A stretch of DNA of 64,000 nucleotides, taken from positions 64,001 through 128,000 of the IMG/VR virus record IMGVR_UViG_3300043432_000485. One strand, given 5' to 3'. The notes under the pieces are model-generated. The model was not told the origin of the DNA and ran no database searches. It saw only the letters and a list, made by a program, of their open reading frames with translations. The translations under genes were made by a program, and so were the position numbers. Positions within the stretch are counted from its first letter, which is position 1. Each line of letters begins with the position of its first letter. This DNA comes from a virus. Taxonomy: Duplodnaviria > Caudoviricetes. Below, piece after piece: positions 1-64,000 of the stretch.

Positions 1-196
1 TTCAGCTGAACGTGGTGGGCGCCCGCCGGTCCGTGAATGCAAATGGGGATAAGCGTGGAAAAATCAATGAATTAGTCGTTGTTGGGCTTCCGGTTGGATT
101 TCAACCACCCGATATTACTACTGTTTTTGACTTGTTTGACTAAGCTTTCTATGGGCTGGCTCATAGTGTCTCTCTGAGACAGGAGTTACATCAATC

Positions 197-445
197 ATGC
201 GCGTTGGACATTTGGAACGTGACGTGGACTGTTCTGGCGTAAGCGGCACAGGCCGCGTAGCCGAGTTGGTCCGCTTCTCTGATGGTTCAGTGGCGATTCA
301 CTGGATGAGTGAACATCCATGCACTACCGTCTACAACAATCTGGAAGATCTGATTTACGTGCACGGTCACGGAGGAGCGACGCGAGTGGTTTGGGACGTT
401 CAAGAAATTGAACCCAACGCCAAGGAATCTGTCGAAGCTCACTGA
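197..445 (+). CDS. hypothetical phage protein
   Basis: 82 aa ORF with AGGAG SD upstream, at the head of the + strand operon. Confidence 0.6.
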   Translation: MRVGHLERDVDCSGVSGTGRVAELVRFSDGSVAIHWMSEHPCTTVYNNLEDLIYVHGHGGATRVVWDVQEIEPNAKESVEAH

Positions 446-451
446 GCCATC

Positions 452-457
452 GGTGTA
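452..457 (+). promoter_or_regulatory. GGTGTA element upstream of thyA
   Basis: GGTGTA lies 10 nt before the ATG at 468, with GGGGGA SD in between. Confidence 0.6.
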
Positions 458-467
458 GGTAGGGGGA

Positions 468-1355
468 ATGAAACCCTACCTAGATCTGCTGAGAACCGCA
501 CTGAATGGACGCGAACGAACCGACCGTACTGGAGTCGGTACCGTTGGCGTGTTCGGGTATCAGCTACGTGTGAACTTGGCCGATGGGTTCCCCCTGTTGA
601 CGACCAAGAAGATGTTCACCAAGGGCATCATTCACGAGCTGCTGTGGTTCATCAGCGGTGACACCCAAGTCAAATACCTGCAGGACAACGGGGTCAAGAT
701 CTGGGACGAATGGGCGACCGCAGAGCAATGCGCTCGCTTCAATCGTCTTCCGGGTGATCTTGGACCCGTCTATGGTTGGGCATGGCGGAGGTTCGGCGCG
801 GCCCCCAACACAGAGCGCTTCTTCGATGCTCAAGGGGAGCTGCGCCAAGGCCCAGGCTATGTTACGGAAGGCTCACGCGCTGGCGTTGATCAGTTGGCTC
901 GCGTGGTTGAGGACATCAAGCGCACTCCCGATAGCCGCCGGTTGATCGTGAGCGGCTGGCATCCAGAGTACGCGACCAAAGTCGCTCTTCCGCCGTGCCA
1001 CACGCTGTTTCAGTTCTACGTGCAAGACGGCGAGCTTAGCTGCCAGCTCTATCAGCGCTCAGCGGACATCTTCCTGGGCGTGCCGTTCAACATCGCGAGC
1101 TACGCTCTCTTGACAATGATGATCGCTCAGGTCACAGGACTCAAGCCCGGTGAGTTCATCCACACGTTTGGGGATGCTCATGTGTACAAGAACCACTTGA
1201 AGCAAGCTGAAGAGCAGCTCTCCAGGGATGCACGCCCGCTTCCCACCATGACCCTCAACCCAGACGTCAAGAGCCTCTTCGATTTCCGGTATGAGGACTT
1301 CAAACTCTCCGGGTACGATCCTCACCCAGCCATCAAAGCAGAGATCGCAGTATGA
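468..1355 (+). CDS. thyA: thymidylate synthase
   Basis: Motifs [21 protein letters not shown], catalytic [18 protein letters not shown] (dUMP-specifying Asn) and GDAHVY. Confidence 0.97.
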
Positions 1356-1392
1356 CCTGGGGGTTCAATGATACCGAGCCCCGGGGAGAACC

Positions 1393-1536
1393 GTGGCCTC
1401 TCGAAGTATCCTAAAGATCCTAGAAGGGTTGCAGAAGAAGCGGGATAGGGATGATGACCTGGATCAGGCAATTGGAGCCGCGATAGCGGTTGGTCTGGTG
1501 GCCCTCGTATACATATGGCTATTCGTCACAAGATAG
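1393..1536 (+). CDS. small single-pass membrane protein (47 aa, not in ORF track)
   Basis: GTG start after GGGGAG; VASRSILKILEGLQKKRDRDDDLDQAIGAAIAVGLVALVYIWLFVTR*; fills the gap between thyA and dCMP deaminase. Confidence 0.5.
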   Translation: MASRSILKILEGLQKKRDRDDDLDQAIGAAIAVGLVALVYIWLFVTR

Positions 1537-1544
1537 GAAACAGC

Positions 1545-2030
1545 ATGAAGACAGAATCAGAAGCCCGTTGGGACAAGAAGTTCATGGACCTAGCCCTACA
1601 CATCAGCAGTTGGAGCAAGGATCGCTCCAGGAAAGTTGGTTGCGTGGTCGTAGGCCCGGACCATGAAGTACGGTCCATAGGTTACTCTGGGTTCCCACGT
1701 GGAGTCGACGATACCAAAGAGGAGCGCCACCAGCGCCCTGCAAAGTATGGTTGGACAGAGCATGCTGAACGCAATGCATTCTACAATGCGGCCCGCACAG
1801 GTACGTCCGTTTCCGGATGCACCATCTACATCCCCTGGTACCCATGTATCGATTGTGCCAGGGGTATAGTGCAAAGCGGCATCTCTCGCATGGTGGTCAC
1901 CGAGCCCAACTGGAATGACTCCATATGGGGGGACCAGTTCAAGATGGTCCGAGAAATGTTCGATGAGATCGGGCCTGGGGTCGTACAGGTGGACTTCGTG
2001 GATGGGCCGTCCATGGGTGACGCAAAATGA
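1545..2030 (+). CDS. dCMP deaminase (ComEB-like)
   Basis: SKDRSRKVGCV, GYSGFPRG, HAERNA and PCIDC zinc-binding motifs. The ATG at 1545 is preferred over 1515. Confidence 0.92.
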   Translation: MKTESEARWDKKFMDLALHISSWSKDRSRKVGCVVVGPDHEVRSIGYSGFPRGVDDTKEERHQRPAKYGWTEHAERNAFYNAARTGTSVSGCTIYIPWYPCIDCARGIVQSGISRMVVTEPNWNDSIWGDQFKMVREMFDEIGPGVVQVDFVDGPSMGDAK

Positions 2031-2488
2031 ACCTCACCCTCGTAGCAGCGATGACCCCGTCTCGTGTGATCGGACTCAACGGGGGCATCCCGTGGCATCT
2101 CCCGGAAGACATGAAGCACTTCCGGGCTGTCACCACCGGGCATCCCATCATCATGGGGCGCAAGACCTTTGATTCTATCGGCAAGCCTCTGCCCAAGCGT
2201 CGCAACATTGTGATCAGCCGAGACGCAAGCTTGAAGATCGAGGGGACCGAGGTCGTGGGAGACTTGCTATCCGCCCTCAATCTCACCAGGGAAGAGTCCC
2301 CGAGGATCATTGGAGGAGCGCAGATCTATGCCCTGGCCATGCCTATAGCCACCGAGATGATCCTCACCCTGCTCAAAGCAGAACACGAGGGGGACACATT
2401 CTTCCCGAAGTGGGACGCCGGGGAATGGACCCAGGTCGCATCTACCGAGACTGAAGCAGCCCACTACATCACGTATCAGAGGACGTGA
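2027..2488 (+). CDS. folA: dihydrofolate reductase
   Basis: VIGLNGGIPWHLPEDMKHF, IMGRKTFDSIGKPLPKRRNIV, IIGGAQIY and GDTFFP. Confidence 0.95.
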   Translation: MNLTLVAAMTPSRVIGLNGGIPWHLPEDMKHFRAVTTGHPIIMGRKTFDSIGKPLPKRRNIVISRDASLKIEGTEVVGDLLSALNLTREESPRIIGGAQIYALAMPIATEMILTLLKAEHEGDTFFPKWDAGEWTQVASTETEAAHYITYQRT

Positions 2489-2887
2489 ATGAAACCCCAC
2501 CTTCATGCCAAGAACTCCGCCAAGAAGTATGGCGGAGTTCCTGAGGACTACCAAGAGGTGCACGACTTCTTCGACAGCTCCAAGGCAGCTGTTCCGGACG
2601 TTCGGCACAGGGCGATCCTCCATAGTGCCTTCGGGATCTTCCTCCTGGAGAGGGTGTTCGGTATCACGATCACCAACTCAGAGGGCAAGAAGGTATCGGT
2701 CCGAGACCTAGGCGAGGATCACGTATTGGAGGATCTCGGGTTCATCCCCACCATGGAACGCTGGCTCAAGAACATGCCAATCGAGGGTTGGATGGGTGGG
2801 GCGCGACGCAAGCAAGTTCACCGTTTTGAGGCCTACACGAAAGAGGAACAAGATGACAACGCAAACGACGCTCAAAGAGTTGACTGA
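2489..2887 (+). CDS. DUF6915-like protein
   Basis: H-x-x-x-SAKKYGG..EDY..VH.FFD.SK...D.RHRA.LH and H..ED.GFIP pattern, recalled as DUF6915. Confidence 0.65.
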   Translation: MKPHLHAKNSAKKYGGVPEDYQEVHDFFDSSKAAVPDVRHRAILHSAFGIFLLERVFGITITNSEGKKVSVRDLGEDHVLEDLGFIPTMERWLKNMPIEGWMGGARRKQVHRFEAYTKEEQDDNANDAQRVD

Positions 2888-3302
2888 TCAGTTGGAAGCC
2901 CTTCGGGCGCGGTTCGCCGTAGAAGGTAAGGCAGCCGTCCATGAGTCCCTGAAGGACCTGTTTCAGAAGCACCCGTTGCTCAGTGAGATCCATTGGACTC
3001 AGTACACACCATGGTTCAATGACGGGGAGCCTTGCGTATTCCACACGCATGACATCGACTACACGTTTGATGGCACCGAGTATGAGTCGTACGATGACCC
3101 CGGCAAGAAGTGGGATCGCGTGGGTCAAAAGTACGTGTCCGTTCAAGTCCCCGCTCCGCTGGCCGACGCCTACCGGGCTGTCAAAGAGTTGCACGATCAG
3201 TTCTCGTCCGCCGAAGAGGTCATGCAACAAGTGTTCGGGGATCACGTCAAGGTGACAGCCACCAAGGACGGTATCTCAGTCGATGAGTACGAGCACGACT
3301 GA
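2853..3302 (+). CDS. hypothetical protein
   Basis: ATG at 2853 after GAGGA; contains WTQYTPWFNDGEPCVF; last gene of the + strand operon. Confidence 0.65.
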   Translation: MTTQTTLKELTDQLEALRARFAVEGKAAVHESLKDLFQKHPLLSEIHWTQYTPWFNDGEPCVFHTHDIDYTFDGTEYESYDDPGKKWDRVGQKYVSVQVPAPLADAYRAVKELHDQFSSAEEVMQQVFGDHVKVTATKDGISVDEYEHD

Positions 3303-3305
3303 ACT

Positions 3306-4190
3306 TCAGACCTGGAGCCACGTGGAACGATGCATCCATGGCTCCAGGGCATGCAAGAAGATCCCGACCGCCTTACGCCATTTCTCCTGATTGTGCTTGG
3401 CCAAGACCTCGAACAGTCCTTGGCCAAGCATCGAGAACTCGGGGGTGAGAGCACGGGGAATTACGACCTTCCTCTTCGCTCCCCTCGTGTAGAGCGCCAG
3501 TAACTCCGGGAGTCGTTTTTGAATGTCGTCTCGGGTGGCCGGAGCATCTTCTAGATCAGGATCTCCGGTCCGTTCGTATTCCAAGGCCATGTCCCGGATG
3601 TGCCGGAGCTTGTTCTCCCACTTGCGGATCTCATCCTTGAGCACAGTGTAGAACTCGACGTCATCCAGTCGGTGCCGAGTGAACTTGTCCCCCCTGGCAT
3701 TCTGATCGACCTCATCCAGCATACGAGCTGGAGGGACACCGGGTTTTGCCGGCACCCCCGCCGCGTCCAGGACTTCGCCCATGAAATGTTGGGTCCAGTG
3801 AGTCAGCTCATGCTCGACTGTTTCCACGTCAGGCCCGGATGAAAGGACTGTTGGGAACAGCTCGATCAACCTAGTCCCATGGTTGCGACCACCGACGGCT
3901 TGGGATTTGGGTTTGAACTGGACCTTCACAGTCAAGGAGACCGGTAGGACTGAGTCCAAAGCTTCCTTCAGACTAGACATGCGAGGATAGTACCGCCACC
4001 CTTGCAAGGTATGATCGGTGACCTCGAATGTCTTAGAGACAACGTTCTTGGGCTTCTTGGCCCCTTTTCTCTCGGCCCACACGCCAGTGAGCCAATCGAG
4101 GATGTCCTGTAGCAAGAGAGGCGGGACCGCCACTAGTCCGGCATGTCTCAGGAACCTGTCCAGCACAACCTGGGAAGAGACCGTGTCCAT
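3306..4190 (-). CDS. putative zincin-like metallopeptidase, possibly virion-internal
   Basis: HELTH (HExxH) plus downstream HRLDDVEFY; N-terminal VVLDRFLRHAG tag. Confidence 0.55.
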   Translation of the reverse strand: MDTVSSQVVLDRFLRHAGLVAVPPLLLQDILDWLTGVWAERKGAKKPKNVVSKTFEVTDHTLQGWRYYPRMSSLKEALDSVLPVSLTVKVQFKPKSQAVGGRNHGTRLIELFPTVLSSGPDVETVEHELTHWTQHFMGEVLDAAGVPAKPGVPPARMLDEVDQNARGDKFTRHRLDDVEFYTVLKDEIRKWENKLRHIRDMALEYERTGDPDLEDAPATRDDIQKRLPELLALYTRGAKRKVVIPRALTPEFSMLGQGLFEVLAKHNQEKWRKAVGIFLHALEPWMHRSTWLQV

Positions 4191-6391
4191 CAGTCGTCCA
4201 GCTTGTCGATGATGGTGCCGTCTTTCATGTACGCGGGCTCCATCCCCGGAGCCAGGTACTGATTGCTCAGCGTGCTGGGTTCGTGCCCGAGTTCCTCTGC
4301 AACCTCTTCCAAGGCCTCTTCGAACTCGGCCTTGAGCTTCTCTTCCTTATCCTTGGGGTCAGACGGGAGAGTGCCTTTACGCGCCTTCTTGAGGGCCTTC
4401 TGCATGAGACTGTTGGCACTTAATCCGCGCAAGTCCTTGGCTGTGATCTCAAATGGCTCAAGGTACTCATTCACCTTGGCGGCCGTTATCGTTACATCGT
4501 CATTCGAGAACAGGCAGCCATCCTTGCCATCGGCTTCTTTGTATGCCTGACGCAACGCCGATAGGATAGCAGGGGTTGACACGGTCTTCTCGTGTTTCAC
4601 TCCGGACTTCCCCACGTACTTGATGGCCGCGCTCCCGGACCCCAACGTGATGTGGCTCTTCTTCCAGCCAGTCACCCCGTAGTGGGGATCACCTGAATCG
4701 TTCTTCTCACCCTTGGCTGACTCCTCGTTGCCCACTCGTTCATGGGTCTCGTCAATCAAGGCAACCGCCAAAGCAACCATTCTAGTTTCGGGGTCCTTTG
4801 CCTTCAGGTCCGACTTGTACTTGGCACGCAGCTTGTCCACCTTGCCACTGAATTTCTCCAGACGCTCGGCCTTGTCATTGTTCCGCTTGGAGACGGCCTT
4901 GTCAGAGTAGACATAGACGGTAGTCTTCCCCTTGCCGTTGGCCTTAGGGACTTCCTTCTTCTCCGTGTACTTGGCCAGCACCACATTGGGCAGATCAGCC
5001 GGACTCAACTCCAGGTTGCCGTCCAACAGCGCATCGGCCATCGAGTCATTGTCGTCCCAGTTGAAAGCTCGGCCCTCGCTAGGCAAGTTGGCCGGCACAC
5101 CGGTGAACCGCTCCAGCACTTTGAGAGAGATGTTGAGTGCGTTTCGGTAGCGTGATAGGACTTTCTCAGCCTGGCTCGCTGTCCTGACTCCAGGAAGGAT
5201 CATCTGCAACCAGTGCAACACCAATGGGTCAACGGTGCGGGGGCCATAACCAACCAACATCCCGATTGCTTCACAGAAAGCCTCCTCAGGATTCTTACCG
5301 GCATACCCGGTGATTGGATTCTGAGGGACGGTGAACACCTTGCCAGCCGCGAGTGCCGCCTCGAACTCTTCCCTAGATTGGATGTCCCTGGAGGACCGGT
5401 CATGGTTGCGCCCCAGCAGGTCCATCTGGATCGCGAGCGTTGGATCCTTGTCCTTCAGTAGCTCTGGCATTTGAAACAGCCAAGCCCCCTTGGGCCAAAT
5501 TTCCAATGCTCGTTGAGCGTCAAAGGGTCCATAGTTACCCCTGACGGCAGTGTTCCAGAACTCCTGGTCTGAGCCACTAAGATAGACACGATACAAGTGA
5601 TGCCCCATCTCATGGGCTATCACGTGAGCCATCTCGTTTCCGTGCTTGTAATCCCCAAAGGCGGACATGATGATCTCGATATGGTCACCCTTGTAGATCC
5701 CGCCCTCATCAAGCTTACGCAGGTACGCGATCAGCTTGATCGGCAGCATAGTCTTCAGCATCAGCGGAAGCACCTGTTGAGCCCGCTTCTTGAAGATTTT
5801 CAGGCCCTCTCGGAAGCGCTCCATATACTCGGCTTGACGCTCTTGATTGGACTCATAGTCGTAACCCACCACCGTGACAGTGAACCCCTCGATAGTGACC
5901 TTCTCCTGGTCCGGTATCTTTGCAGAGAACCCAGGCTTCTTGGTCACGCGCTGGTAGTACTGCAGGCACTCATCGAAGTCCTTCCAGAATACTCGCGCTT
6001 TGCCCTTGATCCGGGTGGCCCACTTCTCACTCTTGGTACTCAGAGTGTAGAGAGCCGCTCCCTCGGACATACTGTCGTACTCACCTCCCACCGTCGGTAG
6101 AGGGAAATCCAGTTCGATGTAGAAACCCCAAGCTGACTTGCGCAGCTTCTTGTCAATGTACTGCTTGTCGCTGTCTGACAGGTCTTCACTGTACTTGAAG
6201 TCATGGTTCAAGAAGTGATCGAAGAACACCTCGTTGAAGTTGCGCTTGAACGTCTTGACTGCATCCCTAAGGAGAGCCCCGTCCTGGTAGGTCTTGACCC
6301 TCGGGACGTTCTTCATCAAGGTCAGGAAGTCCTTGCGCAGCTTCTCGATGTAGGGTGAATCGAGGGTGATCTCTTTGGCCGTCTTGTTCAC
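4190..6391 (-). CDS. fusion of HExxH metallopeptidase and DNA topoisomerase IB
   Basis: HEMGH and ITGYAGKNPEEAFCE in the N-terminal half. The C-terminal part has TopoIB residues HERVGN (R), VGKSG (K), KDLRGLSAN (R) and LGHEPSTLSNQYL (H, Y). The GTG at 6391 overlaps the upstream TGA (GTGA). Confidence 0.82.
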   Translation of the reverse strand: MNKTAKEITLDSPYIEKLRKDFLTLMKNVPRVKTYQDGALLRDAVKTFKRNFNEVFFDHFLNHDFKYSEDLSDSDKQYIDKKLRKSAWGFYIELDFPLPTVGGEYDSMSEGAALYTLSTKSEKWATRIKGKARVFWKDFDECLQYYQRVTKKPGFSAKIPDQEKVTIEGFTVTVVGYDYESNQERQAEYMERFREGLKIFKKRAQQVLPLMLKTMLPIKLIAYLRKLDEGGIYKGDHIEIIMSAFGDYKHGNEMAHVIAHEMGHHLYRVYLSGSDQEFWNTAVRGNYGPFDAQRALEIWPKGAWLFQMPELLKDKDPTLAIQMDLLGRNHDRSSRDIQSREEFEAALAAGKVFTVPQNPITGYAGKNPEEAFCEAIGMLVGYGPRTVDPLVLHWLQMILPGVRTASQAEKVLSRYRNALNISLKVLERFTGVPANLPSEGRAFNWDDNDSMADALLDGNLELSPADLPNVVLAKYTEKKEVPKANGKGKTTVYVYSDKAVSKRNNDKAERLEKFSGKVDKLRAKYKSDLKAKDPETRMVALAVALIDETHERVGNEESAKGEKNDSGDPHYGVTGWKKSHITLGSGSAAIKYVGKSGVKHEKTVSTPAILSALRQAYKEADGKDGCLFSNDDVTITAAKVNEYLEPFEITAKDLRGLSANSLMQKALKKARKGTLPSDPKDKEEKLKAEFEEALEEVAEELGHEPSTLSNQYLAPGMEPAYMKDGTIIDKLDD

Positions 6392-6891
6392 TGGGTGCCA
6401 CCAATTCTGCGCAGGTCCCGCAGCGCTGCCTTCAGCGACGGCCAGCCCATGTCCTCGCACCAAACGGATCCGCTGCGGTGCAAGGATTGGAACCGCTGCG
6501 GCCCGGACCCCATGTCCTGGATCCGGCACATCCCATCCTCGCTAGCCCAGACCGTTATCCCCGCGGGATCATCGTCCTCGACAAATTGGGAGGCCTGGGC
6601 CGTGCGGTATCGGGAGGCAACCGCCGCCTTCTTCTTTCGAAGCTGCTCGGTTTCCTCATCGTAGATCTTCTTGAACTTGGCCGAATCTTCCTCATTCATA
6701 AGCCGATAAGGTAGTAGATTCCTAGTCTTAGACTTCTTCCGCCCCTTGGGGACGGGCTCTATCTCTACCTTGAGGGTCTCCCCTTCACGGCGCACGTCCG
6801 TGATGATGCCCGCCCGGTTCTTGAACCGTCCGAACCACACGAACATGCCCGGCTTCGGGTCAGGGATCTTGATCGTGGTTTCTTCGGTCAT
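6388..6891 (-). CDS. hypothetical protein with V-x-x-R-Y tag
   Basis: 167 aa; SH3-like beta-rich N-terminus; internal AAVASRYRTA. Confidence 0.65.
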   Translation of the reverse strand: MTEETTIKIPDPKPGMFVWFGRFKNRAGIITDVRREGETLKVEIEPVPKGRKKSKTRNLLPYRLMNEEDSAKFKKIYDEETEQLRKKKAAVASRYRTAQASQFVEDDDPAGITVWASEDGMCRIQDMGSGPQRFQSLHRSGSVWCEDMGWPSLKAALRDLRRIGGTQ

Positions 6892-6927
6892 CCTGATAGG
6901 ACCTTTGATAAGAGCACTACTCCAGAG

Positions 6928-7248
6928 TCAGAACCAGATCTCGGTGATCTCTAGGTCAGGTACACCGACTGGCACCCGGATCAACCCGTAGGGAATGACC
7001 GCCCTCGCTTCCAGCATTGAGTCCGAGCGGATCCTAGGTTCCGTGGCTGTCCGGATCTGACCCGTAGGGGACACTTGCCAGTGCCGCACCACGAAGGACA
7101 GGTACGGATTGGTTTCCCTGTGGACCACCCAGATATTGGTGGCTCCACAGGAGTCCGTTCGTACCCTCCACTCGGCTGGGATCTGGGTACCAAGAGGGCC
7201 TACGATGGCTCTCACCCATCTAGGCTTGTATGGCTGCCGCGGCGACAT
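6928..7248 (-). CDS. hypothetical protein
   Basis: Likely start MSPRQPYKPRW at 7248; fills the gap below the DHH gene. Confidence 0.5.
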   Translation of the reverse strand: MSPRQPYKPRWVRAIVGPLGTQIPAEWRVRTDSCGATNIWVVHRETNPYLSFVVRHWQVSPTGQIRTATEPRIRSDSMLEARAVIPYGLIRVPVGVPDLEITEIWF

Positions 7249-8278
7249 TGGACTCGTATCTTCCAAGAGCAGACGCAAACAGGGAGTAAGGATCCTGGCT
7301 TCCAGTTCTTGGGTCAAACTGTATAGCGAAGCCTGCAGCCTTAGTATGACCGCCACCGCCCAGTGACTTGCAGAAAGATGCGCAGTCGAAGTCGGTGTGG
7401 GATCTGACTGAGAATACGACTTTGGCGACTCCATCTGCCTCGATGCCCACGTAACCGAAGCCGACAACCAGGTCAGCCTCCCGCCCGAGCAACTCAGCCG
7501 CGTCACTAGCGATGGGGGAATGGCCCGAGAACAGCTTCACCCGGGTGCCACGGGGTGTGGTGAAACCGTAGGCACCCTCGACGGCGCGCTTGACCGTCTT
7601 CTGATGCTTTTCAATCAGAACCTTTCCAAGTGACTTTCGATCCTGCCACAGCTTCAAGTTGGCTTCCTTGAACGGGCGCTTGATGGCCAGCCAGGCTTCG
7701 ATTGGCATGAATCGAAGGGCCTCCACCAGCACGCTGGCATCCCCCCAAAACGGGTCCTTGGTCTGCCAGGTGTCACGCACCCCGGACAGATGCGCGAAAT
7801 GGGCTGCTTCCGCTACCTCGTAGAGTGAGTCCTGTCTCAGCTCGTCAAGGTCATCCTCTTCTGTCAAAGTCCCTGCATAGGCCAAAGCATCAAGGTCCAG
7901 TCGAACTTGATGCAGGGGCAGCCAGACCTCCCGATAGGCCAGCACCGCCCCGCACACTCCGGGATCCGTGACCTCATCACCGAACACCCCATTCTCACCG
8001 AACATCGCTACAACAGCTTTGGCCGTCTTATGATGGTCAAGCACCAGGGCGCCAGCATCAACAAACTCCTGAGCGCGCTCCGGGAGAGGAGAGAAGTCAC
8101 ACCACAGTTGGTTGGGGCCAGGGGTAAACGCCCGGTACTCTGGGGTGTTGTATTGCAGGAAGTGGATCTTCACATCCGGAAGCACATCGTGGATCAAGAT
8201 CGCTGTCGCAACCCCATCCGCACAAGAGTCATGCGTGATGACATCGGTGATAGTCAGTAGCTTGGAGATTGGAATCAT
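7220..8278 (-). CDS. DHH/DHHA1-family phosphoesterase
   Basis: THDSCADG, WCDFS, VLDHH and C-terminal GGGGHTKAAGF. Confidence 0.85.
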   Translation of the reverse strand: MIPISKLLTITDVITHDSCADGVATAILIHDVLPDVKIHFLQYNTPEYRAFTPGPNQLWCDFSPLPERAQEFVDAGALVLDHHKTAKAVVAMFGENGVFGDEVTDPGVCGAVLAYREVWLPLHQVRLDLDALAYAGTLTEEDDLDELRQDSLYEVAEAAHFAHLSGVRDTWQTKDPFWGDASVLVEALRFMPIEAWLAIKRPFKEANLKLWQDRKSLGKVLIEKHQKTVKRAVEGAYGFTTPRGTRVKLFSGHSPIASDAAELLGREADLVVGFGYVGIEADGVAKVVFSVRSHTDFDCASFCKSLGGGGHTKAAGFAIQFDPRTGSQDPYSLFASALGRYESNVAAAAIQA

Positions 8279-8290
8279 AGGTCATAGATG

Positions 8291-8296
8291 TACACC
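8291..8296 (-). promoter_or_regulatory. GGTGTA element upstream of DHH gene
   Basis: 12 nt before the ATG at 8278. Confidence 0.55.
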
Positions 8297-8302
8297 GATA
8301 GT

Positions 8303-8812
8303 TCAACCGAAGTCGTATACTGTCACTGAAACATCTGAGAGTTGTCGGACGATGATGGGCTCAACAGCATCCCAACTTCCCCCACCGAGACCTGTTCCGA
8401 TCCTGGGCATGAACACAGACGCTCCTAGTTGTTTGGCCAACACTGCCACCTTTCCCAAGCACTTTTCCAGAGCCCCATATCGTATGGGTGGGGTCGAATT
8501 AGGTACCGACGATTGGTGCAAAGCTTGGTTGTTTATCCCATAACCAGACTGTGCAATGCAATTCACTACATGAAGGTTAGGCGCGACTTTAATCGCTTGA
8601 ATGTTCCCAAGTTCGAACGCCTGACCCTCCCAGTACTTCTGGCGGAACCACTGTCGATAGGCTGCTTCAGGTTCAGGCCAACGCTTGGAGATTGCAAGTA
8701 CGAATCCGGCGCCCCATCCATTTTTGTCGTTTGACACGTGTACGAGCAGACCGTGTTGCTCAGGGGTTACACCAGGTCTAGTTGCGTCCCCTTTTTTGTA
8801 CGTGATTGCCAT
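8303..8812 (-). CDS. Macro-domain (Appr-1''-p processing / ADP-ribosylhydrolase) protein
   Basis: YKKGDAT, HVSNDKNGWGAGF, VVNCIAQ and MPRIGTGLGGGSW. Confidence 0.85.
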   Translation of the reverse strand: MAITYKKGDATRPGVTPEQHGLLVHVSNDKNGWGAGFVLAISKRWPEPEAAYRQWFRQKYWEGQAFELGNIQAIKVAPNLHVVNCIAQSGYGINNQALHQSSVPNSTPPIRYGALEKCLGKVAVLAKQLGASVFMPRIGTGLGGGSWDAVEPIIVRQLSDVSVTVYDFG

Positions 8813-9963
8813 GCTGTCACCTTCCTACACCAATCTCTGAATTCTGGTATTGTCAGGGTGCGACGCATGAGATTGATGCGCTTGGACACCCATTGAACGT
8901 TGTCTATAGTGTACCCAAGATTATTGTCGATTCGATCAAGAGAGGCGGTCGTGTTATGTCCGGAACTCGCAGACCCGAAATAAATAGGCTCCAGGGACAG
9001 AGCGCAAACTTTTCCTTGGGACTCAAAAAGTGACCAAGCATCCCCTACAGATAGTTGAAACGGTAATCTTCTCCGGGTAGCACTGTCTATATACCCAGCC
9101 CACAGAGAACCCCTAATCTCTCGGAATCCGGTGAATTGCAAGCAGCCACACGATTGAGTTGTGCCCCTTACGATCGAATCCAAGCGAGCCGTGATCACGA
9201 CCCCACAGGCGCACAATGCTTCCGCATAAAGTGCCGCATAGGGCAAAGCTTGACGAGACACAGATAGGATCTTCAAACGACTAAAAGAGGCTCCAATATA
9301 CTTAGAGTACTTTGGCTCCCTCAAGGGCTGTACTTGAATGCTGTCAAGCACTGAAGCCGTACGAAACTCCACGGGATTGGTCACTTGGGCACATAGAGAA
9401 ATAAAAGCGTCTACCGATAGCTTGTGCCTCATCAAGTTGATTGTCTTGTGCGTCCACTGCAGATTACCGATCTCGTACCCTATAGATGAATCCAACCTAT
9501 CCAGTGAGGCGGTGGTTTCCGACGGCTTCGCCACTCTGCCGAATCCGATCTGTACCCCAGACATCTTACACATACGAGATTGAGACTCATACAAATCCCA
9601 ACCATGCTCTATGGAAATATGGAATGCTAGGCCTCTTCTCTCAGCGTCACGGCGATAACCATACCACACTTTGCCCCGCAGTTCCTTGTAGCCTTGATAC
9701 CCTGCATTACGTTCACCGAGACTCTGTTCACCAGCTCGTTCACGATGATAGCAGCCACAGGATACGGTCTTTCCGTGCCGCAAGGCTGCTGTCTTGACAT
9801 CTTTGGTCGTCCCGCAATCACATCTGCACGTAGCTTTGTAGCTCCAAACTCCAGGGCGGTTACCGGGGATGTGCTTCAAAGACAATATGGTCAATCGACC
9901 GAATTTTACACCAATCAGATATTCTGGTGGCCTGGGTTTACTTCCTTGGCGGGGCATACCCAC
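8767..9963 (-). CDS. homing endonuclease, HNH-like, with two tandem modules
   Basis: Two copies of G.KF.RL.I...C.C.CG...T.SCGC...SLDR.D...GY...N.QW; visibly more AT-rich than its neighbours. Confidence 0.8.
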   Translation of the reverse strand: MGMPRQGSKPRPPEYLIGVKFGRLTILSLKHIPGNRPGVWSYKATCRCDCGTTKDVKTAALRHGKTVSCGCYHRERAGEQSLGERNAGYQGYKELRGKVWYGYRRDAERRGLAFHISIEHGWDLYESQSRMCKMSGVQIGFGRVAKPSETTASLDRLDSSIGYEIGNLQWTHKTINLMRHKLSVDAFISLCAQVTNPVEFRTASVLDSIQVQPLREPKYSKYIGASFSRLKILSVSRQALPYAALYAEALCACGVVITARLDSIVRGTTQSCGCLQFTGFREIRGSLWAGYIDSATRRRLPFQLSVGDAWSLFESQGKVCALSLEPIYFGSASSGHNTTASLDRIDNNLGYTIDNVQWVSKRINLMRRTLTIPEFRDWCRKVTAWQSRTKKGTQLDLV

Positions 9964-10009
9964 CAGATACTACAAAACCTTTATTGGATCTCCCATAGTT
10001 ATACAAATG

Positions 10010-10285
10010 TCATCTGAAGCAGGGGTGATTGAGGATGAGCCAAGCCCCCTTCTCGGTCAGCAGGATATTCCCATGATGGTGCCATCCCATCCCCCCACCT
10101 CTGATAAGGCCGTGCTCGGCCAACAATTTGGCCACAGACATAGATTCCTGATCCACGTGTAAGGATAACTGTCGAGGGGGCCGGCCATCCGCTATGACCA
10201 TGTCAGCCAAGGCCCTAAACAGAGCAACTTCTGGGCCTGTCAGGTAAGTGCCATCATCTAAGGTTAGGGCCTCTGCTTCATCCAT
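10010..10285 (-). CDS. hypothetical protein
   Basis: 91 aa ORF with GAGG SD and a GGTGTA element upstream. Confidence 0.6.
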   Translation of the reverse strand: MDEAEALTLDDGTYLTGPEVALFRALADMVIADGRPPRQLSLHVDQESMSVAKLLAEHGLIRGGGMGWHHHGNILLTEKGAWLILNHPCFR

Positions 10286-10293
10286 GAGTACCT

Positions 10294-10689
10294 CTACACC
10301 ATCGGGAACAGGATCTCGAACCGCACGCTTGCCGCCCAGAGCTTCTCCATCATGTCGTGCGTCCCTCGATTCTGGGTTTTCGTCACCGGCCCGGTAGAGA
10401 ACCCATATGCCTTGTCAAGCTTGACTCCGGAGCTATCGGGGTGCTCGGAAGCCAGCATCTTCGCGTTGCGCATGTGACCGGCTGCCTTTCCGAACTCATC
10501 CCACTCCTCAGGGGTCACCGGATACGCTCGAATTTCAAACCCTAGGGATCTGCCCACTCGGTCTGCCGCCTTATCGGCTCCGCGAGCATTGCCGTGGATC
10601 AGAATGGTGTCCTTGGGTAACTTGGACAGGATCCGAAGAATCACCCCTTCCTGCGCCCATTCTCTAGATCCGAAAACCAAGACCTTCAT
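10294..10689 (-). CDS. SLOG-family protein (DUF2493 / YspA-like)
   Basis: MKVLVFGSREW, LIHGNARGAD, W..FGKAAG..RN..M and GT..M. Confidence 0.8.
   Translation of the reverse strand: MKVLVFGSREWAQEGVILRILSKLPKDTILIHGNARGADKAADRVGRSLGFEIRAYPVTPEEWDEFGKAAGHMRNAKMLASEHPDSSGVKLDKAYGFSTGPVTKTQNRGTHDMMEKLWAASVRFEILFPMV
10295..10300 (-). promoter_or_regulatory. GGTGTA element
   Basis: 9 nt before the ATG at 10285. Confidence 0.55.
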
Positions 10690-11141
10690 AGCTGAATGAG
10701 CTTGGCCCTGATGGCATCCAATAGTTCGTTGCGCAGAGCTTGGGTCACGATCTTGTCCCGCTCCGGTTTGGTCCTCGCATACCAGGCATTGATGGTATCC
10801 CTCGACGTGAACCCCTTCAGCTGCTCCATGAGGGTTACCTGGATCTCTTGCTCCTGAAACTGAGCCGGAGCACTCTTGAGGGTTTCAGCAATCGGGCTCG
10901 TGCTGGCCTCGGGAGCTTCCCCTAGCTTGCTGGTCAGGTCAGTGGCCCGCCGCGCCACTTCGATGGACATAGCGAGAGCCTTGATGGCATCCTCTTCTTG
11001 GGCTTTGTTGCCATTGAAGATTGCGTTGAGCACCAGCTTCGTGGACTCAAGGGCATTCATGGCGGCATCGTACTGAGCCTGGGATTTGATGCCGGGGAAG
11101 CCTCGGCGAATCACCTCGGACATGACTTGTTCTGGGGTCAT
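10686..11141 (-). CDS. hypothetical protein
   Basis: 151 aa, helical; 4-bp overlaps with neighbours. Confidence 0.65.
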   Translation of the reverse strand: MTPEQVMSEVIRRGFPGIKSQAQYDAAMNALESTKLVLNAIFNGNKAQEEDAIKALAMSIEVARRATDLTSKLGEAPEASTSPIAETLKSAPAQFQEQEIQVTLMEQLKGFTSRDTINAWYARTKPERDKIVTQALRNELLDAIRAKLIQL

Positions 11142-11353
11142 CTTGATCTCCGGTTCTCTAGGACGCGAGCCAAGGCCATTTCCAGCGCATGGTCACACGC
11201 GATATGGCTGGATGGATGGTCCCCCATAGGAGAACCAACACACCTGATGCAGTGGCATTGATGCCTAGCTTCTTCGATGTACCCCATCAATGCCTTGAGC
11301 CTGAGGAAAAGGGGATCGTTGGGACGCTTGGCGGTTCGGCGCTCTGGTTGCAT
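11138..11353 (-). CDS. small Cys/His-rich hypothetical protein
   Basis: CHCIRC...HIAC; translationally coupled to both neighbours. Confidence 0.55.
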   Translation of the reverse strand: MQPERRTAKRPNDPLFLRLKALMGYIEEARHQCHCIRCVGSPMGDHPSSHIACDHALEMALARVLENRRSR

Positions 11354-11647
11354 CTACTGGAGCTTTCTGGTCGCCGACTGGAGCAAGCGCTTGTGAAAGA
11401 GGTCAGCCATCGCGGTGGCATTAGGTACACCGGCGGCCCGCAGATTGCGTTCGAACAGGCCACGAAGGATCTGGGACCCTTGCTGAAGGTTCTCGGCGAC
11501 ACCCAGACAAGGCTTGCAGTAGTGCACCTCGGTGGGCGGGTTGGGACCCATGAGGGCTCTCTCGGCTTCCGTTAGGGTGAAGGACCTGCCGACCGGGAAC
11601 TCCCGGCCGCACATGCAGCACTTCTTTGGTTTGGGGTCAGACTCCAT
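11354..11647 (-). CDS. CxxC zinc-ribbon hypothetical protein
   Basis: CCMC...CKPC; start MESDPK at 11647. Confidence 0.6.
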   Translation of the reverse strand: MESDPKPKKCCMCGREFPVGRSFTLTEAERALMGPNPPTEVHYCKPCLGVAENLQQGSQILRGLFERNLRAAGVPNATAMADLFHKRLLQSATRKLQ

Positions 11648-12254
11648 GGAGGTTCCTTGTGTGCTGCTGGTCTGACTCCTCGATCGTGAGCTTTCCAGTG
11701 TCGATCTCCTCACCCATCAAGAGGGCCTCTGCTAATGGCATGAGGGAACCGAATACCCCAACTCGCTTCAAGAAGTTGCGGGCTTCCTTGGTATACTGGA
11801 CCACTGTGCTCACGTTAGGAACCATAGGGGTAGTGACTCCTAACCGGTGTGGGTGACATTCAGCTGGATCCCCAGTAGAGAACGTGACCCGGCAATGAAG
11901 GGGGCGGCCATTGTATGCGGTGCATTGGTTGGTAGTGGGATCCAACAGAGGGCAGGGGATGTTGCTCATGAGCCACACCTCAAAACTCAGCCCTGTGGTT
12001 TTGCCGCGGACTTCCTCAGCTCGCTGCCGCACTTGCTTGGACCACTGGCCGTTCTCCACCAGCCAACGATACAGGAGGATCCCCTCCGATATGGTGATCA
12101 GAAATGGGTGGTGACAACAAGCAGAGCACCCGGATTTGCACGACGTCTTTACGTTGGCCTTCTTGAGTCCAATCTCGAACTCTAGGCCAGTCTGGGTCTG
12201 CATCACTTGAGTGTCAGACAGTACCCGTTCCACCAAAATAGGTAAGCGCCTCAT
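11637..12254 (-). CDS. YkgJ-family cysteine-cluster (Zn or Fe-S) protein
   Basis: CKSGCSACC followed by CPLL...C..YNGRP..CR. Confidence 0.8.
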   Translation of the reverse strand: MRRLPILVERVLSDTQVMQTQTGLEFEIGLKKANVKTSCKSGCSACCHHPFLITISEGILLYRWLVENGQWSKQVRQRAEEVRGKTTGLSFEVWLMSNIPCPLLDPTTNQCTAYNGRPLHCRVTFSTGDPAECHPHRLGVTTPMVPNVSTVVQYTKEARNFLKRVGVFGSLMPLAEALLMGEEIDTGKLTIEESDQQHTRNLHGV

Positions 12255-12781
12255 CAGTCGTCATCCTTCTCTTCCCGTAGGAGATCAAACACTGTGGGCG
12301 GCTTAGGGGGCGGAGGCGGAGCATTCAACGCTTGCTGCCTCTCATGCCGCCTTTGCTTGATGCCCAATGACGCGAAGTTCCGTGGGATCTCCACCGGGAA
12401 TCCGGACGTGCGCCCTGACCCGGACATCTCGTATGTGACCGTTAGGCGATCCCGATACCCGAACCGGAGTTCTGGGTTCAGAAGCAACACGCCCCCGATC
12501 TGAAACTCATCGAGCTTCACCCAGTCTCGGAACCTAACTAGTGGTCGGCCAGAGAATGACACTCCAGTCAGGCGAGCGCTGCGTTTAGAGGGGAGCGGAG
12601 CGGACGGCCAGTCACGCACGGGATTGCAAACCACCTGGCACAGTCCCGCGATGTCACCATCCTGGTCCATGACATCGGTGGCACCGTCTTCAGATTCCAG
12701 GAAGGAGGTGGCGACCGCTTCGTCGATCTTACGGACTATCCAAAGCTTGTCCTGCCATCGAACTAGGTCGCCTACGTCCAT
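12254..12781 (-). CDS. hypothetical protein
   Basis: 175 aa with an SH3-like N-terminus (MDVGDLVRW); GGTGTA upstream. Confidence 0.65.
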   Translation of the reverse strand: MDVGDLVRWQDKLWIVRKIDEAVATSFLESEDGATDVMDQDGDIAGLCQVVCNPVRDWPSAPLPSKRSARLTGVSFSGRPLVRFRDWVKLDEFQIGGVLLLNPELRFGYRDRLTVTYEMSGSGRTSGFPVEIPRNFASLGIKQRRHERQQALNAPPPPPKPPTVFDLLREEKDDD

Positions 12782-12791
12782 CCATTCCCTT

Positions 12792-12797
12792 TACACC
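12792..12797 (-). promoter_or_regulatory. GGTGTA element
   Basis: 10 nt before the ATG at 12781. Confidence 0.55.
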
Positions 12798-12834
12798 ACT
12801 ACGGGAGCGTCGGCCCCCGTAGTGGTCATTGCTC

Positions 12835-13506
12835 TCAGCTCAACTGAGAGGAAACCAACGCTGCCACATCCAGGCCTTGAGACGCGAACAAAGCGTCCGC
12901 CTGATTCTTGCCAGACTCGACTAGCAGAACCTCGGGGTCCTTGGCCGGTGCCGGGGTACCGCGCAGCCCTGCCATGATGGCGTCCGGATCGATCTTCGTT
13001 ACCTGGTACCGGCCGCGATCCACCTTCGTGAACACGAGTACGCGGACCACATCGTTGGTGTTCGGGTCACGCAGCGGCTGCCCTTGAGCGTCCCGCACCT
13101 TCACGGTCTGCTGGCTCAGCAACGTGCTGATGTAGCCCCGGACGTTGTTGCTCGTCGGGGAGTAGCCGGCCTTGTCCAAAGCCGTCTCCACTTCACCGGC
13201 GCTCATCGTGTCGTTCCCCATGACCTTGATGATCTTGTCGATCAACGTCATGTCACTCTTGGGCTTGGCGATTGCGGTCTTGGGTTCCTTGGCAGGTTTG
13301 GCAGGAGGTAGAATCGTCTCCTCGATCGGGAACAGGATGAGGAACTGCTGATACTTGCTGTTCAGCTGTTCGAACTCCTCCTTCGCGGTGGCGAGAGCGG
13401 TGGTAGCTGCGGCGAGCTGTTGCTCAGCCTTATCGAATCGGCCCTTGGCGGCAGCAACTTCAGTGGCCAGGGCTTTCTGTGCTTTTTGAAAAATCTCGTT
13501 TGACAC
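12835..13506 (-). CDS. coiled-coil plus winged-helix putative DNA-binding protein
   Basis: Heptad N-terminus, Pro/Lys linker, then LIDKIIKVMG..MSAGEV..AL...GY...RG.ISTLL; GTG at 13506 after GGAG. Confidence 0.6.
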   Translation of the reverse strand: MSNEIFQKAQKALATEVAAAKGRFDKAEQQLAAATTALATAKEEFEQLNSKYQQFLILFPIEETILPPAKPAKEPKTAIAKPKSDMTLIDKIIKVMGNDTMSAGEVETALDKAGYSPTSNNVRGYISTLLSQQTVKVRDAQGQPLRDPNTNDVVRVLVFTKVDRGRYQVTKIDPDAIMAGLRGTPAPAKDPEVLLVESGKNQADALFASQGLDVAALVSSQLS

Positions 13507-13619
13507 GGGCAATCTCCATCTACATATGGGGAACGACAGGGGAATCATTCCCAGGACCAGTGGGTTATAGTTGCAACCCCCAGGGCGGCAACAGATCTAG
13601 AGGGACTTTCTGAGACTCT

Positions 13620-13862
13620 CTAGGGCTTGACCGGGAACTCTCGGTCAATGTCCACGTCATGAATTACACCGAGTCGACGCAAGTGTGCTTCGGCTTTCCC
13701 ATCAGCCAGCGCTCTTTTTAGCCCTTCCAGCCGGCGATCCCCGATGGTCTCCGCCCGCTGAATCGTGCGCCGCAAGAGCAGCTGCCAGTCAGCCTGCCGT
13801 TCCGGAGCCTGAATCCGATTCTGTGGTCTCTGATTGGTTGCCCCTAGCCGTCTCGATGCCAT
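13620..13862 (-). CDS. hypothetical protein
   Basis: 80 aa with AAGGAG SD; overlaps the 3' end of the upstream gene. Confidence 0.5.
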   Translation of the reverse strand: MASRRLGATNQRPQNRIQAPERQADWQLLLRRTIQRAETIGDRRLEGLKRALADGKAEAHLRRLGVIHDVDIDREFPVKP

Positions 13863-14202
13863 TCGTGCTCTCCTTGAGGATCTGGTCCTGTATCTGGGAC
13901 TCCAACAAACGAATCGATTCCATGGACGCCACTGGCAGCCCGATGAAGCCGTGGATGAGACGCATGGTGACCTCGCGCTGAAGAGCCAGCTCGGCTTTCA
14001 GCGCGGAGTTCTCGATCTCCACCTGACGCAAGACCGAGATCGTGTCGTCCACCTTGGACGCCAGCTTCTCGATCTCAGCCAGATATGGCCGGAGCCGGTC
14101 CGCCACATCGGAGAACTCATGCAGGGCGGCCATCGTCTTGACGACATGGCTAGGAAGCTTCTTGTCAGAAGCCGCTTGGGCTCGTTTCATGTGTCTGTTC
14201 AT
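13789..14202 (-). CDS. coiled-coil hypothetical protein
   Basis: 137 aa helical ORF in the operon. Confidence 0.65.
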   Translation of the reverse strand: MNRHMKRAQAASDKKLPSHVVKTMAALHEFSDVADRLRPYLAEIEKLASKVDDTISVLRQVEIENSALKAELALQREVTMRLIHGFIGLPVASMESIRLLESQIQDQILKESTNGIETARGNQSETTESDSGSGTAG

Positions 14203-14223
14203 ATTTGATCTGGCTGTTGAGAG

Positions 14224-14616
14224 TTACTGCGGGAATGGAGGTTGACCACGGAAGATCGAGTAGAAGGGGATCGAGCCGGAGTTGTGCGGCTGATTGAGCA
14301 AGGCTTGCTCAATGTCGTTCTGCTCTGGCGTCGGGAGACTCGGGACCGTCCGCGCCATCTCCAGCAGGTCCGGGTCAGAAGTGACGGTCAACAGGTCAGC
14401 GCGAGCCTGTGGGTCTCGTTCGAGAGTGTTGATGACCTGCTCCTTAGTCATCGTGTCCAGCATGCAAATGCCCGGCGCCGTGACATCGTTGGGGCTGTCC
14501 CCTCTCTCTACCCATACATTCTTGGACCCAGGGACGTAGCGGTCACATTTTGTGACGGGTGCTACAGGGCACGTCGGGGGACCAGAGCAAGGGGTATTCT
14601 GACAAGAACAGGACAT
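14224..14616 (-). CDS. Cys-rich N-terminus hypothetical protein
   Basis: MSCSCQNTPC...C...C; GAGG SD and GGTGTA upstream. Confidence 0.65.
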   Translation of the reverse strand: MSCSCQNTPCSGPPTCPVAPVTKCDRYVPGSKNVWVERGDSPNDVTAPGICMLDTMTKEQVINTLERDPQARADLLTVTSDPDLLEMARTVPSLPTPEQNDIEQALLNQPHNSGSIPFYSIFRGQPPFPQ

Positions 14617-14626
14617 GGTGTACCTC

Positions 14627-14632
14627 TACACC
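14627..14632 (-). promoter_or_regulatory. GGTGTA element
   Basis: 10 nt before the ATG at 14616. Confidence 0.55.
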
Positions 14633-14642
14633 AAGCCGTAGC

Positions 14643-15089
14643 TCAAGAAGATTCTTGCACCCAATCAGCCCGGATCAAAAGCCGCGTCTCCGGATGCCTC
14701 TCCGCACAGGAAAGCGCCACACGCCAGTACAGGATCCGGTTTTTTATCCGCAAATGCTGCATCACCGGCTCCACGGGACCCTGGCAAGTGGGACAGAGCT
14801 GCGCTCGAATATGCGCAATCACACGGTCGACGCTAGGGAGGGGGATAGCCTTCTCCACATCCTGATCAGTCAGGTCGTCTGAATCCCCATAGAGTTCATC
14901 CAGAACCCCAGGAGGGAGGCCCGCCCCAACTTCACTATCCCCTTCAAGCTTAGCTTTTTCCATCCACCACTCCTTGGTGCGGTTGAACTTGGTGTTGATC
15001 CGAATCGGCTTCAGGCTGTGCCCTAGGGCTCTTGGCTTGTCAGGACCTTGATACGGCCCATCTTCCCACCACTCATCTCGTTTAGTCAT
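14643..15089 (-). CDS. hypothetical protein with C-terminal zinc ribbon
   Basis: CPTC...C..H near the C-terminus. Confidence 0.6.
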   Translation of the reverse strand: MTKRDEWWEDGPYQGPDKPRALGHSLKPIRINTKFNRTKEWWMEKAKLEGDSEVGAGLPPGVLDELYGDSDDLTDQDVEKAIPLPSVDRVIAHIRAQLCPTCQGPVEPVMQHLRIKNRILYWRVALSCAERHPETRLLIRADWVQESS

Positions 15090-15310
15090 TGGTTACCGGC
15101 CGGCAGACTCTTGATAGCCACCACAGGAAGAGTTTCCATGGCCAGCCGAGCATGCACTTCAAAGAGTGCCACAAGGGCTTTACGGTCTCTCACCACCGGG
15201 GCGCTTCTCCAACCGCAGCTGCAGACGATGCGATCCGCATTGTCATGGTAGTAGAAACCACCATCCCCAAAGGTGCACGGTTGAAAGCTGGTCACTTCGT
15301 GGTTCGACAT
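15086..15310 (-). CDS. small hypothetical protein
   Basis: 74 aa with CSCG; GGTGTA upstream. Confidence 0.6.
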   Translation of the reverse strand: MSNHEVTSFQPCTFGDGGFYYHDNADRIVCSCGWRSAPVVRDRKALVALFEVHARLAMETLPVVAIKSLPAGNQ

Positions 15311-15319
15311 GGCCCCTAC

Positions 15320-15325
15320 TACACC
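15320..15325 (-). promoter_or_regulatory. GGTGTA element
   Basis: 9 nt before the ATG at 15310. Confidence 0.55.
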
Positions 15326-15328
15326 GAC

Positions 15329-16156
15329 TCAGCGGATTACCGGGAGACTCTTGGTTGAGTTGCGCTTCTTCACGGCCAGTCCCTGATCCCCTGCATAGCA
15401 GTACTGACAGCCGAAAGAGCACGTCTCGTTGATGGTGAACGGGTCCACCATCAGCACGCAGCCGCAGCGCTCATAGGCTGGGCTCGCACCGGGGAAGTCC
15501 TTAGGCGGTACGCAAACGTCCACGGTGAAGCGCTGATCAGTTGCGTCAATGAAGGACAGGTCGTCCTGGCACAGCGCGATCTGGACCCCCGCCTGAGCCG
15601 CCTCATCGGCAAGCTCATTCAACAGCGCGAAGCGTTGCTCCTTGGTGCGCGTCTCGGGGATCCGATCATTGGGCTGCAAGAACGACACGAACACTTCTTT
15701 GAGCCCAGCGGTAGAGGCGTATCCGAGCAAGATCTTGAAGCGCTCCAGCACGACCCAATCCGGCAACAGGGGGATGGGGCTGAACCTCCAACGCACCAAG
15801 GAGAACGCCTTAGCGGTCTCGATCAAGAGATGCCCGGCATCCTCCAACGACGGGGCGCCGCGCTCGACTTCAGACCAGCCGGTGGCCGTCACGTGAACCG
15901 ACACATCGTAGTCTTGGAGCCTGAGCTGAGCCGCGATCAGGTTCCTGGGGTCCTTGGTCCAGAATACCAGGCCCAGCGTGTCCTCGGGGCGCAAGGACCA
16001 GACTGAGGGCACCCCGGTGCGCGGGTCGAACGCGATCATCTGGCCGAAAGCCAGGCACTGCTCGAACCATTGCCACTTTTGAGTTGATCCAGGAAGATCA
16101 GTCCAACGTGAGAGGCTGTAAGGTATCCCTTCGACCCGGCCGCTTCGTAAAATCAT
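15329..16156 (-). CDS. DUF1848-family (radical-SAM-like) protein
   Basis: N-terminal SRWTDLP, VFWTKDP, WRFSPI and C-terminal CGC...TCSFGCQYCYA. Confidence 0.8.
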   Translation of the reverse strand: MILRSGRVEGIPYSLSRWTDLPGSTQKWQWFEQCLAFGQMIAFDPRTGVPSVWSLRPEDTLGLVFWTKDPRNLIAAQLRLQDYDVSVHVTATGWSEVERGAPSLEDAGHLLIETAKAFSLVRWRFSPIPLLPDWVVLERFKILLGYASTAGLKEVFVSFLQPNDRIPETRTKEQRFALLNELADEAAQAGVQIALCQDDLSFIDATDQRFTVDVCVPPKDFPGASPAYERCGCVLMVDPFTINETCSFGCQYCYAGDQGLAVKKRNSTKSLPVIR

Positions 16157-16806
16157 GATCTATGCCTATCGGCTACGAGCCTACACAAGGTAAGAAACTC
16201 TTCATAAGGTAAATCAAGCTTGGCCAAGTTGCAGTGCTTACATGCGGTTACTACATTCTCTGGTGTGTAACCAAGTGCTGAGTCCACCCTATCTATCCCA
16301 TTGAGAGGTACCGTCTCAGTACGCAGCCCTTTTGGCTTACGTGCAGAGAATGGAAGCCGCCCACAATAATGGCAGCTACCGGTAACCAAAGTCGATACAT
16401 CGGCTTCGGTAAGACGAAACTCCCTGCCAAACTTGTTGGCTGATTGACGGTAGCTCACATAGCAGAATCTGATTGCAGCCTCTTTGTCCGTTCTCCTTGA
16501 CATAATGCTTTTTACGCCAAGTGGCTGCATTTTTTGCGCATTTAGAGTCTGTCTGACTGACCTCGGCAGGGTGGCGGATACCTTGCTCCCAACTATTTGA
16601 ACCGACTTCATATTCTCTGTCCTCTTACAGCCACAGGAAGTCGTGTGACCGTTCCTAAGATCGGAACTAGAAACAACCACCTCTGTAGAGCAATCGCACT
16701 TGCACAGCCACTGAGCTTGGCGCCTCCCTCTAATGGGAGCTTGTTCAAGGACGAACAGATGCCCGAACTTAGCACCTTTTACGTCTATGGGTTTACGACC
16801 GCCCAT
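16153..16806 (-). CDS. homing endonuclease, HNH-like
   Basis: GAKFGHL.V...CKCDC...GHTTSCGC; CHYC; GIDRVDSALGY...NVV.AC..CN. Confidence 0.8.
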   Translation of the reverse strand: MGGRKPIDVKGAKFGHLFVLEQAPIRGRRQAQWLCKCDCSTEVVVSSSDLRNGHTTSCGCKRTENMKSVQIVGSKVSATLPRSVRQTLNAQKMQPLGVKSIMSRRTDKEAAIRFCYVSYRQSANKFGREFRLTEADVSTLVTGSCHYCGRLPFSARKPKGLRTETVPLNGIDRVDSALGYTPENVVTACKHCNLAKLDLPYEEFLTLCRLVADRHRS

Positions 16807-16849
16807 GGGCCAAGGTTAGCCCGAAATCGGTCAGATGTACAACCCTAGC

Positions 16850-17278
16850 CTACACTTTGTGCGTTTTTGGCTGATACCCGTGACTGCACGGTTTGACCGT
16901 GTACCGCAGCGCGTAACCGATCGATTGCAGGACCTGGAGGGTAACGGAAGCTGAAGCCGCTGCAGAGCCGTCGACTCCGAGGGGGTACTCCACGTCCACC
17001 CTGATTTGCCGGCGCAAGCCTGACTTCTCCTGGGCGGCCGTAAGGGGTCCGGAGGACTGGTGCCCCACAACCTTGAGGGGCACCGCAACGTCGAAGTCCT
17101 GTCCCTCAATCTGGATGTCCAAGGACTCCCCGTTAATTGAACGGATCACATCAATGTTGAAAGGTTTCGCAATTTTGCGGCCCTCCTCGAACAGCACGGA
17201 CATGACCTTGGTCTGAGGGCCGGCGGCGGTGCGGTCAGCGTACTTGCGCGCGACTTCTTCTGCCAAGCCCTTGCTCAT
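16850..17278 (-). CDS. hypothetical protein with N-terminal tag
   Basis: Real start is MSKGLAEEVARKYADRTAAG at 17278, with a 4-bp overlap with the upstream gene. Confidence 0.6.
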   Translation of the reverse strand: MSKGLAEEVARKYADRTAAGPQTKVMSVLFEEGRKIAKPFNIDVIRSINGESLDIQIEGQDFDVAVPLKVVGHQSSGPLTAAQEKSGLRRQIRVDVEYPLGVDGSAAASASVTLQVLQSIGYALRYTVKPCSHGYQPKTHKV

Positions 17279-17778
17279 GACCCCTCGATGAAGCGGGCGG
17301 CCACCGCGGCGCCCACGAACCTGTTCGTCACACGCTCGGAAGCCGTCTTGGGCGCCGTGTGGGTGTACCGGGGCTCGAATTCCTTGGCCAGGTAGTTGAT
17401 GTAGTCGGCCAGGTACTTGCAGACTTGAGCCGGTGTGCCCGTCTTGGCCCGGAACTTCTTGGGCTGCTTCTCTCCGTGCCCCGCGTAGAGGGAGATGCTC
17501 ATCTCTACCTTCACCTTGCCGGTCGGGGCCGGCGCGTTCTCGTCCTTCTTGTCCCACCCGTCCACGAAGAACAGCGCCCGGTTGTTCTCGGCCTCGGCAC
17601 CACCGCCCGCCGAACCCACCCCAGGAGGCAAGTTGACGAAATTGATGGACATCATGTCGGATTGACCGAGGGAGTTACGACGCACCTTGACTTGGCGGCC
17701 GTTTGCTTTGGTCAATTTTTCCAACTCGGCGGAAAAATCGGCAGAACTGAGAATTTCGGCAGCAGCTTTGTTGGTCAT
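17275..17778 (-). CDS. hypothetical protein with C-terminal tags
   Basis: Ends KTASERVTNRFVGAAVAARFIEGS. Confidence 0.65.
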   Translation of the reverse strand: MTNKAAAEILSSADFSAELEKLTKANGRQVKVRRNSLGQSDMMSINFVNLPPGVGSAGGGAEAENNRALFFVDGWDKKDENAPAPTGKVKVEMSISLYAGHGEKQPKKFRAKTGTPAQVCKYLADYINYLAKEFEPRYTHTAPKTASERVTNRFVGAAVAARFIEGS

Positions 17779-17808
17779 ACCCTTACTAGACAGTATGCCA
17801 TCAAAACT

Positions 17809-19080
17809 CTACCCATGCGCAACCGATTTTCGCATCACGACAGCGGAACCGGGTTTGGCCACAGCTTCCGCGGTGATCCGGATGCTGGCGATGTCCTGGT
17901 CCTCTGGGGCCTCGTAGCTGTAGGGCTTTAGCACCTGTTCTACCACCGTTCGAAGCGCTCGGGCGCCTGTGCTGTATTGCTTGGCCTTGCGAGCGATCGC
18001 CAACAGCGCTTCGGGGTCAAACTGCAGGTCAATGCCGTCCAGGGAGAAGAGGGCTCGGAACTGCTTGCACAGGGAATGGTCAGGCTTGACCAACACGTCG
18101 ATCATCTCGGCCTCGGTCAGCTCAAAGGTGCTGCTCACGATGGGGAGCCGGCCCACGATCTCCGGAATGAGTCCGAACTCTTCTAGGTCCTGTACCGTGA
18201 CTTGGTGGTAGAGATCCGACTTCTCGAATTTCTTGCGGCCTTCCTGCCCAAAACCCATCCCGGAACTCTTGTTGAGCCGCTGCTCGATCAATGGCTCGAT
18301 CCCGGCGAAGCTGCCCGCACAGATGAACAGGATGTTGGTGGTGTCTATGACGTCGATCGTAGACATTCCGGAGACGGCCCTGGATCCTTGACCCCGAGGC
18401 ACCGGTACCTTGGAACCCTCCAGGAGCTTCAATAGGGATTGCTGCACCCCTTCCCCGGTAACGTCCCTGTATCCGGATGCGCTGCGCCCGCTCTTACGCG
18501 CGAGCTTGTCGAACTCGTCCAGGAACACAATGCCCCATTGGGCACGCTCAACATCCTGCTGAGAGTCGGCAAACAGTCCCTGAAGGATGGATTCCACGTC
18601 ATCCCCAACGTATCCAGCTTGCGTGAGGCGGGTAGCGTCGGCGACAAAGAAGGGGACGTCCAGCATGCGGGCGATCGCCCGAGCTAACAAAGTCTTTCCC
18701 GAACCGCTCGGTCCGAGCAACAAGATGTTCGACTTCTCGATCTCCACGGCCTCCCCATCGAGCAGGATGGCCCCGTTTTGCTGGTGCTCAACCTCTCGGC
18801 GGCGGTAGTGCCGATATACCGCGATCGCCAGCTCGCGCTTAGCCTCTGCTTGCCCGATGACCTGACGATCAAGTAGGGCGGTGATCTCCCGGGGCTTCTT
18901 GAGGACCTTCTGCGCCGGTTGCCCAGCCGCGGACTTCAGCTCTTCCTTGCGGAGAGTCTCCGCGGATCTGACGATGCACGTGTTGCAGATGTTGGATCCG
19001 TCCGGGCTCCCGATGAGGTTTTTGACCTCATTACGGGGGCGCCCACAGAAGTTGCACCGCTTGCTTGGATCCTGAGCCAT
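17809..19080 (-). CDS. clpX: ATP-dependent Clp protease ATPase subunit ClpX
   Basis: C4 zinc finger (CNFC..CNTC), GPSGSGKT, GYVG pore-1, LDEFDK, GEGVQQ, FICAGSF, MGF ClpP-docking loop and GARALR. Confidence 0.95.
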   Translation of the reverse strand: MAQDPSKRCNFCGRPRNEVKNLIGSPDGSNICNTCIVRSAETLRKEELKSAAGQPAQKVLKKPREITALLDRQVIGQAEAKRELAIAVYRHYRRREVEHQQNGAILLDGEAVEIEKSNILLLGPSGSGKTLLARAIARMLDVPFFVADATRLTQAGYVGDDVESILQGLFADSQQDVERAQWGIVFLDEFDKLARKSGRSASGYRDVTGEGVQQSLLKLLEGSKVPVPRGQGSRAVSGMSTIDVIDTTNILFICAGSFAGIEPLIEQRLNKSSGMGFGQEGRKKFEKSDLYHQVTVQDLEEFGLIPEIVGRLPIVSSTFELTEAEMIDVLVKPDHSLCKQFRALFSLDGIDLQFDPEALLAIARKAKQYSTGARALRTVVEQVLKPYSYEAPEDQDIASIRITAEAVAKPGSAVVMRKSVAHG

Positions 19081-19089
19081 TCCCCATAT

Positions 19090-19095
19090 TACACC
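19090..19095 (-). promoter_or_regulatory. GGTGTA element upstream of clpX
   Basis: 9 nt before the ATG at 19080. Confidence 0.55.
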
Positions 19096-19097
19096 GA

Positions 19098-20333
19098 TCA
19101 GGAGAGGATCGGGTCAAGCATCGCCTTCAAAGGGGCAGAAAGCTTCCCGATGGCCAAGAAGGATACCATCTCTGCAAAGTTCTCGTCTGGGTGCGTGCCA
19201 GCGTAGCCGGTCACGAAGCTCATGTCTGGGTCAGCCTTGGGTACTGGCAGCTTCATCATCCGCAGCCAGTTGTCCAGAGGCGTGGAGAAACGGTGGGTCG
19301 TGTTGCCCTCTTCCATCCAATTCACAACGACTTTGCGCCGACTGATCTCCACCTTGGAGACGGTCAGCGTCTTGCCCTTGTAGTCGACCTTGTCCCCGGC
19401 CTTCGGGTATAGCTCGGAAGGAATCGGAGGCGGCTCGCTGGAATGGCGAAGCTTCCGGTACATGTCGTTGATCATCGAGCCGCGGCCCGAGAGGAACTTG
19501 TGCTGCAGTCGATGTGCAAGCTCATGGCAAACGATGCGCACGGTATCCCAGTTGTCCGGGGTGTTGGAGCGCACGAACATCTCATCAGCCGATGGCAGAT
19601 AGAATGCAGCCACGTTCTTCTTGTTGTTCACCGTCTGGCTGATGTGGATGTCCCCGTAACACACCTTGCCCAGCCCGATGGAACGCATGGCAGCCTCGGC
19701 CTTGGTGACGAGGTCAACGGCCTTCGCCATCACACTCTTGTCGAACCCGCCGGTGTTGATCAACGTGAACGAACCCGCGGGATATTTGACCTGCTCGGCT
19801 AGCTCTGGGTCCGAGTTGAGCTTCCCCTTGGCGATCGCGGCCTCAGCGGCACCTACTTGCTTGCGGAACTCCAAGCACACCTGCAGATACTTCTGCAGAT
19901 ATTCGAGATCAGCATCGTAAGTCCCGCTGTTGCTCTTGATCCGGATGCTCAGCTTCTTCTTCGTCCAGAAACGAGCCGCGCCCTCGATGGTCTTGCGCAG
20001 CTGAGCGGGCAGAACGTAGGATTGCAAGATGGCCAGGAACAGAAGCATCCCAGTGGTCTGAATTCTCCGGTACTGATACCCGGCTTGAAACTCACCCTTG
20101 ATCTCGTAGCGCATCCGGGAGGTTTGGGTAAGCTCCGCTGATAGCGCTTTGGATGTGTCGAAGTCCTGACGCTTCATCGCGTCAATGAATCCGGTGAGCT
20201 TCTCGATGTCCTTCTTGGCGGGCTCCTCGTTTTGCGTATAGCGCTCTACGTCGAACTTGAACTTCACCAGATCCGATGTGACGTCGGCGATGGCTTTGGC
20301 GGACAGGAAGCGAGCTACGATTCTGTCGTTCAT
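19098..20333 (-). CDS. putative zincin metallopeptidase with N-terminal tag
   Basis: MNDRIVARFLSAKA; HELAH; VTGYAGTHPDENFAE, matching the peptidase half of 4190-6391. Confidence 0.65.
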   Translation of the reverse strand: MNDRIVARFLSAKAIADVTSDLVKFKFDVERYTQNEEPAKKDIEKLTGFIDAMKRQDFDTSKALSAELTQTSRMRYEIKGEFQAGYQYRRIQTTGMLLFLAILQSYVLPAQLRKTIEGAARFWTKKKLSIRIKSNSGTYDADLEYLQKYLQVCLEFRKQVGAAEAAIAKGKLNSDPELAEQVKYPAGSFTLINTGGFDKSVMAKAVDLVTKAEAAMRSIGLGKVCYGDIHISQTVNNKKNVAAFYLPSADEMFVRSNTPDNWDTVRIVCHELAHRLQHKFLSGRGSMINDMYRKLRHSSEPPPIPSELYPKAGDKVDYKGKTLTVSKVEISRRKVVVNWMEEGNTTHRFSTPLDNWLRMMKLPVPKADPDMSFVTGYAGTHPDENFAEMVSFLAIGKLSAPLKAMLDPILS

Positions 20334-20336
20334 CGC

Positions 20337-21092
20337 TCAAACCTCCCCGTACACTATGCAATCTTTTTCCCACAAGAGTCCGTCACAATTGACAGTCCCA
20401 TCCTTGTAGATGATACAGATCCCGCCCTCGCCGAAGTTGTTGGGAACCTCCCGGCCATATCGATTCGATACGATCAGGGTGGTCTTGTTATTGCGCACGA
20501 AATCCATCCAGGCGGTGGCCGGGAACCCGCCATCACCCCAGTTGGCTGAGAGGCAAACAATGTCCGCGTCCCCCGGCTCATAGAAGGAGTTCCAGTTCGA
20601 GTCCTTCTTGTCCCTGACGTCACGGCAGATGAGCAAGCCTACCTTGTAGACTTTCCCGTCAACCACTATGCGCCGGATCGGGGGGTTGGCGCGGCCCTCG
20701 GTGGCCCAGAGCCAATCCGCCGAAAAGAAGTTCACCTTCGAGTAGGCCTCAAATGTGCCATCTGGACACATCATGACTTGAGAATTAAACAGGTTTCCAG
20801 TGGCCAGAGAACGTTCAAGCACTCCCCACACAATGTGAACTCCATGCTTAGCCGCTAATGCTCGGAACACCGTCAAGCTGTGAAGCCCGTCATCTGAAGG
20901 GTACTGCAGAACTTCTGCGTACGGCTCTGCGTCAGTGCGCCCCATGAAACTATATCCGGTGGTGCACAACTCAGGTAGGACAATCAACTTGGCTCCCGCC
21001 CTAGCAGCGGAGCTGACCATGGAGGCTAGTTTGCGCAAGTTGGAGAGGCGGTCTTTGAATACCGGACTCATCTGGATCGTAGCAACCTTCAC
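20337..21092 (-). CDS. carbon-nitrogen hydrolase (nitrilase superfamily)
   Basis: MKVATIQM, LPELCTTGY (E), YSK (K), LICRD (C) and VSNRYG. Confidence 0.88.
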   Translation of the reverse strand: MKVATIQMSPVFKDRLSNLRKLASMVSSAARAGAKLIVLPELCTTGYSFMGRTDAEPYAEVLQYPSDDGLHSLTVFRALAAKHGVHIVWGVLERSLATGNLFNSQVMMCPDGTFEAYSKVNFFSADWLWATEGRANPPIRRIVVDGKVYKVGLLICRDVRDKKDSNWNSFYEPGDADIVCLSANWGDGGFPATAWMDFVRNNKTTLIVSNRYGREVPNNFGEGGICIIYKDGTVNCDGLLWEKDCIVYGEV

Positions 21093-21970
21093 TCGACACC
21101 TCCCTTATGGGTGGGCAAAGGACGATTAGTGGCAACCCTATGACACCACTGAATGAACACATCCAGGGGCAAGTCCATCCTCATCAGGTTCAAATCACGA
21201 TGTACCCATTGAACATTGTCGATAGAGTACCCTAGACTTGAGTCTATCCTGTCCAGAGAGGCGGTTCTGCTGTGCTCCTTCCGGGAAGTTTGGTTTGGCC
21301 CAAACTTCAGCTCAACCCCAGTCAGGGCGCACCGCCGTTTCTGAGTCAAGAACAGCCTCCAAGCATCTTCTACGCTCAAGTTGAAGCTTAGCTTACGGGT
21401 TCTCGCGCCCTCCTGAACCTTCTTCCAATACCCGCTACGGATCTCACCGTGGCCCATGAACTGGTAATTCTTGTTCCCAGTGACCTCCGAATAGTCGCGT
21501 GAGCAGCCACAAGAGGTGGTCTTACCCAGGGCACTCTGAAAAATCTCGAACTCGGTCCCACATTGGCATCGCACCAAGGCCTTGTGGAAGCGCTTCCCAT
21601 CGGCTCTCTGGTATGGGGTTAGGCCCAGCACCTCCAAACAATGAAATGACCTCCCAATGAGCTGCAGGGCCTTCCGAGAAGGGGCCTTTGATGGCGTGGT
21701 CAAGAAATGACCAGAGCCCTTCCATTGGATGTTTCCGGGTTCAAAGTTACCCTTCTTATCCAGGCGTTCCAACCGAGAGTCGGGAGTCGGGCGCGGGCCT
21801 ACATCTTGAAAGAAGGCCTCGAACTCATGCCATGGTTCATACAGAGTTATGCCCCTGCCGCCAAAGCGCGGATAAGCCCGGTTCTTGGAGTTCAGGCACT
21901 TGTTCTTGATAGCCGCCCAGATGGGGTATTCTGGGGTATCACTCAACCCGTGCAAACGATGGTTAGCCAT
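21089..21970 (-). CDS. homing endonuclease, HNH-like
   Basis: HGLSDTPEY..W..IK..C...YP.FGGRGI; C.CG..TTSCGC; SLDRIDSSLGYSIDNVQW. Confidence 0.8.
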   Translation of the reverse strand: MANHRLHGLSDTPEYPIWAAIKNKCLNSKNRAYPRFGGRGITLYEPWHEFEAFFQDVGPRPTPDSRLERLDKKGNFEPGNIQWKGSGHFLTTPSKAPSRKALQLIGRSFHCLEVLGLTPYQRADGKRFHKALVRCQCGTEFEIFQSALGKTTSCGCSRDYSEVTGNKNYQFMGHGEIRSGYWKKVQEGARTRKLSFNLSVEDAWRLFLTQKRRCALTGVELKFGPNQTSRKEHSRTASLDRIDSSLGYSIDNVQWVHRDLNLMRMDLPLDVFIQWCHRVATNRPLPTHKGGVE

Positions 21971-22002
21971 ACCCTAGACGAAAGATAAGTGGAACCCATC
22001 TT

Positions 22003-22641
22003 TTACCTATGGCCCCTGTGGTGAGTATCTGCAATCCTTTTGGCCACATAGAGAGTGTCAAATAGATACCCTACCAGATCAGTAATCTCCTGCGCAGTTT
22101 CCAGGGACACTCCTCTGATATTAGGGTGCGCTCCATCATTCCCTATCCATCTGGCGGCGTCACACCATCGTCTTTGGTCTTCAGTGATCTTACGATTTTG
22201 ATCCAACCAAGCAATTTGTTGGGCTAGAGTGTGGCCGTGGGGGGCGCCTTGTTCAATACAAGCTGATTGCAGCGCTCTGCGGGCCATCACCACAGCTGAG
22301 TTATAGGATCCAGAGGCCAAGTTCTTTCTGGCCTCCTCCAGATCTTGCCGTGCCTCTAGAGGCACTTCTTCCGGAACGGGCTTTGGTGAGGGAGCGGGGT
22401 ACACTACCACTCCATCCTCAGCAATGAGCATGGGCATAGTGCATGCATGGCATTTTCCTATCCACCATCTCATACCAGTGTTTTGCCGATAGAAGTTAGT
22501 CGTGACCTTGTCAATGTGTGTACCCCTACCCCCATATCCTGAGGTCGTAGTTTCCCCATGGGTTAGTGCGTTTGTCACTTCTGTGTGACGCCGGCAATGA
22601 GGGCAGTAGAGGGAGATCGATAGAGAGAATGCAGAAATCAT
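22003..22641 (-). CDS. DUF4145 (HEPN-like) domain protein with N-terminal zinc ribbon
   Basis: CPHC..CHAC; DLEEA...SYNSAVVMARRALQ; RWIGNDGAH. Confidence 0.8.
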   Translation of the reverse strand: MISAFSLSISLYCPHCRRHTEVTNALTHGETTTSGYGGRGTHIDKVTTNFYRQNTGMRWWIGKCHACTMPMLIAEDGVVVYPAPSPKPVPEEVPLEARQDLEEARKNLASGSYNSAVVMARRALQSACIEQGAPHGHTLAQQIAWLDQNRKITEDQRRWCDAARWIGNDGAHPNIRGVSLETAQEITDLVGYLFDTLYVAKRIADTHHRGHR

Positions 22642-22650
22642 CTGCTTTCA

Positions 22651-22656
22651 TACACC
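22651..22656 (-). promoter_or_regulatory. GGTGTA element
   Basis: 9 nt before the ATG at 22641. Confidence 0.55.
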
Positions 22657-22663
22657 AAAAACC

Positions 22664-23491
22664 TCACACGACAGCGAACTGTTGCTTCCAGCGCTGAATC
22701 CGGGTCCCCACAAAGGTCTGACCGAACCCCAGCTTGTGACTAGAGTTCATGGTGGTCGTGGGGTACTTCCCGCTTCTACCGTCCTGGAAATTTACCACAT
22801 AGCTCCCTGTGGAGTCGGCGGAGACTCGGCTACGGTTGGTCATCTTCTCCAGCACCTTGCTCAGGTCAGCCACGTCCGAACGGATACGAACGAAGGCAGT
22901 GGTACCGATCGCCATGATGTCCATCACCTGGAGCTTGCGGAAGAGCACACCCGATTCCTCAGCGGCGAACAGGAATGCCTTGACCACGTCCCTGTAGGAC
23001 TCCCCGCGCAGGATCTGGATCGCGAAGTATGACCCCAAGACAACGGGCTCCACGTCGACCTTTGGTGCCACCGCTTGTTTCGGAGTCACCGGCTCGGGCG
23101 GCGCTGGTGGGGGCGGCGGAAGAGTCTCAACCTTGGGTTGTGCTTTCTGAGGGATTGGCATGGGGGTGATCATCTTGGGCTTGGGAGAGGGTGTCTTGAC
23201 CGGGGGTTTGGGAGCCACCTTGGCTGGAGTGCTTGGTGCGGGCTTGGCCGTTTTGACCACCGGTTTTTGCTTTGGGGCTGGCTTTGCGGGTGGATTTTTG
23301 CTCGGCTTTGGCAGCACCACCGGTTTGTTGCTGGAAACCTTGACCACAGGCTTCTTTGGAGGGGGTGGGGCCTCTTGACGCAACCTCCAAACCGTTTTGC
23401 GACTCGTGCCAAACTGATTGGCGATCGCGGTGTCCGACGTCTCATGCGGAAGCTTGGCAAGTATCTTTTGGCGTAATTTGTCAGTTAGCAC
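22664..23491 (-). CDS. HTH protein with long Pro/Lys-rich linker
   Basis: SDTAIANQFGTSRKTVWRLR helix-turn-helix, then about 100 aa of PK-rich sequence. Confidence 0.65.
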   Translation of the reverse strand: MLTDKLRQKILAKLPHETSDTAIANQFGTSRKTVWRLRQEAPPPPKKPVVKVSSNKPVVLPKPSKNPPAKPAPKQKPVVKTAKPAPSTPAKVAPKPPVKTPSPKPKMITPMPIPQKAQPKVETLPPPPPAPPEPVTPKQAVAPKVDVEPVVLGSYFAIQILRGESYRDVVKAFLFAAEESGVLFRKLQVMDIMAIGTTAFVRIRSDVADLSKVLEKMTNRSRVSADSTGSYVVNFQDGRSGKYPTTTMNSSHKLGFGQTFVGTRIQRWKQQFAVV

Positions 23492-23527
23492 AGCAGTATC
23501 CTAGGTAGAAGGTTCTAACCCCCGCAC

Positions 23528-24097
23528 TCACAAAGCTTTAACCCGAATCAGCACCTCGGGCCATGTCCTAACACGGAAATGATCACATTGCCGCATATTT
23601 TCTGTGTTCGGGGTGGCCCAAAGCAGTCCTGCACCTTGGGGGTGCTCTTCCTTCCAGGCCAACACGTTTTCCGGATTGTCATCTAGCAGAGCGTCCCCGC
23701 GTATCATGTGCTTAGCAGCCGTGTTGATGATGGTGTGCTCGGTGAATCCGAAGTGATCAATCAGCCAATGCATCCGCTCGTAAACCCACGTGGGGCTGAT
23801 AAACGGGCGGGTCGCTACCACCACATCAACCACTTGGCGAAGCTCTTCAATCGCATCCTGGGCGCCTTCATTGGGGAGTAATCCGGCGCAGTACCCAGGA
23901 CGGGAGATCTCCCGAAACAGAATGATCCGCTGCTCTTCGGTCAGCAGCGCGAATACATCCCAGTGATGCAACTCCTCCAAGACCACCTCGATCCCAAACA
24001 GCTCCTGAATGAGAGCTATGACGGGTGTCTTGAAGTCACAGAGTACATCATCGACATCTACTAGAAACCGTTTCTTACGTGGCTTGTTAGGGAGCAC
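23528..24097 (-). CDS. 5'(3')-deoxyribonucleotidase (HAD, NT5C-like)
   Basis: LVDVDDVL, VVVAT, K.MI.GD.LLDD.PEN. Confidence 0.85.
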   Translation of the reverse strand: MLPNKPRKKRFLVDVDDVLCDFKTPVIALIQELFGIEVVLEELHHWDVFALLTEEQRIILFREISRPGYCAGLLPNEGAQDAIEELRQVVDVVVATRPFISPTWVYERMHWLIDHFGFTEHTIINTAAKHMIRGDALLDDNPENVLAWKEEHPQGAGLLWATPNTENMRQCDHFRVRTWPEVLIRVKAL

Positions 24098-24108
24098 GTT
24101 TCCCTAGG

Positions 24109-24114
24109 TACACC
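24109..24114 (-). promoter_or_regulatory. GGTGTA element
   Basis: 11 nt before the GTG at 24097. Confidence 0.55.
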
Positions 24115-24116
24115 AG

Positions 24117-24446
24117 CTAGAGCGCTCCGTACGAACGATCTTCTGGAGGCAGGATCTCAAGCCCAGCCGGCGTGACGAAATACCCATGCTTGAACCCAGA
24201 CTGCTTCAGCTCGTCCTTGGTCGCGGGTCTCAAAACCCCCTCAAGCACCAAATGCTCTAGCAACTCCTCCACGCGGTCCAGGTCTAGACCACCACGGAGC
24301 CAAAGGGAGATAGGGCCGGCTCTCAGCATCTTGTCGGGTTCCCGACGAATGTGCTGCAGAAGAGAATCGCGCGCCAGTTTAGCCGAAGCCTCATCGCGAA
24401 GATGTGCCAATCTCACCTCACCCTTGATTAAATACAAGGATTTCAT
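24117..24446 (-). CDS. hypothetical protein, possibly winged helix
   Basis: 109 aa; 4-bp overlap with the upstream gene. Confidence 0.55.
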   Translation of the reverse strand: MKSLYLIKGEVRLAHLRDEASAKLARDSLLQHIRREPDKMLRAGPISLWLRGGLDLDRVEELLEHLVLEGVLRPATKDELKQSGFKHGYFVTPAGLEILPPEDRSYGAL

Positions 24447-25585
24447 GACACTACCTCCACCGTTAGACCCGAAACCGGCACGTCTCTAAAACGAAATGCC
24501 TTGGACACCCCCAAATCTAGATAGAGGGTAAGATCGAAACCGGCCGCCACCTCCCAGCGCCCCCGGCGCTCCAGGGACTCACAGACATAGGACTCCTGAT
24601 GGATTCTCAGGTATGGGCCGTCGAACAACATCACAGCCGGGGATTCCTCCACCGGGAGAGTGAGCAGATGGGGGAGGGCCATCGATGTGTCTGGGTCACA
24701 GATCAGCAGAGCATCTGGAAACTCGTCCTCTAGGGTGACTTCTTGGACCGATTGCTGACAGTACGAGAAGCTGGCAACCTGCCGTGCGATGTTCCGGACC
24801 CACTGCGCCCTTACACGTTCCTTCAGTGCCGTGTAAGGATCGTGCTGAAGGTTCAAGGACAACTGATCCGTGATCGGCACAGAGGCGTGAGCAATAATTC
24901 TCAGTTCGTGCCCTGGAGTATCCTGCACAGCTGGGCAACCGGACCCATCGGTATCGATTTGACAGAGCTTCAGGAACTCACCTAGGCGCCCTGGAATCTG
25001 TTCGAGCAACAGCTGAGGCAGCTCGGAGCGCAGCCGATCTGCCAACTGCTTGCGTCCCTTGTAGGTTGCCACCAAGGTTCTGGGGTCTCCCTCTTGCTTC
25101 ATCAGCTCGGTGACAGGGCCGCGTTCCTGTAGCGCCTTAGTGACGCTGGATTCATGTCCTCGATTGAAGTTGGCTTGGACGATCGCGGACTCTATCTCTG
25201 GGCGCAGCCTAGGCGCCGGGGTGACCAGCTGATCGGTCCCCTCTCTCGCTACCGGAGGCGGCTGGTAAAAGGCGTCTTGCGGAACCTCCGCCACCGCGAA
25301 ACCTGTCTCCGCGGACACGATCATGGTCTTGGTCTTGTCCCGTTGAGAGAACTCCTCAGCTAGGAATCTGGCCACCGTAGGCAGGCCTTCTTGTTCCAGC
25401 AAGAACTCAGGGAGGGTCTCCAGCAGCTGCTGGGAAAGCATATCGGTGCTCCACTGTTCAGTGGTGGCACGGTCAAAAACGGATTGGAGTTCTGGGCTAC
25501 AGCTGATAGCGATTCGAGCGGCACGCAAGGACGCCGTGGGCGGGACGGCGAGAGCGGAGGATTGGAGTTCAACTAGGTCGGTCAT
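24443..25585 (-). CDS. hypothetical protein, possible diverged capsid-protein paralogue
   Basis: Start MTDLVEL at 25585; contains LVATYKGRKQLADRL and a beta-rich C-terminus. Confidence 0.55.
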   Translation of the reverse strand: MTDLVELQSSALAVPPTASLRAARIAISCSPELQSVFDRATTEQWSTDMLSQQLLETLPEFLLEQEGLPTVARFLAEEFSQRDKTKTMIVSAETGFAVAEVPQDAFYQPPPVAREGTDQLVTPAPRLRPEIESAIVQANFNRGHESSVTKALQERGPVTELMKQEGDPRTLVATYKGRKQLADRLRSELPQLLLEQIPGRLGEFLKLCQIDTDGSGCPAVQDTPGHELRIIAHASVPITDQLSLNLQHDPYTALKERVRAQWVRNIARQVASFSYCQQSVQEVTLEDEFPDALLICDPDTSMALPHLLTLPVEESPAVMLFDGPYLRIHQESYVCESLERRGRWEVAAGFDLTLYLDLGVSKAFRFRDVPVSGLTVEVVS

Positions 25586-26132
25586 GCGCGGTTCGACTCC
25601 GTGTGAAGTTGTAGTGAGGGATGAAATCGTGCACCCCAGGCCACCAAAAGCCCCAGGGCTCTTTGACACGAGAACCGGTGAAGAACAAGGTCCACGCACC
25701 CCGAGTTGGGTCGAGCAGCTCCACACGATGGAAGTCGTCGGCCATGATGCGGTTGATCGAACCCGGGCGAAGCGTCCGCGTGATGACAGTTTTCGTCTTC
25801 GAGTCCCAGCGCTCCTCACGGTACCCATTGGTCAAGATCAAGCTGTAGCTCCGACGCCACGGATGGTTATGCAGGGAGGCGTCCTCATCCCCTCGATGGA
25901 AATAGTGGAGGTACACGCTTAGATACTTGTTGAGCTTCTTTTCTCTGAACCCGGCAACCCCCTCCTCATCGAAGTCATCATCCGAGCGCCCTTTGCGGAT
26001 GAGGTAGAAGCGGCTCAGGTAAGGCGCCCCCTCGTTCTCGATCGTGAACTTTGGCAGCCTGTTGCCGAGGGCTTTGCAGCCCCGGATGAGCAGGCTCTCA
26101 CTCTTCTCGAACAGCCAATTGATCGCCGACAC
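25569..26132 (-). CDS. cupin-like protein
   Basis: YLHYFH..D...LHNHPW...GY.E...FHRV..WTLF pattern. Confidence 0.6.
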   Translation of the reverse strand: MSAINWLFEKSESLLIRGCKALGNRLPKFTIENEGAPYLSRFYLIRKGRSDDDFDEEGVAGFREKKLNKYLSVYLHYFHRGDEDASLHNHPWRRSYSLILTNGYREERWDSKTKTVITRTLRPGSINRIMADDFHRVELLDPTRGAWTLFFTGSRVKEPWGFWWPGVHDFIPHYNFTRSRTAHDRPS

Positions 26133-26140
26133 CTAGCACC

Positions 26141-27688
26141 TCATACGACTGAGAATCTTCGTTCCTGTCCGCTGGGGTCAGCGGCGAAGCGCGCCCGCAC
26201 CCCATCATCCACGTCCGGGTCATAGCCGATCCACTCCAAAGTCTCGTTGATCTCGGCCACCATGGTTTTCACGATTCGTGGCTTGCGCGCTAGCTCGGCC
26301 GTGAACAGTTCCTCATCGAGCCCGCCCTTTGGGTTCTTGTGGAAGCTGGCGGTCATCGCTGCCTTGACGCATTGCTCGATCTCGCGACCCACCAGAGACT
26401 TGGAAGTCTCAGCTAGGCTGTCCAGGTTGAAGCGAGAGGGCTCTTGCCCGCGCTTCTGGAGATGGATCTTCAGAATGTCGATGCGGTCCTCCTTCGAAGG
26501 CAGGTCGAAGAACCAGCGCTCATCCATGCGGTTCACGAATTCCACGGGGAGGGTCTTGAGGGAGTTGGCAGTCATGGCCATGCAAATCTGAGACTTGGTC
26601 TCCTGCATCCAGGTGGACAAAATACCAATCGCCCTGCTCGCGGTGCCAGCATCTGTGTGGGCGGAAGACTGTCCGCCTGACAAGCTCTTCTCCGCCTCAT
26701 CGATCCACACGATGCAAGGCGCCATAGCCTCTATGACCTTGATGGCCCGATACACGTTGCCCTCGGTATCACCTACACCAGAAGACCGTAGTTTCCCCAT
26801 CTCCAGCTGGATCACGGGGAGCCCCCAGACATTACCCAGCGTCTTGATGGACAGGGATTTTCCGGTGCCCCAGATCCCAACTGCCAAGATACCCTTGGGT
26901 GGCTCCAACCCGAATGCGCGGCCTTCCGAACTCCACGCCGCTTTGGTGAGCAAGGCCCATTCCTTGAAGCGAGAGATACCGCCGATCTCTTGGAATGAGT
27001 ACTCCGACGTATCGATGTACTTGACCAGATTCGTTTTTCTCAGCTGGCGGAATCGATAGGCAGCCAAGAGACGGGGGTCCGCCGACTTCACCTTCATGAA
27101 GGTCTGGATCATGGCGGTTTGAATCTCGAACGATGTCAGTCCCTGGAACAAGGCGTCCGGTTCCTTGGGGGCATCGATCTTGAGGGAGTCACATGTGCTG
27201 GTGACGATCTGGAGAATCTCGTCAGAGCTGAGGCTGGAATCCTGGATCACTTCCGTGTACCGGGTCAGCTTCTCCGGGATCTGTTGCCGGCTACCAACAC
27301 AGATCAGGATCTTCACCGTCTGCTCATCGTTGTGGGCCTGATGCATGATGTTCATGACCCGGCGCTGGACCTGCTCATCTTTCAACCACCGGTCAGGGTC
27401 CGTAATCACGTAGACCTTGCGCTCATGCGGGGTCTCATCCTTGTAGATGGAGATGAGAGCATCGTGGATGTTCACCGTCTTGTTGTCGGTGGGGTGTGCC
27501 TTCTTCTTCCAATCGTCAATCAGGTCAGTCAAAGGGAGCAGTCCGAACGCCGAGTTGTAAACCTTGGCATTCGCGACCTTTTCCTTCAGAGCGTCCCGCA
27601 GCTGCACAAGGAACCGATCTTCCTCCTCGGTGACGAAGTAGATGAGCCGGGTTACCGCTTTCAGATGGAATTTTAGCTCTGGGAACAT
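26141..27688 (-). CDS. Ycf46-like AAA+ ATPase
   Basis: Degenerate N-terminal AAA domain (TEEEDR); GIWGTGKS, IDEAEK and MTANS. Start MFPELK at 27688. Confidence 0.85.
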   Translation of the reverse strand: MFPELKFHLKAVTRLIYFVTEEEDRFLVQLRDALKEKVANAKVYNSAFGLLPLTDLIDDWKKKAHPTDNKTVNIHDALISIYKDETPHERKVYVITDPDRWLKDEQVQRRVMNIMHQAHNDEQTVKILICVGSRQQIPEKLTRYTEVIQDSSLSSDEILQIVTSTCDSLKIDAPKEPDALFQGLTSFEIQTAMIQTFMKVKSADPRLLAAYRFRQLRKTNLVKYIDTSEYSFQEIGGISRFKEWALLTKAAWSSEGRAFGLEPPKGILAVGIWGTGKSLSIKTLGNVWGLPVIQLEMGKLRSSGVGDTEGNVYRAIKVIEAMAPCIVWIDEAEKSLSGGQSSAHTDAGTASRAIGILSTWMQETKSQICMAMTANSLKTLPVEFVNRMDERWFFDLPSKEDRIDILKIHLQKRGQEPSRFNLDSLAETSKSLVGREIEQCVKAAMTASFHKNPKGGLDEELFTAELARKPRIVKTMVAEINETLEWIGYDPDVDDGVRARFAADPSGQERRFSVV

Positions 27689-27697
27689 ACTCATTAC

Positions 27698-27703
27698 TAC
27701 ACC
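27698..27703 (-). promoter_or_regulatory. GGTGTA element
   Basis: 9 nt before the ATG at 27688. Confidence 0.55.
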
Positions 27704-27707
27704 GAAG

Positions 27708-28244
27708 CTATCTGTTCTTGTGGCGGGCCAGATATTCAATTCCGGACTGCAGTACATGAGGATCCTCCTTGGCGGCCCCCAACATCAAATTACAATGTCG
27801 GTGAATCAACCCTCTCACGCACTTTCCACAAGATTTGGATTTATCGCCAGGGCAGCATTTTCTATTGTGATCCACGCAAACTGATTCAGGGCTCACTCCG
27901 CGATTCTCCATTGGTCGGTGGCAAGATGCACACAGTCCGCCTTGCTGCTCCCACATCTGGTCAAACTCTATGTGGTACCTGGCCCATAGCTCATTTCTTC
28001 TGGCACGATCTGGATTAGCAATTTTCCATGCCCTTCTTCTTGCCGAAAACTTCTCAGGGTTAGCGTCCCGCCATTTCTTCGACCTCAAGTTGTTCTTCTC
28101 TGTCTCCGCAGCTGCTCTAGCTATGTTGTCGGAGTTGGTGCACAACTTGCACATTGGCCTAGGAGCATTACCCCTTTTCTTCTGTAGATGAAAATCTGCT
28201 AGGGGCTTAGTCTCCTTACATTTGGTACATTCCTTGACGCTCAT
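27708..28244 (-). CDS. endonuclease VII-like homing endonuclease
   Basis: CTKC..C..C N-terminus; C.SC, VDHNRKCC..CGKCVRGL....CN.MLG. Confidence 0.85.
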   Translation of the reverse strand: MSVKECTKCKETKPLADFHLQKKRGNAPRPMCKLCTNSDNIARAAAETEKNNLRSKKWRDANPEKFSARRRAWKIANPDRARRNELWARYHIEFDQMWEQQGGLCASCHRPMENRGVSPESVCVDHNRKCCPGDKSKSCGKCVRGLIHRHCNLMLGAAKEDPHVLQSGIEYLARHKNR

Positions 28245-28319
28245 GTGATACGCGTTTGATAAAACGATTACGGGTGAGACTTTCGTCCCACCCGTAAGAA
28301 ACAGTGCTATATGGCCGAA

Positions 28320-28646
28320 TTAAGCCATGTGCCACATGAGAATGATGTTGCCCTCTTGATCCGTCTGGCGCTCGTCGATCATCACGCCCTGCTTGGCGCA
28401 CTCGCTCTTGACCACCGCCTCGGAGTAGTACTGGCGAAGCATGCCCAGAGACTCCTTGGTGTGGCCGTGGTCAGAGTCACCGGAGATCATGCCGGTGTTC
28501 AGGTTCAGCACCGCGTTGGCCAAAGCCCCCGACTTGAAGTAGATGCTGTTGCCTTGGACCTGGTGATCGATGCCAGCCATTTGCAGAGCATGGAGGGCGA
28601 TGGCCTTGTCCGTGATGTTGGTTTGATTGGTGATGCGTCGTGACAT
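28320..28646 (-). CDS. DUF1257 (Ycf35-like) protein
   Basis: MS....T.I.D...L..AL pattern, then YY....V..E...QG..I.E, typical of DUF1257; lies next to the Ycf46-like ATPase. Confidence 0.7.
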   Translation of the reverse strand: MSRRITNQTNITDKAIALHALQMAGIDHQVQGNSIYFKSGALANAVLNLNTGMISGDSDHGHTKESLGMLRQYYSEAVVKSECAKQGVMIDERQTDQEGNIILMWHMA

Positions 28647-28686
28647 AGCTGGTACCTTTTCTTTCAGTCGTTGGTTCTTGGGGTTG

Positions 28687-28860
28687 TTACTCTTGGAAGG
28701 TCTCGTGGACCGTATCGCAGTCCGGACCCGTTACGTCCTCGTTGGTCTGAGGACCGAGGTGCGTGGTGAGCTTGAAGACTTCCTTGCAGTCCCCGCCTTC
28801 ACGGTCGAGGACCTCCGTGACGACTTGCCCATCCTTCATGATCGTTGTTTTGCCCTTCAT
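28687..28860 (-). CDS. DUF2997-like small protein (57 aa, not in ORF track)
   Basis: MKGKTTIMKDGQVVTEVLDREGGDCKEVFKLTTHLGPQTNEDVTGPDCDTVHETFQE*; the I..DG.V..EV...G..C pattern, size and position fit DUF2997. Confidence 0.6.
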   Translation of the reverse strand: MKGKTTIMKDGQVVTEVLDREGGDCKEVFKLTTHLGPQTNEDVTGPDCDTVHETFQE

Positions 28861-28914
28861 GGTTTCATTCTCCGGTGAGTGGTTCGAGTAGCGTTCCTTC
28901 CTTACTACACCGAG

Positions 28915-29571
28915 TCAGGAGCCGATTTTGATCTTGGCCCCCGTTTTTACGACTTGAGCGTCTGGCACGGGGTGCGACAATGCTGGGGGAGGGGTAGCCC
29001 AGTCCTTGGCCGTGGGCTGCGCCGATTTGCCCCCTAGCATCTGGCCTTTTTTGACCGGCGTGTTGGTAGTCGCCAGCTGCGTTCTTGGGGCCAATGGCTC
29101 CTGAGGGACAGGGGGCTGAGGGGGCTCGGGTTGGGCCGCGGGCTCCGGCGCAACCACTACAGGGGGAGGGACAGGCGTCGAGACCGCCGCCGGTAAGCTC
29201 CGCGGCACCTGTATCATGGGTTTGGCTTCTAGATCCCGGGGATCTACCCAAGCGCTGGCCGTGCCAGGAGACACGGGATCGATGAGCAAGAAACGCTGCC
29301 CAGCAATCTTGCCGAACCTCTCGTCATCTGGCAACATTCTCGGCACCTTGGTGAACAGGCGTTCATGCCAATTCTGAACCCGGTCCTCGAAGCGCGTCTT
29401 GCCGTACATGCTTCGAGTGCAATCAGGGTTGACGCAGCGGGAGCAACACTCGCTCCGGAAGAGTTCTTCCGGAGCCTGCCCTAGGTTGCACTCCGCATAG
29501 AGATCAAGCTGACGCCGAGTCATTTTCCAAATCCGATAGGCACAAGAGATTCCGCTCAACCAGCTGTTCAA
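28915..29571 (-). CDS. Cys-rich / Pro-rich hypothetical protein
   Basis: ECCSRCVNPDC followed by a Pro-rich tail; TTG start after AAGGAG. Confidence 0.6.
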   Translation of the reverse strand: MNSWLSGISCAYRIWKMTRRQLDLYAECNLGQAPEELFRSECCSRCVNPDCTRSMYGKTRFEDRVQNWHERLFTKVPRMLPDDERFGKIAGQRFLLIDPVSPGTASAWVDPRDLEAKPMIQVPRSLPAAVSTPVPPPVVVAPEPAAQPEPPQPPVPQEPLAPRTQLATTNTPVKKGQMLGGKSAQPTAKDWATPPPALSHPVPDAQVVKTGAKIKIGS

Positions 29572-32482
29572 TGAGTTTCTCCTTAACCACCGGAAAGCGG
29601 CCAGGCTCGATCAGGGTCACGTTCCCCACCACGTCGGTTATGTGCAAGTCGTAACCCTCGTCATTATCAATACAATCTATAATGATTCTGCATACTTGCT
29701 CGGCAGTGTGGTCGTTGAGCTTTTCCAGCCGGAGCTTCAGCACGCGGGGGTTCTGCTTGGCTCTTTGGGCCGCAGAGGTGGGCGGGCTGCTGGGCTGGCG
29801 CTGCACGACTGGCGCTGGGGAAGCCGCCACCGACTCTTTGCTCGGGGGTAGAATCGAGGTAGGCGGGACATCTCTAGGCGTTCCGCCACTCGGTTCTGTT
29901 GGAGAAGGGGTAGAGTTGGCCGAGACTACCCAGGGGGCGTCGATGATCCTGAAGACCTGCTTGGTTTCACCCTTGGACACAACCTCCTGGATGATCTCGT
30001 TCTGATCGAGGTTCTCTACGATCTCGTCCTTTTTGTTCGTCTTGGGCTTGCGAGTGAGGCTGTAGATGAAGCCGTTCATCAGAACCTCGTGCTCCTTGGG
30101 CACCTGGTCCTTGTGGGCACGCTCGGCCTTGTACCCGCTGGCCCAGTTGAACCCCACCAAGGGCTCAACCACAAGCGGCACCTGCCATTTCGGATTCTGT
30201 GGAATGCGCCACGGGGACTCCATGATGTCCACGATGATGGGCACCGCCTCAGCTACGCGATCGTTCCGAATCTCGAACACGATTTCATCGTGCACGCACA
30301 GAAGCATGCGCACCGAGTCATCCCCGCCATTGCGAAGCCAACCCATCTTATGGAACTTCTTGTGCAGCAACACCATGCTGATCTTCAGGATGTCTGCACC
30401 GGCACCCTGGATTGGGTAGTTGGTCGAGTAGCGCTCGCACGCCGAACGAACGGCGCCGTCCGGGCTGTTTGCATCCGGAATCGCCAACCAGCGCTTGAAC
30501 GCAGTGGTGACCCCGAGGTCCTCCTTGACCTTCTTGTGCTGGCGCTTGGACCACTCTATGAAGGTGGGAACTGACTTGTCGAAACCCTGCTTCCTGCGCT
30601 TGCCCTCCAGCTCATCGCAACCGGTGTTTCGCATGACTGCCTTGGGGCCACCGCCATAGATGAGCAAGAAGTTGACGATCTTGCCGACGTTACGTTCCTC
30701 TTTGCTCAGCTCCTGTTTACCGAAGATGCTGCGCCCAGTGATGGTGTGCAGGTCACCGGTGCCGTGCAGGAACTCCTTGATCCACACCTGCTCGTCAGAT
30801 ACGTTGGCTGCGATTCGCAGCTCTTCGGCCGCGTAGTCCGCCTTGACGATCGTGTATCCAGTGCGACCCACGAAACTACGGCGGACTTCCGAATCCCCTG
30901 GGATACCGTGAATCGGGATGCCGGAGTAGCCATGGTCAGGCTTGCCACCTGGGGCTGAAAACCGGCCGCTGCCTGCACCGGTCTGCTTGAAGGAAAACCG
31001 AAGCTCATCGTTCTCATCCGGATTGTTCACCAATCCCAGCAAGTACGTCCCGATGAACTTCTCCGCCTCGCGATACTCCACGATGTCCTTCAAGATCGTC
31101 GGAGCGTTCGGCAACTTGGCCAACCCTGACAGTGTATCGCCGTCGGTCTTGAATTGCTGACTAGCCTCATTCCTCTCAGGCTTCGGGCGCAAGTCCAATC
31201 CTTTGGGCAGGTCTCCGAACAGGAACTCCCCGAGCTGCTTGGGGCTGTTCGGGTCCAGGTCGGTCAAACCACGCTCTTCCAGCGCGAACTTGCGAATGCG
31301 CTCCAACAGGTCAGCCTTGAGGGCTTCCTTCTCTAGCAGGATCTCTCTGACCTTGTCCCGGGCGATCCGTACGCGGCTGCGCTCCATCGGACGCAGTGCG
31401 CATGCCACCTGCTTCTCTAGCCGGTACGTGAACGAGAACTTGTTCTTGTGGCATTCTGCAACGATGTTAGGAAGCTTGCACAAGAGGTAGGTGCAGATAG
31501 CGTCTGAACCTGCGTAGCGCAGAACGCCGGGCTCGTCCGGAGCGAGTTTGTCAAATCGAATCTCCCTGGACTTGCCGAAGAACAGCTCCTTCAACTCGAT
31601 CATTTCATATGGGTTGCCGTCCTTGTCCCGCAAGAACTGCTTGGCCTTGGGCTTCAAGCCGATGCCCTTGTCACCAGCGTTTATCACGAAGCTGGCGAGC
31701 ATCCCGCACTCGAAGGATTCCGGGTGCCACCAATCAATGCCAGTGACAGGATAGAGGAACTCCTGGTCAAACTGAGCGTTCCAGAAGTAGATCACGAGCT
31801 TGGGCGGAGAGCACTTGTACGATAGGGCGTCTTTGTCCTTGTCGTCTTGAGTACCCTCAGGGATCGCGGCATGGCACAACCTAGAGATGGCTTGCTCTAC
31901 TTCCGCCAAAGGACCCACGTTGAGATCCGGGTAACCATCATTGGGCTTATGCCGGATCGGGATGTAGAACCCGGTGTGCCCGTCGTAGGAAATACAGAAC
32001 CCGACGATCTTGTCCACGGTGTCGGGGGAACCGTCCTCGCGATAGATGATACGGTTGTCCAGGCCGGTGCACTCCAAGTCTAGGGAGCACGACCCACGCT
32101 TGATGCACTCGTCCACGATCTCGTTCACCTCAGCCACTGAAGTAACCAGGCGGAACTCGTGATGCACCATCCACGGCTTGGAGATGTCCGGGACTTGACG
32201 GTCCCGCTTCATGCCGGAATTTTCCAAAAAGTCGAGGGGGTCGTCGCCGTCATCCTCAACGATGGCTTTCACCATTGCAACAGGAGCCACTGGGCTCATG
32301 GCTTCCTCGAAAGCCTCCACGGGGTCTTCGTTGATGTCTGTGCCGTCAGGATAGGAATCAGGTTCTGGGGTTGGTTCGGCCGCCACCACAGCAGCTGGCA
32401 TGGCGGCAGGAGCAGCCGGCTCATCTTTGCCGAACATGTCTAGAAACGCGTCAAGATCTTCTTCTTCGTTCTGTTGGCTCAT
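29504..32482 (-). CDS. polA: DNA polymerase family A with 3'-5' exonuclease
   Basis: Exo motifs DLECTG, NAQFD and YAGSD; pol motifs ADYAAEELR, RNVGKIVNFLLIYGGG, NYPIQGAGAD and VHDEIV. Start MSQQNEE at 32482. Confidence 0.95.
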   Translation of the reverse strand: MSQQNEEEDLDAFLDMFGKDEPAAPAAMPAAVVAAEPTPEPDSYPDGTDINEDPVEAFEEAMSPVAPVAMVKAIVEDDGDDPLDFLENSGMKRDRQVPDISKPWMVHHEFRLVTSVAEVNEIVDECIKRGSCSLDLECTGLDNRIIYREDGSPDTVDKIVGFCISYDGHTGFYIPIRHKPNDGYPDLNVGPLAEVEQAISRLCHAAIPEGTQDDKDKDALSYKCSPPKLVIYFWNAQFDQEFLYPVTGIDWWHPESFECGMLASFVINAGDKGIGLKPKAKQFLRDKDGNPYEMIELKELFFGKSREIRFDKLAPDEPGVLRYAGSDAICTYLLCKLPNIVAECHKNKFSFTYRLEKQVACALRPMERSRVRIARDKVREILLEKEALKADLLERIRKFALEERGLTDLDPNSPKQLGEFLFGDLPKGLDLRPKPERNEASQQFKTDGDTLSGLAKLPNAPTILKDIVEYREAEKFIGTYLLGLVNNPDENDELRFSFKQTGAGSGRFSAPGGKPDHGYSGIPIHGIPGDSEVRRSFVGRTGYTIVKADYAAEELRIAANVSDEQVWIKEFLHGTGDLHTITGRSIFGKQELSKEERNVGKIVNFLLIYGGGPKAVMRNTGCDELEGKRRKQGFDKSVPTFIEWSKRQHKKVKEDLGVTTAFKRWLAIPDANSPDGAVRSACERYSTNYPIQGAGADILKISMVLLHKKFHKMGWLRNGGDDSVRMLLCVHDEIVFEIRNDRVAEAVPIIVDIMESPWRIPQNPKWQVPLVVEPLVGFNWASGYKAERAHKDQVPKEHEVLMNGFIYSLTRKPKTNKKDEIVENLDQNEIIQEVVSKGETKQVFRIIDAPWVVSANSTPSPTEPSGGTPRDVPPTSILPPSKESVAASPAPVVQRQPSSPPTSAAQRAKQNPRVLKLRLEKLNDHTAEQVCRIIIDCIDNDEGYDLHITDVVGNVTLIEPGRFPVVKEKLIEQLVERNLLCLSDLENDSASA

Positions 32483-32889
32483 GGTTCCCTTACGACAACT
32501 ACGTACACCTCGGAGCGCCAGAGTTTGACGATCTCCGCAGCCATTTGTCCGGGCTCGAACCCAGTGGGTTCGAAGCACCAAGGCATCTTCTTGGAGAAGG
32601 GGCTGCAGTCCTTTCTGTCAAACATCGAGCACGTTTTTTCGTGGGCGCAATGGCGTGCTGCTTGAGGCATTAGCAGCAGCTTCCCCTTTGGGGGCGGTCC
32701 CAACTGGTCAACCAATGGCTTGGTCCAACCGCTTAGGGCGTGGTCCATAACCTCTTTAGTGACTGAGGGGATGTCCATCACCCCTTGCAGTCCACGCCAC
32801 TCTTCCTCCCATTCTCCCGCCACTTCGTAGATCAGATAGAGCTGAATCGTGCCCATCTCCCGACTAGGGATTTGCAGTCGTCTTGGCAC
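32479..32889 (-). CDS. Cys-containing hypothetical protein
   Basis: 136 aa between the primase fragment and the polymerase. Confidence 0.6.
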   Translation of the reverse strand: MPRRLQIPSREMGTIQLYLIYEVAGEWEEEWRGLQGVMDIPSVTKEVMDHALSGWTKPLVDQLGPPPKGKLLLMPQAARHCAHEKTCSMFDRKDCSPFSKKMPWCFEPTGFEPGQMAAEIVKLWRSEVYVVVVREP

Positions 32890-33529
32890 GTGCCCTCCTC
32901 ATCAATCCATCCGGAGAGATCTTCTCAGACATCTTGCTCAGCACCATGGTCAATCGTTCCTTGGCCACCGGAAGAGGCAGCGCTCCTCGGGCAAGCTTGT
33001 ACCTCGTCTGATCCAGGATGGCCCCAAACTTCAGGTGAGCCTGCAGTTCAAACTTGTCCCTATACTCGCGGAGCCTGCTCTCACACAGATTGAGCATGGA
33101 ATCAACCTCATCCTTCAACGGGTCGTACGGATCCTCCATGTCCGGAATCATGCTTGGCTCAGGTGGAGTGAGCCCGAAAGAGCGCTCAATCTGAAACAGG
33201 ATGTCGGAGAACTTGGTGGTGCCAGTGAACTTCTTCCAAAGCCCTATGACATCCCAGCGTTCCCTGCAGACGTAGCACCATACATGGGAAGGGCTGTTCC
33301 CGTCTTCAGGGTAGTACTTGGCGCTCGGCTTCTTGTCTGTGCCATGGAATGGGCAAGAGATCTGCTCCTGCTGATTCCCGCTCTTACGCAGCGTGACTCC
33401 ATTTTTGGCTAGGATGTCCCCTGCAGTCAGCTGACTGTTGATGTGCTGTTTGCGGGCGTCCATCCAGGCCCTGAACCCGGAAGACCGCGCATCTGCATTC
33501 CCGATCTCTTTTGCGTAGTCACGAGCCAT
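32864..33529 (-). CDS. primase zinc-binding (CHC2) domain protein lacking TOPRIM
   Basis: SCPFH..DKKPS...WCYVC; the helical remainder has no TOPRIM DxD. Confidence 0.8.
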   Translation of the reverse strand: MARDYAKEIGNADARSSGFRAWMDARKQHINSQLTAGDILAKNGVTLRKSGNQQEQISCPFHGTDKKPSAKYYPEDGNSPSHVWCYVCRERWDVIGLWKKFTGTTKFSDILFQIERSFGLTPPEPSMIPDMEDPYDPLKDEVDSMLNLCESRLREYRDKFELQAHLKFGAILDQTRYKLARGALPLPVAKERLTMVLSKMSEKISPDGLMRRARAKTTANP

Positions 33530-33531
33530 TT

Positions 33532-35016
33532 TCAGAGCTGGAGAGCATCCATGTTATCCATGTTGTTTAGGAACTGATCGCAAGCATCCACGCTGAAGCC
33601 CTGTGGCTCGGATCGCTTGCCCGAGGCAATCCGACGTGGAGCCCAGTGCACATGGGCTTCGAACGGTTCGAATGCAGCGTTGTCACGGTTCTTCAGGTTC
33701 GAGAACTTGAGACGCCCCGAGTCCTTCAGCTCCTTGTTGAAGTAGGCAGCAGTGATCACATCCGCATCCTTCTCCGCGGAGTTAGCCCAGGACAGAGCGT
33801 TCATCTGGTAGATGCCGTCATTCTTGTCAGCTTCCTCTTTGCCGCTACGATTCGTCTGGAACAGCATCAGCACCGGCACCATCGCTCCCTTGTTGAAGTG
33901 GAGGGCCAGTTGCTTTGATGCGGTGATGATCGAGTTCATCTTGACCACGTGACTAGTGTCCTTGGACTCGGGGGTAACTAGCAAGCCGTAGTCGATGATC
34001 ACCATCCCCACCTCGAACTCCCTATTGAGAAGCTCCAGATTGGTCTTGATGTCTGACATCGTCCAACCCCTGTCCGGTATCACCAACTCATAGGTGCCGT
34101 ACGTGGGGTTGTTCTTGAAGTCCGGGCATACCACTTGAGTGTAGAATTTCTTCTGCTCGGGAGTCAGCTTGCCATCACGGATGTCACGATAGTCGAGGGG
34201 CTGGTATCCCTGAGCAAAGAACTTGGCATTAGCCGTGTGCAGGGCGTAGGCATTACGACGCATGATCGGCCGTGTCATTTCCAAGCTGATGAACACGATG
34301 TTGGTCTTGAACCTGGTGACCGCATTGTACGCCCAGTTGTTCGCGAACATCGTCTTACCGTGACTCGGAAAGGCGGCGTGAATCCACAACTCCCCCTTCT
34401 TGATGCCCTTGCACGCATCATCGATCTCGTTGATGCCACAGAGCACGCCGTACGAGCTACCCGGATCCGCTTCAGTCTTTTCGTACTCAGCCACCATCAG
34501 ATCTGCATCCTGTCGAATGTCTCCGTTCACCTGATCCCCTTGTTCCGGGATGAGGATCTCCTGTGACTTGCGATGAAAGTGCAGCACTGCCGCTTCAGCG
34601 CCTTTGACCACTTCCCCCGTCTTCTCGTCTTTGATCCCCTTGGTCAAGATCTCGTTGAACTCCTTCATAGCGACCCGGAGCTTCAAGCTGGCTTGCTCCT
34701 CCTGGATCGTCTTGAGGAGGTGCACGAAGTTCGTGCGTGCATACGGGCGCTCAGCCGAAATGTCATTGAGTCTCTCGATTGCCTCGATGCCATTGATGCT
34801 CTGGAAGTAGTCCTGCACCGACTGGGCCGATGGCATGTCGAAGTGCTGAGAGAAGAACCCTAACGCGAAGTTGTACAAGCTCTCATCATCGGGCCGTCCC
34901 CACTCCAAACGTCCAGCATCCACAGACCGGCGGAGCAGCTGAAAGTTACGAATGAGGTTCTCCGGGGACACCTCCTGATCGAACTCGATGATGGACCGCA
35001 AAAGACGCTTAATCAT
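33532..35016 (-). CDS. dnaB: DnaB-like replicative helicase
   Basis: AFPSHGKT, FISLEM, IIDY, LFQTNR, AEKDADV and KNRD. Confidence 0.9.
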   Translation of the reverse strand: MIKRLLRSIIEFDQEVSPENLIRNFQLLRRSVDAGRLEWGRPDDESLYNFALGFFSQHFDMPSAQSVQDYFQSINGIEAIERLNDISAERPYARTNFVHLLKTIQEEQASLKLRVAMKEFNEILTKGIKDEKTGEVVKGAEAAVLHFHRKSQEILIPEQGDQVNGDIRQDADLMVAEYEKTEADPGSSYGVLCGINEIDDACKGIKKGELWIHAAFPSHGKTMFANNWAYNAVTRFKTNIVFISLEMTRPIMRRNAYALHTANAKFFAQGYQPLDYRDIRDGKLTPEQKKFYTQVVCPDFKNNPTYGTYELVIPDRGWTMSDIKTNLELLNREFEVGMVIIDYGLLVTPESKDTSHVVKMNSIITASKQLALHFNKGAMVPVLMLFQTNRSGKEEADKNDGIYQMNALSWANSAEKDADVITAAYFNKELKDSGRLKFSNLKNRDNAAFEPFEAHVHWAPRRIASGKRSEPQGFSVDACDQFLNNMDNMDALQL

Positions 35017-35018
35017 GC

Positions 35019-35903
35019 TCAGTCCTCATCCATGCTGGGCAGAGAGGTTCTGGTTGGAGCCCGGCCTCCCCACGCCCTCTTGTTGTACGACTTGCGGGGC
35101 TTGGACGTTGGGAACCGGGGCTTCACTTCGGTAACGGTGGTAGTCAGCTTTTCCGGACCATCGTCCATGGACACTGCCCCCTCCTCGAAGATCCTAGCCA
35201 CCTCTTGAGTCTCCTTCTGGTTCTGAGCCACTTCTTCAGCGTCCGTACCCAGATCGATGACTTCAAACTCGGAGTCAATGTAGTTTCCAAGGTCGTAGCT
35301 ATACGCCTGATGGCCGTCTCCGAAAGTGGTACCACTTTCAGCAATCCAGACCGGCTTACTGAAGGCTTCCCGCACCATCAACGCTTGTTGCAGCACCCCT
35401 GCCATCGCCTTGTTCTTAGTAGTGAGCATACCTAGCCGGATGATCAACAGGGTGGGGTGAGAGACCAGGTCATCAAGACTGTTGTTCGTCTCAACCTCGT
35501 CGCGCTGACTCGCCGACCTCGCTTTGTAGGACTCCTTGCCGAGCCACACATCCAGCAGCCGAGCATCACCGACGATCTTGTATGTGAACCCTGGATTGGC
35601 CATTCTTTTACCGGTCAGCACCCAACGAAGATGCCGACACAGCACGGACCAACTGCCTTTGATGAAGAGATTCTCGGTGGTACGGTCACCGATCTCCTCC
35701 CCGTGTTCGTTGAAAGAGGGCATATACAGGTCACTCTTGATGTGCCGAGAGAAAAAGATCTCCGCACCCAGGTAGTCCTGATGACGCTTACGCTCCAAGC
35801 AAGAGCATGGGATAGGGACTACCCGATCTCCCTCCAGCTTGTACGACCATTGTGCGCCATGGCACTTCTGGCACCCGGATTTACTTGGCTTCTGTTCGGT
35901 CAC
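35019..35903 (-). CDS. DnaC/DnaI-like helicase loader, apparently inactivated ATPase
   Basis: CxxC..CxC N-terminus; NLFIKGSWS at the Walker A position and LLIIRLG at the Walker B position; next to dnaB. Confidence 0.55.
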   Translation of the reverse strand: MTEQKPSKSGCQKCHGAQWSYKLEGDRVVPIPCSCLERKRHQDYLGAEIFFSRHIKSDLYMPSFNEHGEEIGDRTTENLFIKGSWSVLCRHLRWVLTGKRMANPGFTYKIVGDARLLDVWLGKESYKARSASQRDEVETNNSLDDLVSHPTLLIIRLGMLTTKNKAMAGVLQQALMVREAFSKPVWIAESGTTFGDGHQAYSYDLGNYIDSEFEVIDLGTDAEEVAQNQKETQEVARIFEEGAVSMDDGPEKLTTTVTEVKPRFPTSKPRKSYNKRAWGGRAPTRTSLPSMDED

Positions 35904-37672
35904 AACTTCTTCTGTACACCAGTGGTTCGAAGGCTACGTTGCAGTTCTTGCGTGAAGCTGGACTCGCCTTTGAAATCCAGAGCGCCTACCGCGGCTTCCC
36001 CTAAGACCTTGTCAATCAAGTCCTTCTTCTTTTGGAGAATGGCCAGCGTGTAGTGGTCTATCGTCTTCCGTTCCTTCCCTACCCGCGGGCGTTCGGCAAC
36101 AAGATGCACAGCAACAACCTTCTCATGCGGAGACCCGATGCGGATGGGGCGTCCAAGCAACTGAATGTAGTTGCCCCATGACCAAGGGGCGTTGTAGAAG
36201 ATCATTGCCGACGCCGCTTGGAGGTTGATTGCCTCACTCCCTGCATCACTGATGAAGATCACCTTGACCTTGGACTTGAGGTCCTGGAACTTCTGCTGGG
36301 CTTTCAGCCGGGCGGGGTTCTTCTTGGTATCGACTACACCCCCGGTGACCGCCACGCTCTCGATGCCTTGCTTCTTGCACAGCTCCTGCAGTCTCGGGAT
36401 CAAGCTGGCAAAGCGGCAGTACACGATCACTTTTTCATCATCGAACTCTTCCGCAAGCAGATCCAAAAGGGCTTGCTCTTTGGACCCCGTGGCGGTGACC
36501 TCTGCGGCCTCGCTGAACACGTCCAGGTCGATCAAGTCTCCCTCTCCATAGCGGAGCAAGGAAAGGGAGTCCACAGTCTTCTGACAGTAGATGAGGGCTA
36601 CCAAAGCCTTGTGCTCTTCGTACTCCTTGAGTTCCCCGTCCCCCAGCGCAATCACGCCAGATAGGGCCTCTGAGTACTTGGCATCCTCGGCCGCTGACAT
36701 GGTGACCTGCACTTCTCGGGTCGTGAGCTTGGGCAGCTCGTCCGAAATGATATGCTTGGCCCGTCCCAAGAAGAATGGATCGATGCGCGCACGGAAAGCT
36801 TCCAGGTTCTTGTACCCCACCACGATCGGAATCTTGCGTCCACCAGATACACTCTGGAGCTTCGTGACGCAGTAGTCTCGTAGGAATGCGGACTTGGTTG
36901 TGAAGACCTGAGGGTAAATCACCTTGTAGATCGAGAAGCCCTCAATCAGGTTGTTCTTGAGCAGCGTTGCGGTGAGTCCGTAGCAACGATTCGCCCGAGC
37001 GGATAGGTCCCCACAGACCTGCCAGGTTTTCGTGCGATCCGATTTGAACGCCGTGGCCTCATCAAACACTACGGTCAGGTCAGGAATCTTGGACGTGATC
37101 CTATCCAGCAATCCCGGAGTGATGATCCCCTTGGGGTCAGGCTGCCCATTTGGCAGCAAGGGGATGATCTGCCCCGCGTTCCAGTCCCTTACCAGCGGGG
37201 CGTAACCGATCATCATCACCGCTTTGGTCGGTCCCTTGTGAAGAGCAAACTCAAGATAGGTTTGCTTTCTCTCCATAGGGGTGCCGTCCACGATGTAGAC
37301 GGTGATCCCCGTAGAGAACTTGTCGATCTCAGCCGCCCATTGACGCAGGGCAGACTTGGGGCACACCACGATAGCCTTGTTGTTGGGCTCCTTCTCCCAC
37401 GTGTAGCAGAGAGCCGCGATGACCATCAAGGTCTTGCCAACCCCCGTCGCATCCCCAAGGACCATCCGCTTCATTGCCAGCAGGTGGTAAATTGCTTGCA
37501 CCTGGTAGTAGCGTAATCGGAACGGCTGGGAGGTCCCGTCCAGCCCCACGAACTCTGAGCGCAGCATCGAGGTAGGCTTGAGAGCAACAGTTTTGCTCTC
37601 CCGCACCTTCTTCAGAGTCTCGTAGACTCTGGCATGCTTATCGACCACATCTTCTTTAGGAGCAGCTGCCAT
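35900..37672 (-). CDS. SNF2-family (SF2) helicase
   Basis: GDATGVGKT, VVCP, VFDEAT, GLTAT, EAINLQ and QLLGRPIRIG. Confidence 0.9.
   Translation of the reverse strand: MAAAPKEDVVDKHARVYETLKKVRESKTVALKPTSMLRSEFVGLDGTSQPFRLRYYQVQAIYHLLAMKRMVLGDATGVGKTLMVIAALCYTWEKEPNNKAIVVCPKSALRQWAAEIDKFSTGITVYIVDGTPMERKQTYLEFALHKGPTKAVMMIGYAPLVRDWNAGQIIPLLPNGQPDPKGIITPGLLDRITSKIPDLTVVFDEATAFKSDRTKTWQVCGDLSARANRCYGLTATLLKNNLIEGFSIYKVIYPQVFTTKSAFLRDYCVTKLQSVSGGRKIPIVVGYKNLEAFRARIDPFFLGRAKHIISDELPKLTTREVQVTMSAAEDAKYSEALSGVIALGDGELKEYEEHKALVALIYCQKTVDSLSLLRYGEGDLIDLDVFSEAAEVTATGSKEQALLDLLAEEFDDEKVIVYCRFASLIPRLQELCKKQGIESVAVTGGVVDTKKNPARLKAQQKFQDLKSKVKVIFISDAGSEAINLQAASAMIFYNAPWSWGNYIQLLGRPIRIGSPHEKVVAVHLVAERPRVGKERKTIDHYTLAILQKKKDLIDKVLGEAAVGALDFKGESSFTQELQRSLRTTGVQKKL
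35915..35920 (-). promoter_or_regulatory. GGTGTA element
   Basis: 11 nt before the GTG at 35903. Confidence 0.5.
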
Positions 37673-37682
37673 CGATGACAGC

Positions 37683-37688
37683 TACACC
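37683..37688 (-). promoter_or_regulatory. GGTGTA element
   Basis: 10 nt before the ATG at 37672. Confidence 0.55.
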
Positions 37689-37689
37689 A

Positions 37690-38889
37690 TCACTTGAGGG
37701 TAGCTGCTGTTTCCTTCAACGTCTGGACCACTGAGTCAGGCAAGCTCTTGGCGTTATCTGCGAACCAGTTGACCAAGAGGAGTCCCTTGCCTCCGCGGAG
37801 ACGGTTCAGGTTCTTCTTTCCACCCTGGTGCCAGTAGGTGCCGAACACCAGCTCTGGGGCCTTCTTGCCGCCAACCTTGTAGCCAAGGAATGCTTGCGTG
37901 TCCTTCTCATCCAAGTCGTGATCTTTTCCGTTCACAACCACGGTCACCTTGAAGAAGTCACCATGGTACTTGCCACCCCAGAAATTGCTGCTGGAGTGAG
38001 GCTCCTCATAGTACCCCGGAGCCGATTGGTAGCCGATCATGCCGCGGAGCTTTAGCTCGATCACATTCTTTCGGTTGGCAACCGACGGGGCGCTACCTTC
38101 TACCTGGCCGCTCTCCACCAACCAGTGCTTGATGGACGTGGAGTTCCCAGGAGGAAGCTTCTCTCCGAACTTCCAGTCCTTGGCGTCCCGCACCTTGTTG
38201 TTGAACTTACCCTCGAACTCAAGCTCGCCGTGATAGAACTTGAGGGCCTTGGTCACCTGTGCGGTCAGCCATGCGGGGTTCTGACTCTCTTTGGCAGGGT
38301 CTTTGATCACGTAACGGAAGAGCTGGATGCCCCAGATGTCTTTGTTGGGGACTGCTGACCCCATTGAGAATTCGCGCTTGTAGTAGACGGCAACCACGAA
38401 TAGATGCAGGTCAACCTTTCGGCCGTAGGCCACGAATGCCGATTTGTTGGACGAGGATTCATCCCCGTAGAAGTTCATCGGGCTGCGTTGCCACTCGGTT
38501 ACGAACTGCCACTCGACGTCGCTCGGGACCTTGGCTTCAGCCTTGGCCTTGTCGAACGAGATGACGACCGGTTCAGGAGCTTTCTGTTGGCCACCGCCAT
38601 ACCAATGCTCATCATCCTGAGGACCCGGCCTGGATGGAGAGCCGGGAGCCGGACCCGTTTCCAGAGGCTTGGCGGGGGCATTCTTCAGGAAATCGAACGC
38701 CCGGTTCACGTCCTGCATCTTCTGGATGGATCCACCCCTATCCGGATGTGCTTCGAGCGCCTTAGTTCTCTGAGCAGCTTTTAGCTCATTGAGGGACGGG
38801 TTGGCATTGGGAGGGAACCCCAATGCCTTGAGGGCGTCCTCTCTGGTAAGGTCCAAAATCCGCGCTTCTCTGAAATCGTAGCTTGCCAT
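37690..38889 (-). CDS. J-domain (DnaJ-like) protein
   Basis: ALKALG...ELKAAQR..AL.AHPDRGG...MQ.VNRAF..L, then a unique C-terminal region of about 320 aa. Confidence 0.8.
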   Translation of the reverse strand: MASYDFREARILDLTREDALKALGFPPNANPSLNELKAAQRTKALEAHPDRGGSIQKMQDVNRAFDFLKNAPAKPLETGPAPGSPSRPGPQDDEHWYGGGQQKAPEPVVISFDKAKAEAKVPSDVEWQFVTEWQRSPMNFYGDESSSNKSAFVAYGRKVDLHLFVVAVYYKREFSMGSAVPNKDIWGIQLFRYVIKDPAKESQNPAWLTAQVTKALKFYHGELEFEGKFNNKVRDAKDWKFGEKLPPGNSTSIKHWLVESGQVEGSAPSVANRKNVIELKLRGMIGYQSAPGYYEEPHSSSNFWGGKYHGDFFKVTVVVNGKDHDLDEKDTQAFLGYKVGGKKAPELVFGTYWHQGGKKNLNRLRGGKGLLLVNWFADNAKSLPDSVVQTLKETAATLK

Positions 38890-38893
38890 TACC

Positions 38894-39328
38894 CTAGATC
38901 TCGAAGTAGTGAGTTAACCGCTGCCCTGATTCAGGCCACTGACGTTCAAACACAGTGGTGTTGGATGCTGTGACCCCAAGGGACTCCCCGATAATGGCTA
39001 TCGCCAATTGAGCATTGAATGCCTTGCAGCTGAAAGCATCCAAGCTGAACTTCCCCTGAAGGGGCCACGTGTGGATGGAGATGTGACTGGTGCTGATCAC
39101 CTGAAGCATGGACGTCCCGCCCTCATCCTCAAACGTCCCGGTCCGCTTGACGCGCTCCAATACAGAGGGGTCAACTGGCACTTCATAGAACATCGCCTTG
39201 TCGAGAGGCGTCATCTCAAGGGCTAAAATCAGCTTTGAGAACATGATTTCCAGACGTTCGCGTTCGAACACCTGGGGGTCAAGTACTAAGCCATCCATCA
39301 GGACATGCAGTCCAGCCGAGCGAGTCAT
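38894..39328 (-). CDS. speD: S-adenosylmethionine decarboxylase-family proenzyme (divergent)
   Basis: GLHVLMD, GGTS..VISTSHISIHTWP and LDAFSC. Confidence 0.8.
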   Translation of the reverse strand: MTRSAGLHVLMDGLVLDPQVFERERLEIMFSKLILALEMTPLDKAMFYEVPVDPSVLERVKRTGTFEDEGGTSMLQVISTSHISIHTWPLQGKFSLDAFSCKAFNAQLAIAIIGESLGVTASNTTVFERQWPESGQRLTHYFEI

Positions 39329-39359
39329 TCAAGCTCCAAAGCAAGAGGGTCCTACAGGA

Positions 39360-39959
39360 TCACCACAAAGAGAAACCTACCCCGATATAGGGGCTGGAGC
39401 GCCACGTTCCCCAAGTCAGACCGTAGCCGATGTACAGCGTAACGTTCTTGGTCAGATCAAAGCCTACCCCTAGACCTACCGATCTGACGCCTACAAACGC
39501 ATTGAGGTTAGCCCACCGGTAGTAGAAACCCTCTACCAGAAGCCCGCCGTCCAAGGCGTCATAAGACTTCACCCCGGAACGAAACAGTTCGGCGCCCATA
39601 ACCCCAAAGGTAGCTTTTAGCCGCAGCCGGAAGCCCCACGTTGGCTCTACCCGCTCCGCCACAGAAAGGGTGAGGTTGGTCTTGGCGTCCAACTTGTAGT
39701 TGCACCAGTCCATGTGGACTGTATACGGGAGGTCCCCGGTGCCTGAGCCATATACTCGGCCCATCCGGTCTGTGACAATGGTAACACCGTCCGCCGTTAC
39801 GACAGGTTGCGTCTCAGCACGACACTTATGCTCCCGCGCGAGCTGCAAGAACGTCTGCAAGTCGCCCTTTGAAACGCATGTTCCTTGCGGACACACGTCT
39901 TGGGCAACGGCCATGATCGGCAAAAAAAGGAGGAAACATACAGTGAAGAACCGAGTCAT
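39360..39959 (-). CDS. exported protein with C-terminal amphipathic beta strands (putative outer-membrane protein)
   Basis: Signal peptide ending AVA|QD; alternating strands ending YIGVGFSLW. Confidence 0.6.
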   Translation of the reverse strand: MTRFFTVCFLLFLPIMAVAQDVCPQGTCVSKGDLQTFLQLAREHKCRAETQPVVTADGVTIVTDRMGRVYGSGTGDLPYTVHMDWCNYKLDAKTNLTLSVAERVEPTWGFRLRLKATFGVMGAELFRSGVKSYDALDGGLLVEGFYYRWANLNAFVGVRSVGLGVGFDLTKNVTLYIGYGLTWGTWRSSPYIGVGFSLW

Positions 39960-40585
39960 TGTGTCCCCGTTCTACGCTTGGCGGCGGCTTTGCAAGAAGC
40001 ACTGATCTTAGCCTTCTGCTCGTCACTATGCTTGTACCCCATGTGAGCTTTAGATAGTGCCTCAACTTGCTCTGGCGTGCGTACCTTGCCCTTATTGGCA
40101 ACGGAAATCTTCCTCCTAGTCTCTAATGACTTGGGTCTGCCTACATTCGAAGCGATCAGCTTGGCCAGGTGATCAGGGGATGTCGTCACGTTCTTCTTGG
40201 CAGCAGACATACTAGCCCTGTGATTGTCGGACTTTTTACGTCCCATCAGAGCCCGAGAGATCTTCTGCCGAGTCTCAGGAGTCAAAGTCTTGCCACCGTG
40301 CCCACCGGCATCCAGGTTGTATCCAAATGACTGCTGATTTGAATGCAATCTAGAGATCCAATGCTTCTCTGCAACTAAGGCGTCGTCCTCGGATGAGAAC
40401 TCAGCGACCACTTCGAATGTGAAGTTGCCCACCCCGTGCTTCTTGAGTGCAGATGCTATCACTGACCTAGGATGCTCAGATTTGGAGTTGAACACGTGAT
40501 TTCTCCACCTCTTCTTGGGGTTGTTAGCCTTTCCAACATAGGACTTCTGGTTCAGAAGATTGGTGATCACGTAAACGCTCGACAT
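39956..40585 (-). CDS. GIY-YIG homing endonuclease with NUMOD3-like repeats
   Basis: SVYVITN...SYVG....KRW, E..WI, GYN; repeated S.ETR.KIS.A. Confidence 0.88.
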   Translation of the reverse strand: MSSVYVITNLLNQKSYVGKANNPKKRWRNHVFNSKSEHPRSVIASALKKHGVGNFTFEVVAEFSSEDDALVAEKHWISRLHSNQQSFGYNLDAGGHGGKTLTPETRQKISRALMGRKKSDNHRASMSAAKKNVTTSPDHLAKLIASNVGRPKSLETRRKISVANKGKVRTPEQVEALSKAHMGYKHSDEQKAKISASCKAAAKRRTGTQ

Positions 40586-40587
40586 AA

Positions 40588-41115
40588 CTACGAGTATTTC
40601 TTGAGCAGGTCGTCCACGTGCTGGGCGCTGATGCCGGAAGAATCCTTGACCGTCACCGCAAACTTACCAGGCTGGACCACCACCACGTGCTCCACGTCAT
40701 TGGCTTTTACGCCTACCGGAAGAGCCACCTCTACCGGCTTACTGGCGCCCGGAGGAGTGAACTTCACGGTATCCGGATTGCTGAATATGCCGGGAGATTG
40801 GATCGCCACCACAGCGGCTTGAGTCATGCCTTTGGAATCAGCCTGCCCGACAGGGATCAGCTGACCTTTGGTGTCCACTCGGCCCGCCGGGATAGAGTTG
40901 GCGGTATCGATCGCCGTGTGGTCAGGGGCCTTCTTGCCAAGCAGCAAGCCAATCAAGCCCCCGACCTGGACGTTCTTCATACCCAAAGCAGCCGCGATCA
41001 CCGCACCAGCCACCAGGAGGATCACGCCTACCGGCCCGAGCAGCACATGGGCTACCTTCTTGGCTCCGGCTAGAAACTTGTCCCAGAATCCTGGTTGAGG
41101 TGCGGTGTCAGTCAT
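40588..41115 (-). CDS. N-anchored membrane protein (possible i-spanin-like)
   Basis: One hydrophobic segment near the N-terminus and a soluble C-terminal domain. Confidence 0.55.
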   Translation of the reverse strand: MTDTAPQPGFWDKFLAGAKKVAHVLLGPVGVILLVAGAVIAAALGMKNVQVGGLIGLLLGKKAPDHTAIDTANSIPAGRVDTKGQLIPVGQADSKGMTQAAVVAIQSPGIFSNPDTVKFTPPGASKPVEVALPVGVKANDVEHVVVVQPGKFAVTVKDSSGISAQHVDDLLKKYS

Positions 41116-41522
41116 TTGCTTGGATCCTTGGGGGGTTGAGACGGTGGGCTGATGGAGTCATCTACACCGGGGAGGTTGATGTCGATCCCTTCTTTCTTGG
41201 CCAAGCCCTTCAAGAACTCGTAAGCCCACACAGAGAGCGCTCCCGCAAGTGCGAAGTAGCCCATGCTCGCCGGAAGAGACGTGATGCCCGCTTCCGGGAC
41301 CCGCCAGATCGCTCCAACGGCCATTCCAACCGCTATCGGATGCAGGGGGAGAGTCTTGCGACCCCACCAGAAAAACCACAAGGGTTTCTTGGTCTTATAG
41401 GCGTCTTTCGTGAAAATGACGTTTTTCACTACTTGCCCGATAATCATGAAGATCGCCAAAGCCGAAATAAACGGCCAATGGGGTAACACATTGTCGGTGA
41501 TTATCTTAACGGTCTCATCCAC
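41112..41522 (-). CDS. three-TM small membrane protein (putative holin)
   Basis: GTG at 41522 after GGAGAGAGG; three hydrophobic segments; charged C-terminus. Confidence 0.55.
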   Translation of the reverse strand: MDETVKIITDNVLPHWPFISALAIFMIIGQVVKNVIFTKDAYKTKKPLWFFWWGRKTLPLHPIAVGMAVGAIWRVPEAGITSLPASMGYFALAGALSVWAYEFLKGLAKKEGIDINLPGVDDSISPPSQPPKDPSK

Positions 41523-41523
41523 A

Positions 41524-41545
41524 GGGCACCTCTCTCCAAGTGCCC
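41524..41545 (-). promoter_or_regulatory. hairpin enclosing the SD of the putative holin gene
   Basis: GGGCAC-TTGGAGAGAG-GTGCCC, ending 1 nt before the GTG. Confidence 0.5.
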
Positions 41546-41560
41546 CTATATAGGAGGAAA

Positions 41561-41755
41561 CTAAGTACTTTTGACTGGTAACGTCCCGGCTTCCCATTTG
41601 GCAATCCGGCGTAGCAGCTCTGAGTACTGATCCCGCAGCTCTCTAGAAAGTGTGGGGTCAGCCAGAGCAGCTTGATACCGTGCCCTGGCTGCCATAGCGC
41701 TTAACTTCCGCTGGTGAATGGGAAGCTCAATATACGTGGCTCTTTGGAGAGTCAC
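41561..41755 (-). CDS. small hypothetical protein
   Basis: 64 aa immediately downstream of the 1460 aa gene. Confidence 0.5.
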   Translation of the reverse strand: MTLQRATYIELPIHQRKLSAMAARARYQAALADPTLSRELRDQYSELLRRIAKWEAGTLPVKST

Positions 41756-41758
41756 CGA

Positions 41759-44700
41759 TCAGCTCCTTTGCGAGAGCTGGATCGCAGACGGATCCAGCTG
41801 CAGCCGGACGTTGTTGCGAACGAGGGGGTGCCCCTCGATGCGATACAAGTCCGCCGCCGAGTATCCCTCCCCAGCACCATTCGTGCTGATCGTGACAAAC
41901 CCCGGAGTTGGGTTAGGAGCGATCGCGGCCGGACGCTGGGCAGTGGTCACCACCAGCAACATCAGCTCGTCTCCGGCTGACACTTCAGAAGCTCCGACGT
42001 TGGTGACGAAGTTCCTAACCAACATGGCTCGGCCTTGGAGCAGATTGCAATGTGTCGTCTGTGCAACCACCGCTTGGTTCTGCAGCGAAAGAGTCCCGCC
42101 GGGGTGAGAACCGTTCGCTGTGAACACCGAGCCGCCTCGATAGACACGGTAGTTGGTGAGCAGACTGAAGTCGCCCTGCTCTCCATCGACATGCACGAGC
42201 AAGTCGCCTGGGGAACCGACACCACTGGAGCCAGAATCTAGGATGACCTCATCCTGCTCCAGCTGATGGCTCGCGGCCAAGCCCGTAGCCGGACCGACAC
42301 CCACGATATCTGAGTAGAGCAGAGGCGCGGGGGTAGGACCAAAGCCCTGACCTCGGAAGTCCTTGTCACGGAACAACCCGCCAAGAGGCAGGCGCTCTGT
42401 GCACCCAAGATACTCGGTGCCAATGCTTGTCACGTCATTGGTAGAGAAGTTGCCAGCGAGAACCTGAGGACGCGGGGCGACGCCAGAGTTGGGTGGGAAC
42501 ACCGCTGGGTCTTCATAGGCTACATCCCTGAAGTCCAACGCGTTCAACACCGCATCAGCCGAGTAGCGACCAGTACCCAAATCGGTGCTGAAGCTAGTGG
42601 CAGCCACCACCTCCAACAGTTTCTGATTGGGGCGAGTCAAAGCATCCGGGTTCAACGGGGTGGCTAGCTGGAACGCTCTCTGAGATTGGATCGGCCCATA
42701 AGAGTACGGGAGATCCGTGTAGCTGGTCTGGCTTCCCCAGGCATCTCCCTGATACACAGTGCGGCTGTAGTTGATCAGGATCTGATCCGACTGTTCAGCC
42801 GGTCCAGGAAGAACACCGGACACGCTAGCTACAAACTTGTTGATGTTGGCGTCTCGGCCTACCTGAGTGCCCGCTACGTTGACGTTACCAACGCCACCGG
42901 CCACGGAACTCCAACCATTGACGGTCTGAGGACGTGTCAGGACGAGACGGAACTCCTTGCTCACGTCGAAGGAGCCACGATCGAAACCGAACACTACAGC
43001 CTCGACCACGTATGTCCCTAGATCGAAGCTGGAGATGGGCGTCGGTGCTTTGGTGATGTCGATTGCATTAGCATTGAGGATGAAAGTAGAGTCTCCATCC
43101 GCATCAATCTCGATCCACATGGCCGGACCATCGTTTGGACCCATGGCTTGACGCAGGAGGTTGACTGCAGTTCCCACGCCGCCCGTTTGACGGGTATCCG
43201 TGAAAGGACTGCCAGCGACCGCATAGTCGCTTGCTTGGTAGACACCCATGATGCGCGAGACGCCATAGAAGGGAGGGAACTCCAGGCCCTTGCGATTCAA
43301 GCCACGTGTATCGGTGAAGAACCTGATACCGGCCCACAGATTGCTCTCTGTTCCAGTTACCGCGGTGTTGTAGGAGATTGGAGTAGTGTACGGGGTGATA
43401 GCAGTAACCTGACTGAACACCGAGTACTCATTCGAACCGCTGCCACCGTTGAAATAGGCGGCGTAGTTGCTCTGAACGGAGGCTCCGCTTGCACTGCGGA
43501 TCACATAGTTGATGCCGCTTACGAATGAAGCCGAGTCCACCGGGAGGATCGGGGTCCGGACTTCACCCCAACCTGGCACCAGGTACCTCGGAAGCGTCAC
43601 GTAGACACTCTCGTAGGACAGATTTGCAGGCCCGGTGAGGCTGGCCGACGTCCCGCAAAACAAACCTAGGGGATCGGTTTGAGTCCACTTGGAGGCGCCA
43701 TTGACATCACCCAAGGGCATGCAGCCCTGAGCGCTGTGGATCGTGAATGCTAGAGAAGTGCCCGACGGTACCAGGATTGGCCGATCAACCGTGATGGTCA
43801 CGCCCGGGGTGATGGCAGTGATCGTGTACGAACCTGTTCCTGGGCCGCTTGCGATGATCAAGGCGTCCCGTACTGCTGTAGTACCGGTTGGGCCAACGTT
43901 GATCACACGCCCGTTGGCCGAAGCCGCGGTGCCAGAGGTGACTACGCTACCTGCCTTAACCGCCGGAACGGGATTGGCTGCAATACCATCGATTGTGAGC
44001 GGAGTCGGGAAGTCGATGCGTCGGAAGGGAGTGACAATCAGCGTCTTGCTGCCAAGGTCAGCATACGTCTCCGCCGTAACAGGAAGGGCACCATTCAGAG
44101 GGGCTGGACGGTACTTGCTCCACAGAGGAGCCCATGCGACCTGCGCGCTCTTGTTGTTCGTGGGGATCCCAGACTGCTTGGTCATCAGGTCCGTTGAGGG
44201 GGACAAGAACGAGACCGAGTGTAGTGAGTCTGGACGCCGAGAGAGCCCGCGGCCAGGACCGTACACGACGTGCGCCCTGATGTGCAGCAGCTTAGGCGTA
44301 GGAGACGTGTTGGTCTGGTTGGCGAAGAACGGAGACAAGAAGGTGATGGTCAGATCATCGGTCGGTGTCGGGTTCGCCGGAGTGACCGAGTACATGGTTG
44401 TGGGGATGTCCCCCGTCTCACCATCGAAGCGAAGGCGAACCGCACCTGACACGCTATCGTTCAGCCAGCGCACCTGATCGGTAGAACCTGCCTGTAGACC
44501 ACCCTTGAGCTGGTTCACAGGGAGCACAATCGTATCGAGAGCCGTGAACTGTCCACCAACACTCTGCAAGGTCGTATTGACCACTAGGCCAACCGAGAAA
44601 CCAGAGACGTTGATCGGGGTTCCTGGACCCGGAGCCACGCTTGTGCCATGCGGCTGTGCAATGCACTCCACTGGCTGAATCGTAGCCGCGTCTGAGAATA

Positions 44701-46141
44701 CGGTGCGGATGTTGTCAGGGGCGTCGAGCTTGGTGACACCCATAGACACGGCCGCCGACGTGATCGAATCCTGGTAGTGGACGTACGAACCGCGAGGTCC
44801 GCCACCGGATAGCTTCCAGTTGGCGCGCAGCTGTCCGCGCAAGAGCTTGTCCAGATTGCTCTTGAGCAACGCCTGGTAGTCGAACCCGTTCGGATTGACG
44901 ACGTGACGCAAATCCAAAATGTCCGAGTTAGCGATCTGATCCGAGAACAACCCATCGGGCCGCGAGGAGATCACTTTGACGGTTGCGCCAGCCTTATGGG
45001 CCTCTGCCACTGTGCCGTTAGACCCTCTGCTACCAGCCACGATGTTGAGCGTGGTACCGGTGATGGACGAGTAGGTCATCAGCTCGTCTCCGATCTGGAT
45101 CAGCACAGGAGTCGCAGGGCTGGCTGGCAGCGGGATAGCTGTCACAGAAGCCAAGGTCATCGTGAGAGCCGTAGACGTGACGGCAGAGGCCAATGAAGGC
45201 GTCGTCGAGAACGTCTTGATCCCCGTGCGATCAACCGCCGTCGGATTCCGGTTGAAGCCGCCGTTCAGGTTCTGGCTTGGGTTGCCATTCCAGGTGACCG
45301 AGTTGCGGCGGAACACAGCCGCCATGGGGACCGCGTAGACGTAACCGTCGACTGTGCCCAAAGCATTCTGAGTTCCATCACCAGCGCGCCACAATCCCGG
45401 GTCCCCGAGCGTCTGGCGCATGTTGGCGAAGGTATACGACGTCGGTGTTGCGGCGGCGCCTTGGCCCTTCACAACAACCGGGTCAAAGCCGTCAGGGTTG
45501 TTGGAGAAGCCCACCAAGCCCTTGACCACACGAATACGGTATTGCACCTGGACACGCTGATTGGTCTCATACCCAAACGCCGGGTCAACCAGGTCATCAG
45601 CCAAGAAGCTGTTGCCGCCTTCAACGTTACCGTTGCGATAGATGGCCGAAGCCGCGGGCTTGTTGGTCACCGACGGGTTGGGCTGCACGCGCACCTTGAA
45701 CACTTCAAGGAACACGAAGTCGATCCGGAAGTCACCACTGGCCGCCGGAGGAGGGTCCAACGCAATGATGTTGGTGGTGTCGACGTTGTTGGGGCTGCCA
45801 GGGGGAGAGCCAGTCTTGGTGGCCGTCACAGGAATGAGATACCCCGCAACGTTGGCCCACATCACTCCGCGCTGCTCGCCTGAACGCTGAGGTCCAAACT
45901 TGAAGAAATTTGACCAGGTTGGGTTGGTCAGATAGCACGCCTGCAGATTGGTTTCGTTACCCAAGAACCCCGAGGGGAGCCCACGTAGCACAGAGCTTCG
46001 AACAGCGTCGATCCCCAGCTGTTGCATCAATAGGAGTTCCGAGTCTGTCGGCGGCTTACCTTGCTGCCAAATGGTAGTGACGTATTGGGTGTCGTCTGAC
46101 AGCAATACCCTGGATACCCCCGGGCCGAAGTTATCGCTCAT
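41759..46141 (-). CDS. large virion structural protein (baseplate or tail)
   Basis: 1460 aa, Gly/Thr/Pro-rich; N-terminus QQGKPPTDSEL..Q; paralogous to 54089-56707. Confidence 0.7.
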   Translation of the reverse strand: MSDNFGPGVSRVLLSDDTQYVTTIWQQGKPPTDSELLLMQQLGIDAVRSSVLRGLPSGFLGNETNLQACYLTNPTWSNFFKFGPQRSGEQRGVMWANVAGYLIPVTATKTGSPPGSPNNVDTTNIIALDPPPAASGDFRIDFVFLEVFKVRVQPNPSVTNKPAASAIYRNGNVEGGNSFLADDLVDPAFGYETNQRVQVQYRIRVVKGLVGFSNNPDGFDPVVVKGQGAAATPTSYTFANMRQTLGDPGLWRAGDGTQNALGTVDGYVYAVPMAAVFRRNSVTWNGNPSQNLNGGFNRNPTAVDRTGIKTFSTTPSLASAVTSTALTMTLASVTAIPLPASPATPVLIQIGDELMTYSSITGTTLNIVAGSRGSNGTVAEAHKAGATVKVISSRPDGLFSDQIANSDILDLRHVVNPNGFDYQALLKSNLDKLLRGQLRANWKLSGGGPRGSYVHYQDSITSAAVSMGVTKLDAPDNIRTVFSDAATIQPVECIAQPHGTSVAPGPGTPINVSGFSVGLVVNTTLQSVGGQFTALDTIVLPVNQLKGGLQAGSTDQVRWLNDSVSGAVRLRFDGETGDIPTTMYSVTPANPTPTDDLTITFLSPFFANQTNTSPTPKLLHIRAHVVYGPGRGLSRRPDSLHSVSFLSPSTDLMTKQSGIPTNNKSAQVAWAPLWSKYRPAPLNGALPVTAETYADLGSKTLIVTPFRRIDFPTPLTIDGIAANPVPAVKAGSVVTSGTAASANGRVINVGPTGTTAVRDALIIASGPGTGSYTITAITPGVTITVDRPILVPSGTSLAFTIHSAQGCMPLGDVNGASKWTQTDPLGLFCGTSASLTGPANLSYESVYVTLPRYLVPGWGEVRTPILPVDSASFVSGINYVIRSASGASVQSNYAAYFNGGSGSNEYSVFSQVTAITPYTTPISYNTAVTGTESNLWAGIRFFTDTRGLNRKGLEFPPFYGVSRIMGVYQASDYAVAGSPFTDTRQTGGVGTAVNLLRQAMGPNDGPAMWIEIDADGDSTFILNANAIDITKAPTPISSFDLGTYVVEAVVFGFDRGSFDVSKEFRLVLTRPQTVNGWSSVAGGVGNVNVAGTQVGRDANINKFVASVSGVLPGPAEQSDQILINYSRTVYQGDAWGSQTSYTDLPYSYGPIQSQRAFQLATPLNPDALTRPNQKLLEVVAATSFSTDLGTGRYSADAVLNALDFRDVAYEDPAVFPPNSGVAPRPQVLAGNFSTNDVTSIGTEYLGCTERLPLGGLFRDKDFRGQGFGPTPAPLLYSDIVGVGPATGLAASHQLEQDEVILDSGSSGVGSPGDLLVHVDGEQGDFSLLTNYRVYRGGSVFTANGSHPGGTLSLQNQAVVAQTTHCNLLQGRAMLVRNFVTNVGASEVSAGDELMLLVVTTAQRPAAIAPNPTPGFVTISTNGAGEGYSAADLYRIEGHPLVRNNVRLQLDPSAIQLSQRS

Positions 46142-47043
46142 GGTGTTGTCCTCTGATCTGGTTCATGGGTGTCAACTTGATGGTTCATAGGGAGTTTCTT
46201 GAAACGCGGCATACCCAAGCGTTTCCTATACAGGTGCACACTGGCCTTGGATACACCGAATAAATCTGCCACATCAGTGTCTAGCATCGTTCCGACTGAG
46301 CTGTGCCATGGCCGTAGCGCAGGAACTTGAAGGCGCGGTTTAAATGCAGAGATCTGGGACTGAGGGCTCCCAACCACTCGGAGTTTCCATACCCTGTTTA
46401 CCGTAGAGGGGTCCGTTCTAGGAGTGGGGGTTCTCTTTTGGGTCCGTTCTCGATGACAATTAGCGCACACTACTTCACACTTAGCCGCTTCATCTAAAAT
46501 CTTCTGTCTGCTTCTCATGTGGGGGACAGGTCCTACGCGAATCCCGCGTACATGATCAAAATCCATCTGGCAGAAATGAAACGATTTGCCACAGTCAAGG
46601 CACGGATGGGACTTGAGTTGAATGACCAATCTCCGACGACTATCTTCCCACTTGGTACCAGGAACCCACGTCCTTAAGCGATGACAACAAACACAAACCA
46701 CGTCACATTTGGCAACCTCTTCTAGGATTGTCCTCCACGGAGAATTGCTCTTATTGATCAACTGAGAAACCTCATGGAGCTTGTTGGCGGGGTTCCGGTG
46801 ATCAAAATCCATCACATGCGGAGGGAAAGAAAGTGCGCAGTCCGCACAAGGGACTGACTTCAGAACATCGATGGCTGCATGGCGTTCTAGCTTCTTACGT
46901 CTTTGGGCCTCAGAGTTTTTAGTGTAGCGGGTATCTTTCCTGGCATGTTGTTGCAGGGATTCACATATTCGGCAGATCCGCCTATGCTTACGGAAGTTGA
47001 TCCCCTCTACTCCGCACTCACGGCATTGTCGATTTTCCGCCAT
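46138..47043 (-). CDS. HNH homing endonuclease with tandem HNH modules
   Basis: Two copies of K..PC.DC...F....MDFDH...KC.VVC..CHR.RT. Start MAENRQC at 47043. Confidence 0.85.
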   Translation of the reverse strand: MAENRQCRECGVEGINFRKHRRICRICESLQQHARKDTRYTKNSEAQRRKKLERHAAIDVLKSVPCADCALSFPPHVMDFDHRNPANKLHEVSQLINKSNSPWRTILEEVAKCDVVCVCCHRLRTWVPGTKWEDSRRRLVIQLKSHPCLDCGKSFHFCQMDFDHVRGIRVGPVPHMRSRQKILDEAAKCEVVCANCHRERTQKRTPTPRTDPSTVNRVWKLRVVGSPQSQISAFKPRLQVPALRPWHSSVGTMLDTDVADLFGVSKASVHLYRKRLGMPRFKKLPMNHQVDTHEPDQRTTP

Positions 47044-47054
47044 CCTTCTCAACC

Positions 47055-47060
47055 TACACC
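47055..47060 (-). promoter_or_regulatory. GGTGTA element directly after a terminator
   Basis: 11 nt before the ATG at 47043 and 11 nt downstream of the terminator U-tract. Confidence 0.6.
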
Positions 47061-47071
47061 ACACGTCAATC

Positions 47072-47105
47072 AAAGAAAAAGGGCCAGCCGGATACCGACT
47101 AGCCC
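47072..47105 (-). terminator. intrinsic terminator after the glycoside hydrolase gene
   Basis: GGGCTAGTCGG-TAT-CCGGCTGGCCC (11 bp, 2 G-U pairs) followed by TTTTTCTTT. Confidence 0.8.
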
Positions 47106-47130
47106 CTCCTCATGCCTAAAGCCTAAGGAC

Positions 47131-49080
47131 TCAGTGCGGATGCGCCGCTACCCAGTCAGATATAGCACGGGCTTTATGAGCGGACGTGATAGCTTGCCCC
47201 GTGGAGCTGTAGCTACCCCAAGCGCTGCCACTCGTCCACGTTCCATACAGGGTGTAGATGTTGCAAGGACCGTTCAGCTTGGCTGACAGCTGGTCCAGCA
47301 TGTACTTGTACGCGTCGTAGCTCTGAGGATTGTTCGAGAACTTGTCCGCGTTCGTGTAGTACCCACCACCCAGCTCATAGCAACCCGTCATGGGGATGCC
47401 ATAGGTCTTTGCATCGCGGGTGATGTTGGCTACGGGCTCCCCTGATACCATCCGATCCACGTCAGCCTTGAAATCGGCGAGCATTGTGGAGGATGCCCCG
47501 TCTTTGCCGCCGCCCGGATACGGGGCCGAGGCCAAGAGGTCAATCTTCTGGCTCGTTGGATTCCAGGTGCTCGACTTGTACACGCTAGCCAAAGCCTGAG
47601 TGCTGAGGTCAAGATTTCCGGAAGTAGAGAACACCCGGATCACTTTGGTGCCCATTGCAGGCTGCCCGAAGATGTTCTGGAAGATCTGGTACATCTGAAG
47701 CGCACGGTACATCTCCCAGGCAATGCCCTGGTAATACTGGTTGCCGCCCGGTAGACCCTTTGCGGCGCCTTGCGAGTTGGCGTACCCGAACTGGCTGAAC
47801 TGGCCGTTCCAAACCTCATTGGACAGCTCGATGTAGACCTTGTGATTGCTGGAGATCCGCTGATTGATGAGCGTCGCCATTTGCAGGATGTAATCGTCGG
47901 TTGCCTGCACAGGAATGTTAAACCAGCAGTCCACGTTTCCGCGGTTGCAAAGGTCAATCTGCCACTCGATCGCCACCCCAGGGGTCTTGGGCGGGGTGTT
48001 CGGATCCATGTAGGCCGCCGAGGCATTGCCCGGATCGGTCGGCAAGCGCCGCTCGCTCCAGTTCTGAATGCCGCTCCAGTTGGTGTTGTTCAGGTCCATC
48101 ATACGGAACACCGAGTAGTTCTTGAGATCGGACAAGAACTGGGGATTCCAGATGTTAACGCCCGTGGAATAAGCGGTTGCCCAGTTGATTCCACTGACCA
48201 TCAGATTGTTTCCCGTCCAGCTCCCCTGGAACCAGCTCTGAGTGCCTACTGAGAAGCCCGTGGAAGGAGCGACTCCGCCGCCAGAGCCTCCCGAGCCACC
48301 AGCCCCACCGGCGCCCGCTCCGCTAGAGCCTCCGATACCACCAGCTCCCCCAGAACCTCCGACTGGAGGAACAACAGCCGTAACGTTGAAGAACACGCTA
48401 GCGCCGTCATGCCATGCGCCAACCGAGTCCTGATAGGTCGGATAAGCTTCCCATTTACCAACGACGTCAGCCGTTGTGAAGGTCCGCGTCCCCGTGAGGG
48501 GTGCGGATCCATTTGCTGCAATGGTCGTCGCACCCAGAGTCGGCAGCATATCATCGAAAGGCCCACCAGAGTGCGTGGCGCCCGGTGCCCGAATGGCAAT
48601 CACGACCTGCTGCACGCTGATCGGAGCACTCGACGTGTTTCCGTAGGTGACCTTCCCGGTCAACGTTTGGCCTTGAGCCAATGTCGCCTTGTCGAGCGAC
48701 AACGCGGACGAAACCACGATCCCGCCCTGACCCGATGAGCCACCTTGCCCGGCCGAGCCCGCAGCACCTGCAGAGCCCCCAACCCCGCCGGCACCAGCCA
48801 CTGAGCCGCCTGCTCCTGCAGATCCAGCGACACCACCGGATCCACCTTTACCAGCTGAGCCCGCGACTCCAGCCGAACCGGCGCTTCCGCCCTGCCCAGC
48901 TGAACCAGCGACGCCACCGGATCCACCTGCACCGCCCGCGCCACCTGAACCACCTACCACGTAGGGGCAGATCATGACGGGATAGCAGGCATTCTGTTGT
49001 GCACTAACGACACCCTTGTAACCAAGGAATGCGGCTAGCGCGATCCCAAGAGCTAGAATCACGTTTCTTGTTTTGTTCAT
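47131..49080 (-). CDS. exported clan GH-A-like glycoside hydrolase with Gly/Ala/Ser linkers
   Basis: Signal-peptide-like N-terminus; GGSGGAGG linkers around an Ig-like module; TIM-barrel-type motifs FRMMD, WFNIP, ELSNEVWN and CYELGG. Confidence 0.7.
   Translation of the reverse strand: MNKTRNVILALGIALAAFLGYKGVVSAQQNACYPVMICPYVVGGSGGAGGAGGSGGVAGSAGQGGSAGSAGVAGSAGKGGSGGVAGSAGAGGSVAGAGGVGGSAGAAGSAGQGGSSGQGGIVVSSALSLDKATLAQGQTLTGKVTYGNTSSAPISVQQVVIAIRAPGATHSGGPFDDMLPTLGATTIAANGSAPLTGTRTFTTADVVGKWEAYPTYQDSVGAWHDGASVFFNVTAVVPPVGGSGGAGGIGGSSGAGAGGAGGSGGSGGGVAPSTGFSVGTQSWFQGSWTGNNLMVSGINWATAYSTGVNIWNPQFLSDLKNYSVFRMMDLNNTNWSGIQNWSERRLPTDPGNASAAYMDPNTPPKTPGVAIEWQIDLCNRGNVDCWFNIPVQATDDYILQMATLINQRISSNHKVYIELSNEVWNGQFSQFGYANSQGAAKGLPGGNQYYQGIAWEMYRALQMYQIFQNIFGQPAMGTKVIRVFSTSGNLDLSTQALASVYKSSTWNPTSQKIDLLASAPYPGGGKDGASSTMLADFKADVDRMVSGEPVANITRDAKTYGIPMTGCYELGGGYYTNADKFSNNPQSYDAYKYMLDQLSAKLNGPCNIYTLYGTWTSGSAWGSYSSTGQAITSAHKARAISDWVAAHPH
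48720..48960 (-). repeat. Gly-rich low-complexity linker (approximate bounds)
   Basis: GGSGGAGGAGGSGGVAGSAGQGG...; a second, shorter copy at about 48270-48370. Confidence 0.8.
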
Positions 49081-49110
49081 GGAGTCCTACCGAAGAGGTT
49101 TAGAAGAGGT

Positions 49111-49563
49111 TTAGGCGTTCACTCTAAGCGGAACCCGCACCCTTCGAGGGGTGGTTGGGCTGCCCTTTTGGGGCTTGATATGATTCCTGAGTTTCATGCA
49201 GTTCCCTGCAGTTAGCTCCGGGTTGAGCCCTCTGTCGATCTCCAACATCTCAAACTTTTTGGCCGTGAGACCAGTCATCAGGACGTCGTGTGACTTTTCC
49301 GGGGCGCCACTGCCACAAGTGTAAAAATCCACTGCCGCATAACCAATCTCGGGCCACGTGTGAATCGACAGATGGGATTCCTCCAGCACTACTACCCCTG
49401 TCACGCCTTGGGGTACAAAAGGGTGAAAGACCGATGCCACGATGGTCATTTGGGCGGCGCGGGCCGCTTGCTCCATCAGGGTTCGAATCTGGTCAACATC
49501 GTTAAGTGCGTCGAAATTGCATCCGGCGTACTCGACCAGTAGGTGTCTACCATTCGTGTTCAA
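49111..49563 (-). CDS. speH: S-adenosylmethionine decarboxylase proenzyme (SpeH-like)
   Basis: GRHLLVE..GC, HPF.PQGVTGVVVLEESHLSIHTWPE and DFYTCG. Probable TTG start at 49563 after GGAGG. Confidence 0.9.
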   Translation of the reverse strand: MNTNGRHLLVEYAGCNFDALNDVDQIRTLMEQAARAAQMTIVASVFHPFVPQGVTGVVVLEESHLSIHTWPEIGYAAVDFYTCGSGAPEKSHDVLMTGLTAKKFEMLEIDRGLNPELTAGNCMKLRNHIKPQKGSPTTPRRVRVPLRVNA

Positions 49564-49632
49564 CTCACGGGCCTCCAAGTTACAGGGTGAAACGTACAAA
49601 GAGATCAAGGTGCCCGATGAGACGGGGTCCGC

Positions 49633-50253
49633 TTAGTACACCAGAGACCACCCGCCAAAGTACACCCGAGAGGTGTTTGTGTTGGTGAAGCGAAGTTTCG
49701 CTGTAGCCCCTTGGTCGGCCACCGGAATGTGAAGAACGGCCCCACTAGTCGTAGGGTTGTAAGTGGCACCGCTATTGAAGGATACCTCGCACAGAATGTC
49801 ACTGTCAGAGGGGGTCTCCACGTACGTCCTGGAGAACCTCCCATCACTCGGGTCTGAATCTGAGAAGGAGAAGGTCTCCCATAGCACCACGCATTGCGTA
49901 GGACTGAGCCCTAGTGCAAACGATTGAGTGTTGAGCACACCTGACCCAAAGAGGCAAGCAGGCGCGAAGCCACCTCCCGTTGACACGTTAGAGCTGGTTT
50001 CTGTGTCAATCTCAGAGCTATTCAAGCACGCGTCAGCCACTACATTCGTAAAACCTACATACAAGGCTTGAATACCTATCGTCTTGGCAGCCAACAAAGC
50101 AGGCAAGTCCTCGGGGCCTCCGTGAATGGCGCACCCATCCGGAATTCTTACAACCAAGGAACCAGTAGAGGGGGACTCCCCTGAAGGGGCTGGCCTCACA
50201 TCGATGATGGTGCCCGGGGGAGAGAAAGGATCTACTAGATAGTGTGTTGACAT
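49633..50253 (-). CDS. putative virion structural protein
   Basis: 206 aa beta-rich protein directly downstream of the tailspike-like gene. Confidence 0.6.
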   Translation of the reverse strand: MSTHYLVDPFSPPGTIIDVRPAPSGESPSTGSLVVRIPDGCAIHGGPEDLPALLAAKTIGIQALYVGFTNVVADACLNSSEIDTETSSNVSTGGGFAPACLFGSGVLNTQSFALGLSPTQCVVLWETFSFSDSDPSDGRFSRTYVETPSDSDILCEVSFNSGATYNPTTSGAVLHIPVADQGATAKLRFTNTNTSRVYFGGWSLVY

Positions 50254-50265
50254 CTACATTTACCC

Positions 50266-53200
50266 TTAGGTCACGATGTTATAGCTAGCCACTGGAGTCG
50301 GGATATCGCCTCCGGCATTCAAGATCGTCCCGGTGCCGGCTCCCGTGTCCTTGTTCTCCACGTGATTACTAAGTATTCTACGGGTTCCTCCGACAGCTGC
50401 GTTGATGGAGATCCGGTTGGCCGTGTTACGCCCAACCAAGGTGTTATTCACGATGCTGCCATAGGTGTTTAGGAAGGTGGCAACCATGGATCCTCCAGCG
50501 GTACCGAACCCCGTGGCAACTGTGTCGGCGTCGTTGATCATGATGTTGTTCACGAAGTCCGTGAAAGCTGCTCCTCCAGTGCAGGTGAAGAAACTTGTAG
50601 AGTTGGTATCCGTGTACCAATTCACCCTGAGGATGTTGCCCTCAATTAGGGTGTTGCTACCCTGGACTGCAAAGGAAATCCCGCCTCCGGCATTGGGGGC
50701 AGAACCGCTTGTGGGCACTGCCACATTGTAAAACTCATTGAAGAGGATTTTACAGGCGTTGCCGAAGCAGCGCAGGGCCTCCGGAGGTGTTGCACCAGAA
50801 CTCGCGGCGTGGGAAGCGACGGTTACCCGATTACGCTCCACAGTGCAAGGAGTACTTGTGGACGACATTACGATCGCCTCTAGTGCCCAGCTAGAACCAG
50901 CCTGGGCTGTGATCTTGGACCCTTTGAGGGTGCCCCCGTCCATGTTGAACACGTACCCGCATTCGGAGGCACCGACTCGAAGGTTGCGAATGTTGGCAGC
51001 GTCTACCACGGAATCCACAGACTTCACATAAGCGGTACCCCCTGTTGACGTGGGAAGGCTGTGATTAGGGAACATGTCCAGGGCGGTCAACCTGGAATCC
51101 TGTACTGTCACAAGGTCAGTGGAGAAGCTCGAACCGGCACTGGTCTGAACTGAGTCTATGATCAGTCCGTTGATGTTGGCTCCCTGAGCCTTTACGATGT
51201 GTCGATTACCTGCTCCGGTACGGCTGATGTTTATGATCGAGAGATTGTTGACTATGGACTGGGCAGCGCTGTTGACCGAAGCCAGGGGTCCTTGAATCTC
51301 AACCACACCGACATTGGTTGTGCCATTGGTGCTGAATGTGGTGCAGTTGAATCCCCCGCTTGTCCATGCGATGGACTGCAGGTCGATCTGGATATTGTTG
51401 AAGTAGCTATGCTTCTGCCCAACTTGTTCATTTAGGGTGTCGATCGCCAGAGTGGGTCCGACGTGCCAAGCAGTGATACCAGAGCTTGGCTTAGGCTTGA
51501 TTACCAACCCATCCACGATAATGGTGCCGTGGTTGGAAGACGCCCCGCTCCCGAAGCCTCCGAAGAACACGAGCGGCGTACCATTGGATCCTGAGGTGTT
51601 GATGTTACCTGAACCCACCAGCATCTTACAGTTTTTGATCGTGGCTGGCTTGGGGAAAGAGGTAGAGAAGTCTGAGCCACCGATGGTATAGAATAGTTGC
51701 TGACCAGACCCAGTTGAGGGTCCGATGAACGTGCAGTCCTCGAATGAGGCTTCCGAGGTAGTGGCCGTCGGGCCAGCCCCTGATTGCTCAAACACACAGT
51801 CACGAAATTGCGTGTTAAGAGTACCGGAGGATTCGTTCAAGGCTGCCAAAGTGGAGACGGTGTTCTGGAAATAGCAGTGCTCCACCAGCACATTCATGGT
51901 TTGCTGGATGTTGACACCATAGTAAGTGGTTGCTGTGCAAACTAGACTGCAGTCTCGCATTGTCAGAAGCGACTGCGGAGCCAGAGCAGTTGACAAGCCA
52001 TTGAAGATCAGAATAGTGGCGGCGCCGGCCCCCGTCCAGGTTACGGTAGAGTCCGTGGTGCACTGCTCCATCACGACCTTGGACATAAATTGCCCGTTGA
52101 TCTCGAACAGGTTGACGATACCTACGATATAGGCGCCGTTAGCTGTCGCAAAGATAGAGTTGCGGACGTTGATGTTCCTGATGGTGATGCCAGTGCTGAG
52201 CGCCGAGACTGCCCGGAACACGGCGCTGCCCACGTTTGTGGTTGCCCCCAAATCATTCAGGTAAATGTTCTCGAAGGTGCAGTCATTGCACCCGTTCACT
52301 TGCATCAAATCCGTGATGGTCCCGAAGTTGGGGGATGTGGTCACCTCAATATCCCGAACTGTACAGTTAGTTGCGGAAGCCATCTTGACAATTTGAAATG
52401 TGCCGCCAGCTGTTAGAGACAATCCGGTCGCGTACACCTGCTCAACTACACATGATTGACCTCCAATGTCGACCATGGGGCGGTTCAGATTCGTAAGAGA
52501 GTCTAGGGTTGCATTGCGAATCGTGTTACTGATCCCGTTCACCGAAAGTAAGCCCGTATTGAACGACGTGCCAGAGACGTGTACGGTGTCCACCGTAGAA
52601 CCAATGCCTGAGACCCGCACGAAAGCGTGCGTCACATGGGCTTGTGCACCAGCTGTGATGTACACACCAGACACAAAGCACCCGTCTCCGAAGACGCTCA
52701 TTAGGTCCTGGGATGTGGACTTGCTGCTATTAAAGTCCACCTGTTTGACCGTGTTTTTGTTCCCACCCACGTTCAACTGAGACTGAGACACGGACGAAAG
52801 GGAACTGAACTGCACCCCATCAACTAGGTAGTTATTCCCGAACACTGCAAACGTGGGGTTGCCCGGGACTTTGAGCCCGGACAGGAACTCTATATCCCGC
52901 ACCGAGCCATTAGACCCTTCACAGCCCATCTGGCTGCAGCGAACGCCAACATAGGTGTTGTTGGTGCCGATGTCTCTGATGTAGAGAGCCCCCAACGCTG
53001 TCGGAGCGAAATCAGTGCGCAGGAAAGTGCATCCGGACGTGGTGACCTGAACCTCTCCACTGACGTCAATCGCCAGCTTATCGAAGAAGTGAGCACCGTC
53101 GGCCCCACCAAGGTCTTGGATCACGATGTTACCACCAGCTGTGGTTCTGACTGAGCATGTGCTGTAGCGATTACGCAAACCCCCAATAGTCAAGTCTCCT

Positions 53201-54087
53201 GCAGAACTCAGGGAGCAGCCCGAAAAGGTGTTGTCTTGACCAGTCACTGAGCTGGCGGCGCCTCCGGAAAAGGATGCACGCTCGAAGTTGTTCCCATCCC
53301 CGAAGATCGAAAAGGCGTTGTCCACTGGGAACGCAGAGTCCGAGATGAAGTTCCCGTTACCTACCCCTAGAGTGGAAATGGATGACGCAAAACTGACACC
53401 CTTGAGTAAATTGCCATCATTGAGTAGCAAGGCACTGGAACTAGCGTCTAGGATCACATCATCTAGTGTGTTCCCATTACCGGTGAACGTCAGGCCAGCC
53501 GTGAAGGTCAACTGCACATGCTCCAGATGAGCTTGATTGCTGACAAAATCTACAGCCGTGCCAGTAAAGGTCACATTCGTGACGTCGGTGTGGTCTCCAA
53601 AACGGACAGCCCCTGAAGAGTTGATGATGACCGTGTTCTGATCAACACCAATGATCGTCACATGGTCCAAAGCCGAAGCGCTGAAGTTGGACCATGTGTA
53701 AGTTCCGGACCGCAGGAACAAGATCGGACGATGAGTACCGATAGCGGTAACAGCGTTAGTGAAAGCCGAGGCACCGACGAAATCACCCTTGTTGGCTGGA
53801 TTGGAATCCAGCACCCAAATGGGCCGAGCATTGAGCCCTTCGTATGCTCGGATCAAAGCTGCTTGCACATTGGAAGCAGCAGGATTGCTCCACGTCTCTC
53901 CGGTTAGCACCGTGGTAGAGATCGCGGTAGCGGCATGCGCCCCTGTCGGGTTAGTAATGTGTGCCTGTAGAGCCGTCAGAGGGCCTTGGCCCGGGTTGAA
54001 ATCCAGAGCATTGGCAGACACAGTTCCATCAGGCAAATGCCCTGGACCTGGCTGTACTGTAGTGACGGGTTCCTTGTTTGATGGCAT
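50266..54087 (-). CDS. tail fibre / tailspike with long parallel beta-helix
   Basis: N-terminal H...AHAATAI...NVQAAL fibre motif; about 1100 aa of N/S/G-rich beta-helix-like repeats. Confidence 0.75.
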   Translation of the reverse strand: MPSNKEPVTTVQPGPGHLPDGTVSANALDFNPGQGPLTALQAHITNPTGAHAATAISTTVLTGETWSNPAASNVQAALIRAYEGLNARPIWVLDSNPANKGDFVGASAFTNAVTAIGTHRPILFLRSGTYTWSNFSASALDHVTIIGVDQNTVIINSSGAVRFGDHTDVTNVTFTGTAVDFVSNQAHLEHVQLTFTAGLTFTGNGNTLDDVILDASSSALLLNDGNLLKGVSFASSISTLGVGNGNFISDSAFPVDNAFSIFGDGNNFERASFSGGAASSVTGQDNTFSGCSLSSAGDLTIGGLRNRYSTCSVRTTAGGNIVIQDLGGADGAHFFDKLAIDVSGEVQVTTSGCTFLRTDFAPTALGALYIRDIGTNNTYVGVRCSQMGCEGSNGSVRDIEFLSGLKVPGNPTFAVFGNNYLVDGVQFSSLSSVSQSQLNVGGNKNTVKQVDFNSSKSTSQDLMSVFGDGCFVSGVYITAGAQAHVTHAFVRVSGIGSTVDTVHVSGTSFNTGLLSVNGISNTIRNATLDSLTNLNRPMVDIGGQSCVVEQVYATGLSLTAGGTFQIVKMASATNCTVRDIEVTTSPNFGTITDLMQVNGCNDCTFENIYLNDLGATTNVGSAVFRAVSALSTGITIRNINVRNSIFATANGAYIVGIVNLFEINGQFMSKVVMEQCTTDSTVTWTGAGAATILIFNGLSTALAPQSLLTMRDCSLVCTATTYYGVNIQQTMNVLVEHCYFQNTVSTLAALNESSGTLNTQFRDCVFEQSGAGPTATTSEASFEDCTFIGPSTGSGQQLFYTIGGSDFSTSFPKPATIKNCKMLVGSGNINTSGSNGTPLVFFGGFGSGASSNHGTIIVDGLVIKPKPSSGITAWHVGPTLAIDTLNEQVGQKHSYFNNIQIDLQSIAWTSGGFNCTTFSTNGTTNVGVVEIQGPLASVNSAAQSIVNNLSIINISRTGAGNRHIVKAQGANINGLIIDSVQTSAGSSFSTDLVTVQDSRLTALDMFPNHSLPTSTGGTAYVKSVDSVVDAANIRNLRVGASECGYVFNMDGGTLKGSKITAQAGSSWALEAIVMSSTSTPCTVERNRVTVASHAASSGATPPEALRCFGNACKILFNEFYNVAVPTSGSAPNAGGGISFAVQGSNTLIEGNILRVNWYTDTNSTSFFTCTGGAAFTDFVNNIMINDADTVATGFGTAGGSMVATFLNTYGSIVNNTLVGRNTANRISINAAVGGTRRILSNHVENKDTGAGTGTILNAGGDIPTPVASYNIVT

Positions 54088-54088
54088 G

Positions 54089-56707
54089 TTAGACGGCCCT
54101 CTTGTTCAGTAGCAAACCCTTAATTCGGAAGATACTTGCAGTAGTGGTATTCCCTGGGCTCGAATCAAAGTACACGCCATTGGTTTCGTCGAAGAGCGCG
54201 TAGCGTGTGATCAAGACCAGCACCAACTGACCTTTGTGGCCCAATACGCTGTCTGCCGCAAGCTCGGCCAACAGAGGAAGCACGTTCTTGTGTCGATCCG
54301 GATTGCTCAAGTCCTGAGCGTAAGCGTTGGGAATGTAGCCAGGAGGCACGGAAGAGAAGAAAGATCGGCCTTCCACATCACCGATTACGAGGCCTGTGAA
54401 AACCAGGGCTTCTGGATTGGCAACCATCGGAACGTAGACCGGAAGCTTCAACATGCCAGTCATTGCGTTGAAGTCAGCTACTGAGATTTCAGCGCTAGCT
54501 GCAAGCTCGCTCTCGCCCGAGTAAGGCAGAGTAGAAAGAACACCGCCGGTCTGCACATACGAAGTCGCGTACGGGTATGCCTCATCCTGGGAGCCCGAAC
54601 CAGCCGTGAAAGAGTACATCTGCTGACTTACTAGCTTGGGCACTATCGAGAAGGGGCTGGACAACGAAGAAAATCTAGCCATCTGCGGCGCAGCAGCTCG
54701 ATAGTAAACGGCCATCTGTACCTCAGGCAAAGACGGGGTCAGAGCTGGGGGCTGTGGCATAGGCCTGAGCGCTGTATAAGTGATGGTTACAGTCGCATTG
54801 ACAGCCGGTACAGCATTTAGGGTCACGACACGGCCAGATGCGTCCACAGTCCCACTAGTAGCTGATGCAGGAACACAGACCACTGTTACCGTTGGGGTGC
54901 TGACTCGTTCAGGCAATAATGCGGTATTGGTCGGAGCCGTGCCGGCTCGATAGGCAAAAGAAATGCTGCTGGTCACATACTCCAGATGCGCTTCACGATG
55001 CGGGAAATCCAGCTCCCGCGCCGCCATCGCCGAGTACGACACTGGGGATGCTGTCAACGAAGGCACCAACGAGGGGTCAGTGGTCGTGAAAGCGAAGCTG
55101 TTGTTTCCGTAGTCTTGAATCGGGGTACGAGACAATCCGACTCCAGTCGGATACCCAACCAACAGGGTCACGTACAGAATTTCATTGTGACTCAGGCCGA
55201 GCGCTGTAATGAGGCCGAAGGTAATGTTCACTGGCACCACAGGGGCGGAACCCAATCCACTTACCCCGGCAACATATGGCTCAGCATCAAGATACTTGCT
55301 GTTCGCAGCCGTACCCGACCAATGAAGACTTACCACATCCAGAATTTGGACATCAGCTGGGGCAAAAGCCGCCCAGTTGTATGCAACGTAGGGGTACACG
55401 GTCAAGGCCGTTGGATCTATGATCACCGTGTCAGCATCCGTCCAAGTGCCTCCACCAGGACGTGGAAGAGCCACCGTGACAGTCTCCACGATAGCACGAT
55501 CGGAAAAACGACGCCGAATAGCATCGAATTCTCCAACGAGTGGACCACCCGGAGTTGTACCTGAAGTAGGTGACGTGCCACCGTTCACCGTTGAGATACC
55601 AATCTCGTCTTCCATCAGGAGAGTGGTACCAGAACTACCGCCTCCACCCGAGAACGAACCGATCTCGGTTCGCATAGAATTATCGAGCACCAAATTGACG
55701 TTCTTCTCCAACAACTCGGCAAGGTCCCAGCCAGTTGAAGACACTCCTTGGCGAAGATCCACAAGATCCGTAGCCGCAATGATGTCACTGAGCAGACCAT
55801 CCGGGCGATCTGAAGGACCGGGAGATGCTACGCCCCCGTTCTGATTATTGACCCGATTGAACGCGGTGGTGTTACGTCGGAACACGGCCAACAGAGGGAC
55901 CGCGTACATGTATCCATCAACCGTCCCAAGAGTATTGGTCGGATTCCCATCACCCGCGACCCACAACCCAGGGTCACCCGCCAAAGACTGGTTCACGTAG
56001 GTGAAGATTGTAGCAACACCGTTGGGGGTTGCAGCGTTTGTCGGAACGGAGAATGCTACAACCGCGGGATCCTCTAGACCGTATGGGTACGTGAATATGT
56101 CCACGCCCGTCACGACTCGGAGACGATACTGAATCTGAACACGCTTGGTGGTCTCAGCTCCAACCGCAGTATCCAAGATGTCATCTGGAAAGTTGAGGCT
56201 GAGGTCATCCGCCGGACTGGTAGTGACATTGCCTTGTTGCCAGATACGAGCAGTGGCGCTCTTACCCACCGTAGAGGGAGACGCAGAGAGTAGACGACGG
56301 AACACTTCAAGGATCACCAGATCTGTGCGCTTGGAGCCAGCTCCAGCAGGCCCAGCAGTCAAGTCCAACTGATTGAACCCGTTAGCATAGGAGTTGCGAA
56401 TATCCAACAACCAGCCATTCACGTGAGCCTTCAAGCCGTTCGGAATCTTGAGGGCGTTAGCACTCACTACGGGGGTGAAAACCGCCCCCACCGGGTCAGA
56501 CGTCGTCAGAAAATCATCAGACATCCACCCAGAGGGCATAGCTCTGCGCAGATCTTCTTGAGCCGCTCCGCCGTCCAGATCCTGGCTGAGATTCAGCTCC
56601 TTATCCAGGATCGGCTTACCAGCTTGAGTGACTACTGTCTCCCAAGACCTTCCGTCTGGAATGAGGTAACCGCTTACCGCCGGGCCATAATTTTTGTTGG
56701 TGGTCAT
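54089..56707 (-). CDS. virion structural protein, paralogue of 41759-46141
   Basis: Shared blocks QAGKP..D.ELN, ETTKRVQIQYRLRVV, GDPGLW.AGDG..LGTVDGY.YAVP..AVFRRN and RPDGL.SD.I...D..DLR. Confidence 0.7.
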   Translation of the reverse strand: MTTNKNYGPAVSGYLIPDGRSWETVVTQAGKPILDKELNLSQDLDGGAAQEDLRRAMPSGWMSDDFLTTSDPVGAVFTPVVSANALKIPNGLKAHVNGWLLDIRNSYANGFNQLDLTAGPAGAGSKRTDLVILEVFRRLLSASPSTVGKSATARIWQQGNVTTSPADDLSLNFPDDILDTAVGAETTKRVQIQYRLRVVTGVDIFTYPYGLEDPAVVAFSVPTNAATPNGVATIFTYVNQSLAGDPGLWVAGDGNPTNTLGTVDGYMYAVPLLAVFRRNTTAFNRVNNQNGGVASPGPSDRPDGLLSDIIAATDLVDLRQGVSSTGWDLAELLEKNVNLVLDNSMRTEIGSFSGGGGSSGTTLLMEDEIGISTVNGGTSPTSGTTPGGPLVGEFDAIRRRFSDRAIVETVTVALPRPGGGTWTDADTVIIDPTALTVYPYVAYNWAAFAPADVQILDVVSLHWSGTAANSKYLDAEPYVAGVSGLGSAPVVPVNITFGLITALGLSHNEILYVTLLVGYPTGVGLSRTPIQDYGNNSFAFTTTDPSLVPSLTASPVSYSAMAARELDFPHREAHLEYVTSSISFAYRAGTAPTNTALLPERVSTPTVTVVCVPASATSGTVDASGRVVTLNAVPAVNATVTITYTALRPMPQPPALTPSLPEVQMAVYYRAAAPQMARFSSLSSPFSIVPKLVSQQMYSFTAGSGSQDEAYPYATSYVQTGGVLSTLPYSGESELAASAEISVADFNAMTGMLKLPVYVPMVANPEALVFTGLVIGDVEGRSFFSSVPPGYIPNAYAQDLSNPDRHKNVLPLLAELAADSVLGHKGQLVLVLITRYALFDETNGVYFDSSPGNTTTASIFRIKGLLLNKRAV

Positions 56708-56723
56708 GCTGCTCGATTACCTC

Positions 56724-57371
56724 TTAGAAAGTGAGCCGCCACACAATCGTCAACGTGGACGTCGCTGGCTTATTGATGACCGCGAACGTCAGGTAGTTGA
56801 TCTGGGTGTCGAACAAAGTCAGGTTTACCGTCGGATCATAGGACCCGTTTGGAGGGAGCACTGGATTCCTGACGCTCATGTTCGTGGAGATGTTCCCGCC
56901 TAAAAGCCCCATCTCTACGAGTGGTCCCACCGCCTCAGATTCCGCGAAAGTGGTTGTGAAGTCCACGACCTTTGTTGGAATCGAGGTTGGGACACCAGCC
57001 CCGTCGATGAATTGGGTGTTGGCGAAGGTCTTACGAGCCAACTCGGAGTACAGAGAACGCTGGGTGTTGGTGGGAGCCGGAGGGCTCTGAAGGTTCCAGC
57101 CCGTGTCCCCGGTGCCTACCGCGAGAGCCAAGATACCGTGAGGGGGCTCACTGTTGTCCTTCATGAGCCTAGCGATCAAGATCGATGCGTCCAGGACCAC
57201 AAGATTGCGCAGTTCCCGGTGCTCCTGCACCTCTTGAGTCTGACCGTCGCGAAGGGTTAGGAAGACGTCGCCACGGATGTAGTAGCGCCCAAAATCCTCT
57301 TGATTCACGCTACGTACAGCGAAAGCAGGAGCCAACTCCTGTGGGGGACGTACAGTTTCATGACCCTTCAT
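56724..57371 (-). CDS. putative baseplate or tail protein
   Basis: LAVGTGD...ELARK...TT.F...EA.G.L.EMGL.GG...L.I.W.L.F pattern, within the tail cluster. Confidence 0.65.
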   Translation of the reverse strand: MKGHETVRPPQELAPAFAVRSVNQEDFGRYYIRGDVFLTLRDGQTQEVQEHRELRNLVVLDASILIARLMKDNSEPPHGILALAVGTGDTGWNLQSPPAPTNTQRSLYSELARKTFANTQFIDGAGVPTSIPTKVVDFTTTFAESEAVGPLVEMGLLGGNISTNMSVRNPVLPPNGSYDPTVNLTLFDTQINYLTFAVINKPATSTLTIVWRLTF

Positions 57372-57388
57372 TTTACATCTCTCCTTGA

Positions 57389-57406
57389 GGTGAGGTAAGC
57401 CTCACC
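57389..57406 (-). promoter_or_regulatory. perfect 7-bp hairpin 5' of SD
   Basis: GGTGAGG-CTTA-CCTCACC with no U-tract, followed by AAGGAG of the 57371 gene. Confidence 0.4.
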
Positions 57407-57437
57407 AAACCAGTCATCACATAAGAGAAAACGGTAA

Positions 57438-60380
57438 TCAGAGCACAGTGCCGGTAGCCGCCACGCTGGCCGAACCAGCCATCGTAGCTTGAGAAGCCAA
57501 AAGGACATTCGCGGAGCTAGCCACGTCTGCCTCACCGTCCATGAAAATTTCCAGGTAGGTTCTGCTCGTGGTGTTCCCTGGGGGGATAGGTGCCGGAGCG
57601 GTGGCCCACCCAATGAGCCCGTTGTTCAAGTCTGGAGCTACACCAGACGGGTTGGAGATCACCACGCTGGATCCAGAAATGAACGCGGTGATCAAGAATG
57701 ACCCGTTGTTGGCTGGGGTATTTGCTCCGTAAATGGTCACAGTATTACCCACATCACTTGCTGCCATACCAACGAGCCCGGTAAGGGTCAAAAACCCGGG
57801 GGCCGCAGGAAGAATGTTTGAGAGTCCTCCAGATTTGAGTACCGCCGCCGTAATGAAGCCTGGAGGCTTGACCCAAGTGATGGCCCCATTGTTTGCGTCC
57901 GGGGCACCTACACCAAAAGGGTTGACAATCTGCACACTTGTGGGGTCCAGGAATGCCACTATTTTAAATGTTCCATTATTTCCAGAATACCCAGCCCCAG
58001 AAAGGGTCAAGAATCCCCCTAAAGAGATCACCGGAGACATCCCAGATAATCCGGTCAATGTGCCGATAGGGACAGGAGGGGACAGGGGCATCAATGGATC
58101 AACCCCAACAGTGAACCCTGAGATGCTGGCTGTAGCTCCCGTATAGGGTGTATCGGAGTTGAGCAGGTTATTGTTGAACAGGCGCCAGCTCGTGATGTTC
58201 AGCAGAGATACACGGGTAAGGTCCCAAGTCTCCGCGAGCGTGATGTCACAAATCGAATCCACAGGAGGGGGCACATGCTCGGTAGTCGAGGTGTCTGGGC
58301 CTCCTGGCACCGGGGCTGGCATGGTCAGCTCGAACTTGGCATCAACCATCCGCGGGAAAGCTGCCCACAGCGCCGCGTCTGAATTCAGGGTCGTGATCGG
58401 CGGAACATAGGGAATTGGGTCGATTCCTGCCCACTGGGCAGGGGTCCAGCTCGAAAGACCGAAGGTGACCAAGACTGGAGGGTCGATTGGCTGCGGCGGG
58501 TGGTACTCGTCAAAGGCACGGGTGCAAACGTCCACTTCTTCCACCTGAATGATGGAGTTGGGTGCCGAGTTTTGGAGTGCCGGAGAAAAGAATACCAAAC
58601 CTCCATGAATTCCATATAGTCCGTTTTGAACCTCGCCCGAAAAATCAGTAACTGAGACCTGCGTCCGAAGCGCGTTCTCCACCCACTGGAACACAGACGT
58701 GTTGGGGCTCAAAGCGACTAAAGCAGCGGTTACGATTCCTGGGTCAGTAGTGACTTGATAGTGCCGCTCATCTACTAGGTTCTCACCGAGGAGCAGCACC
58801 GTGGACCTGGTGTTGCTAGACTGCTCAGCCACCACAGACAGGATCGAGATCGCGGTGCCGTTTAAATCTGTGAGCTGATACTTCGCTGGGTCTGTCAATG
58901 CTGAATTCTGCAGCATCACATCTGAGAACACTACTCGAACCCTGGTTTTGCTCGTAGCAACCGCGAATAGCGTAGGAGAGGCAGGGACACCTACGAAGGA
59001 TTGAGACGCTAGATACGGGCTTAGAGGTTGTCCGAAGTACCCCCTAGCAGATCCAATCGTGACCGTGTACAAAGGACCAGTCAAAGGATCCGTATTCAAC
59101 AGGACTGACTGGGTGCTCTCTATTGAGATAGAGTGGATCGTGACTAGCGGAGAAATGGAGTAGTTGAACAGGGCCAGTAACCCTGGGAATCCTACGTCAA
59201 ACATGTCCGTGTACCGCACACGGACCAAGGTCTGAGACAATGCTTCTGCCGACAACAAACCGTAGGGCGGACGAGTGCCTCCGTACGGACTATTACCATA
59301 CCCGTCTTCACCCCACTCACCAAGGGTTAGAGGATCTGCATTAAGGTCCGATCCTCCAGAAAGGGTCGCGGTGATTTCTATGCGGACATAGTTTGGGCTT
59401 GGGGACAAAGAGGATGAACCGGCCATCGTGGCCTGTGCATTTCTTGACACTTTGGTGTTGGCAACAACTGCCGCTATGCCCTGCATGCTGGCAGTGACCA
59501 ACGATATAGGGTTAGCTATACCAAGGATCGAGTTACCTGCCATGGCAGAGGTAATCGCAATCGGAAGTGAGGAGGCGGACATGGCGGAGGAACCGTCCAT
59601 GGAGACCGCGGCTGCAAGCTTATTCCCCGCTGATGCGACTACCGTAGCAGTGGCATCAGCGGACCCACTAACGCTATATGTAGCAGTGGCATCCTGAGAG
59701 AAAGAAGCAAATCCCTGAGGATTAGAGTCGATCCTGTTTTGATCTGCCGCTTGAGAAGAAGAGCCAGCCATTACAGAAGTGCCAGCAGCGATCAGAGAAG
59801 CGGTGGCCGAAACCGCGGATGATCCTGCAGCAGTTGCATTGAATAGTTCGGACAGTTGAGGACTCAAGTTAGAGTCGCCAGGCATCACCGAAGTGACGTT
59901 CTCCCCTAGGGGGCCAGACAAAGAGGAGGTAGCGGGTGCTGTGGCAGTGGCACTGTAAGCTACTGTTGGGGCGGAAGTCTGAGAGGCACTGCCGGCCGCT
60001 GTCATAGCGCCAGCATAGGAAGCAGTCGGGTCGGCAGTCTGAGAAGAGCTGCCAGCTGCCGTCATAGATACAGAATAGGAAGCATCGGCAGTCTGAGAAG
60101 AGCTGCCAGCTGCTGTCATGGAACCAGCGTAGGATGCCGTCGGGCTGGCAGCCTGAGACGAACTGCCGGCCGCTGTCATAGCGCCAGCATAGGAGGCAGT
60201 TAGAGAAGAAGTCTGAGACGAACTACCGGCTGCCGCCACAGCACCAGCGTAGGAGGCAGCCGGGTCAGCAGTCTGAGAAGAGCTGCCAGCTGCTGTCAAA
60301 GTTCCAGCATATACCACATCTGGGGCGGCAGACTGGGAAGAGTCTCCTGGTAGGTTTGCATCTATCTCTACGATTGCCAT
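57438..60380 (-). CDS. Ala/Ser/Thr-rich repeat virion protein with Ig-like modules
   Basis: 20-aa N-terminal repeats, central beta-sandwich-like segments and two NNG..I..F repeats. Confidence 0.7.
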   Translation of the reverse strand: MAIVEIDANLPGDSSQSAAPDVVYAGTLTAAGSSSQTADPAASYAGAVAAAGSSSQTSSLTASYAGAMTAAGSSSQAASPTASYAGSMTAAGSSSQTADASYSVSMTAAGSSSQTADPTASYAGAMTAAGSASQTSAPTVAYSATATAPATSSLSGPLGENVTSVMPGDSNLSPQLSELFNATAAGSSAVSATASLIAAGTSVMAGSSSQAADQNRIDSNPQGFASFSQDATATYSVSGSADATATVVASAGNKLAAAVSMDGSSAMSASSLPIAITSAMAGNSILGIANPISLVTASMQGIAAVVANTKVSRNAQATMAGSSSLSPSPNYVRIEITATLSGGSDLNADPLTLGEWGEDGYGNSPYGGTRPPYGLLSAEALSQTLVRVRYTDMFDVGFPGLLALFNYSISPLVTIHSISIESTQSVLLNTDPLTGPLYTVTIGSARGYFGQPLSPYLASQSFVGVPASPTLFAVATSKTRVRVVFSDVMLQNSALTDPAKYQLTDLNGTAISILSVVAEQSSNTRSTVLLLGENLVDERHYQVTTDPGIVTAALVALSPNTSVFQWVENALRTQVSVTDFSGEVQNGLYGIHGGLVFFSPALQNSAPNSIIQVEEVDVCTRAFDEYHPPQPIDPPVLVTFGLSSWTPAQWAGIDPIPYVPPITTLNSDAALWAAFPRMVDAKFELTMPAPVPGGPDTSTTEHVPPPVDSICDITLAETWDLTRVSLLNITSWRLFNNNLLNSDTPYTGATASISGFTVGVDPLMPLSPPVPIGTLTGLSGMSPVISLGGFLTLSGAGYSGNNGTFKIVAFLDPTSVQIVNPFGVGAPDANNGAITWVKPPGFITAAVLKSGGLSNILPAAPGFLTLTGLVGMAASDVGNTVTIYGANTPANNGSFLITAFISGSSVVISNPSGVAPDLNNGLIGWATAPAPIPPGNTTSRTYLEIFMDGEADVASSANVLLASQATMAGSASVAATGTVL
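59937..60350 (-). repeat. about 7 tandem 60-nt (20-aa) coding repeats
   Basis: AGSSSQTADPxASYAGAMTA consensus; one copy has an in-frame 6-nt deletion. Confidence 0.9.
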
Positions 60381-60394
60381 TGCTTCACCCTTGC

Positions 60395-63300
60395 TTAGCT
60401 ATCGATGAAGATTTGGATGGAGGAAGTACCAGGGTCCCGTACAAGCCGGTAGTCATGGTATGCCCCGTCATAGAAATCAAACGGGATGCCTCCTACGGTT
60501 CTTCCGTTATTCAAGTCCACAGCCAATACATAGCGCTCCCCGAGAGGAGTGGTCACAAAAGCCAGACCAATAGTCACTCCCGGAGACGAGAATCCAACCC
60601 TGGCCTGACTGTCACCCAAACCTCCTGAAGAGTCCAGGAGGAGCTTCAGCCTGAACTTGACCTCGGTCTGCAAACCTATGGCGTCTGGAAGTGGGGTATT
60701 GTTCCTGTACGTGGTGCGCGTTCCGGTGGCATCCGTTCCATACGTCAGGACTCCAGCAAACGCAGACGCAAACTGGTGCGCAGGATTGTCGCTAGCTCGC
60801 GTCCAAGGGGACGCGGCGGTGGTGTCATTCTCCGGAAGGGTTGCTGCATCGTAGGTCAAGCACACCGTGTTCTGGAACGACAGAGGGCTAGAGGCAGGCC
60901 AGAATGTCGGTTCACACTCGTCATCGAATGGAGCGATCAAACCCGAGGCGCCGGTGGGGGTCTCAATCACCTGCAGACTGTTGTACAGGACGTCATCCGG
61001 AACCAGGATCTCAATCCTCTGGGCCGCATTGTTCAACAGGAATCCCGCACTATTGAGTACGTCTTCGGGCCTGTTGAGCCCCGCTATAGAAACGAGCACA
61101 GGGGTGGGGCGCCGCACCTCGTATGTCTGCGTTGAAGGCACCAAAGGTGTTTGGTCATTCAACAACGTGTAGGCTACGACATTCGTGTTTCTGAGCAGGT
61201 CCGGTTCAGCCTGAGGAGGCACACCTTCAGACTCGCTCCAGTAATCAGTGTGCGTATGGGCGATGTTCGTACGATGGTGCTCGAAGCTCGCCATGATGTT
61301 GCGCTGATTCAATATCTGGTGATGAGGCACAACCCCCAATGCAGACACCGAACGGACGGCCCCGTACCTGACGTAATCCCAGCTAGATTGAGAAAGGTTG
61401 GCAGGGTCAAATGCTCCCCACACGATCGAAGGGAGACCGCCAGATAGCACCCGCGCTATCCCTGCCCCACTCGGGGGAAGGTCAAGCGTGTTGTACTCGG
61501 CATGGATGAAGGGTTGGGTCACAGCGTCAAAGAAGACTGATACCCCTCCATCTGGGTCTTTCACGATTCGATACCGGTGGGCTGATGACCAATCGGTCTC
61601 AACTACTATGCGGTAGTCCACCACAGAAGGCTGGGAGGGGAAGCTGGGGGCCGTCGTAACAGAGGTGGCACCCACAGACGCGATTGTGTACACCCCTTTA
61701 TTGTCCCCAGTGTCGACCACTACCCGGTCGCCAATCTGGACTCCATTGGTCACAAAATCAGCCTGAGAATCCTGCAACACGTTGCCACTCACAGAGGCGC
61801 CTCGGCCAGCTGTCCGAAGAGGCAAATGGTACCCAGTCAAAGAGTTAGGATCATAGCCCTTCCACAACCCCACGTACTTCTTGACCGGATTGACACGCCA
61901 GAAGTTAGCGTATGCCCACAACACTGAGGACAATGACTGGACACTCAAGGGCGTGGCAGAACCAAAGGAGACCAGGCCGGTGACTGAAGAGGGAGTCACT
62001 GTGAAGTTGCTGTACGGAGTTGCTCCCAAGAAGGTGCCATCCACGAACAAGCTGACCAGGTCTCCGCCTGTGGACTTGACTGCTCGATACGTGTGAAATT
62101 CCCCATCTAACCAATCGAATGCGAACTGCCCGCCCGGAACCAGATTGCCGTCTGAATGAAGTTCCACGTAACGCAGTCCCGCAATCTCCGTGAGCTGGAT
62201 CCCGACTGAGCGGAGGCTGTCGTAAACCGAGGACATCACGCCCGCGAATCCAACCACGTCCGTTGTGTAGCTCAACACCTGGGCACGGAATTCCAAGATG
62301 TAGTCCGTGGTTGAACCAACGACACGGTTCGGGGATCCTATGATCTCGTTGTCGTCCAAGAAGTAGACAAGCCCGTCCGAAGTCGTGGTGTCGTCAATCT
62401 GGAGGTACTGACCAATCATTGTTGGGGTGGCCCCACCAGATTGACTCCACAGATACGGGGTAAATTGGTTAGGTAAAGCTCTCCCTCCGTAGCTGAACTT
62501 GGGGGATGCGGTGTCTGGGAAAAAGCTCAGCTGAATGAGCCGATCCCCATCATCGATTGCTGCCATCACGGCATTCGGGGTGATCCCGTGGGTAAACGTC
62601 CGGAGCGCCACGTTGACATCTAGCACTGTGTCAAAGGACTCAGACAACAGTGGCTCGATGCGAGAGTACCCCTTGAAGTCTCCACTGATCAGCCCAGCGC
62701 TGGATTCAGACGGTAGGTCCGTGGCACTGGTTGAGTCCAACAGCAGGGACACCCCAGACTGAATGGTCTCTGTGCCGTGGAAGCCGACTGGAGTCCACGG
62801 CTGGGACGCTGACTCAGGAGAAGTGGTTCCCTCATATGCCACGAACACCGAGGGGGCTGTCTGAAGAGGGTTGATCGGGATCGCCGTGTAACGAACGAAG
62901 CTCCACGTGGACGTGCTTTCAGCAGTCCGGGACAAGGACCCGAAGAAAGCCCCCTGCAGCTCGTTGAAAGGGGCGTTCAGCTCCTCTAGGAAAGGCAGTT
63001 CCGCCGGAAGGACTCTCAACGTAGGAACGATGGAGCCGTCCACATAGACATTGATGATGCCAGTGCGCTCTCTGAATACGCGGTAGCTCCTGACAATGGA
63101 CCAATCCAAATCTGATGGCAACCCAGTGGGGGAACCAGTCCCATCTAGTCCCCCAGTCCATGCAGAAACAGATGACGGATCATTACCGAAACCGGCCTTC
63201 AGTATGCCAAACTTTTTGGAGCCATCCTTCAGGAAGCCAATCACAACGGCCTTCTGTCCATCGGAGTAGCCGGCCGATACCCCAGTGAACACCCCCTCTG

Positions 63301-64000
63301 TGGTTGGCGTAGCATTGATCTTCATGCGCCACGCAATCGCGTAAACGTGAGGGAAGGTCAGATCGAGTTCGTGGGACCAGAAAAGAGGGTCGCCCCCCGG
63401 AAATGGACCCGTGGTGTTGTCAACCACCACAAGGTCCGAGCCAACTATGGATGCTAAGCCTGAACCTTTTCGGATCCAAGGGTCTACCGGGTCCAACTCT
63501 GGGAGCACCGTACCCTGGTAGTTCACGAACGTTTCCTCCAACGTTCTGGACATCGGAGGGAACGCAATACGATGGTTCGGGGAGTTCAGCAAAAGCAGGC
63601 TAGGGTCGTTGAGCCCGACCGAGTAGGCCCTCTCGTACGCACGATACTTCAAGTCGCGTTGCTGTGGTTGCTCGATCTCCGCCCGCATGTCCAGGGCGAC
63701 AAACGAGGAGGGCTTGACCAGCGTATTGTTGTAGCGGTACTTGTGCCGAGACACGTCGTTCGGACGATTGTTGTCCCGGTTCCAGTTGTTAAGCCGAAAC
63801 TCCTGTGAGTTCAGTCTGCGGAAGTCCACCACCGGGTTGCAAATCCAAGAATAGTCAATCTCCACGGTATCAGTTGCACTTGGCACCGTGGGAAGAACCA
63901 CCTGACCCAACAAACCGATCACCGCATCGGGAGTGACAGGGATATTGTTGACGCGCACCACCACGTCTGCCGCATCATCCGCTATCTCACCATTTCTCGG
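60395..64000 (-). CDS. large virion protein (tail or baseplate, lectin-like modules), 5' truncated
   Basis: The frame stays open to the window edge (PRNGEIADDAADVVV...); repeated FHTYR/YHDYR...L.VDG beta-sandwich motifs. Confidence 0.7.
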   Translation of the reverse strand, partial: PRNGEIADDAADVVVRVNNIPVTPDAVIGLLGQVVLPTVPSATDTVEIDYSWICNPVVDFRRLNSQEFRLNNWNRDNNRPNDVSRHKYRYNNTLVKPSSFVALDMRAEIEQPQQRDLKYRAYERAYSVGLNDPSLLLLNSPNHRIAFPPMSRTLEETFVNYQGTVLPELDPVDPWIRKGSGLASIVGSDLVVVDNTTGPFPGGDPLFWSHELDLTFPHVYAIAWRMKINATPTTEGVFTGVSAGYSDGQKAVVIGFLKDGSKKFGILKAGFGNDPSSVSAWTGGLDGTGSPTGLPSDLDWSIVRSYRVFRERTGIINVYVDGSIVPTLRVLPAELPFLEELNAPFNELQGAFFGSLSRTAESTSTWSFVRYTAIPINPLQTAPSVFVAYEGTTSPESASQPWTPVGFHGTETIQSGVSLLLDSTSATDLPSESSAGLISGDFKGYSRIEPLLSESFDTVLDVNVALRTFTHGITPNAVMAAIDDGDRLIQLSFFPDTASPKFSYGGRALPNQFTPYLWSQSGGATPTMIGQYLQIDDTTTSDGLVYFLDDNEIIGSPNRVVGSTTDYILEFRAQVLSYTTDVVGFAGVMSSVYDSLRSVGIQLTEIAGLRYVELHSDGNLVPGGQFAFDWLDGEFHTYRAVKSTGGDLVSLFVDGTFLGATPYSNFTVTPSSVTGLVSFGSATPLSVQSLSSVLWAYANFWRVNPVKKYVGLWKGYDPNSLTGYHLPLRTAGRGASVSGNVLQDSQADFVTNGVQIGDRVVVDTGDNKGVYTIASVGATSVTTAPSFPSQPSVVDYRIVVETDWSSAHRYRIVKDPDGGVSVFFDAVTQPFIHAEYNTLDLPPSGAGIARVLSGGLPSIVWGAFDPANLSQSSWDYVRYGAVRSVSALGVVPHHQILNQRNIMASFEHHRTNIAHTHTDYWSESEGVPPQAEPDLLRNTNVVAYTLLNDQTPLVPSTQTYEVRRPTPVLVSIAGLNRPEDVLNSAGFLLNNAAQRIEILVPDDVLYNSLQVIETPTGASGLIAPFDDECEPTFWPASSPLSFQNTVCLTYDAATLPENDTTAASPWTRASDNPAHQFASAFAGVLTYGTDATGTRTTYRNNTPLPDAIGLQTEVKFRLKLLLDSSGGLGDSQARVGFSSPGVTIGLAFVTTPLGERYVLAVDLNNGRTVGGIPFDFYDGAYHDYRLVRDPGTSSIQIFIDS

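Follow-up and report, generated by a model that had tools for sequence, protein, structure and literature searches.

Why does the hexamer GGTGTA recur at a nearly fixed distance upstream of so many genes in a giant phage genome? The stretch of DNA in which this was noticed (64,000 nt; here called the window) is part of a 203-kb record of an uncultivated giant phage (G000) that is 43% complete. The original prediction listed 13 genes in the window with GGTGTA shortly before the start codon, and all 13 sites are present, with spacers of 9–12 nt between box and start codon. On the plus strand, the box at 452..457 lies 10 nt before ATG 468 of a thymidylate synthase gene (468–1355; Pfam PF00303, E 3e-113). 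On the minus strand, spacers of 9 nt are found at 10295..10300 (ATG 10285; 91-aa ORF 10010–10285), 15320..15325 (ATG 15310; 74-aa protein), 19090..19095 (ATG 19080; ClpX-like AAA+ ATPase, 17809–19080), 22651..22656 (ATG 22641; DUF4145/HEPN protein, 22003–22641; the box is preceded by a T-run) and 27698..27703 (ATG 27688; AAA ATPase, 26141–27688). Also on this strand, boxes at 12792..12797 (ATG 12781; 175-aa protein; a hairpin immediately precedes the box) and 37683..37688 (ATG 37672; helicase, 35900–37672) have spacers of 10 nt, those at 24109..24114 (GTG 24097; NT5C-type 5' nucleotidase, 23528–24097) and 35915..35920 (GTG 35903; 294-aa protein; the box lies within the 3' end of the helicase gene) spacers of 11 nt, and that at 8291..8296 (ATG 8278; 352-aa protein of no assigned function, 7220–8278) a spacer of 12 nt. 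To these we add a minus-strand box at 8826..8831, 13 nt before ATG 8812 of a gene for a 169-aa protein (8303–8812). The minus-strand box at 14632–14627, 10 nt before ATG 14616 of a gene for a 130-aa protein, is one arm of a palindrome, GGTGTA-N4-TACACC (14617..14632; 78617–78632 of the genome); the same 16-bp layout recurs in a relative, where it forms a putative two-way, back-to-back promoter pair.

The two longer-spaced copies that had been proposed are likewise there, both on the minus strand: the box at 32504..32509 is followed by a 21-nt leader with AAGGGAA and then ATG 32482 of a family A DNA polymerase gene (29504–32482), and the box at 28906..28911 (GGTGTAGTAAGGAAGGA), which we interpret as a leadered promoter copy, lies 45 nt before ATG 28860. 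At the minus-strand box 47055..47060, 11 nt before ATG 47043, the predicted neighbouring terminator was found as well, an intrinsic-terminator-like hairpin with T-run on the same strand (47111–47075) that ends 14 nt upstream, so that the hairpin is directly followed by the box. This box heads an operon in which the first gene encodes a 301-aa protein and which includes a gene for a 1460-aa protein that weakly matches a tail fibre. Canonical terminators were generally not found ahead of boxes (2/28 and 0/38). In agreement with the reported absence of the element from tail genes, there is no GGTGTA at gene starts in the large-gene block of the window past 47060, where the copies are intragenic. 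A restriction of the box to non-structural genes is plausible, as is the "middle" timing suggested for the genes that it heads.

The signal is found far outside the window as well. In the window itself, GGTGTA occurs 35 times against 18.7 ± 4.2 expected, and none of 100 shuffles reached 35. The positional bias proposed from the window holds across the whole G000 record, in which ~35 start codons have GGTGTA 9–10 nt upstream. Of the 119 GGTGTA copies, 24 lie at this distance from a candidate start, compared with at most four for unrelated hexamers, and the spacer histogram has peaks at 9 nt (17) and 10 nt (11) and is otherwise flat. All six bases are invariant, with each of the 18 one-mismatch variants scoring only 0–2 at the 9–10 nt spacing, and the extended consensus is T-Y-GGTGTA-R. 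GGTGTA is the top-enriched k-mer in upstream regions of both G000 and its complete 412-kb relative G001 (44% GC). Intergenic DNA makes up 12% of G000, yet it contains 56 of the 119 copies; in G001, 119 of 226 copies are intergenic, again within 12% of the DNA, and 103 of these aim at a same-strand gene no more than 200 nt away. Enrichment at divergent junctions, based on crude gene calls, is modest (8/42 versus 20/176 in G000; 12/88 versus 26/433 in G001, p = 0.02). The only tRNA gene of G000 also has GGTGTA, 12 nt upstream.

Box and spacing are kept in related huge phages whose genomes range from 44 to 62% GC. The spacer peak comprises 23 copies at 9 nt and 11 at 10 nt in G001 and 19 at 9 nt and eight at 10 nt in G004 (59% GC), while in G002 (55% GC), which has 134 box-headed genes, it comprises 63 copies at 10 nt and 47 at 11 nt; the peak is also present in two contigs with distant homologues of the sigma-like protein described below. 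The box of the helicase gene (37683..37688) is kept before orthologues in at least seven related contigs, in which the orthologues are 53–76% identical and the flanks divergent. A box lies 10 nt before tRNA-Arg(tct) in G004; none of the 36 tRNAs of G001 is directly preceded by one.

Based on these observations, we consider it likely that T-Y-GGTGTA-R forms the core, in the −10 region, of promoters of a phage-specific class and that many of the resulting mRNAs are leaderless. In our working model, the box would be read by a specialised sigma factor on the RNA polymerase of the host, with the TA of the box at −12/−11 and GGTG at −16 to −13, and from this geometry we infer that transcription would start at a purine 8–11 nt past the box. 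Because most copies have a start codon 9–10 nt after the box, the mRNA would start at, or a few nt from, the ATG; the remaining copies would give a longer leader with an ordinary Shine–Dalgarno (SD) sequence. In G000, the box would act alone, without a −35 element, and the genes expressed in this way would include those for thymidylate synthase, the ClpX-like protein, the nucleotidase, the helicase and DNA polymerase together with many small genes.

The architecture of the sites in the relatives bears directly on this model. For 42 boxes of G001, the sequence TTGA(A/C)Y lies exactly 17 bp before the box TA, with other spacings accounting for at most seven copies each, and this position falls within the 16–18 bp that separate a sigma70-type −35 hexamer from its −10 element. 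Some of these 42 copies would give leaders that carry an AAGGAG SD sequence. No −35-like element was seen with the boxes of G000 or G004, in which the copies are single-box, a feature shared with the extended −10 class. The implied −10 hexamer, TA-R-N-N-R, departs from the canonical TAnnnT: T and A are invariant, and the equivalent of position −7 is A or G in 21 of 25 G000 sites and T in three. Because this position is rarely T, the element is not a housekeeping-sigma hexamer. We also considered and rejected a classical extended −10 (TGn), given that TG abuts TA with no intervening base and is thus one base off register, and that shifting the register would place G or A at −11. The hexamer without a conserved T at −7 and the TG one base out of register therefore both misfit the rules for housekeeping sigma factors. 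Finally, outward-facing boxes occur in G002 at 15 divergent gene pairs whose start codons are 16–134 bp apart; six of these gaps are only 36–51 bp long, which leaves no room for other promoters. The original prediction had offered two candidates, a single-box promoter giving very short leaders and a binding site for a translational regulator; the first is well supported by the −35 element at 17 bp in the relative, the leadered copies with SD sequences, the boxes at tRNA genes and the back-to-back pairs.

Several properties of the start sites suggest that many GGTGTA-headed mRNAs are leaderless or nearly so. A TA-like signal ~10 bp upstream of the start is an accepted in silico mark of leaderless genes (PMC3160421), and here the spacer peaks at 9–10 nt in G000, G001 and G004 without an SD sequence at a functional distance. 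The start codon is ATG in 22 of 25 G000 sites and in 123 of 134 G002 sites; in G002, a pyrimidine occupies −1 of the ATG in 107 of 134 sites, and +1 is a purine. It had been argued that several spacers contain a separate SD sequence. SD-like G-rich runs do occur in 11 of 28 G000 spacers, but the argument fails because they are too near the start codon: in nine of the 11 cases the run lies 0–2 nt from the ATG, whereas in SD-led genes of the same genome the gaps peak at 4–9 nt. In G001, SD-like sequence is no more frequent in the spacers than in random 9-mers. The leadered copies look different, with AAGGAG or AGGAGG starting 6–10 nt past the box and the ATG at 20–26 nt, compared with an ATG at 9 nt in other copies.

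Four other explanations for the element were weighed against a promoter core. GGTG belongs to the complement of the anti-SD sequence, GGAGGTGATC, and extended pairing with the 16S 3' tail could in principle account for it, as the original prediction had itself pointed out. When tested by sequence analysis, this explanation failed, and we give it practically no weight. GGTGAT, the true complement, has no positional enrichment; GGTG ends 11–12 nt from the start codon, as opposed to 4–9 nt for real SD sequences here; the invariant T and A and the preceding pyrimidine are unable to pair, and one-mismatch variants are not enriched; moreover, neither the boxes before tRNAs nor the −35 partner would be expected. 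An identity of the box as an SD sequence as such was rejected on the same three counts, namely the lack of GGTGAT enrichment, the distance and the lack of tolerance for degenerate variants. Alternatively, GGTGTA could act in the mRNA as a translation signal, a site for a phage or host protein or a ribosome component that raises or represses initiation 9–10 nt downstream. The fixed distance to the start codon and the preference for ATG would suit such a signal, as would the confinement of most boxes to the non-structural genome half, the many copies in 15–40 nt gaps within strings of co-directional genes, and the same gross pattern in the start-associated sequence (SAS) of mycobacteriophages (PMC3203893). 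However, two genomes have boxes ahead of tRNA genes, a −35-like element at exactly 17 bp (the 42 copies of G001) would be pointless in RNA, the same element also lies ahead of a separate, well-spaced SD sequence with the start codon 20–26 nt off, and the back-to-back boxes in the 36–51 bp divergent gaps leave no space for further promoters. A translation signal is therefore improbable, and the binding site for a translational regulator that had been predicted as the second candidate is not supported, with the tRNA-gene boxes, the −35 partner, the leadered SD copies and the back-to-back pairs all counting against it.

An RNA-processing signal, at which a sequence-specific endoribonuclease would cut long transcripts near GGUGUA and free leaderless mRNAs and tRNA precursors, is slightly less probable still. 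It would explain why the box lies ahead of ORFs and tRNAs alike and, in G004, 0–2 nt past the 3' ends of four or five tRNAs, and strict invariance is typical of nuclease sites. By contrast, it leaves the constant 17-bp placement of the −35 box unexplained, and the outward-facing pairs in short divergent gaps would need antisense transcription through neighbouring genes; the SD sequence kept downstream of the box in leadered copies would serve equally well behind a start site or a cut. Equally improbable is an operator half-site, at which a phage DNA-binding regulator would switch the regulon on or off from otherwise unrecognised promoters. TACACC is enriched in upstream regions, and palindromic GGTGTA-N4-8-TACACC pairs occur in G000, at the palindrome noted above and at genome positions 41246–41265, and in G002 (230037–230054). 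However, the sites are mostly single and strictly oriented, no other conserved promoter element accompanies the boxes in G000 or G004, and the palindromes are accounted for as back-to-back promoters of divergent genes. We conclude that the GGTGTA box is most likely a phage-specific promoter core common to a group of giant freshwater phages.

For the reader of the box, a divergent, clade-conserved sigma-like protein is our leading candidate. This family, A1 (~320 aa), is present in G001–G004 and carries a large inserted beta-rich domain. Pfam Sigma70_r2 weakly matches 13 of 23 family members (best E 9e-6, most under the cut-off). Among the top 50 structural matches in VIA-align, more than 25 are sigma factors with Z 5.5–7.5, all Z scores being below 8; they include RpoE (Z 7.5 over 81 residues) and the gp55-containing complex 7d7d_F (Z 6.5). 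Foldseek gave no significant match with A1, and a profile search of PDB sequences gave no match. In four genomes, the gene for A1 itself has no box, and in three of these four it has a host-type TTGAC(A/G)-N15-17-TA upstream instead. The putative tie between A1 and the box consists of co-occurrence together with one negative control. The family is not present in the G000 record, in which its gene probably falls into the missing part. In the complete relative, Pfam detected no phage RNA polymerase. Taking these data together, we tentatively suggest, at somewhat less than even chance, that this clade of uncultivated freshwater huge phages (~0.4–0.5 Mb) directs much of its non-structural expression via its own divergent sigma factor with an inserted beta-rich domain, which would read the invariant YGGTGTA and thereby give up to 130 or more leaderless mRNAs in a single genome. 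If so, these phages would have undergone a phage-wide shift to SD-independent translation that spares their messages host or phage control of SD-led initiation, and co-evolution between the sigma factor and its promoters would explain why the distance from box to ATG is shifted by one base in the relative whose sigma-like protein is the most divergent.

The proposed arrangement has counterparts in other phages. T4 late promoters have the sequence TATAAATA and are read by the small phage sigma factor gp55, and SPO1 promoters are read by gp28 and gp33-34. Common to these systems and to our model are a short, near-invariant single −10 box, a divergent phage sigma factor on host core polymerase and a temporal cascade; here, however, the sequence is different, the genes are those for DNA metabolism and small accessory proteins rather than virion genes, the start codon would lie at or beside +1, and a large beta-rich domain is inserted in the sigma-like protein. 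The phage phiYS40, a relative of the Thermus phage P23-45, produces leaderless transcripts of the middle and late classes. The middle and late extended −10 promoters of P23-45 likewise have no −35 element and an enlarged −10 region and redirect host RNA polymerase (PMC3950348). They differ from the putative GGTGTA promoters in that here GGTG abuts TA instead of forming TGn-TATAAT, T is not conserved at −7, and a −35 element is added in a subset of the copies of one relative; moreover, the reader here is probably a phage sigma-like protein, unlike the host sigma A remodelled by a gp39-type factor in P23-45. The jumbo phages phiKZ and AR9 also combine very large genomes with short phage-specific consensus promoters, which are read by their own multisubunit RNA polymerases; phiKZ yielded no leaderless transcript, and the UTRs of AR9 are 26–491 nt long (PMC8244752, PMC5312081). 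In contrast to their leadered mRNAs and phage polymerases, the GGTGTA clade would make leaderless messages and yielded no Pfam-detectable phage polymerase.

Membership in the SAS class was rejected. The SAS of Cluster K mycobacteriophages is a 13-bp sequence, GGGATAGGAGCCC, with the SD core AGGAG, sits 3–7 bp ahead of the start codon and is believed to act in translation (PMC3203893). SAS/ESAS and GGTGTA are alike in gross distribution only: both are phage-specific, occur in a single orientation and precede a subset of starts, preferably ATG and mostly in the non-structural half (PMC3203893). Sequence and distance both differ, with the GGTGTA box farther from the start, devoid of an SD core, found before tRNAs and paired with a −35 box. 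The leaderless genes of Actinobacteria and Deinococcus-Thermus, which have a TA-like −10 signal ~10 bp upstream of the start codon (PMC3160421), share with our sites the TA 9–10 nt plus 2 upstream of ATG/GTG, the absence of a functionally spaced SD sequence and a strong preference for ATG. Compared with the degenerate TANNNT of those hosts, the element described here is a strict 8–9-mer of a phage clade and precedes as many as about a quarter of all genes in a huge phage.

All 13 sites listed in the original prediction are present in the window with GGTGTA (the box) 9–12 nt before the start codon, as are both longer-spaced copies; an additional site that had been overlooked lies at window 8826-8831, 13 nt before the ATG at 8812. 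The window contains 35 copies of the hexamer against 18.7 ± 4.2 expected, a count that no shuffle reached. Genome-wide, using gene calls from our own simple caller based on codon-usage log-odds, the distance from box end to start codon (the spacer) among 119 copies was 9 nt in 17 and 10 nt in 11, while the distribution was flat elsewhere with 0–5 copies per position. When all 4096 hexamers were scored at 9–10 nt spacing, GGTGTA had 24 copies, its overlapping neighbours had 12 and seven, and every unrelated hexamer had at most four; the peak stands out in a genome-wide test of positional bias, bearing out the proposal of a position-specific upstream motif. Because the 18 one-mismatch variants had 0–2 copies each at this spacing, all six bases of the box are required. 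The flanks extend the consensus to T-Y-GGTGTA-R; the base immediately 5′ of the box (position −1) is C at 17 sites, T at eight and a purine at none, and the start codon following the box is ATG in 22 of 25 cases. Sites cluster in genome 1-102 kb with only three beyond. Both in the record under study (G000) and in the relative G001, GGTGTA ranks first among k-mers by enrichment in upstream regions, and intergenic DNA, which makes up 12% of the genome, holds half of all copies; in G001, 103 of the 119 intergenic copies face a gene that lies within 200 nt on the same strand. We conclude that the GGTGTA finding is real.

Because a near-identity search of GenBank phages with G000 (IMG/VR virus record of 203,362 bp, 56% GC; completeness 43% by CheckV) returned no match and the best match of its DNA polymerase (33% identity) is from an uncultured 485-kb phage, we conclude that G000 represents part of the genome of a huge, uncultivated phage. 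The window covers positions 64001-128000 of this record, and adding 64000 to a window coordinate gives the genome coordinate. A helicase search of IMG/VR identified 11 related contigs (53–76% protein identity, 43–58% GC), and three relatives were read nearly whole, i.e. G001 (411,618 bp, complete with terminal repeats, 44% GC), G002 (IMG/VR 3300044680_000280; 400 kb read, 55% GC), and G004 (255 kb, 59% GC).

These relatives supply the decisive evidence. At the orthologous helicase start, the box is held at 9–10 nt in most of the 11 contigs while the surrounding bases differ. As in G000, only a single box is present in G004, with spacers of 9 nt in 19 copies and 10 nt in eight. G001 has 226 copies, the spacer being 9 nt in 23 and 10 nt in 11, and in 42 copies the TA of the box is preceded at exactly 17 bp by TTGA(A/C)Y, with at most seven copies at any other spacing, giving the two-box consensus aaaCTTGAAT-N13-GGTGTAGTAATAGAT-ATG. 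As read from the sequence, this layout matches a sigma70-family promoter in its geometry, with a −35 hexamer, a 17-bp spacer, and T(−12) A(−11), and it sets the predicted +1 on or beside the A of the ATG. The ATG follows the box at 9 nt in ~25 of these 42 elements and is missing from that position in ~15; at least nine of the latter are followed by a leader that contains AAGGAG, AGGAGG or GGAGGT at least 6 nt after the box and then by a normally spaced ATG, and in the shortest G001 leaders the Shine-Dalgarno (SD) sequence starts 6–10 nt past the box with the ATG at 20–26 nt. Because copies of the same element precede both an ATG at 9 nt and an SD leader, we suggest that it is a transcription signal: only such a signal can serve both SD-led messages and predicted leaderless ones, which would begin at or within a few nt of the ATG. 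The exact two-box pattern was found in G001 only among IMG/VR contigs, and among 185,579 bacterial and archaeal genomes there were six scattered single hits, approximately the chance expectation, identifying no host.

In G002, the box precedes 134 genes, 123 of them with ATG, with a pyrimidine at −1 relative to the start codon in 107 of the 134 sites and a modal spacer of 10–11 nt (63 and 47 sites) compared with 9–10 nt in G000, G001, and G004. This relative also contains 15 pairs of divergent genes whose boxes face outward, with only 16–134 bp separating the start codons; six of the gaps measure 36–51 bp, so short that there is no space for other promoters plus leaders. A palindrome at G002 230037-230054 is flanked by CAT and ATG, the whole inter-start gap consisting of two overlapping outward-facing boxes. 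A 16-bp palindrome, GGTGTA-N4-TACACC, is also present at window 14617-14632.

The original prediction had considered two functions for the box, a single-box promoter and a binding site for a translational regulator; the evidence from the relatives supports the former and argues against the latter. We also considered that the GGTG might extend anti-SD pairing, and rejected this because GGTGAT, the true complement of the 16S tail beyond GGAGG, had no positional enrichment in either genome examined, because the distance is wrong (the end of GGTG is 11–12 nt from the start codon and AAGGAG/GGAGG peak 4–9 nt from starts), and because the box is invariant. The separate SDs previously noted in the spacers did not withstand inspection, as they are G-rich runs 0–2 nt from the ATG in nine of 11 cases and, therefore, too near to act as an SD. 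Many G000 and G002 spacers end in TAGGG(G/Y) or a like G-rich run 0–2 nt before the ATG (e.g. window 458-467, 15311-15319, and 19081-19089), and these runs may be a discriminator or a start-site-proximal promoter element. The −7-equivalent position is a purine, and TG abuts TA, which takes TG out of the register of a classical extended −10; the box therefore falls outside the rules for housekeeping sigma factors. An RpoH-like promoter (CTTGAA ... CCCCAT) was set aside, the −35 box of G001 being similar but the −10 not, and host-type NtcA, LexA, and RpaB sites are at odds with half-sites that occur singly, in one orientation, and at a constant distance from the start. Inside a gene at genome 41246-41265, outside the window, GGTGTActagatgcTACACC has the form GTA-N8-TAC, as do NtcA-type palindromes in cyanobacteria; this may simply be an internal back-to-back pair of boxes.

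We propose, as the most likely mechanism, that the box serves as the −10-region element of a promoter specific to the phage and that transcription would begin 8–11 nt downstream of it; with the start codon 9–10 nt away (10–11 nt in G002), the mRNA would be leaderless or nearly so. We infer both the start site and leaderless translation from sequence patterns. The spacing between box and start agrees with the accepted in silico mark by which leaderless genes are recognized, namely a TA-like signal situated ~10 bp before the start (PMC3160421).

As for the reader of the box, the Pfam Rpb1 domains 1 and 2 had no match in the genomes searched, including the complete relative, and a model of T7-type RNA polymerase also had none, but its controls were silent, making that search uninformative. 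A weak Sigma70_r2 hit led to a conserved family of ~320-aa proteins, with 52 database homologues, that is present in G001 (105.4-106.5 kb), G002, G004 (240.2-241.3 kb), and the related contig G003 (locus L012). Sigma70_r2 matched 13 of 23 aligned family members weakly, with a best E-value of 9e-6. Sigma factors accounted for more than half of the top 50 structural matches of an AlphaFold model (pLDDT 83), at middling Z-scores (RpoE 7.5, SigB 7.4, SigH 7.1, and ~6–6.5 for sigma28, sigma32, and the T4 gp55 complex); Foldseek with the same model gave nothing significant, and a profile search of the family against PDB sequences gave nothing. The modeled fold appears to be sigma domain 2 split by a beta-rich insert and followed by a C-terminal helical domain. 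GGTGTA is absent within 300 nt upstream of the sigma-like gene in all four genomes, and in three of them a host-type element, TTGAC(A/G)-N15-17-TA, lies upstream instead, which fits a cascade in which a host sigma factor would lead to the phage sigma factor and this to the GGTGTA regulon. The box also occurs before starts in two contigs that encode distant homologues (27–35% identity), and the distant phage LR745208.1 has neither a box peak in its 45-kb replication region nor a tblastn match to the sigma-like protein. The protein had no match among GenBank phages and is not in the 43%-complete G000 record. This co-occurrence of box and protein is suggestive only. The G002 homologue is the most divergent (a 395-aa frame with two matched pieces of 41% and 26% identity) and, considered together with the shifted G002 spacer, may indicate that reader and promoter co-evolved.

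T4 gp55 is a small phage sigma factor that reads single-box promoters, and promoters of this type are also close to the GGTGTA box. The functionally closest system is that of Thermus phage P23-45, with its extended −10 middle/late promoters (PMC3950348). The SAS of Cluster K mycobacteriophages has its gross distribution in common with the box; it contains an SD core, lies 3–7 bp from the start, and has a proposed role in translation (PMC3203893). The jumbo phages investigated to date have leadered mRNAs and promoters read by their own polymerases, with no leaderless transcripts found in phiKZ and long UTRs in AR9 (PMC8244752, PMC5312081). Full-text literature searches for GGTGTA with phage and promoter returned unrelated uses only, the motif being undescribed there, and those for huge phages and leaderless returned nothing relevant. 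The main interest lies in how extensive the predicted leaderless expression of huge phages is, as our data suggest that approximately a quarter of the genes in these phages are expressed as leaderless mRNAs, unlike in phiKZ and AR9, and in a candidate sigma factor that can be tested in vitro without phage culture. The box also offers a simple and testable way to call gene starts and operon structure across many uncultivated huge phages that form a large group, and at 9–11 nt upstream it pins the true start codon, improving annotation. If confirmed, the short box and its sigma factor would constitute a compact orthogonal expression module.

In the window, the box lies upstream of genes for thymidylate synthase, a ClpX-like ATPase, an NT5C nucleotidase, a HEPN/DUF4145 protein, an AAA ATPase, a helicase, and several small proteins without assigned function, and, with a longer leader, upstream of the DNA polymerase gene. 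Because a 1460-aa protein with a weak tail-fibre PHROG match (E 1e-4; window 41759-46141) is in the operon headed by the box at 47055, the proposed restriction of the box to non-structural genes may not be strict. The terminator reported at this box is real (window 47111-47075); as a general rule, a terminator followed by a box was rejected, a canonical terminator being upstream of two of 28 sites in G000 and none of 38 in G001, and the 47055 case is an exception. Enrichment of the box at strand switches was modest only and is weak evidence because our gene calls include spurious small ORFs. The only tRNA of G000 (CUA anticodon, genome 45313-45239) is preceded by a box, 12 nt from its mature 5′ end, and tRNA-Arg(tct) of G004 has one 10 nt upstream; such non-coding targets also speak against a role as ribosome-binding site. 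None of the 36 tRNAs of G001 is directly preceded by a box; they are clustered and presumably co-transcribed. Together with a tmRNA (tag ANDNAALPLAIAA), they lie at G001 217.6-250.6 kb in clusters mixed with box-driven small ORFs. At G004 206365-210760, a box begins 0–2 nt past the 3′ end of at least four tRNA genes (Gln, Arg, Cys, His), three of these boxes leading to an ORF 9 nt on and one to another tRNA, such that tRNA 3′ ends and the following putative promoters are packed end to end.

Follow-up and report, generated by a model that had tools for sequence, protein, structure and literature searches.

A short peptide tag shared by unrelated proteins of a huge uncultured phage: a probable docking label and a conjectured route into the head

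The cargo peptides of encapsulins and microcompartments are short, sit terminally or between domains on flexible linkers, occur on unrelated enzymes and are read by the shell protein. The microcompartment encapsulation peptide is an amphipathic helix; the encapsulin shell is an HK97-fold protein. The unfoldase ClpX picks its substrates and adaptors via short terminal peptides, e.g., the XB tail LRVVK of SspB, a mode of selection which was reportedly described by Flynn et al. in 2003. In phage T4 a short conserved peptide, the capsid-targeting sequence (CTS), is the sole shared part of diverse, fast-evolving proteins (IPI-III, Alt), many of them directed against defence; it directs its carriers to the head's scaffolding core and works on foreign proteins too (PMC3012670). 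Polyvalent proteins, known from phages and conjugative elements, are effectors whose repertoire includes zincin metallopeptidase domains and for which packaging and injection have been proposed (Iyer et al., 2017, PMC5512222). They are thought to reach the head via fused MuF-type or other structural domains.

Here we describe a peptide of about 11 residues, tag A, with the consensus [L/M/S]-A-x-[R/K]-V-[A/V]-x-R-[F/Y]-[L/I]. It is carried at a protein end or a domain junction by at least 12 unrelated proteins of a huge uncultured phage and by many more in its relatives. Full-text searching of the literature returned no description of it. Like the T4 CTS, tag A is a conserved short peptide common to otherwise unrelated proteins, yet it has no sequence likeness to MKTYQEFIAE. 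Further, the T4 CTS is strictly N-terminal and removed at a gp21 site, whereas tag A is also found at C-termini and domain junctions and in tandem, and has no constant cleavage site. The heads appear to differ as well, the T4 head being built of gp23 and that of the tag phage, judged by its match to phrog_2522, of a small 290-aa HK97-type capsid protein. This capsid protein and the encapsulin shell protein are about the same size; however, the tag consensus differs from the GSL-type motifs of encapsulin cargo, and the container would be a DNA-filled virion. With the SspB XB tail and other tethering or degron peptides of ClpX tag A would share the principle, i.e., short basic-hydrophobic terminal peptides on unrelated proteins and one reading machine; R-V-V of LRVVK is partially matched, and a phage ClpX gene adjoins tagged genes. 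Yet L-R-V-V-K stands at the C-terminus of an SspB-fold adaptor, tag A differs from it at the tag's most conserved positions, and tag A is predicted to be helical whereas XB binds as a strand. Finally, the tagged fusions of type IB topoisomerase (TopoIB) with NUDIX, HAD or zincin domains look like small polyvalent proteins, but the effectors of the tag phage are mostly separate genes, each with its own short tag.

Enrichment and sites of the tag

The sequence-only reading which preceded this work had pointed to a shared V-x-x-R-[F/Y] peptide, often with R/K-T-A nearby, and had quoted seven instances. All seven are present in the sequence, on the minus strand. The bare pattern as such is weak: in the 203-kb phage fragment it has 27 matches versus 18.4 ± 4.3 in shuffled proteomes, a marginal enrichment. 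Only the extended form of the motif is a real signal. For the whole-proteome scan which had been suggested, 88 foreign homologues of the 411-aa protein (see below) supplied the N-terminal sequences on which a position matrix was trained, and the frequency is indeed above expectation. In the 203-kb fragment 9 matches of at least 12 bits compare with 1.0-1.2 expected and 5 of at least 16 bits with 0.03; at 13 bits or more 8 real matches stand against 1 in the reversed sequences. The motif is enriched 7 to 200 times in this fragment; an enrichment of about 10 to 27 times is seen in two relatives, the complete 380-kb G005 (12 matches of at least 13 bits, 1.07 expected) and the 485-kb phage LR745208 (9 of at least 14 bits, 0.9 expected). 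Sixty related loci (1.2 Mb) contribute 61 matches outside the training family versus 3.85 expected. Of these copies 9 are C-terminal and 12 internal; terminal matches number 49 versus 1.0 expected. Ten of the 14 best matches in the 203-kb fragment lie at most about 20 residues from a terminus. The codons of the conserved V, R and F vary freely, so that selection acts at the protein level. Across the whole clade the tag marks 2-5% of proteins. The neighbouring R/K-T-A holds for the phage's own lineage, where [KR]TA[AS] is found within 14 residues of 4 of 15 tags (about 0.07 expected), but not for two relatives (0 of 23 and 0 of 22 tags).

The window, i.e., the whole 64,000-nucleotide stretch analysed, contains six genes with tag A, with all copies on the minus strand. 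The tag is N-terminal (residues 5-15, SSQVVLDRFLR; 4146-4178, 13.6 bits) in a 294-aa HExxH protein (HELTH; gene 3306-4190). The adjacent gene (4190-6391) encodes a 733-aa zincin-TopoIB fusion in which residues 403-430, in the linker from the HExxH domain to Topoisom_I (PF01028, residues 501-708), hold two copies: the first, with a preceding RTAS, spans residues 403-417 (5141-5185, 14.8 bits), the second, SLKVLERFTG, residues 421-430 (5102-5131, 11.3 bits), about 70 residues ahead of Topoisom_I. The true start of the predicted 779-aa reading frame is the GTG at 6391, where start codon and upstream stop overlap as GTGA. A weaker, internal copy of borderline score (residues 87-98, KKAAVASRYRTA, around residue 91; 6598-6633, 10.1 bits) is located in a 167-aa protein (gene 6388-6891). 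A Lys variant at the N-terminus of a 142-aa protein (gene 16850-17278) covers residues 5-19 (LAEEVARKYADRTAA; 17222-17266, 10.8 bits); here a 235-aa frame really starts at the ATG at 17278, in an ATGA overlap. In the nearest relative this 142-aa gene follows the 411-aa zincin gene downstream as a conserved partner. A second 167-aa protein (gene 17275-17778) ends in two tandem copies following KTAS (residues 144-167; 17278-17349). In the 411-aa zincin-like protein (gene 19098-20333) the tag is N-terminal (residues 2-12, NDRIVARFLSA; 20298-20330). The six genes are surrounded by genes of nucleotide metabolism and replication; this is the half of the genome in which a GGTGTA box precedes start codons.

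Carriers, portability and predicted structure

The carriers include five zincin-like peptidases, TopoIB, a SAM lyase, a 2H/Acb1-like phosphoesterase, a J-domain protein and disordered proteins of the head module; some are likely anti-defence enzymes. Half of the HExxH proteins of the phage (5 of 10) are tagged. TopoIB is tagged in every fusion context, zincin-, HAD- and NUDIX-fused as well as stand-alone, with the layouts NUDIX-tag-TopoIB-tag, HAD-tag-TopoIB and zincin-tag-TopoIB. Judged by sequence and fold, the tagged peptidases, three of which have the motifs HELTH, HEMGH and HELAH, are putative zincins of a gluzincin-like type, having HExxH and a downstream Glu ligand. In the family of the 411-aa protein H270, E271, H274 and E384 are invariant in 102 sequences and some homologues match PF15890; the best fold matches, collagenase, M1 peptidases and lethal factor, are weak (E ≥0.1).

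The tag is mobile within one family, that of the doubly tagged 167-aa protein: it may stand at the C- or the N-terminus, be doubled, give way to YSYDRR or be missing, and in no case does it lie in the conserved core. Homologues of the 411-aa protein keep it N-terminally in about 100 cases out of 120; the tag's Arg, like the catalytic residues, reaches a conservation of at least 90%. A second peptide, tag B (Y-S-Y-D-R-R type), can stand in place of tag A within one protein family. In the window it forms the N-terminus (residues 2-8, ASYDFRE; 38866-38886, minus strand) of a 399-aa J-domain protein (gene 37690-38889), whose orthologue in the 380-kb relative has tandem tag A instead. Tag B is also found on a UvrD-like helicase and a Dps-like protein, and both tags coexist in one genome, even in one N-terminus.

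AlphaFold2 models depict the tag as a low-confidence helix (pLDDT about 60-70) on a linker of 7-12 residues next to cores above 90. In the 411-aa protein (alignment of 102 sequences) the helix comprises residues 2-10 at pLDDT about 60, the linker residues 11-17, and the core exceeds 95; in the doubly tagged 167-aa protein the tag helix spans residues 146-166 (pLDDT 63-71) behind a 12-residue linker. The tag is predicted to be a short amphipathic helix tied flexibly to a terminus or domain junction, and as modelled, on unrelated cargo, it resembles the cargo peptides of encapsulins and microcompartments.

Could the tag be devoid of function, the likeness being due to chance or to the shared ancestry of paralogous zincins? 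The marginal enrichment of the bare five-residue pattern and the relatedness of the five zincin carriers would fit such a view. It is contradicted by the roughly 7-fold to 200-fold enrichment in four independent sequence sets (the latter at the strictest cut-off), by the non-zincin folds among the carriers and by the change of terminus within one family, and is extremely improbable; the tests of enrichment and portability refute it for practical purposes. A processing role, as had been considered from the sequence, is hardly more attractive. The tag would then be a recognition or cleavage site, without targeting role, for the phage zincins or a prohead protease, at which polyproteins such as the zincin-TopoIB fusion are cut. 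Half of the carriers are zincin-like peptidases, tags occur at the junctions of multi-domain proteins, and autoprocessing by zincin domains was proposed for polyvalent proteins (PMC5512222). However, most tags are positioned 3-16 residues from the end of single-domain proteins, where cleavage would free nothing, yet these extreme-terminal tags are conserved like catalytic residues. Outside the phage's own lineage no conserved cleavage motif accompanies them, and AlphaFold2, given the 102-sequence alignment, leaves the zincin's own tag undocked on its body (pLDDT about 60). We regard pure processing as very unlikely.

Enrichment, independence of position and clade-wide conservation strongly support one short tag which is common to unrelated proteins and read by a common partner. 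In general terms, a portable docking label, or address, is very probably the right description. That there is one single reader we infer.

ClpX and other candidate readers

The phage ClpX (17809-19080, minus strand), a candidate reader, has a zinc finger in addition to AAA_2 and ClpB_D2-small domains; GYVG in the pore and the ClpP-docking MGF loop are kept, the RKH loop is lost. Tagged genes on both sides of clpX had been noted, and correctly so: the 411-aa gene, ClpX, the 167-aa gene and the 142-aa gene are consecutive. Of 13 related records 11 have a ClpX, and tagged genes lie within a few genes of it in all seven ClpX loci examined, each in a different genome. One module, made up of CN-hydrolase, a tagged protein, ClpX and a tagged zincin, turns up repeatedly, in five arrangements. 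The tag may accordingly tether or mark proteins for ClpX, the phage's own where present, otherwise that of the host, either as a degradation or remodelling signal by which the lifetime of potentially toxic enzymes is set, or as a dock where ClpX and the tagged zincin peptidases come together as a split, FtsH-like protease. The earlier proposal of a signal dedicated to the phage ClpX was weakened, because LR745208 (485 kb) and G002 (301 kb, with terminal repeats), both complete genomes, have tags but no ClpX of their own. In such genomes the host ClpX could serve. Further, nothing in the XB tail corresponds to R-[F/Y], the best-conserved residues of the tag, the AlphaFold2 model of the ClpX-adjacent 167-aa protein has no SspB-like structural match, many tags are internal so that a pore degron could not engage, and much of the adjacency is inherited synteny rather than independent events. 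A ClpX-linked label is rather unlikely. More doubtful still is the specific version in which the tag is the dock of a split machine, with a near-core phage ClpX and lethal-factor-like tagged zincins, where it would tether peptidases and chosen substrates to the unfoldase. In a bolder variant ClpX would thread tagged proteins into the prohead.

Some other conserved hub is a somewhat better candidate than ClpX, though still an unlikely one. To account for portability and clade-wide invariance any conserved reader would do, and both tags together in one genome, or one N-terminus, hint at a richer sorting system. On the phage side the well-conserved actin-like protein encoded in the neck operon and the portal or scaffold core are conceivable; the host could contribute DnaK or RNA polymerase, and nucleic acid or the membrane are further candidates. 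With 54-67% identity the actin-like protein ranks second or third in conservation within the clade, and actin-fold cytomotive proteins bind amphipathic helices of their partners, as in ParR-ParM. On the other hand, no particular hub is positively supported, the hydrophobic face of the tag (V, A, F, L) is small, and membrane-targeting helices rarely hold a fixed V..R[FY] register across unrelated proteins.

The head as conjectured destination

We prefer, tentatively and with a probability of roughly 0.4, to view the tag as a head-loading signal. The tag helix would bind to the inside of the assembling head, i.e., to the capsid protein or a scaffold core, so that host-aimed enzymes and disordered internal proteins are enclosed and later injected with the DNA. 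The enclosed enzymes would be the zincin peptidases, TopoIB, SAM lyase, 2H phosphoesterase, NUDIX and HAD fusions and the J-domain protein. The label would operate like the T4 CTS or encapsulin cargo-loading peptides, read by one very conserved partner. The head as destination is a conjecture from context.

In G005 and LR745208 the co-oriented cluster of head genes includes three kinds of tagged genes at a distance of 6-19 kb from the capsid gene; these code for TopoIB, a basic disordered 132-aa protein and a 1196-aa low-complexity protein, the last homologous to a doubly tagged 345-aa protein of the 203-kb fragment. The major capsid protein is 83% identical between genomes with a median orthologue identity of 36% and, with 72-100% over 85 loci, is by far the most conserved protein of the clade. 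This extreme conservation fits a reader which holds the tag invariant. The 290-aa protein matches phrog_2522 and, weakly, PF05065; the PF07068 (gp23) profile gave no match, as it gave none in control genomes either. The carrier repertoire matches the packaged and injected effectors with zincin domains among polyvalent proteins (PMC5512222).

Several observations speak against head loading. The clustering of tagged genes is tighter near ClpX than near head genes, and those of the window sit outside the structural genes. At their ends the presumed scaffold proteins have another conserved motif, so the tag does not reproduce the capsid-binding end of the scaffold itself. A protease site is not consistently attached to the tag. 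The J-domain protein and, for tag B, the UvrD-like helicase and the Dps-like protein would be unusual head cargo.

Huge phages possess hundreds of accessory genes, and a portable peptide would provide a simple rule for predicting a shared destination of proteins. If ClpX is the reader, the tag would represent a new viral way to steer a host-type unfoldase, and a split machine, if real, would be a programmable phage protease independent of ClpP. If the head is the destination, the list of tagged genes would be a catalogue of injected effectors for uncultured phages, and the tag could be used directly to load foreign proteins into very large capsids. Neither answer requires that the phage be cultured.

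The peptide and its enrichment

The window covers positions 64001-128000 of a single contig of 203,362 bp, from a record classed as virus and about 43% complete; a protein identical to one of this genome's is also found on a contig of 340,944 bp. Related genomes are those of uncultured phages of 300-510 kb. Window genes encode thymidylate synthase, DHFR, DNA polymerase A, a DnaB-like helicase, a SNF2 helicase, ClpX and very large tail-type proteins. A capsid gene and ClpP were looked for in the 203,362-bp fragment and neither was found. Two gene starts were corrected, that of the zincin-topoisomerase to GTG 6391 (GTGA overlap), which yields 733 aa, and that of the 142-aa protein (16850-17278) to ATG 17278 (ATGA overlap). 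HNH/EndoVII-type homing endonuclease genes of atypical codon usage (8767-9963, 16153-16806 and 21089-21970) are scattered among the tagged genes; some genes of this type were missed or shortened by the codon-based gene caller used here.

The sequence-only reading had proposed a tag V-x-x-R-[F/Y] on unrelated proteins. All instances it quoted are present, all on the minus strand. As written the pattern is unconvincing, with 27 matches vs 18.4 +/- 4.3 in shuffled proteomes; bare regex counts were rejected as proof, and a matrix trained on foreign sequences was used instead. Because the quoted instances have more than five residues in common, this position matrix was built without them. A search with the 411-aa zincin (19098-20333, minus strand) returned 120 homologues on huge-phage contigs. 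The same N-terminal peptide opens about 100 of the 120, in some in tandem, and one carries a C-terminal copy as well. The consensus, taken over 88 distinct N-termini, reads [L/M/S]-A-x-[R/K]-V-[A/V]-x-R-[F/Y]-[L/I]. In an alignment of 102 sequences the tag Arg is kept in at least 90% of members, matching the zinc ligands H270, E271, H274 and E384. The codons at conserved tag positions vary, thus the constraint acts on the peptide. No description of the tag was found in the literature searched.

The extended motif is clearly enriched in scans run on gene calls from our own script. This genome has nine matches at 12 bits or above vs 1.0-1.2 in shuffles, and five vs 0.03 at 16 bits or above. The 485-kb phage LR745208, which has roughly 56 proteins in common with this genome, has nine vs 0.9 expected (at least 14 bits), and G005, a complete 380-kb genome with terminal repeats, has 12 vs 1.07 (at least 13 bits). 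In 60 related 20-kb loci, with the training family left out, 61 matches compare with 3.85 expected; 40 are N-terminal and nine C-terminal, vs 1.0 terminal match expected. A reversed-sequence control, which preserves composition and helical periodicity, gave 1, 2, 3 and 12 matches in four sequence sets vs 8, 12, 10 and 61 forward. That chance produced the tag is scarcely credible. At 10 bits or above 13 proteins of this genome match, six of them inside the window; one of the 13, a hydrophobic 86-aa protein (genome 190700-190960), was probably matched falsely.

Carriers and mobility of the tag

Five of the ten HExxH proteins of this genome are tagged and the remaining five score below 3 bits. 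The tag is also present on the zincin-TopoIB fusion, on a protein of the SAM lyase family (PF23780) and at the C-terminus of a 93-aa protein; a 345-aa protein rich in Lys, Pro and Glu, which has a hydrophobic stretch rich in Gly and Ala, bears it at both ends. Tagged forms of TopoIB in relatives include HAD-tag-TopoIB-tag, NUDIX-tag-TopoIB-tag-X-tag, TopoIB-tag-tag-X and a TopoIB tagged C-terminally; also tagged there are a J-domain protein and, in three copies, a 2H/Acb1-like phosphoesterase. The TopoIB of a cultured Xanthomonas jumbo phage has no tag. Pfam and PHROGs searches returned nothing for most carriers. The earlier observation that replication and tail proteins are untagged holds for replication proteins and large tail proteins. 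The idea that the 502-aa tagged zincin is fused to a tail protein in LR745208 was dropped; the 1763-aa protein in question lacks HExxH and any real match.

The 167-aa protein (17275-17778; homologues P0123-P0175), whose gene lies downstream of ClpX, is one of a family in which a core of about 130 residues is well conserved, and the tag falls outside that core. The window's protein and three others carry the tag C-terminally, about 25 members N-terminally (doubled in one), about seven have an N-terminal Y-S-Y-D-R-R, termed tag B, in its place, and the rest are untagged. The window's J-domain protein (37690-38889) opens with tag B (38866-38886), its G005 orthologue with two copies of tag A, and the 142-aa orthologue in the nearest relative bears tags B and A consecutively. 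A peptide which moves, doubles, is swapped or is absent outside a constant core fits a modular label rather than a component of the fold. Enrichment, portability and clade-wide occurrence bear out the claim that unrelated proteins share one tag.

Tag B, Y-D-[F/R]-R with the fuller form YSYDRR, has nine matches vs 1.8 expected, four of them terminal vs 0.4. It is also found at the N-terminus of a 252-aa protein (genome 169479-170237) and at the C-termini of a UvrD-like helicase (165461-168895) and a Dps-like protein (181251-181901). Tags A and B are interchangeable in two protein families.

In the AF2 model of the 411-aa zincin (mean pLDDT 94.9) a helix at residues 2-10 (pLDDT about 60) is followed by a linker, 11-17, and the body from residue 18. 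The model leaves the tag undocked from the body, and the idea that the zincin reads its own tag was rejected. In the 167-aa model the core reaches pLDDT about 90, and a linker of 12 residues joins it to a C-terminal helix, 146-166, at 63-71. The structural-neighbour search with both models gave no significant match; for the 411-aa model the best, though weak, hits were gluzincin peptidases. The alpha/beta core of the 167-aa family is predicted with confidence. This family, with an invariant AGGGAEAENN loop and a helix that reads K-Y-L-A-D-F-L-N, is without a structural neighbour in the PDB.

ClpX and processing

A signal for an unfoldase had been suggested from the position of ClpX (17809-19080) among tagged genes. 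This ClpX comprises zinc finger, AAA+ and C-terminal domains. Many homologues from huge-phage contigs match it at 55-78% identity, and apparent bacterial ClpX proteins at about 58%. A module made up of CN-hydrolase, tagged protein, ClpX and tagged zincin occurs repeatedly in rearranged form, each of the seven loci examined has tagged genes only a few genes away from ClpX, and ClpX was found in 11 of 13 related records. However, in LR745208 and G002 (301 kb, terminal repeats) tags are present and ClpX was not found, although host ClpX could be the reader there. Moreover, the likeness to the SspB tail is confined to R-V-V, the 167-aa neighbour of ClpX does not resemble SspB, and a good many tags lie inside proteins. 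Adjacency to ClpX is real without being obligatory. A ClpX-linked role is unlikely. An SspB-like adaptor beside ClpX was rejected, the fold search being without significant match. An apparent lack of the zinc finger in phage ClpX was not used as a case against ClpX; it may be a gene-start artefact, as DNA-level matches span residues 6-419.

The ClpX-zincin module (window 16850-21092) is seen in several gene orders in loci L051, L046, L065 and L079, and the nearest relative (L007) has its zincin and 142-aa genes side by side without an intervening ClpX. In the phage ClpX the GYVG pore loop is retained, the ClpP-docking tripeptide reads MGF instead of IGF, and SRA stands at the position of the E. 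coli RKH loop; this last change suggests an altered substrate choice. An insertion, probably an intein, interrupts the ClpX gene of two relatives (open frames of 781-795 aa).

Processing was the other early proposal, and of the nearby R/K-T-A only part stood: it does adjoin tags, in this lineage only. [K/R]-T-A-[S/A] lies directly beside four tags (window 5173-5185, 17338-17349 and 17222-17233; C-terminus of genome 33074-34111). Genome-wide it shows no enrichment; two relatives have an excess of it in their head-module proteins, and in G005 three copies occur in the presumed scaffold and one near the capsid N-terminus. The capsid tetrapeptide differs among relatives (KTAA, KTAS, KTPQ). The motif could be a maturation-protease site; with its restriction to this lineage and its inconstant capsid position it was set aside save as a weak lead. 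That the tag is purely a processing site is very improbable. A Tat signal, a PP1 RVxF motif and clamp-binding motifs were rejected by reasoning, register or context being unfit.

The head as candidate reader

The carrier set resembles injected effectors and the zincin-containing polyvalent proteins of Iyer et al. (PMC5512222). In T4, likewise, diverse internal proteins have only a capsid-targeting sequence in common (PMC3012670). Head genes form one co-oriented cluster in G005 and LR745208. Tagged genes within it, at 6-19 kb from the capsid gene, encode TopoIB, a 132-aa protein that is very basic and probably disordered, and a 1196-aa low-complexity protein whose tag is at residue 72 and which is homologous to the doubly tagged 345-aa protein. 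Two large head-module genes of G005 (191530-194889 and 204280-207237; L192, L193) contain inteins with LAGLIDADG endonucleases, as do the polymerase and the gene adjoining the capsid gene in LR745208.

Against head loading, the window's tagged genes belong to the non-structural half of the genome, and the ends of presumed scaffold proteins carry a different conserved motif. A complex prediction that combined the G005 capsid protein (95-row alignment) with residues 1-40 of the tagged 132-aa head-module protein from the same genome scored 0.01, which counts neither for nor against this reading. Head loading, as originally suggested, is a tentative reading, somewhat short of an even chance; a docking label for some other hub is rather doubtful.

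In about 17 non-structural genes the start codon is preceded, at exactly 15-16 nt, by a GGTGTA box: window 19081-19100 (before ClpX), 445-467 (before thyA), 8279-8300 and 37673-37690, and about 13 more starts within genome 0-105 kb. The box is found in 23 upstream regions vs 2.65 expected and is almost missing from the structural half. Genes of one temporal class may use it as a promoter or initiation signal.

The 290-aa major capsid protein (phrog_2522; L179:1507-2376 in G005, L029:16418-17293 in LR745208, and loci L098-L182) is 83% identical between G005 and LR745208, vs 56% for the next most conserved protein and a median of 36%. Its identity across 85 loci is 72-100%. Such conservation is unusually strong for the capsid protein of a phage; orthologues in the clade have a median identity of 36-45%. 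The tag is real and portable and is found across the clade, and with a probability of roughly 0.85 it is a docking label read by one conserved partner. A nearly frozen shell protein is what would be expected of the reader of a nearly frozen tag.

Follow-up and report, generated by a model that had tools for sequence, protein, structure and literature searches.

The DNA between positions 4190 and 6391 of the analysed window (64,000 nucleotides, positions 64,001 to 128,000 of record IMGVR_UViG_3300043432_000485, an uncultivated huge freshwater phage) is a single intact gene, in which a predicted metallopeptidase and a predicted type IB topoisomerase (TopoIB) are joined in one 733-residue protein. 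This protein is a short representative of a large and mostly undescribed family of enzyme cassettes that are shuffled between proteins and separated by a peptide label. The label consists of a module-end signature, [KR]-x-A-[SA], followed by the motif R-V-A-A-R-[FY], which we refer to as the tag. Tentatively, and with a likelihood that falls a little short of even, we interpret the protein as one of the tag-punctuated polyvalent proteins of huge phages, built of two cassettes, with packaging, cleavage, a reader of the tag, and the substrates as putative elements of the interpretation. The whole record is 203 kb and 43% complete. The features of the gene and its two immediate neighbours are as follows:

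4190-6391, minus strand: whole gene, 733 codons plus stop, with a GTG start at 6391 and TGA at 4190-4192 (open reading frame list and translation; contigs)
5936-6379, minus strand: four-helix bundle, residues 5-152 (AF2 pLDDT >95 over most of the bundle)
5186-5929, minus strand: predicted zincin-like metallopeptidase core, residues 155-402 (VIA-align fold matches)
5597-5614, minus strand: HEMGHH, residues 260-265, with two putative zinc-binding His and the catalytic Glu (invariant in 111 homologues)
5270-5305, minus strand: YAGKNPEEAFCE, residues 363-374, with Tyr363, Glu370 and Glu374 as invariant columns
5144-5191, minus strand: module-end signature R-T-A-S (residues 403-406), then tag copy 1, EKVLSRY (residues 409-415), 13.8 bits
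5102-5131, minus strand: tag copy 2, KVLERF, residues 424-429, 9.1 bits
4991-5101, minus strand: acidic low-confidence linker, residues 431-467 (pLDDT <50)
4949-4990, minus strand: degenerate leading tag of the TopoIB cassette, VVLAKYTEKKEV, residues 468-481 (alignment to 36 other modules)
4193-4963, minus strand: predicted minimal type IB topoisomerase, residues 477-733, comprising a Y-x-Y beta-hairpin and the catalytic domain (Pfam, PDB, AF2)
4256-4258, minus strand: codon of the predicted catalytic Tyr712 (invariant in 37 modules; aligned with the active-site Tyr region of D. radiodurans TopIB)
3306-4190, minus strand: next gene, 294 aa, translationally coupled, with a tag at residue 9 (related to segments of giant polyvalent proteins elsewhere)
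6388-6891, minus strand: previous gene, 167 aa, coupled (its small N-terminal domain recurs in peptidase fusions)

A preliminary description of this DNA gave no strand for the gene, and the coding strand of the 4190-6391 open reading frame is the minus strand. The GTG start at 6391 shares bases with the stop of the upstream gene (GTGA), the stop shares bases with the ATG of the downstream gene (TGATG), and scans for promoters and terminators over 2500-10500 gave results at chance level. An identical 733-aa product is present in the protein collection (P0002), and two Logan assemblies, likely of the source sample, cover the whole gene with zero differences. A contig from a separate study covers 4738-5158 without indels, and all seven of its seven listed substitutions fall at third codon positions in the frame of the gene. 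Support across the region around 5100-5200 had been called for earlier; contigs cross the seam there with neither a stop nor an indel between the domains, so that an assembly error or an inter-domain stop is excluded at the contig level. Two antisense reading frames on the plus strand (4742-5155 and 5597-6100) are judged to be spurious, because every substitution in the independent contig obeys the minus-strand frame.

The assignment of the N-terminal part as a HExxH peptidase holds by both motif and fold: the HExxH helix, a downstream Glu, and the modelled structure together predict a metallopeptidase of the zincin (gluzincin) type. Residues H260, E261, H264, Y363, E370 and E374 are invariant across 111 sequences; Tyr363 is likely the transition-state Tyr and the Glu370/Glu374 region likely provides the third zinc ligand, with a Tyr-x6-Glu spacing in YAGKNPEEAFCE that we take to be as in lethal factor. 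Using VIA-align, the core matches anthrax lethal factor best (1yqy, Z 9.5, 157 residues aligned, rmsd 3.4), with further matches to PPEP-3 (Z 9.3), PPEP-2 (Z 8.2) and Wss1 (Z 7.8), although these zincin fold scores are moderate. Lethal factor and the Pro-Pro endopeptidases (M34 zincins) share both the HExxH motif and the downstream Glu, but there is no relation at the sequence level, and the core here is preceded by the four-helix bundle, whose own fold matches are generic helical bundles only (Z 8-10). Judged from the models, the resemblance to lethal factor is one of fold, not of toxin function. The peptidase family comprises about 476 clusters and has no model in Pfam, PHROGs or NCBIfam, the latter two yielding no match to the protein at all. 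None of the Pfam peptidase families, including MPTase-PolyVal, is matched at E <=0.1 (M48 reaches 0.34, over the HExxH stretch only), and a PDB profile search with the peptidase alignment gave nothing under E 0.6. Foldseek against the PDB returned M1 gluzincin/aminopeptidase rows alone, and weakly (E ~3e-3), and searches of the ESM Atlas gave zincin-type leads alone, with TM <=0.40.

The C-terminal module matches Pfam PF01028 (Topoisom_I) with an E-value of 8.8e-29 and a score of 100.9 bits against a cut-off of 23.7. A PDB sequence search finds 2f4q and 2h7f, and Foldseek with the AF2 model finds variola TopIB (2h7g, E 7.6e-11, TM 0.63) and also D. radiodurans TopIB. The RVGN, GKSG, KDLRG and GH...QY motifs are all present in the order reported previously, within a TopoIB fold. 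An Arg-Lys-Arg-His-Tyr pentad (R552, K595, R655, H703, Y712) is invariant or nearly so in 37 related modules and aligns to 2f4q, such that the module is, by its residues, catalytically complete. The pentad and the fold of the catalytic domain are shared with the poxvirus and bacterial enzymes (vaccinia/variola, D. radiodurans), but identity to these is about 20%, enzyme activity here is predicted, and the module is part of a fusion. Those enzymes also have an N-terminal DNA-binding domain of about 80 residues that is mostly missing from the phage module, where the catalytic domain is preceded by a single Y-x-Y beta-hairpin after a basic tag; this hairpin aligns with variola TopIB from residue 70 on, and the residues upstream of it have pLDDT <50. 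More than 500 large phage proteins contain a TopoIB cassette. Cultured jumbo phages similarly encode TopoIB in genomes of >200 kb (phiRSL1, Lu11, PaBG group; PMC7824862), and a few kb separate the 'topoisomerase' gene of Xanthomonas phage PhiXhv-15 from one for a head-tail connector, but identity to the module described here is 26-28%, and the cultured-phage protein has neither the tag nor the peptidase module.

To score the tag we used a matrix built without the 733-aa protein. The two copies previously noted at the domain seam are real, as judged from their scores and from shuffled sequences: the rest of the 733-residue chain contains no position scoring 6 bits or more, and two hits of >=9 bits were not obtained in any of 2000 shuffles. 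The stretch containing copy 2 recurs in P0023 behind a different partner, and the 431-467 linker is kept along with the TopoIB cassette, at 72% identity, in both P0023 and P0003. A degenerate third copy (VVLAKY, residues 471-476) aligns with the R-V-A-A-R-Y-K-x-K-K sequence that heads 36 other TopoIB modules, even where the module opens the protein. In our interpretation, the seam is a juxtaposition of the end label of cassette 1 with the leading label of cassette 2.

The signature and tag together are found at module ends and protein termini in hundreds of huge-phage proteins. Tag density is 6.8 per 1000 aa outside of module cores, compared with 0.3 and 0.12 inside, and rises to 13.3 per 1000 within 40 aa of a module boundary. 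The tag is present in 90 of 103 long TopoIB-bearing proteins, nine open reading frames in this genome are tagged (0.55 in shuffles), and [KR]-x-A-[SA] is 14-fold enriched upstream of tags (27% versus 1.9% of control windows). The tag is also found in unrelated single-domain proteins, at their very ends, some 8 residues from the N-terminus. The copies differ in synonymous codons, and selection therefore works on the peptide; a DNA-level recombination site is ruled out by the same differences. A Glu-type prohead-protease site before the tag was also considered and rejected, Glu being unenriched there (12/143 cases). Nor is the peptidase a universal reader or cutter of the tag: untagged genomes with the peptidase occur, and because it is encoded by two of ten complete tag-bearing genomes it is not the general processing enzyme. 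The earlier suggestion of a processed polyprotein, with its module ends marked by [KR]-x-A-[SA] and the tag, is plausible from the sequence patterns. An analogy is offered by the SspB tail, which docks on ClpX, and by the capsid targeting sequence carried by T4 internal proteins: both are short portable end peptides that hand unrelated proteins to one machine, and the SspB tail has A-L-R-V in common with the tag, but the tag is located at either terminus as well as between domains, and is far more widespread. A literature search for the tag strings found no paper.

A recent fusion had been offered as the other explanation of the two-domain protein; the wider family does not support this, nor is the fusion unique. 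The peptidase-TopoIB order is also present in a clade at 47-59% identity, the two orders are equally represented among 150 family representatives (11 of each), and on the peptidase tree a linked TopoIB must have been gained or lost at least 15 times. Homologues are thus both fused and split, with the two modules joined either way round, encoded by neighbouring separate genes, or solo. In P0023 and P0003 the TopoIB cassette is 72% identical, and the peptidase is 47% identical or swapped for another domain. In our interpretation, each cassette is an independent evolutionary unit. Homologues of both modules are fused to LPD1, ART-PolyVal, InPase and ParB_N domains, and NUDIX is also carried; since LPD1, ART-PolyVal and InPase are defining domains of the phage-type polyvalent proteins of Iyer, Burroughs, Anand, de Souza and Aravind (2017; PMC5512222), the 733-aa protein belongs to the polyvalent-protein world. 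Like those proteins, it combines two unrelated effector domains of which one is a zincin-like peptidase, the metallopeptidase acting as a hub for enzymatic effector modules in shuffled orders, and many of its relatives are located directly after the portal gene. Unlike here, no TopoIB module, conserved inter-module peptide or ClpX is mentioned in that study, and the protein described here has two modules only and no head gene block visible around its gene. The family extends to proteins of 2300-3200 aa. Literature searches on phage TopoIB in virions or in polyvalent proteins found nothing describing the peptidase-TopoIB architecture.

The vaccinia virion contains a packaged TopoIB, and it had been proposed that the phage enzyme could likewise be packaged and act on injected DNA. 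The locations of related genes are in line with this, whereas that of the gene itself is not: among 62 non-redundant related TopoIB loci, 31 have a same-strand gene for the portal, the terminase large subunit or both at a distance of no more than 8 kb, but the gene described here is located among genes of nucleotide metabolism, with those for thymidylate synthase, a DHH phosphoesterase, a macro-domain protein and an HNH protein around it. Two other homologues likewise have non-structural genes as neighbours, and neither terminase nor portal genes were found in the 203-kb record, which is 43% complete. At the head-linked loci the order is either terminase-TopoIB-portal, or portal followed 45-55 nt on by a giant TopoIB-bearing protein, and giants with the peptidase likewise begin directly after the portal gene. 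The proximity to terminase and portal genes partly supports a putative head-loaded and injected TopoIB, although the terminase-TopoIB-portal order would also fit a role in DNA packaging rather than as cargo.

Polyvalent proteins are regarded as the earliest phage proteins to act in the infected cell, and in our tentative interpretation the 733-aa protein would be among the enzymes that are loaded into the head and delivered with the DNA. Cassette 1 would comprise the four-helix bundle and the lethal-factor-like gluzincin, and cassette 2 the minimal type IB topoisomerase, each with [KR]-x-A-[SA] at its end and the amphipathic label R-V-A-A-R-[FY] on its flanks. The labelled linker may be a docking, and probably a cutting, site for a head-associated reader or protease. 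The TopoIB would then nick and reseal DNA via Tyr712 without ATP, presumably relieving the very long genome of torsional stress as it is ejected and as transcription and replication begin, and the peptidase may either trim polyproteins or attack a host protein. A more ambitious reading, and one that we consider somewhat unlikely, is that the combination of [KR]-x-A-[SA] with a following R-V-A-A-R-[FY] serves huge phages generally as punctuation and as an address code, through which any enzyme, free or fused, would be docked, excised, and loaded into the head for co-injection, with the 733-aa protein as a two-enzyme cargo and its TopoIB as a swivel for an entering genome of >200 kb. By analogy, such a code would do the work of the T4 capsid targeting sequence, except that it could be placed at either terminus or between domains. 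The protein and its relatives offer a testable handle on the separation and routing of polyvalent modules. A loading or processing role of the label, if true, would account for the enzyme kits of huge-phage heads, and as a loading signal the label could be used to put chosen proteins into phage heads in laboratory strains; TopoIB packaging, if true, would be a parallel to the poxvirus virion enzyme. If neither holds, this is an ordinary, though unannotated, modular phage enzyme.

The tags could instead be read inside the cell. The phage has its own ClpX gene 11 kb away, flanked by two tagged genes, and the zinc finger of its product is intact; the first half of the tag, A-L-[RK]-V-A, resembles both the SspB tail and the LKxh consensus for peptides binding the zinc-binding N-domain of ClpX (PMC7226468). 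An unpackaged enzyme, whose tags tether its modules to this domain of phage or host ClpX for delivery, remodelling or timed removal, would fit with these observations and with the presence of ClpX in 9/16 tag-bearing but 0/7 tag-free records and in 7/10 complete TopoIB-bearing genomes. However, the unrelated neighbouring DHH phosphoesterase, taken as a control, is also present in 7/10, with an identical pattern, so that the co-occurrence is a clade signature rather than a specific link, and co-occurrence therefore does not single out ClpX as the tag reader. Phage ClpX is also missing from five complete or near-complete tag-bearing genomes (G007, G021, G058, G065, G068), no ClpP was found in the incomplete 203-kb record, and we regard a ClpX tether as unlikely. 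A further proposal, which we rate lower still, makes the TopoIB a housekeeping swivel that serves a very long genome in replication, transcription or head filling; the peptidase would be a passenger unrelated to it, and the tags would be nothing more than conserved linker helices that no reader recognises. Jumbo-phage TopoIB genes are known as DNA-topology genes (PMC7824862), 11 loci have a stand-alone cassette exactly between terminase and portal, as would fit a packaging helper, and the peptidase is missing from most TopoIB-bearing genomes. It is harder to reconcile with the TopoIB cassettes inside giant proteins, which adjoin PAP2, poly(A) polymerase, RNA ligase, ART and NUDIX modules with non-topology functions, and a passive linker does not explain tags at the ends of unrelated single-domain proteins.

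The two enzymes might also be functionally paired. Wss1 and SPRTN degrade eukaryotic Top1 trapped on DNA, and the peptidase could similarly degrade TopoIB trapped covalently on DNA, perhaps aided by an unfoldase. Fusions in both orders occur, many phages encode the two modules by adjacent separate genes, and Wss1 is among the fold matches, but lethal factor and PPEP are closer in fold, and the peptidase module shows no DNA-binding element. Moreover, this peptidase is in 12 of the 103 long TopoIB-bearing proteins and in two of ten complete TopoIB-bearing genomes, and five complete genomes with the peptidase lack the TopoIB; we consider such a pairing very improbable. No point was found in favour of an artefact, whether an assembly chimera, a frameshifted gene pair or a decaying pseudogene, and its probability is negligible given the indel-free independent contigs, the confinement of the second-study substitutions to third codon positions, the several homologues with the same architecture, and the intact state of all catalytic residues.

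The small N-terminal domain of the previous gene product is found elsewhere behind peptidase modules and within a 3032-aa polyvalent protein.

The peptidase-TopoIB gene is a minus-strand open reading frame at 4190–6391. Its longest reading frame extends to 6529, and the GTG at 6391 was chosen as the start, in agreement with homologues and with the recorded gene call (P0002, 733 aa). This GTG shares bases with the stop codon of the upstream gene (GTGA), as does the TGA stop with the ATG that opens the gene downstream (TGATG), so the three genes at 6891–3306 are translationally coupled. The 4100–6500 region is spanned by single contigs with zero differences in two Logan assemblies from the probable source sample. 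A contig from another study spans 4738–5158, which includes part of the tagged linker (the seam) between peptidase and TopoIB; it has no indels, and all seven listed substitutions are at third codon positions of the frame, which is under purifying selection. Read support across the seam, raised as a check in the preliminary description, was thus examined on contigs, and no stop, indel or misassembly was seen between the domains in those crossing the gene. The proposed fusion with tags at its seam is confirmed as a real single protein.

The peptidase module (residues 1–405) has no matches to Pfam, PHROG or NCBIfam models. It belongs to a compact family of 476 clusters (E up to 1e-10, among 1.84 billion representatives), with H260-E-M-G-H-H265, Y363, E370 and E374 invariant in 111 sequences. 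The AlphaFold2 model (pLDDT 88) has two parts, a four-helix bundle (5–152) and a zincin core (155–402); in fold comparisons the core came closest to anthrax lethal factor (Z 9.5), PPEP-3 (Z 9.3), PPEP-2 and Wss1. The polyvalent-protein peptidases of Iyer et al. (PMC5512222) were recognised in the same manner; their Pfam model does not cover the family described here.

Residues 501–708 match Pfam Topoisom_I (E 8.8e-29), and PDB sequence searches with the TopoIB module recover D. radiodurans TopIB, eukaryotic Top1 and variola TopIB. Across 37 aligned related modules, R552, K595, R655, H703 and Y712 show little or no variation. The AlphaFold2 model of residues 431–733 (pLDDT 83) matches variola TopIB (E 7.6e-11, TM 0.63), with tyrosine recombinases ranking lower. 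Whereas TopoIBs usually have an N-terminal DNA-binding domain, the phage module has only one beta-hairpin, which contains an invariant Y493-x-Y495 and is aligned to variola from residue 70 on. The module is a minimal TopoIB and is probably active. An acidic stretch (F-N-W-D-D-N-D-S..., residues 431–467, window 4991–5101, minus strand) precedes the cassette and is kept along with it in the related proteins P0023 and P0003 despite predicted disorder; it may have a role of its own, such as masking the DNA-binding face.

A matrix for the tag, R-V-A-A-R-[FY], was built from homologues and hits the 733-aa protein at two sites only, both fewer than 30 residues past the peptidase module. Among homologues, tag density is 20–50 times higher outside module cores than inside, and peaks near boundaries and termini (within 40 residues). 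R-V-A-A-R-Y-K-x-K-K opens TopoIB modules, including those that begin a protein, and in many proteins one tag lies some 8 residues in from the N-terminus, with another near the C-terminus. Nine tagged ORFs were scored in the phage genome against 0.55 expected from shuffles. The tag copies vary at synonymous sites, indicating that the peptide is what is constrained. There is also a second element, [KR]-x-A-[SA], which lies at the end of both kinds of module (R-T-A-S, residues 403–406, in the 733-aa protein). Of internal tags, 27% have it in the 17 residues before them, compared with 1.9% of control windows.

In relatives, the two modules are found alone, fused in either order, as adjacent genes, and in proteins of up to 3182 residues, such that both fused and split architectures exist. 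TopoIB is present in 22 of the 150 best peptidase-family representatives, following the peptidase in 11 and preceding it in 11, and on the peptidase tree linkage to TopoIB must have been gained or lost at least 15 times. The 733-aa protein lies in a supported clade of peptidase-first forms with 47–59% identity. The suggestion of a recent fusion is contradicted by these observations. The interpretation as a whole is supported in part: the protein with tags at its seam is real, and its packaging is plausible. The TopoIB cassette is present in at least 542 longer proteins, only about one-ninth of which have the phage peptidase; further fusion partners are LPD1, DUF5661, PAP2, a poly(A) polymerase head, 2'-5' RNA ligase, NUDIX, ART-PolyVal, InPase and HD domains. 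From the tags onward, the cassette is 72% identical to its counterparts in P0023 and P0003, but P0023 has another domain as the upstream partner, and in P0003 that partner is only 47% identical, so cassettes are swapped at the tagged linker. The neighbours of the peptidase-TopoIB gene, and a tagged gene adjoining ClpX, are homologous to modules that other phages have within giant polyvalent proteins. In the phage studied here, a polyvalent protein is mostly broken up into separate, singly tagged genes. Polyvalent phage proteins are already known as an overall kind; the literature searched appears to contain no account of TopoIB cassettes serving as polyvalent modules, of the unnamed family of peptidases, or of [KR]-x-A-[SA] plus tag as a boundary code.

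The upstream gene (6388–6891, minus strand) encodes a small N-terminal domain (residues 13–70) that is fused behind peptidase modules in P0044, P0047, P0095 and P0105 and is also within a 3032-aa protein; the gene also carries, internally, a tag-like A-V-A-S-R-Y with R-T-A after it. One TopoIB-bearing polyvalent ORF (alignment A3, loci L057–L115) matches both Intein_splicing and LAGLIDADG_3, which means that an intein is present in at least one such giant protein. A second peptidase motif, H-E-L-x-H-R-[FY], is a false tag in the matrix (L026, for example at residue 2521, L035, L011 and others) and identifies a further zincin family, which these giant proteins also carry and to which a 411-aa gene (19098–20333) is related.

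Among the closest TopoIB cassettes, 31 of 62 non-redundant loci have a terminase large subunit and/or portal gene on the same strand at a distance of no more than 8 kb. The genes come in two recurrent orders: terminase followed directly by a 349-aa tagged TopoIB, small genes and portal; or terminase, portal and, after 45–55 nt, a giant TopoIB-bearing protein. Peptidase-bearing giants also start directly after the portal gene. Positions beside terminase and portal are the classical site of head-internal, ejected proteins, and a packaged peptidase-TopoIB enzyme is plausible from the gene context of relatives. The gene studied here sits amid nucleotide-metabolism genes, two further homologues likewise have non-structural neighbourhoods, and no terminase, portal or ClpP was found in the 203-kb record (43% complete). 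No cultured phage has these peptidase and TopoIB cassettes; the nearest cultured TopoIB, in Xanthomonas jumbo phages, has 26–28% identity and lacks both tag and peptidase. Packaging, cleavage, substrates and tag reader are therefore what we infer. The record (G000, 203,362 bp) is labelled a provirus in IMG/VR, with 43% CheckV completeness; since a 340,944-bp contig also encodes the identical 733-aa protein, the phage has been assembled at greater length.

As to what reads the tag, this head-gene context carries more weight than the evidence for either ClpX or the peptidase. Most tag-bearing relatives have ClpX and none of the tag-free ones does; in a separate count, 7 of 10 complete TopoIB-bearing genomes have it, but an unrelated neighbour gene, a DHH phosphoesterase, has the same 7/10 pattern, and we regard the co-occurrence as a clade signature. 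ClpX is absent from five near-complete tag-bearing genomes, and the likeness of the tag to ClpX-docking peptides is only a lead. The peptidase is ruled out as a general reader: it occurs in 2 of 10 complete tag-bearing genomes. G023, a 297-kb record (L031/L090), has the most exact R-V-A-A-R-[FY] coding sites among the records checked (seven), with no ClpX homologue in the available 67% of the genome.

The phage ClpX gene (17809–19080, minus strand) is flanked by two tagged genes (17275–20333). Upstream is the 411-aa protein (minus strand), with a tag at residue 5. Its C-terminal part follows TopoIB-peptidase as a fusion in P0026, and in the 3032-aa protein it surrounds a second HExxH site. The downstream gene encodes 167 aa, and its product ends in K-T-A-S and two tags. 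In three related huge phages a single ORF (777–795 aa) contains the ClpX zinc-finger part, about 1 kb extra, and the AAA part:

G012:C1:215753-218050, split-ClpX ORF
G029:C1:280076-282370, split-ClpX ORF
G051:C1:277137-279434, split-ClpX ORF

Either an intein or a domain insertion could account for the extra sequence of about 1 kb.
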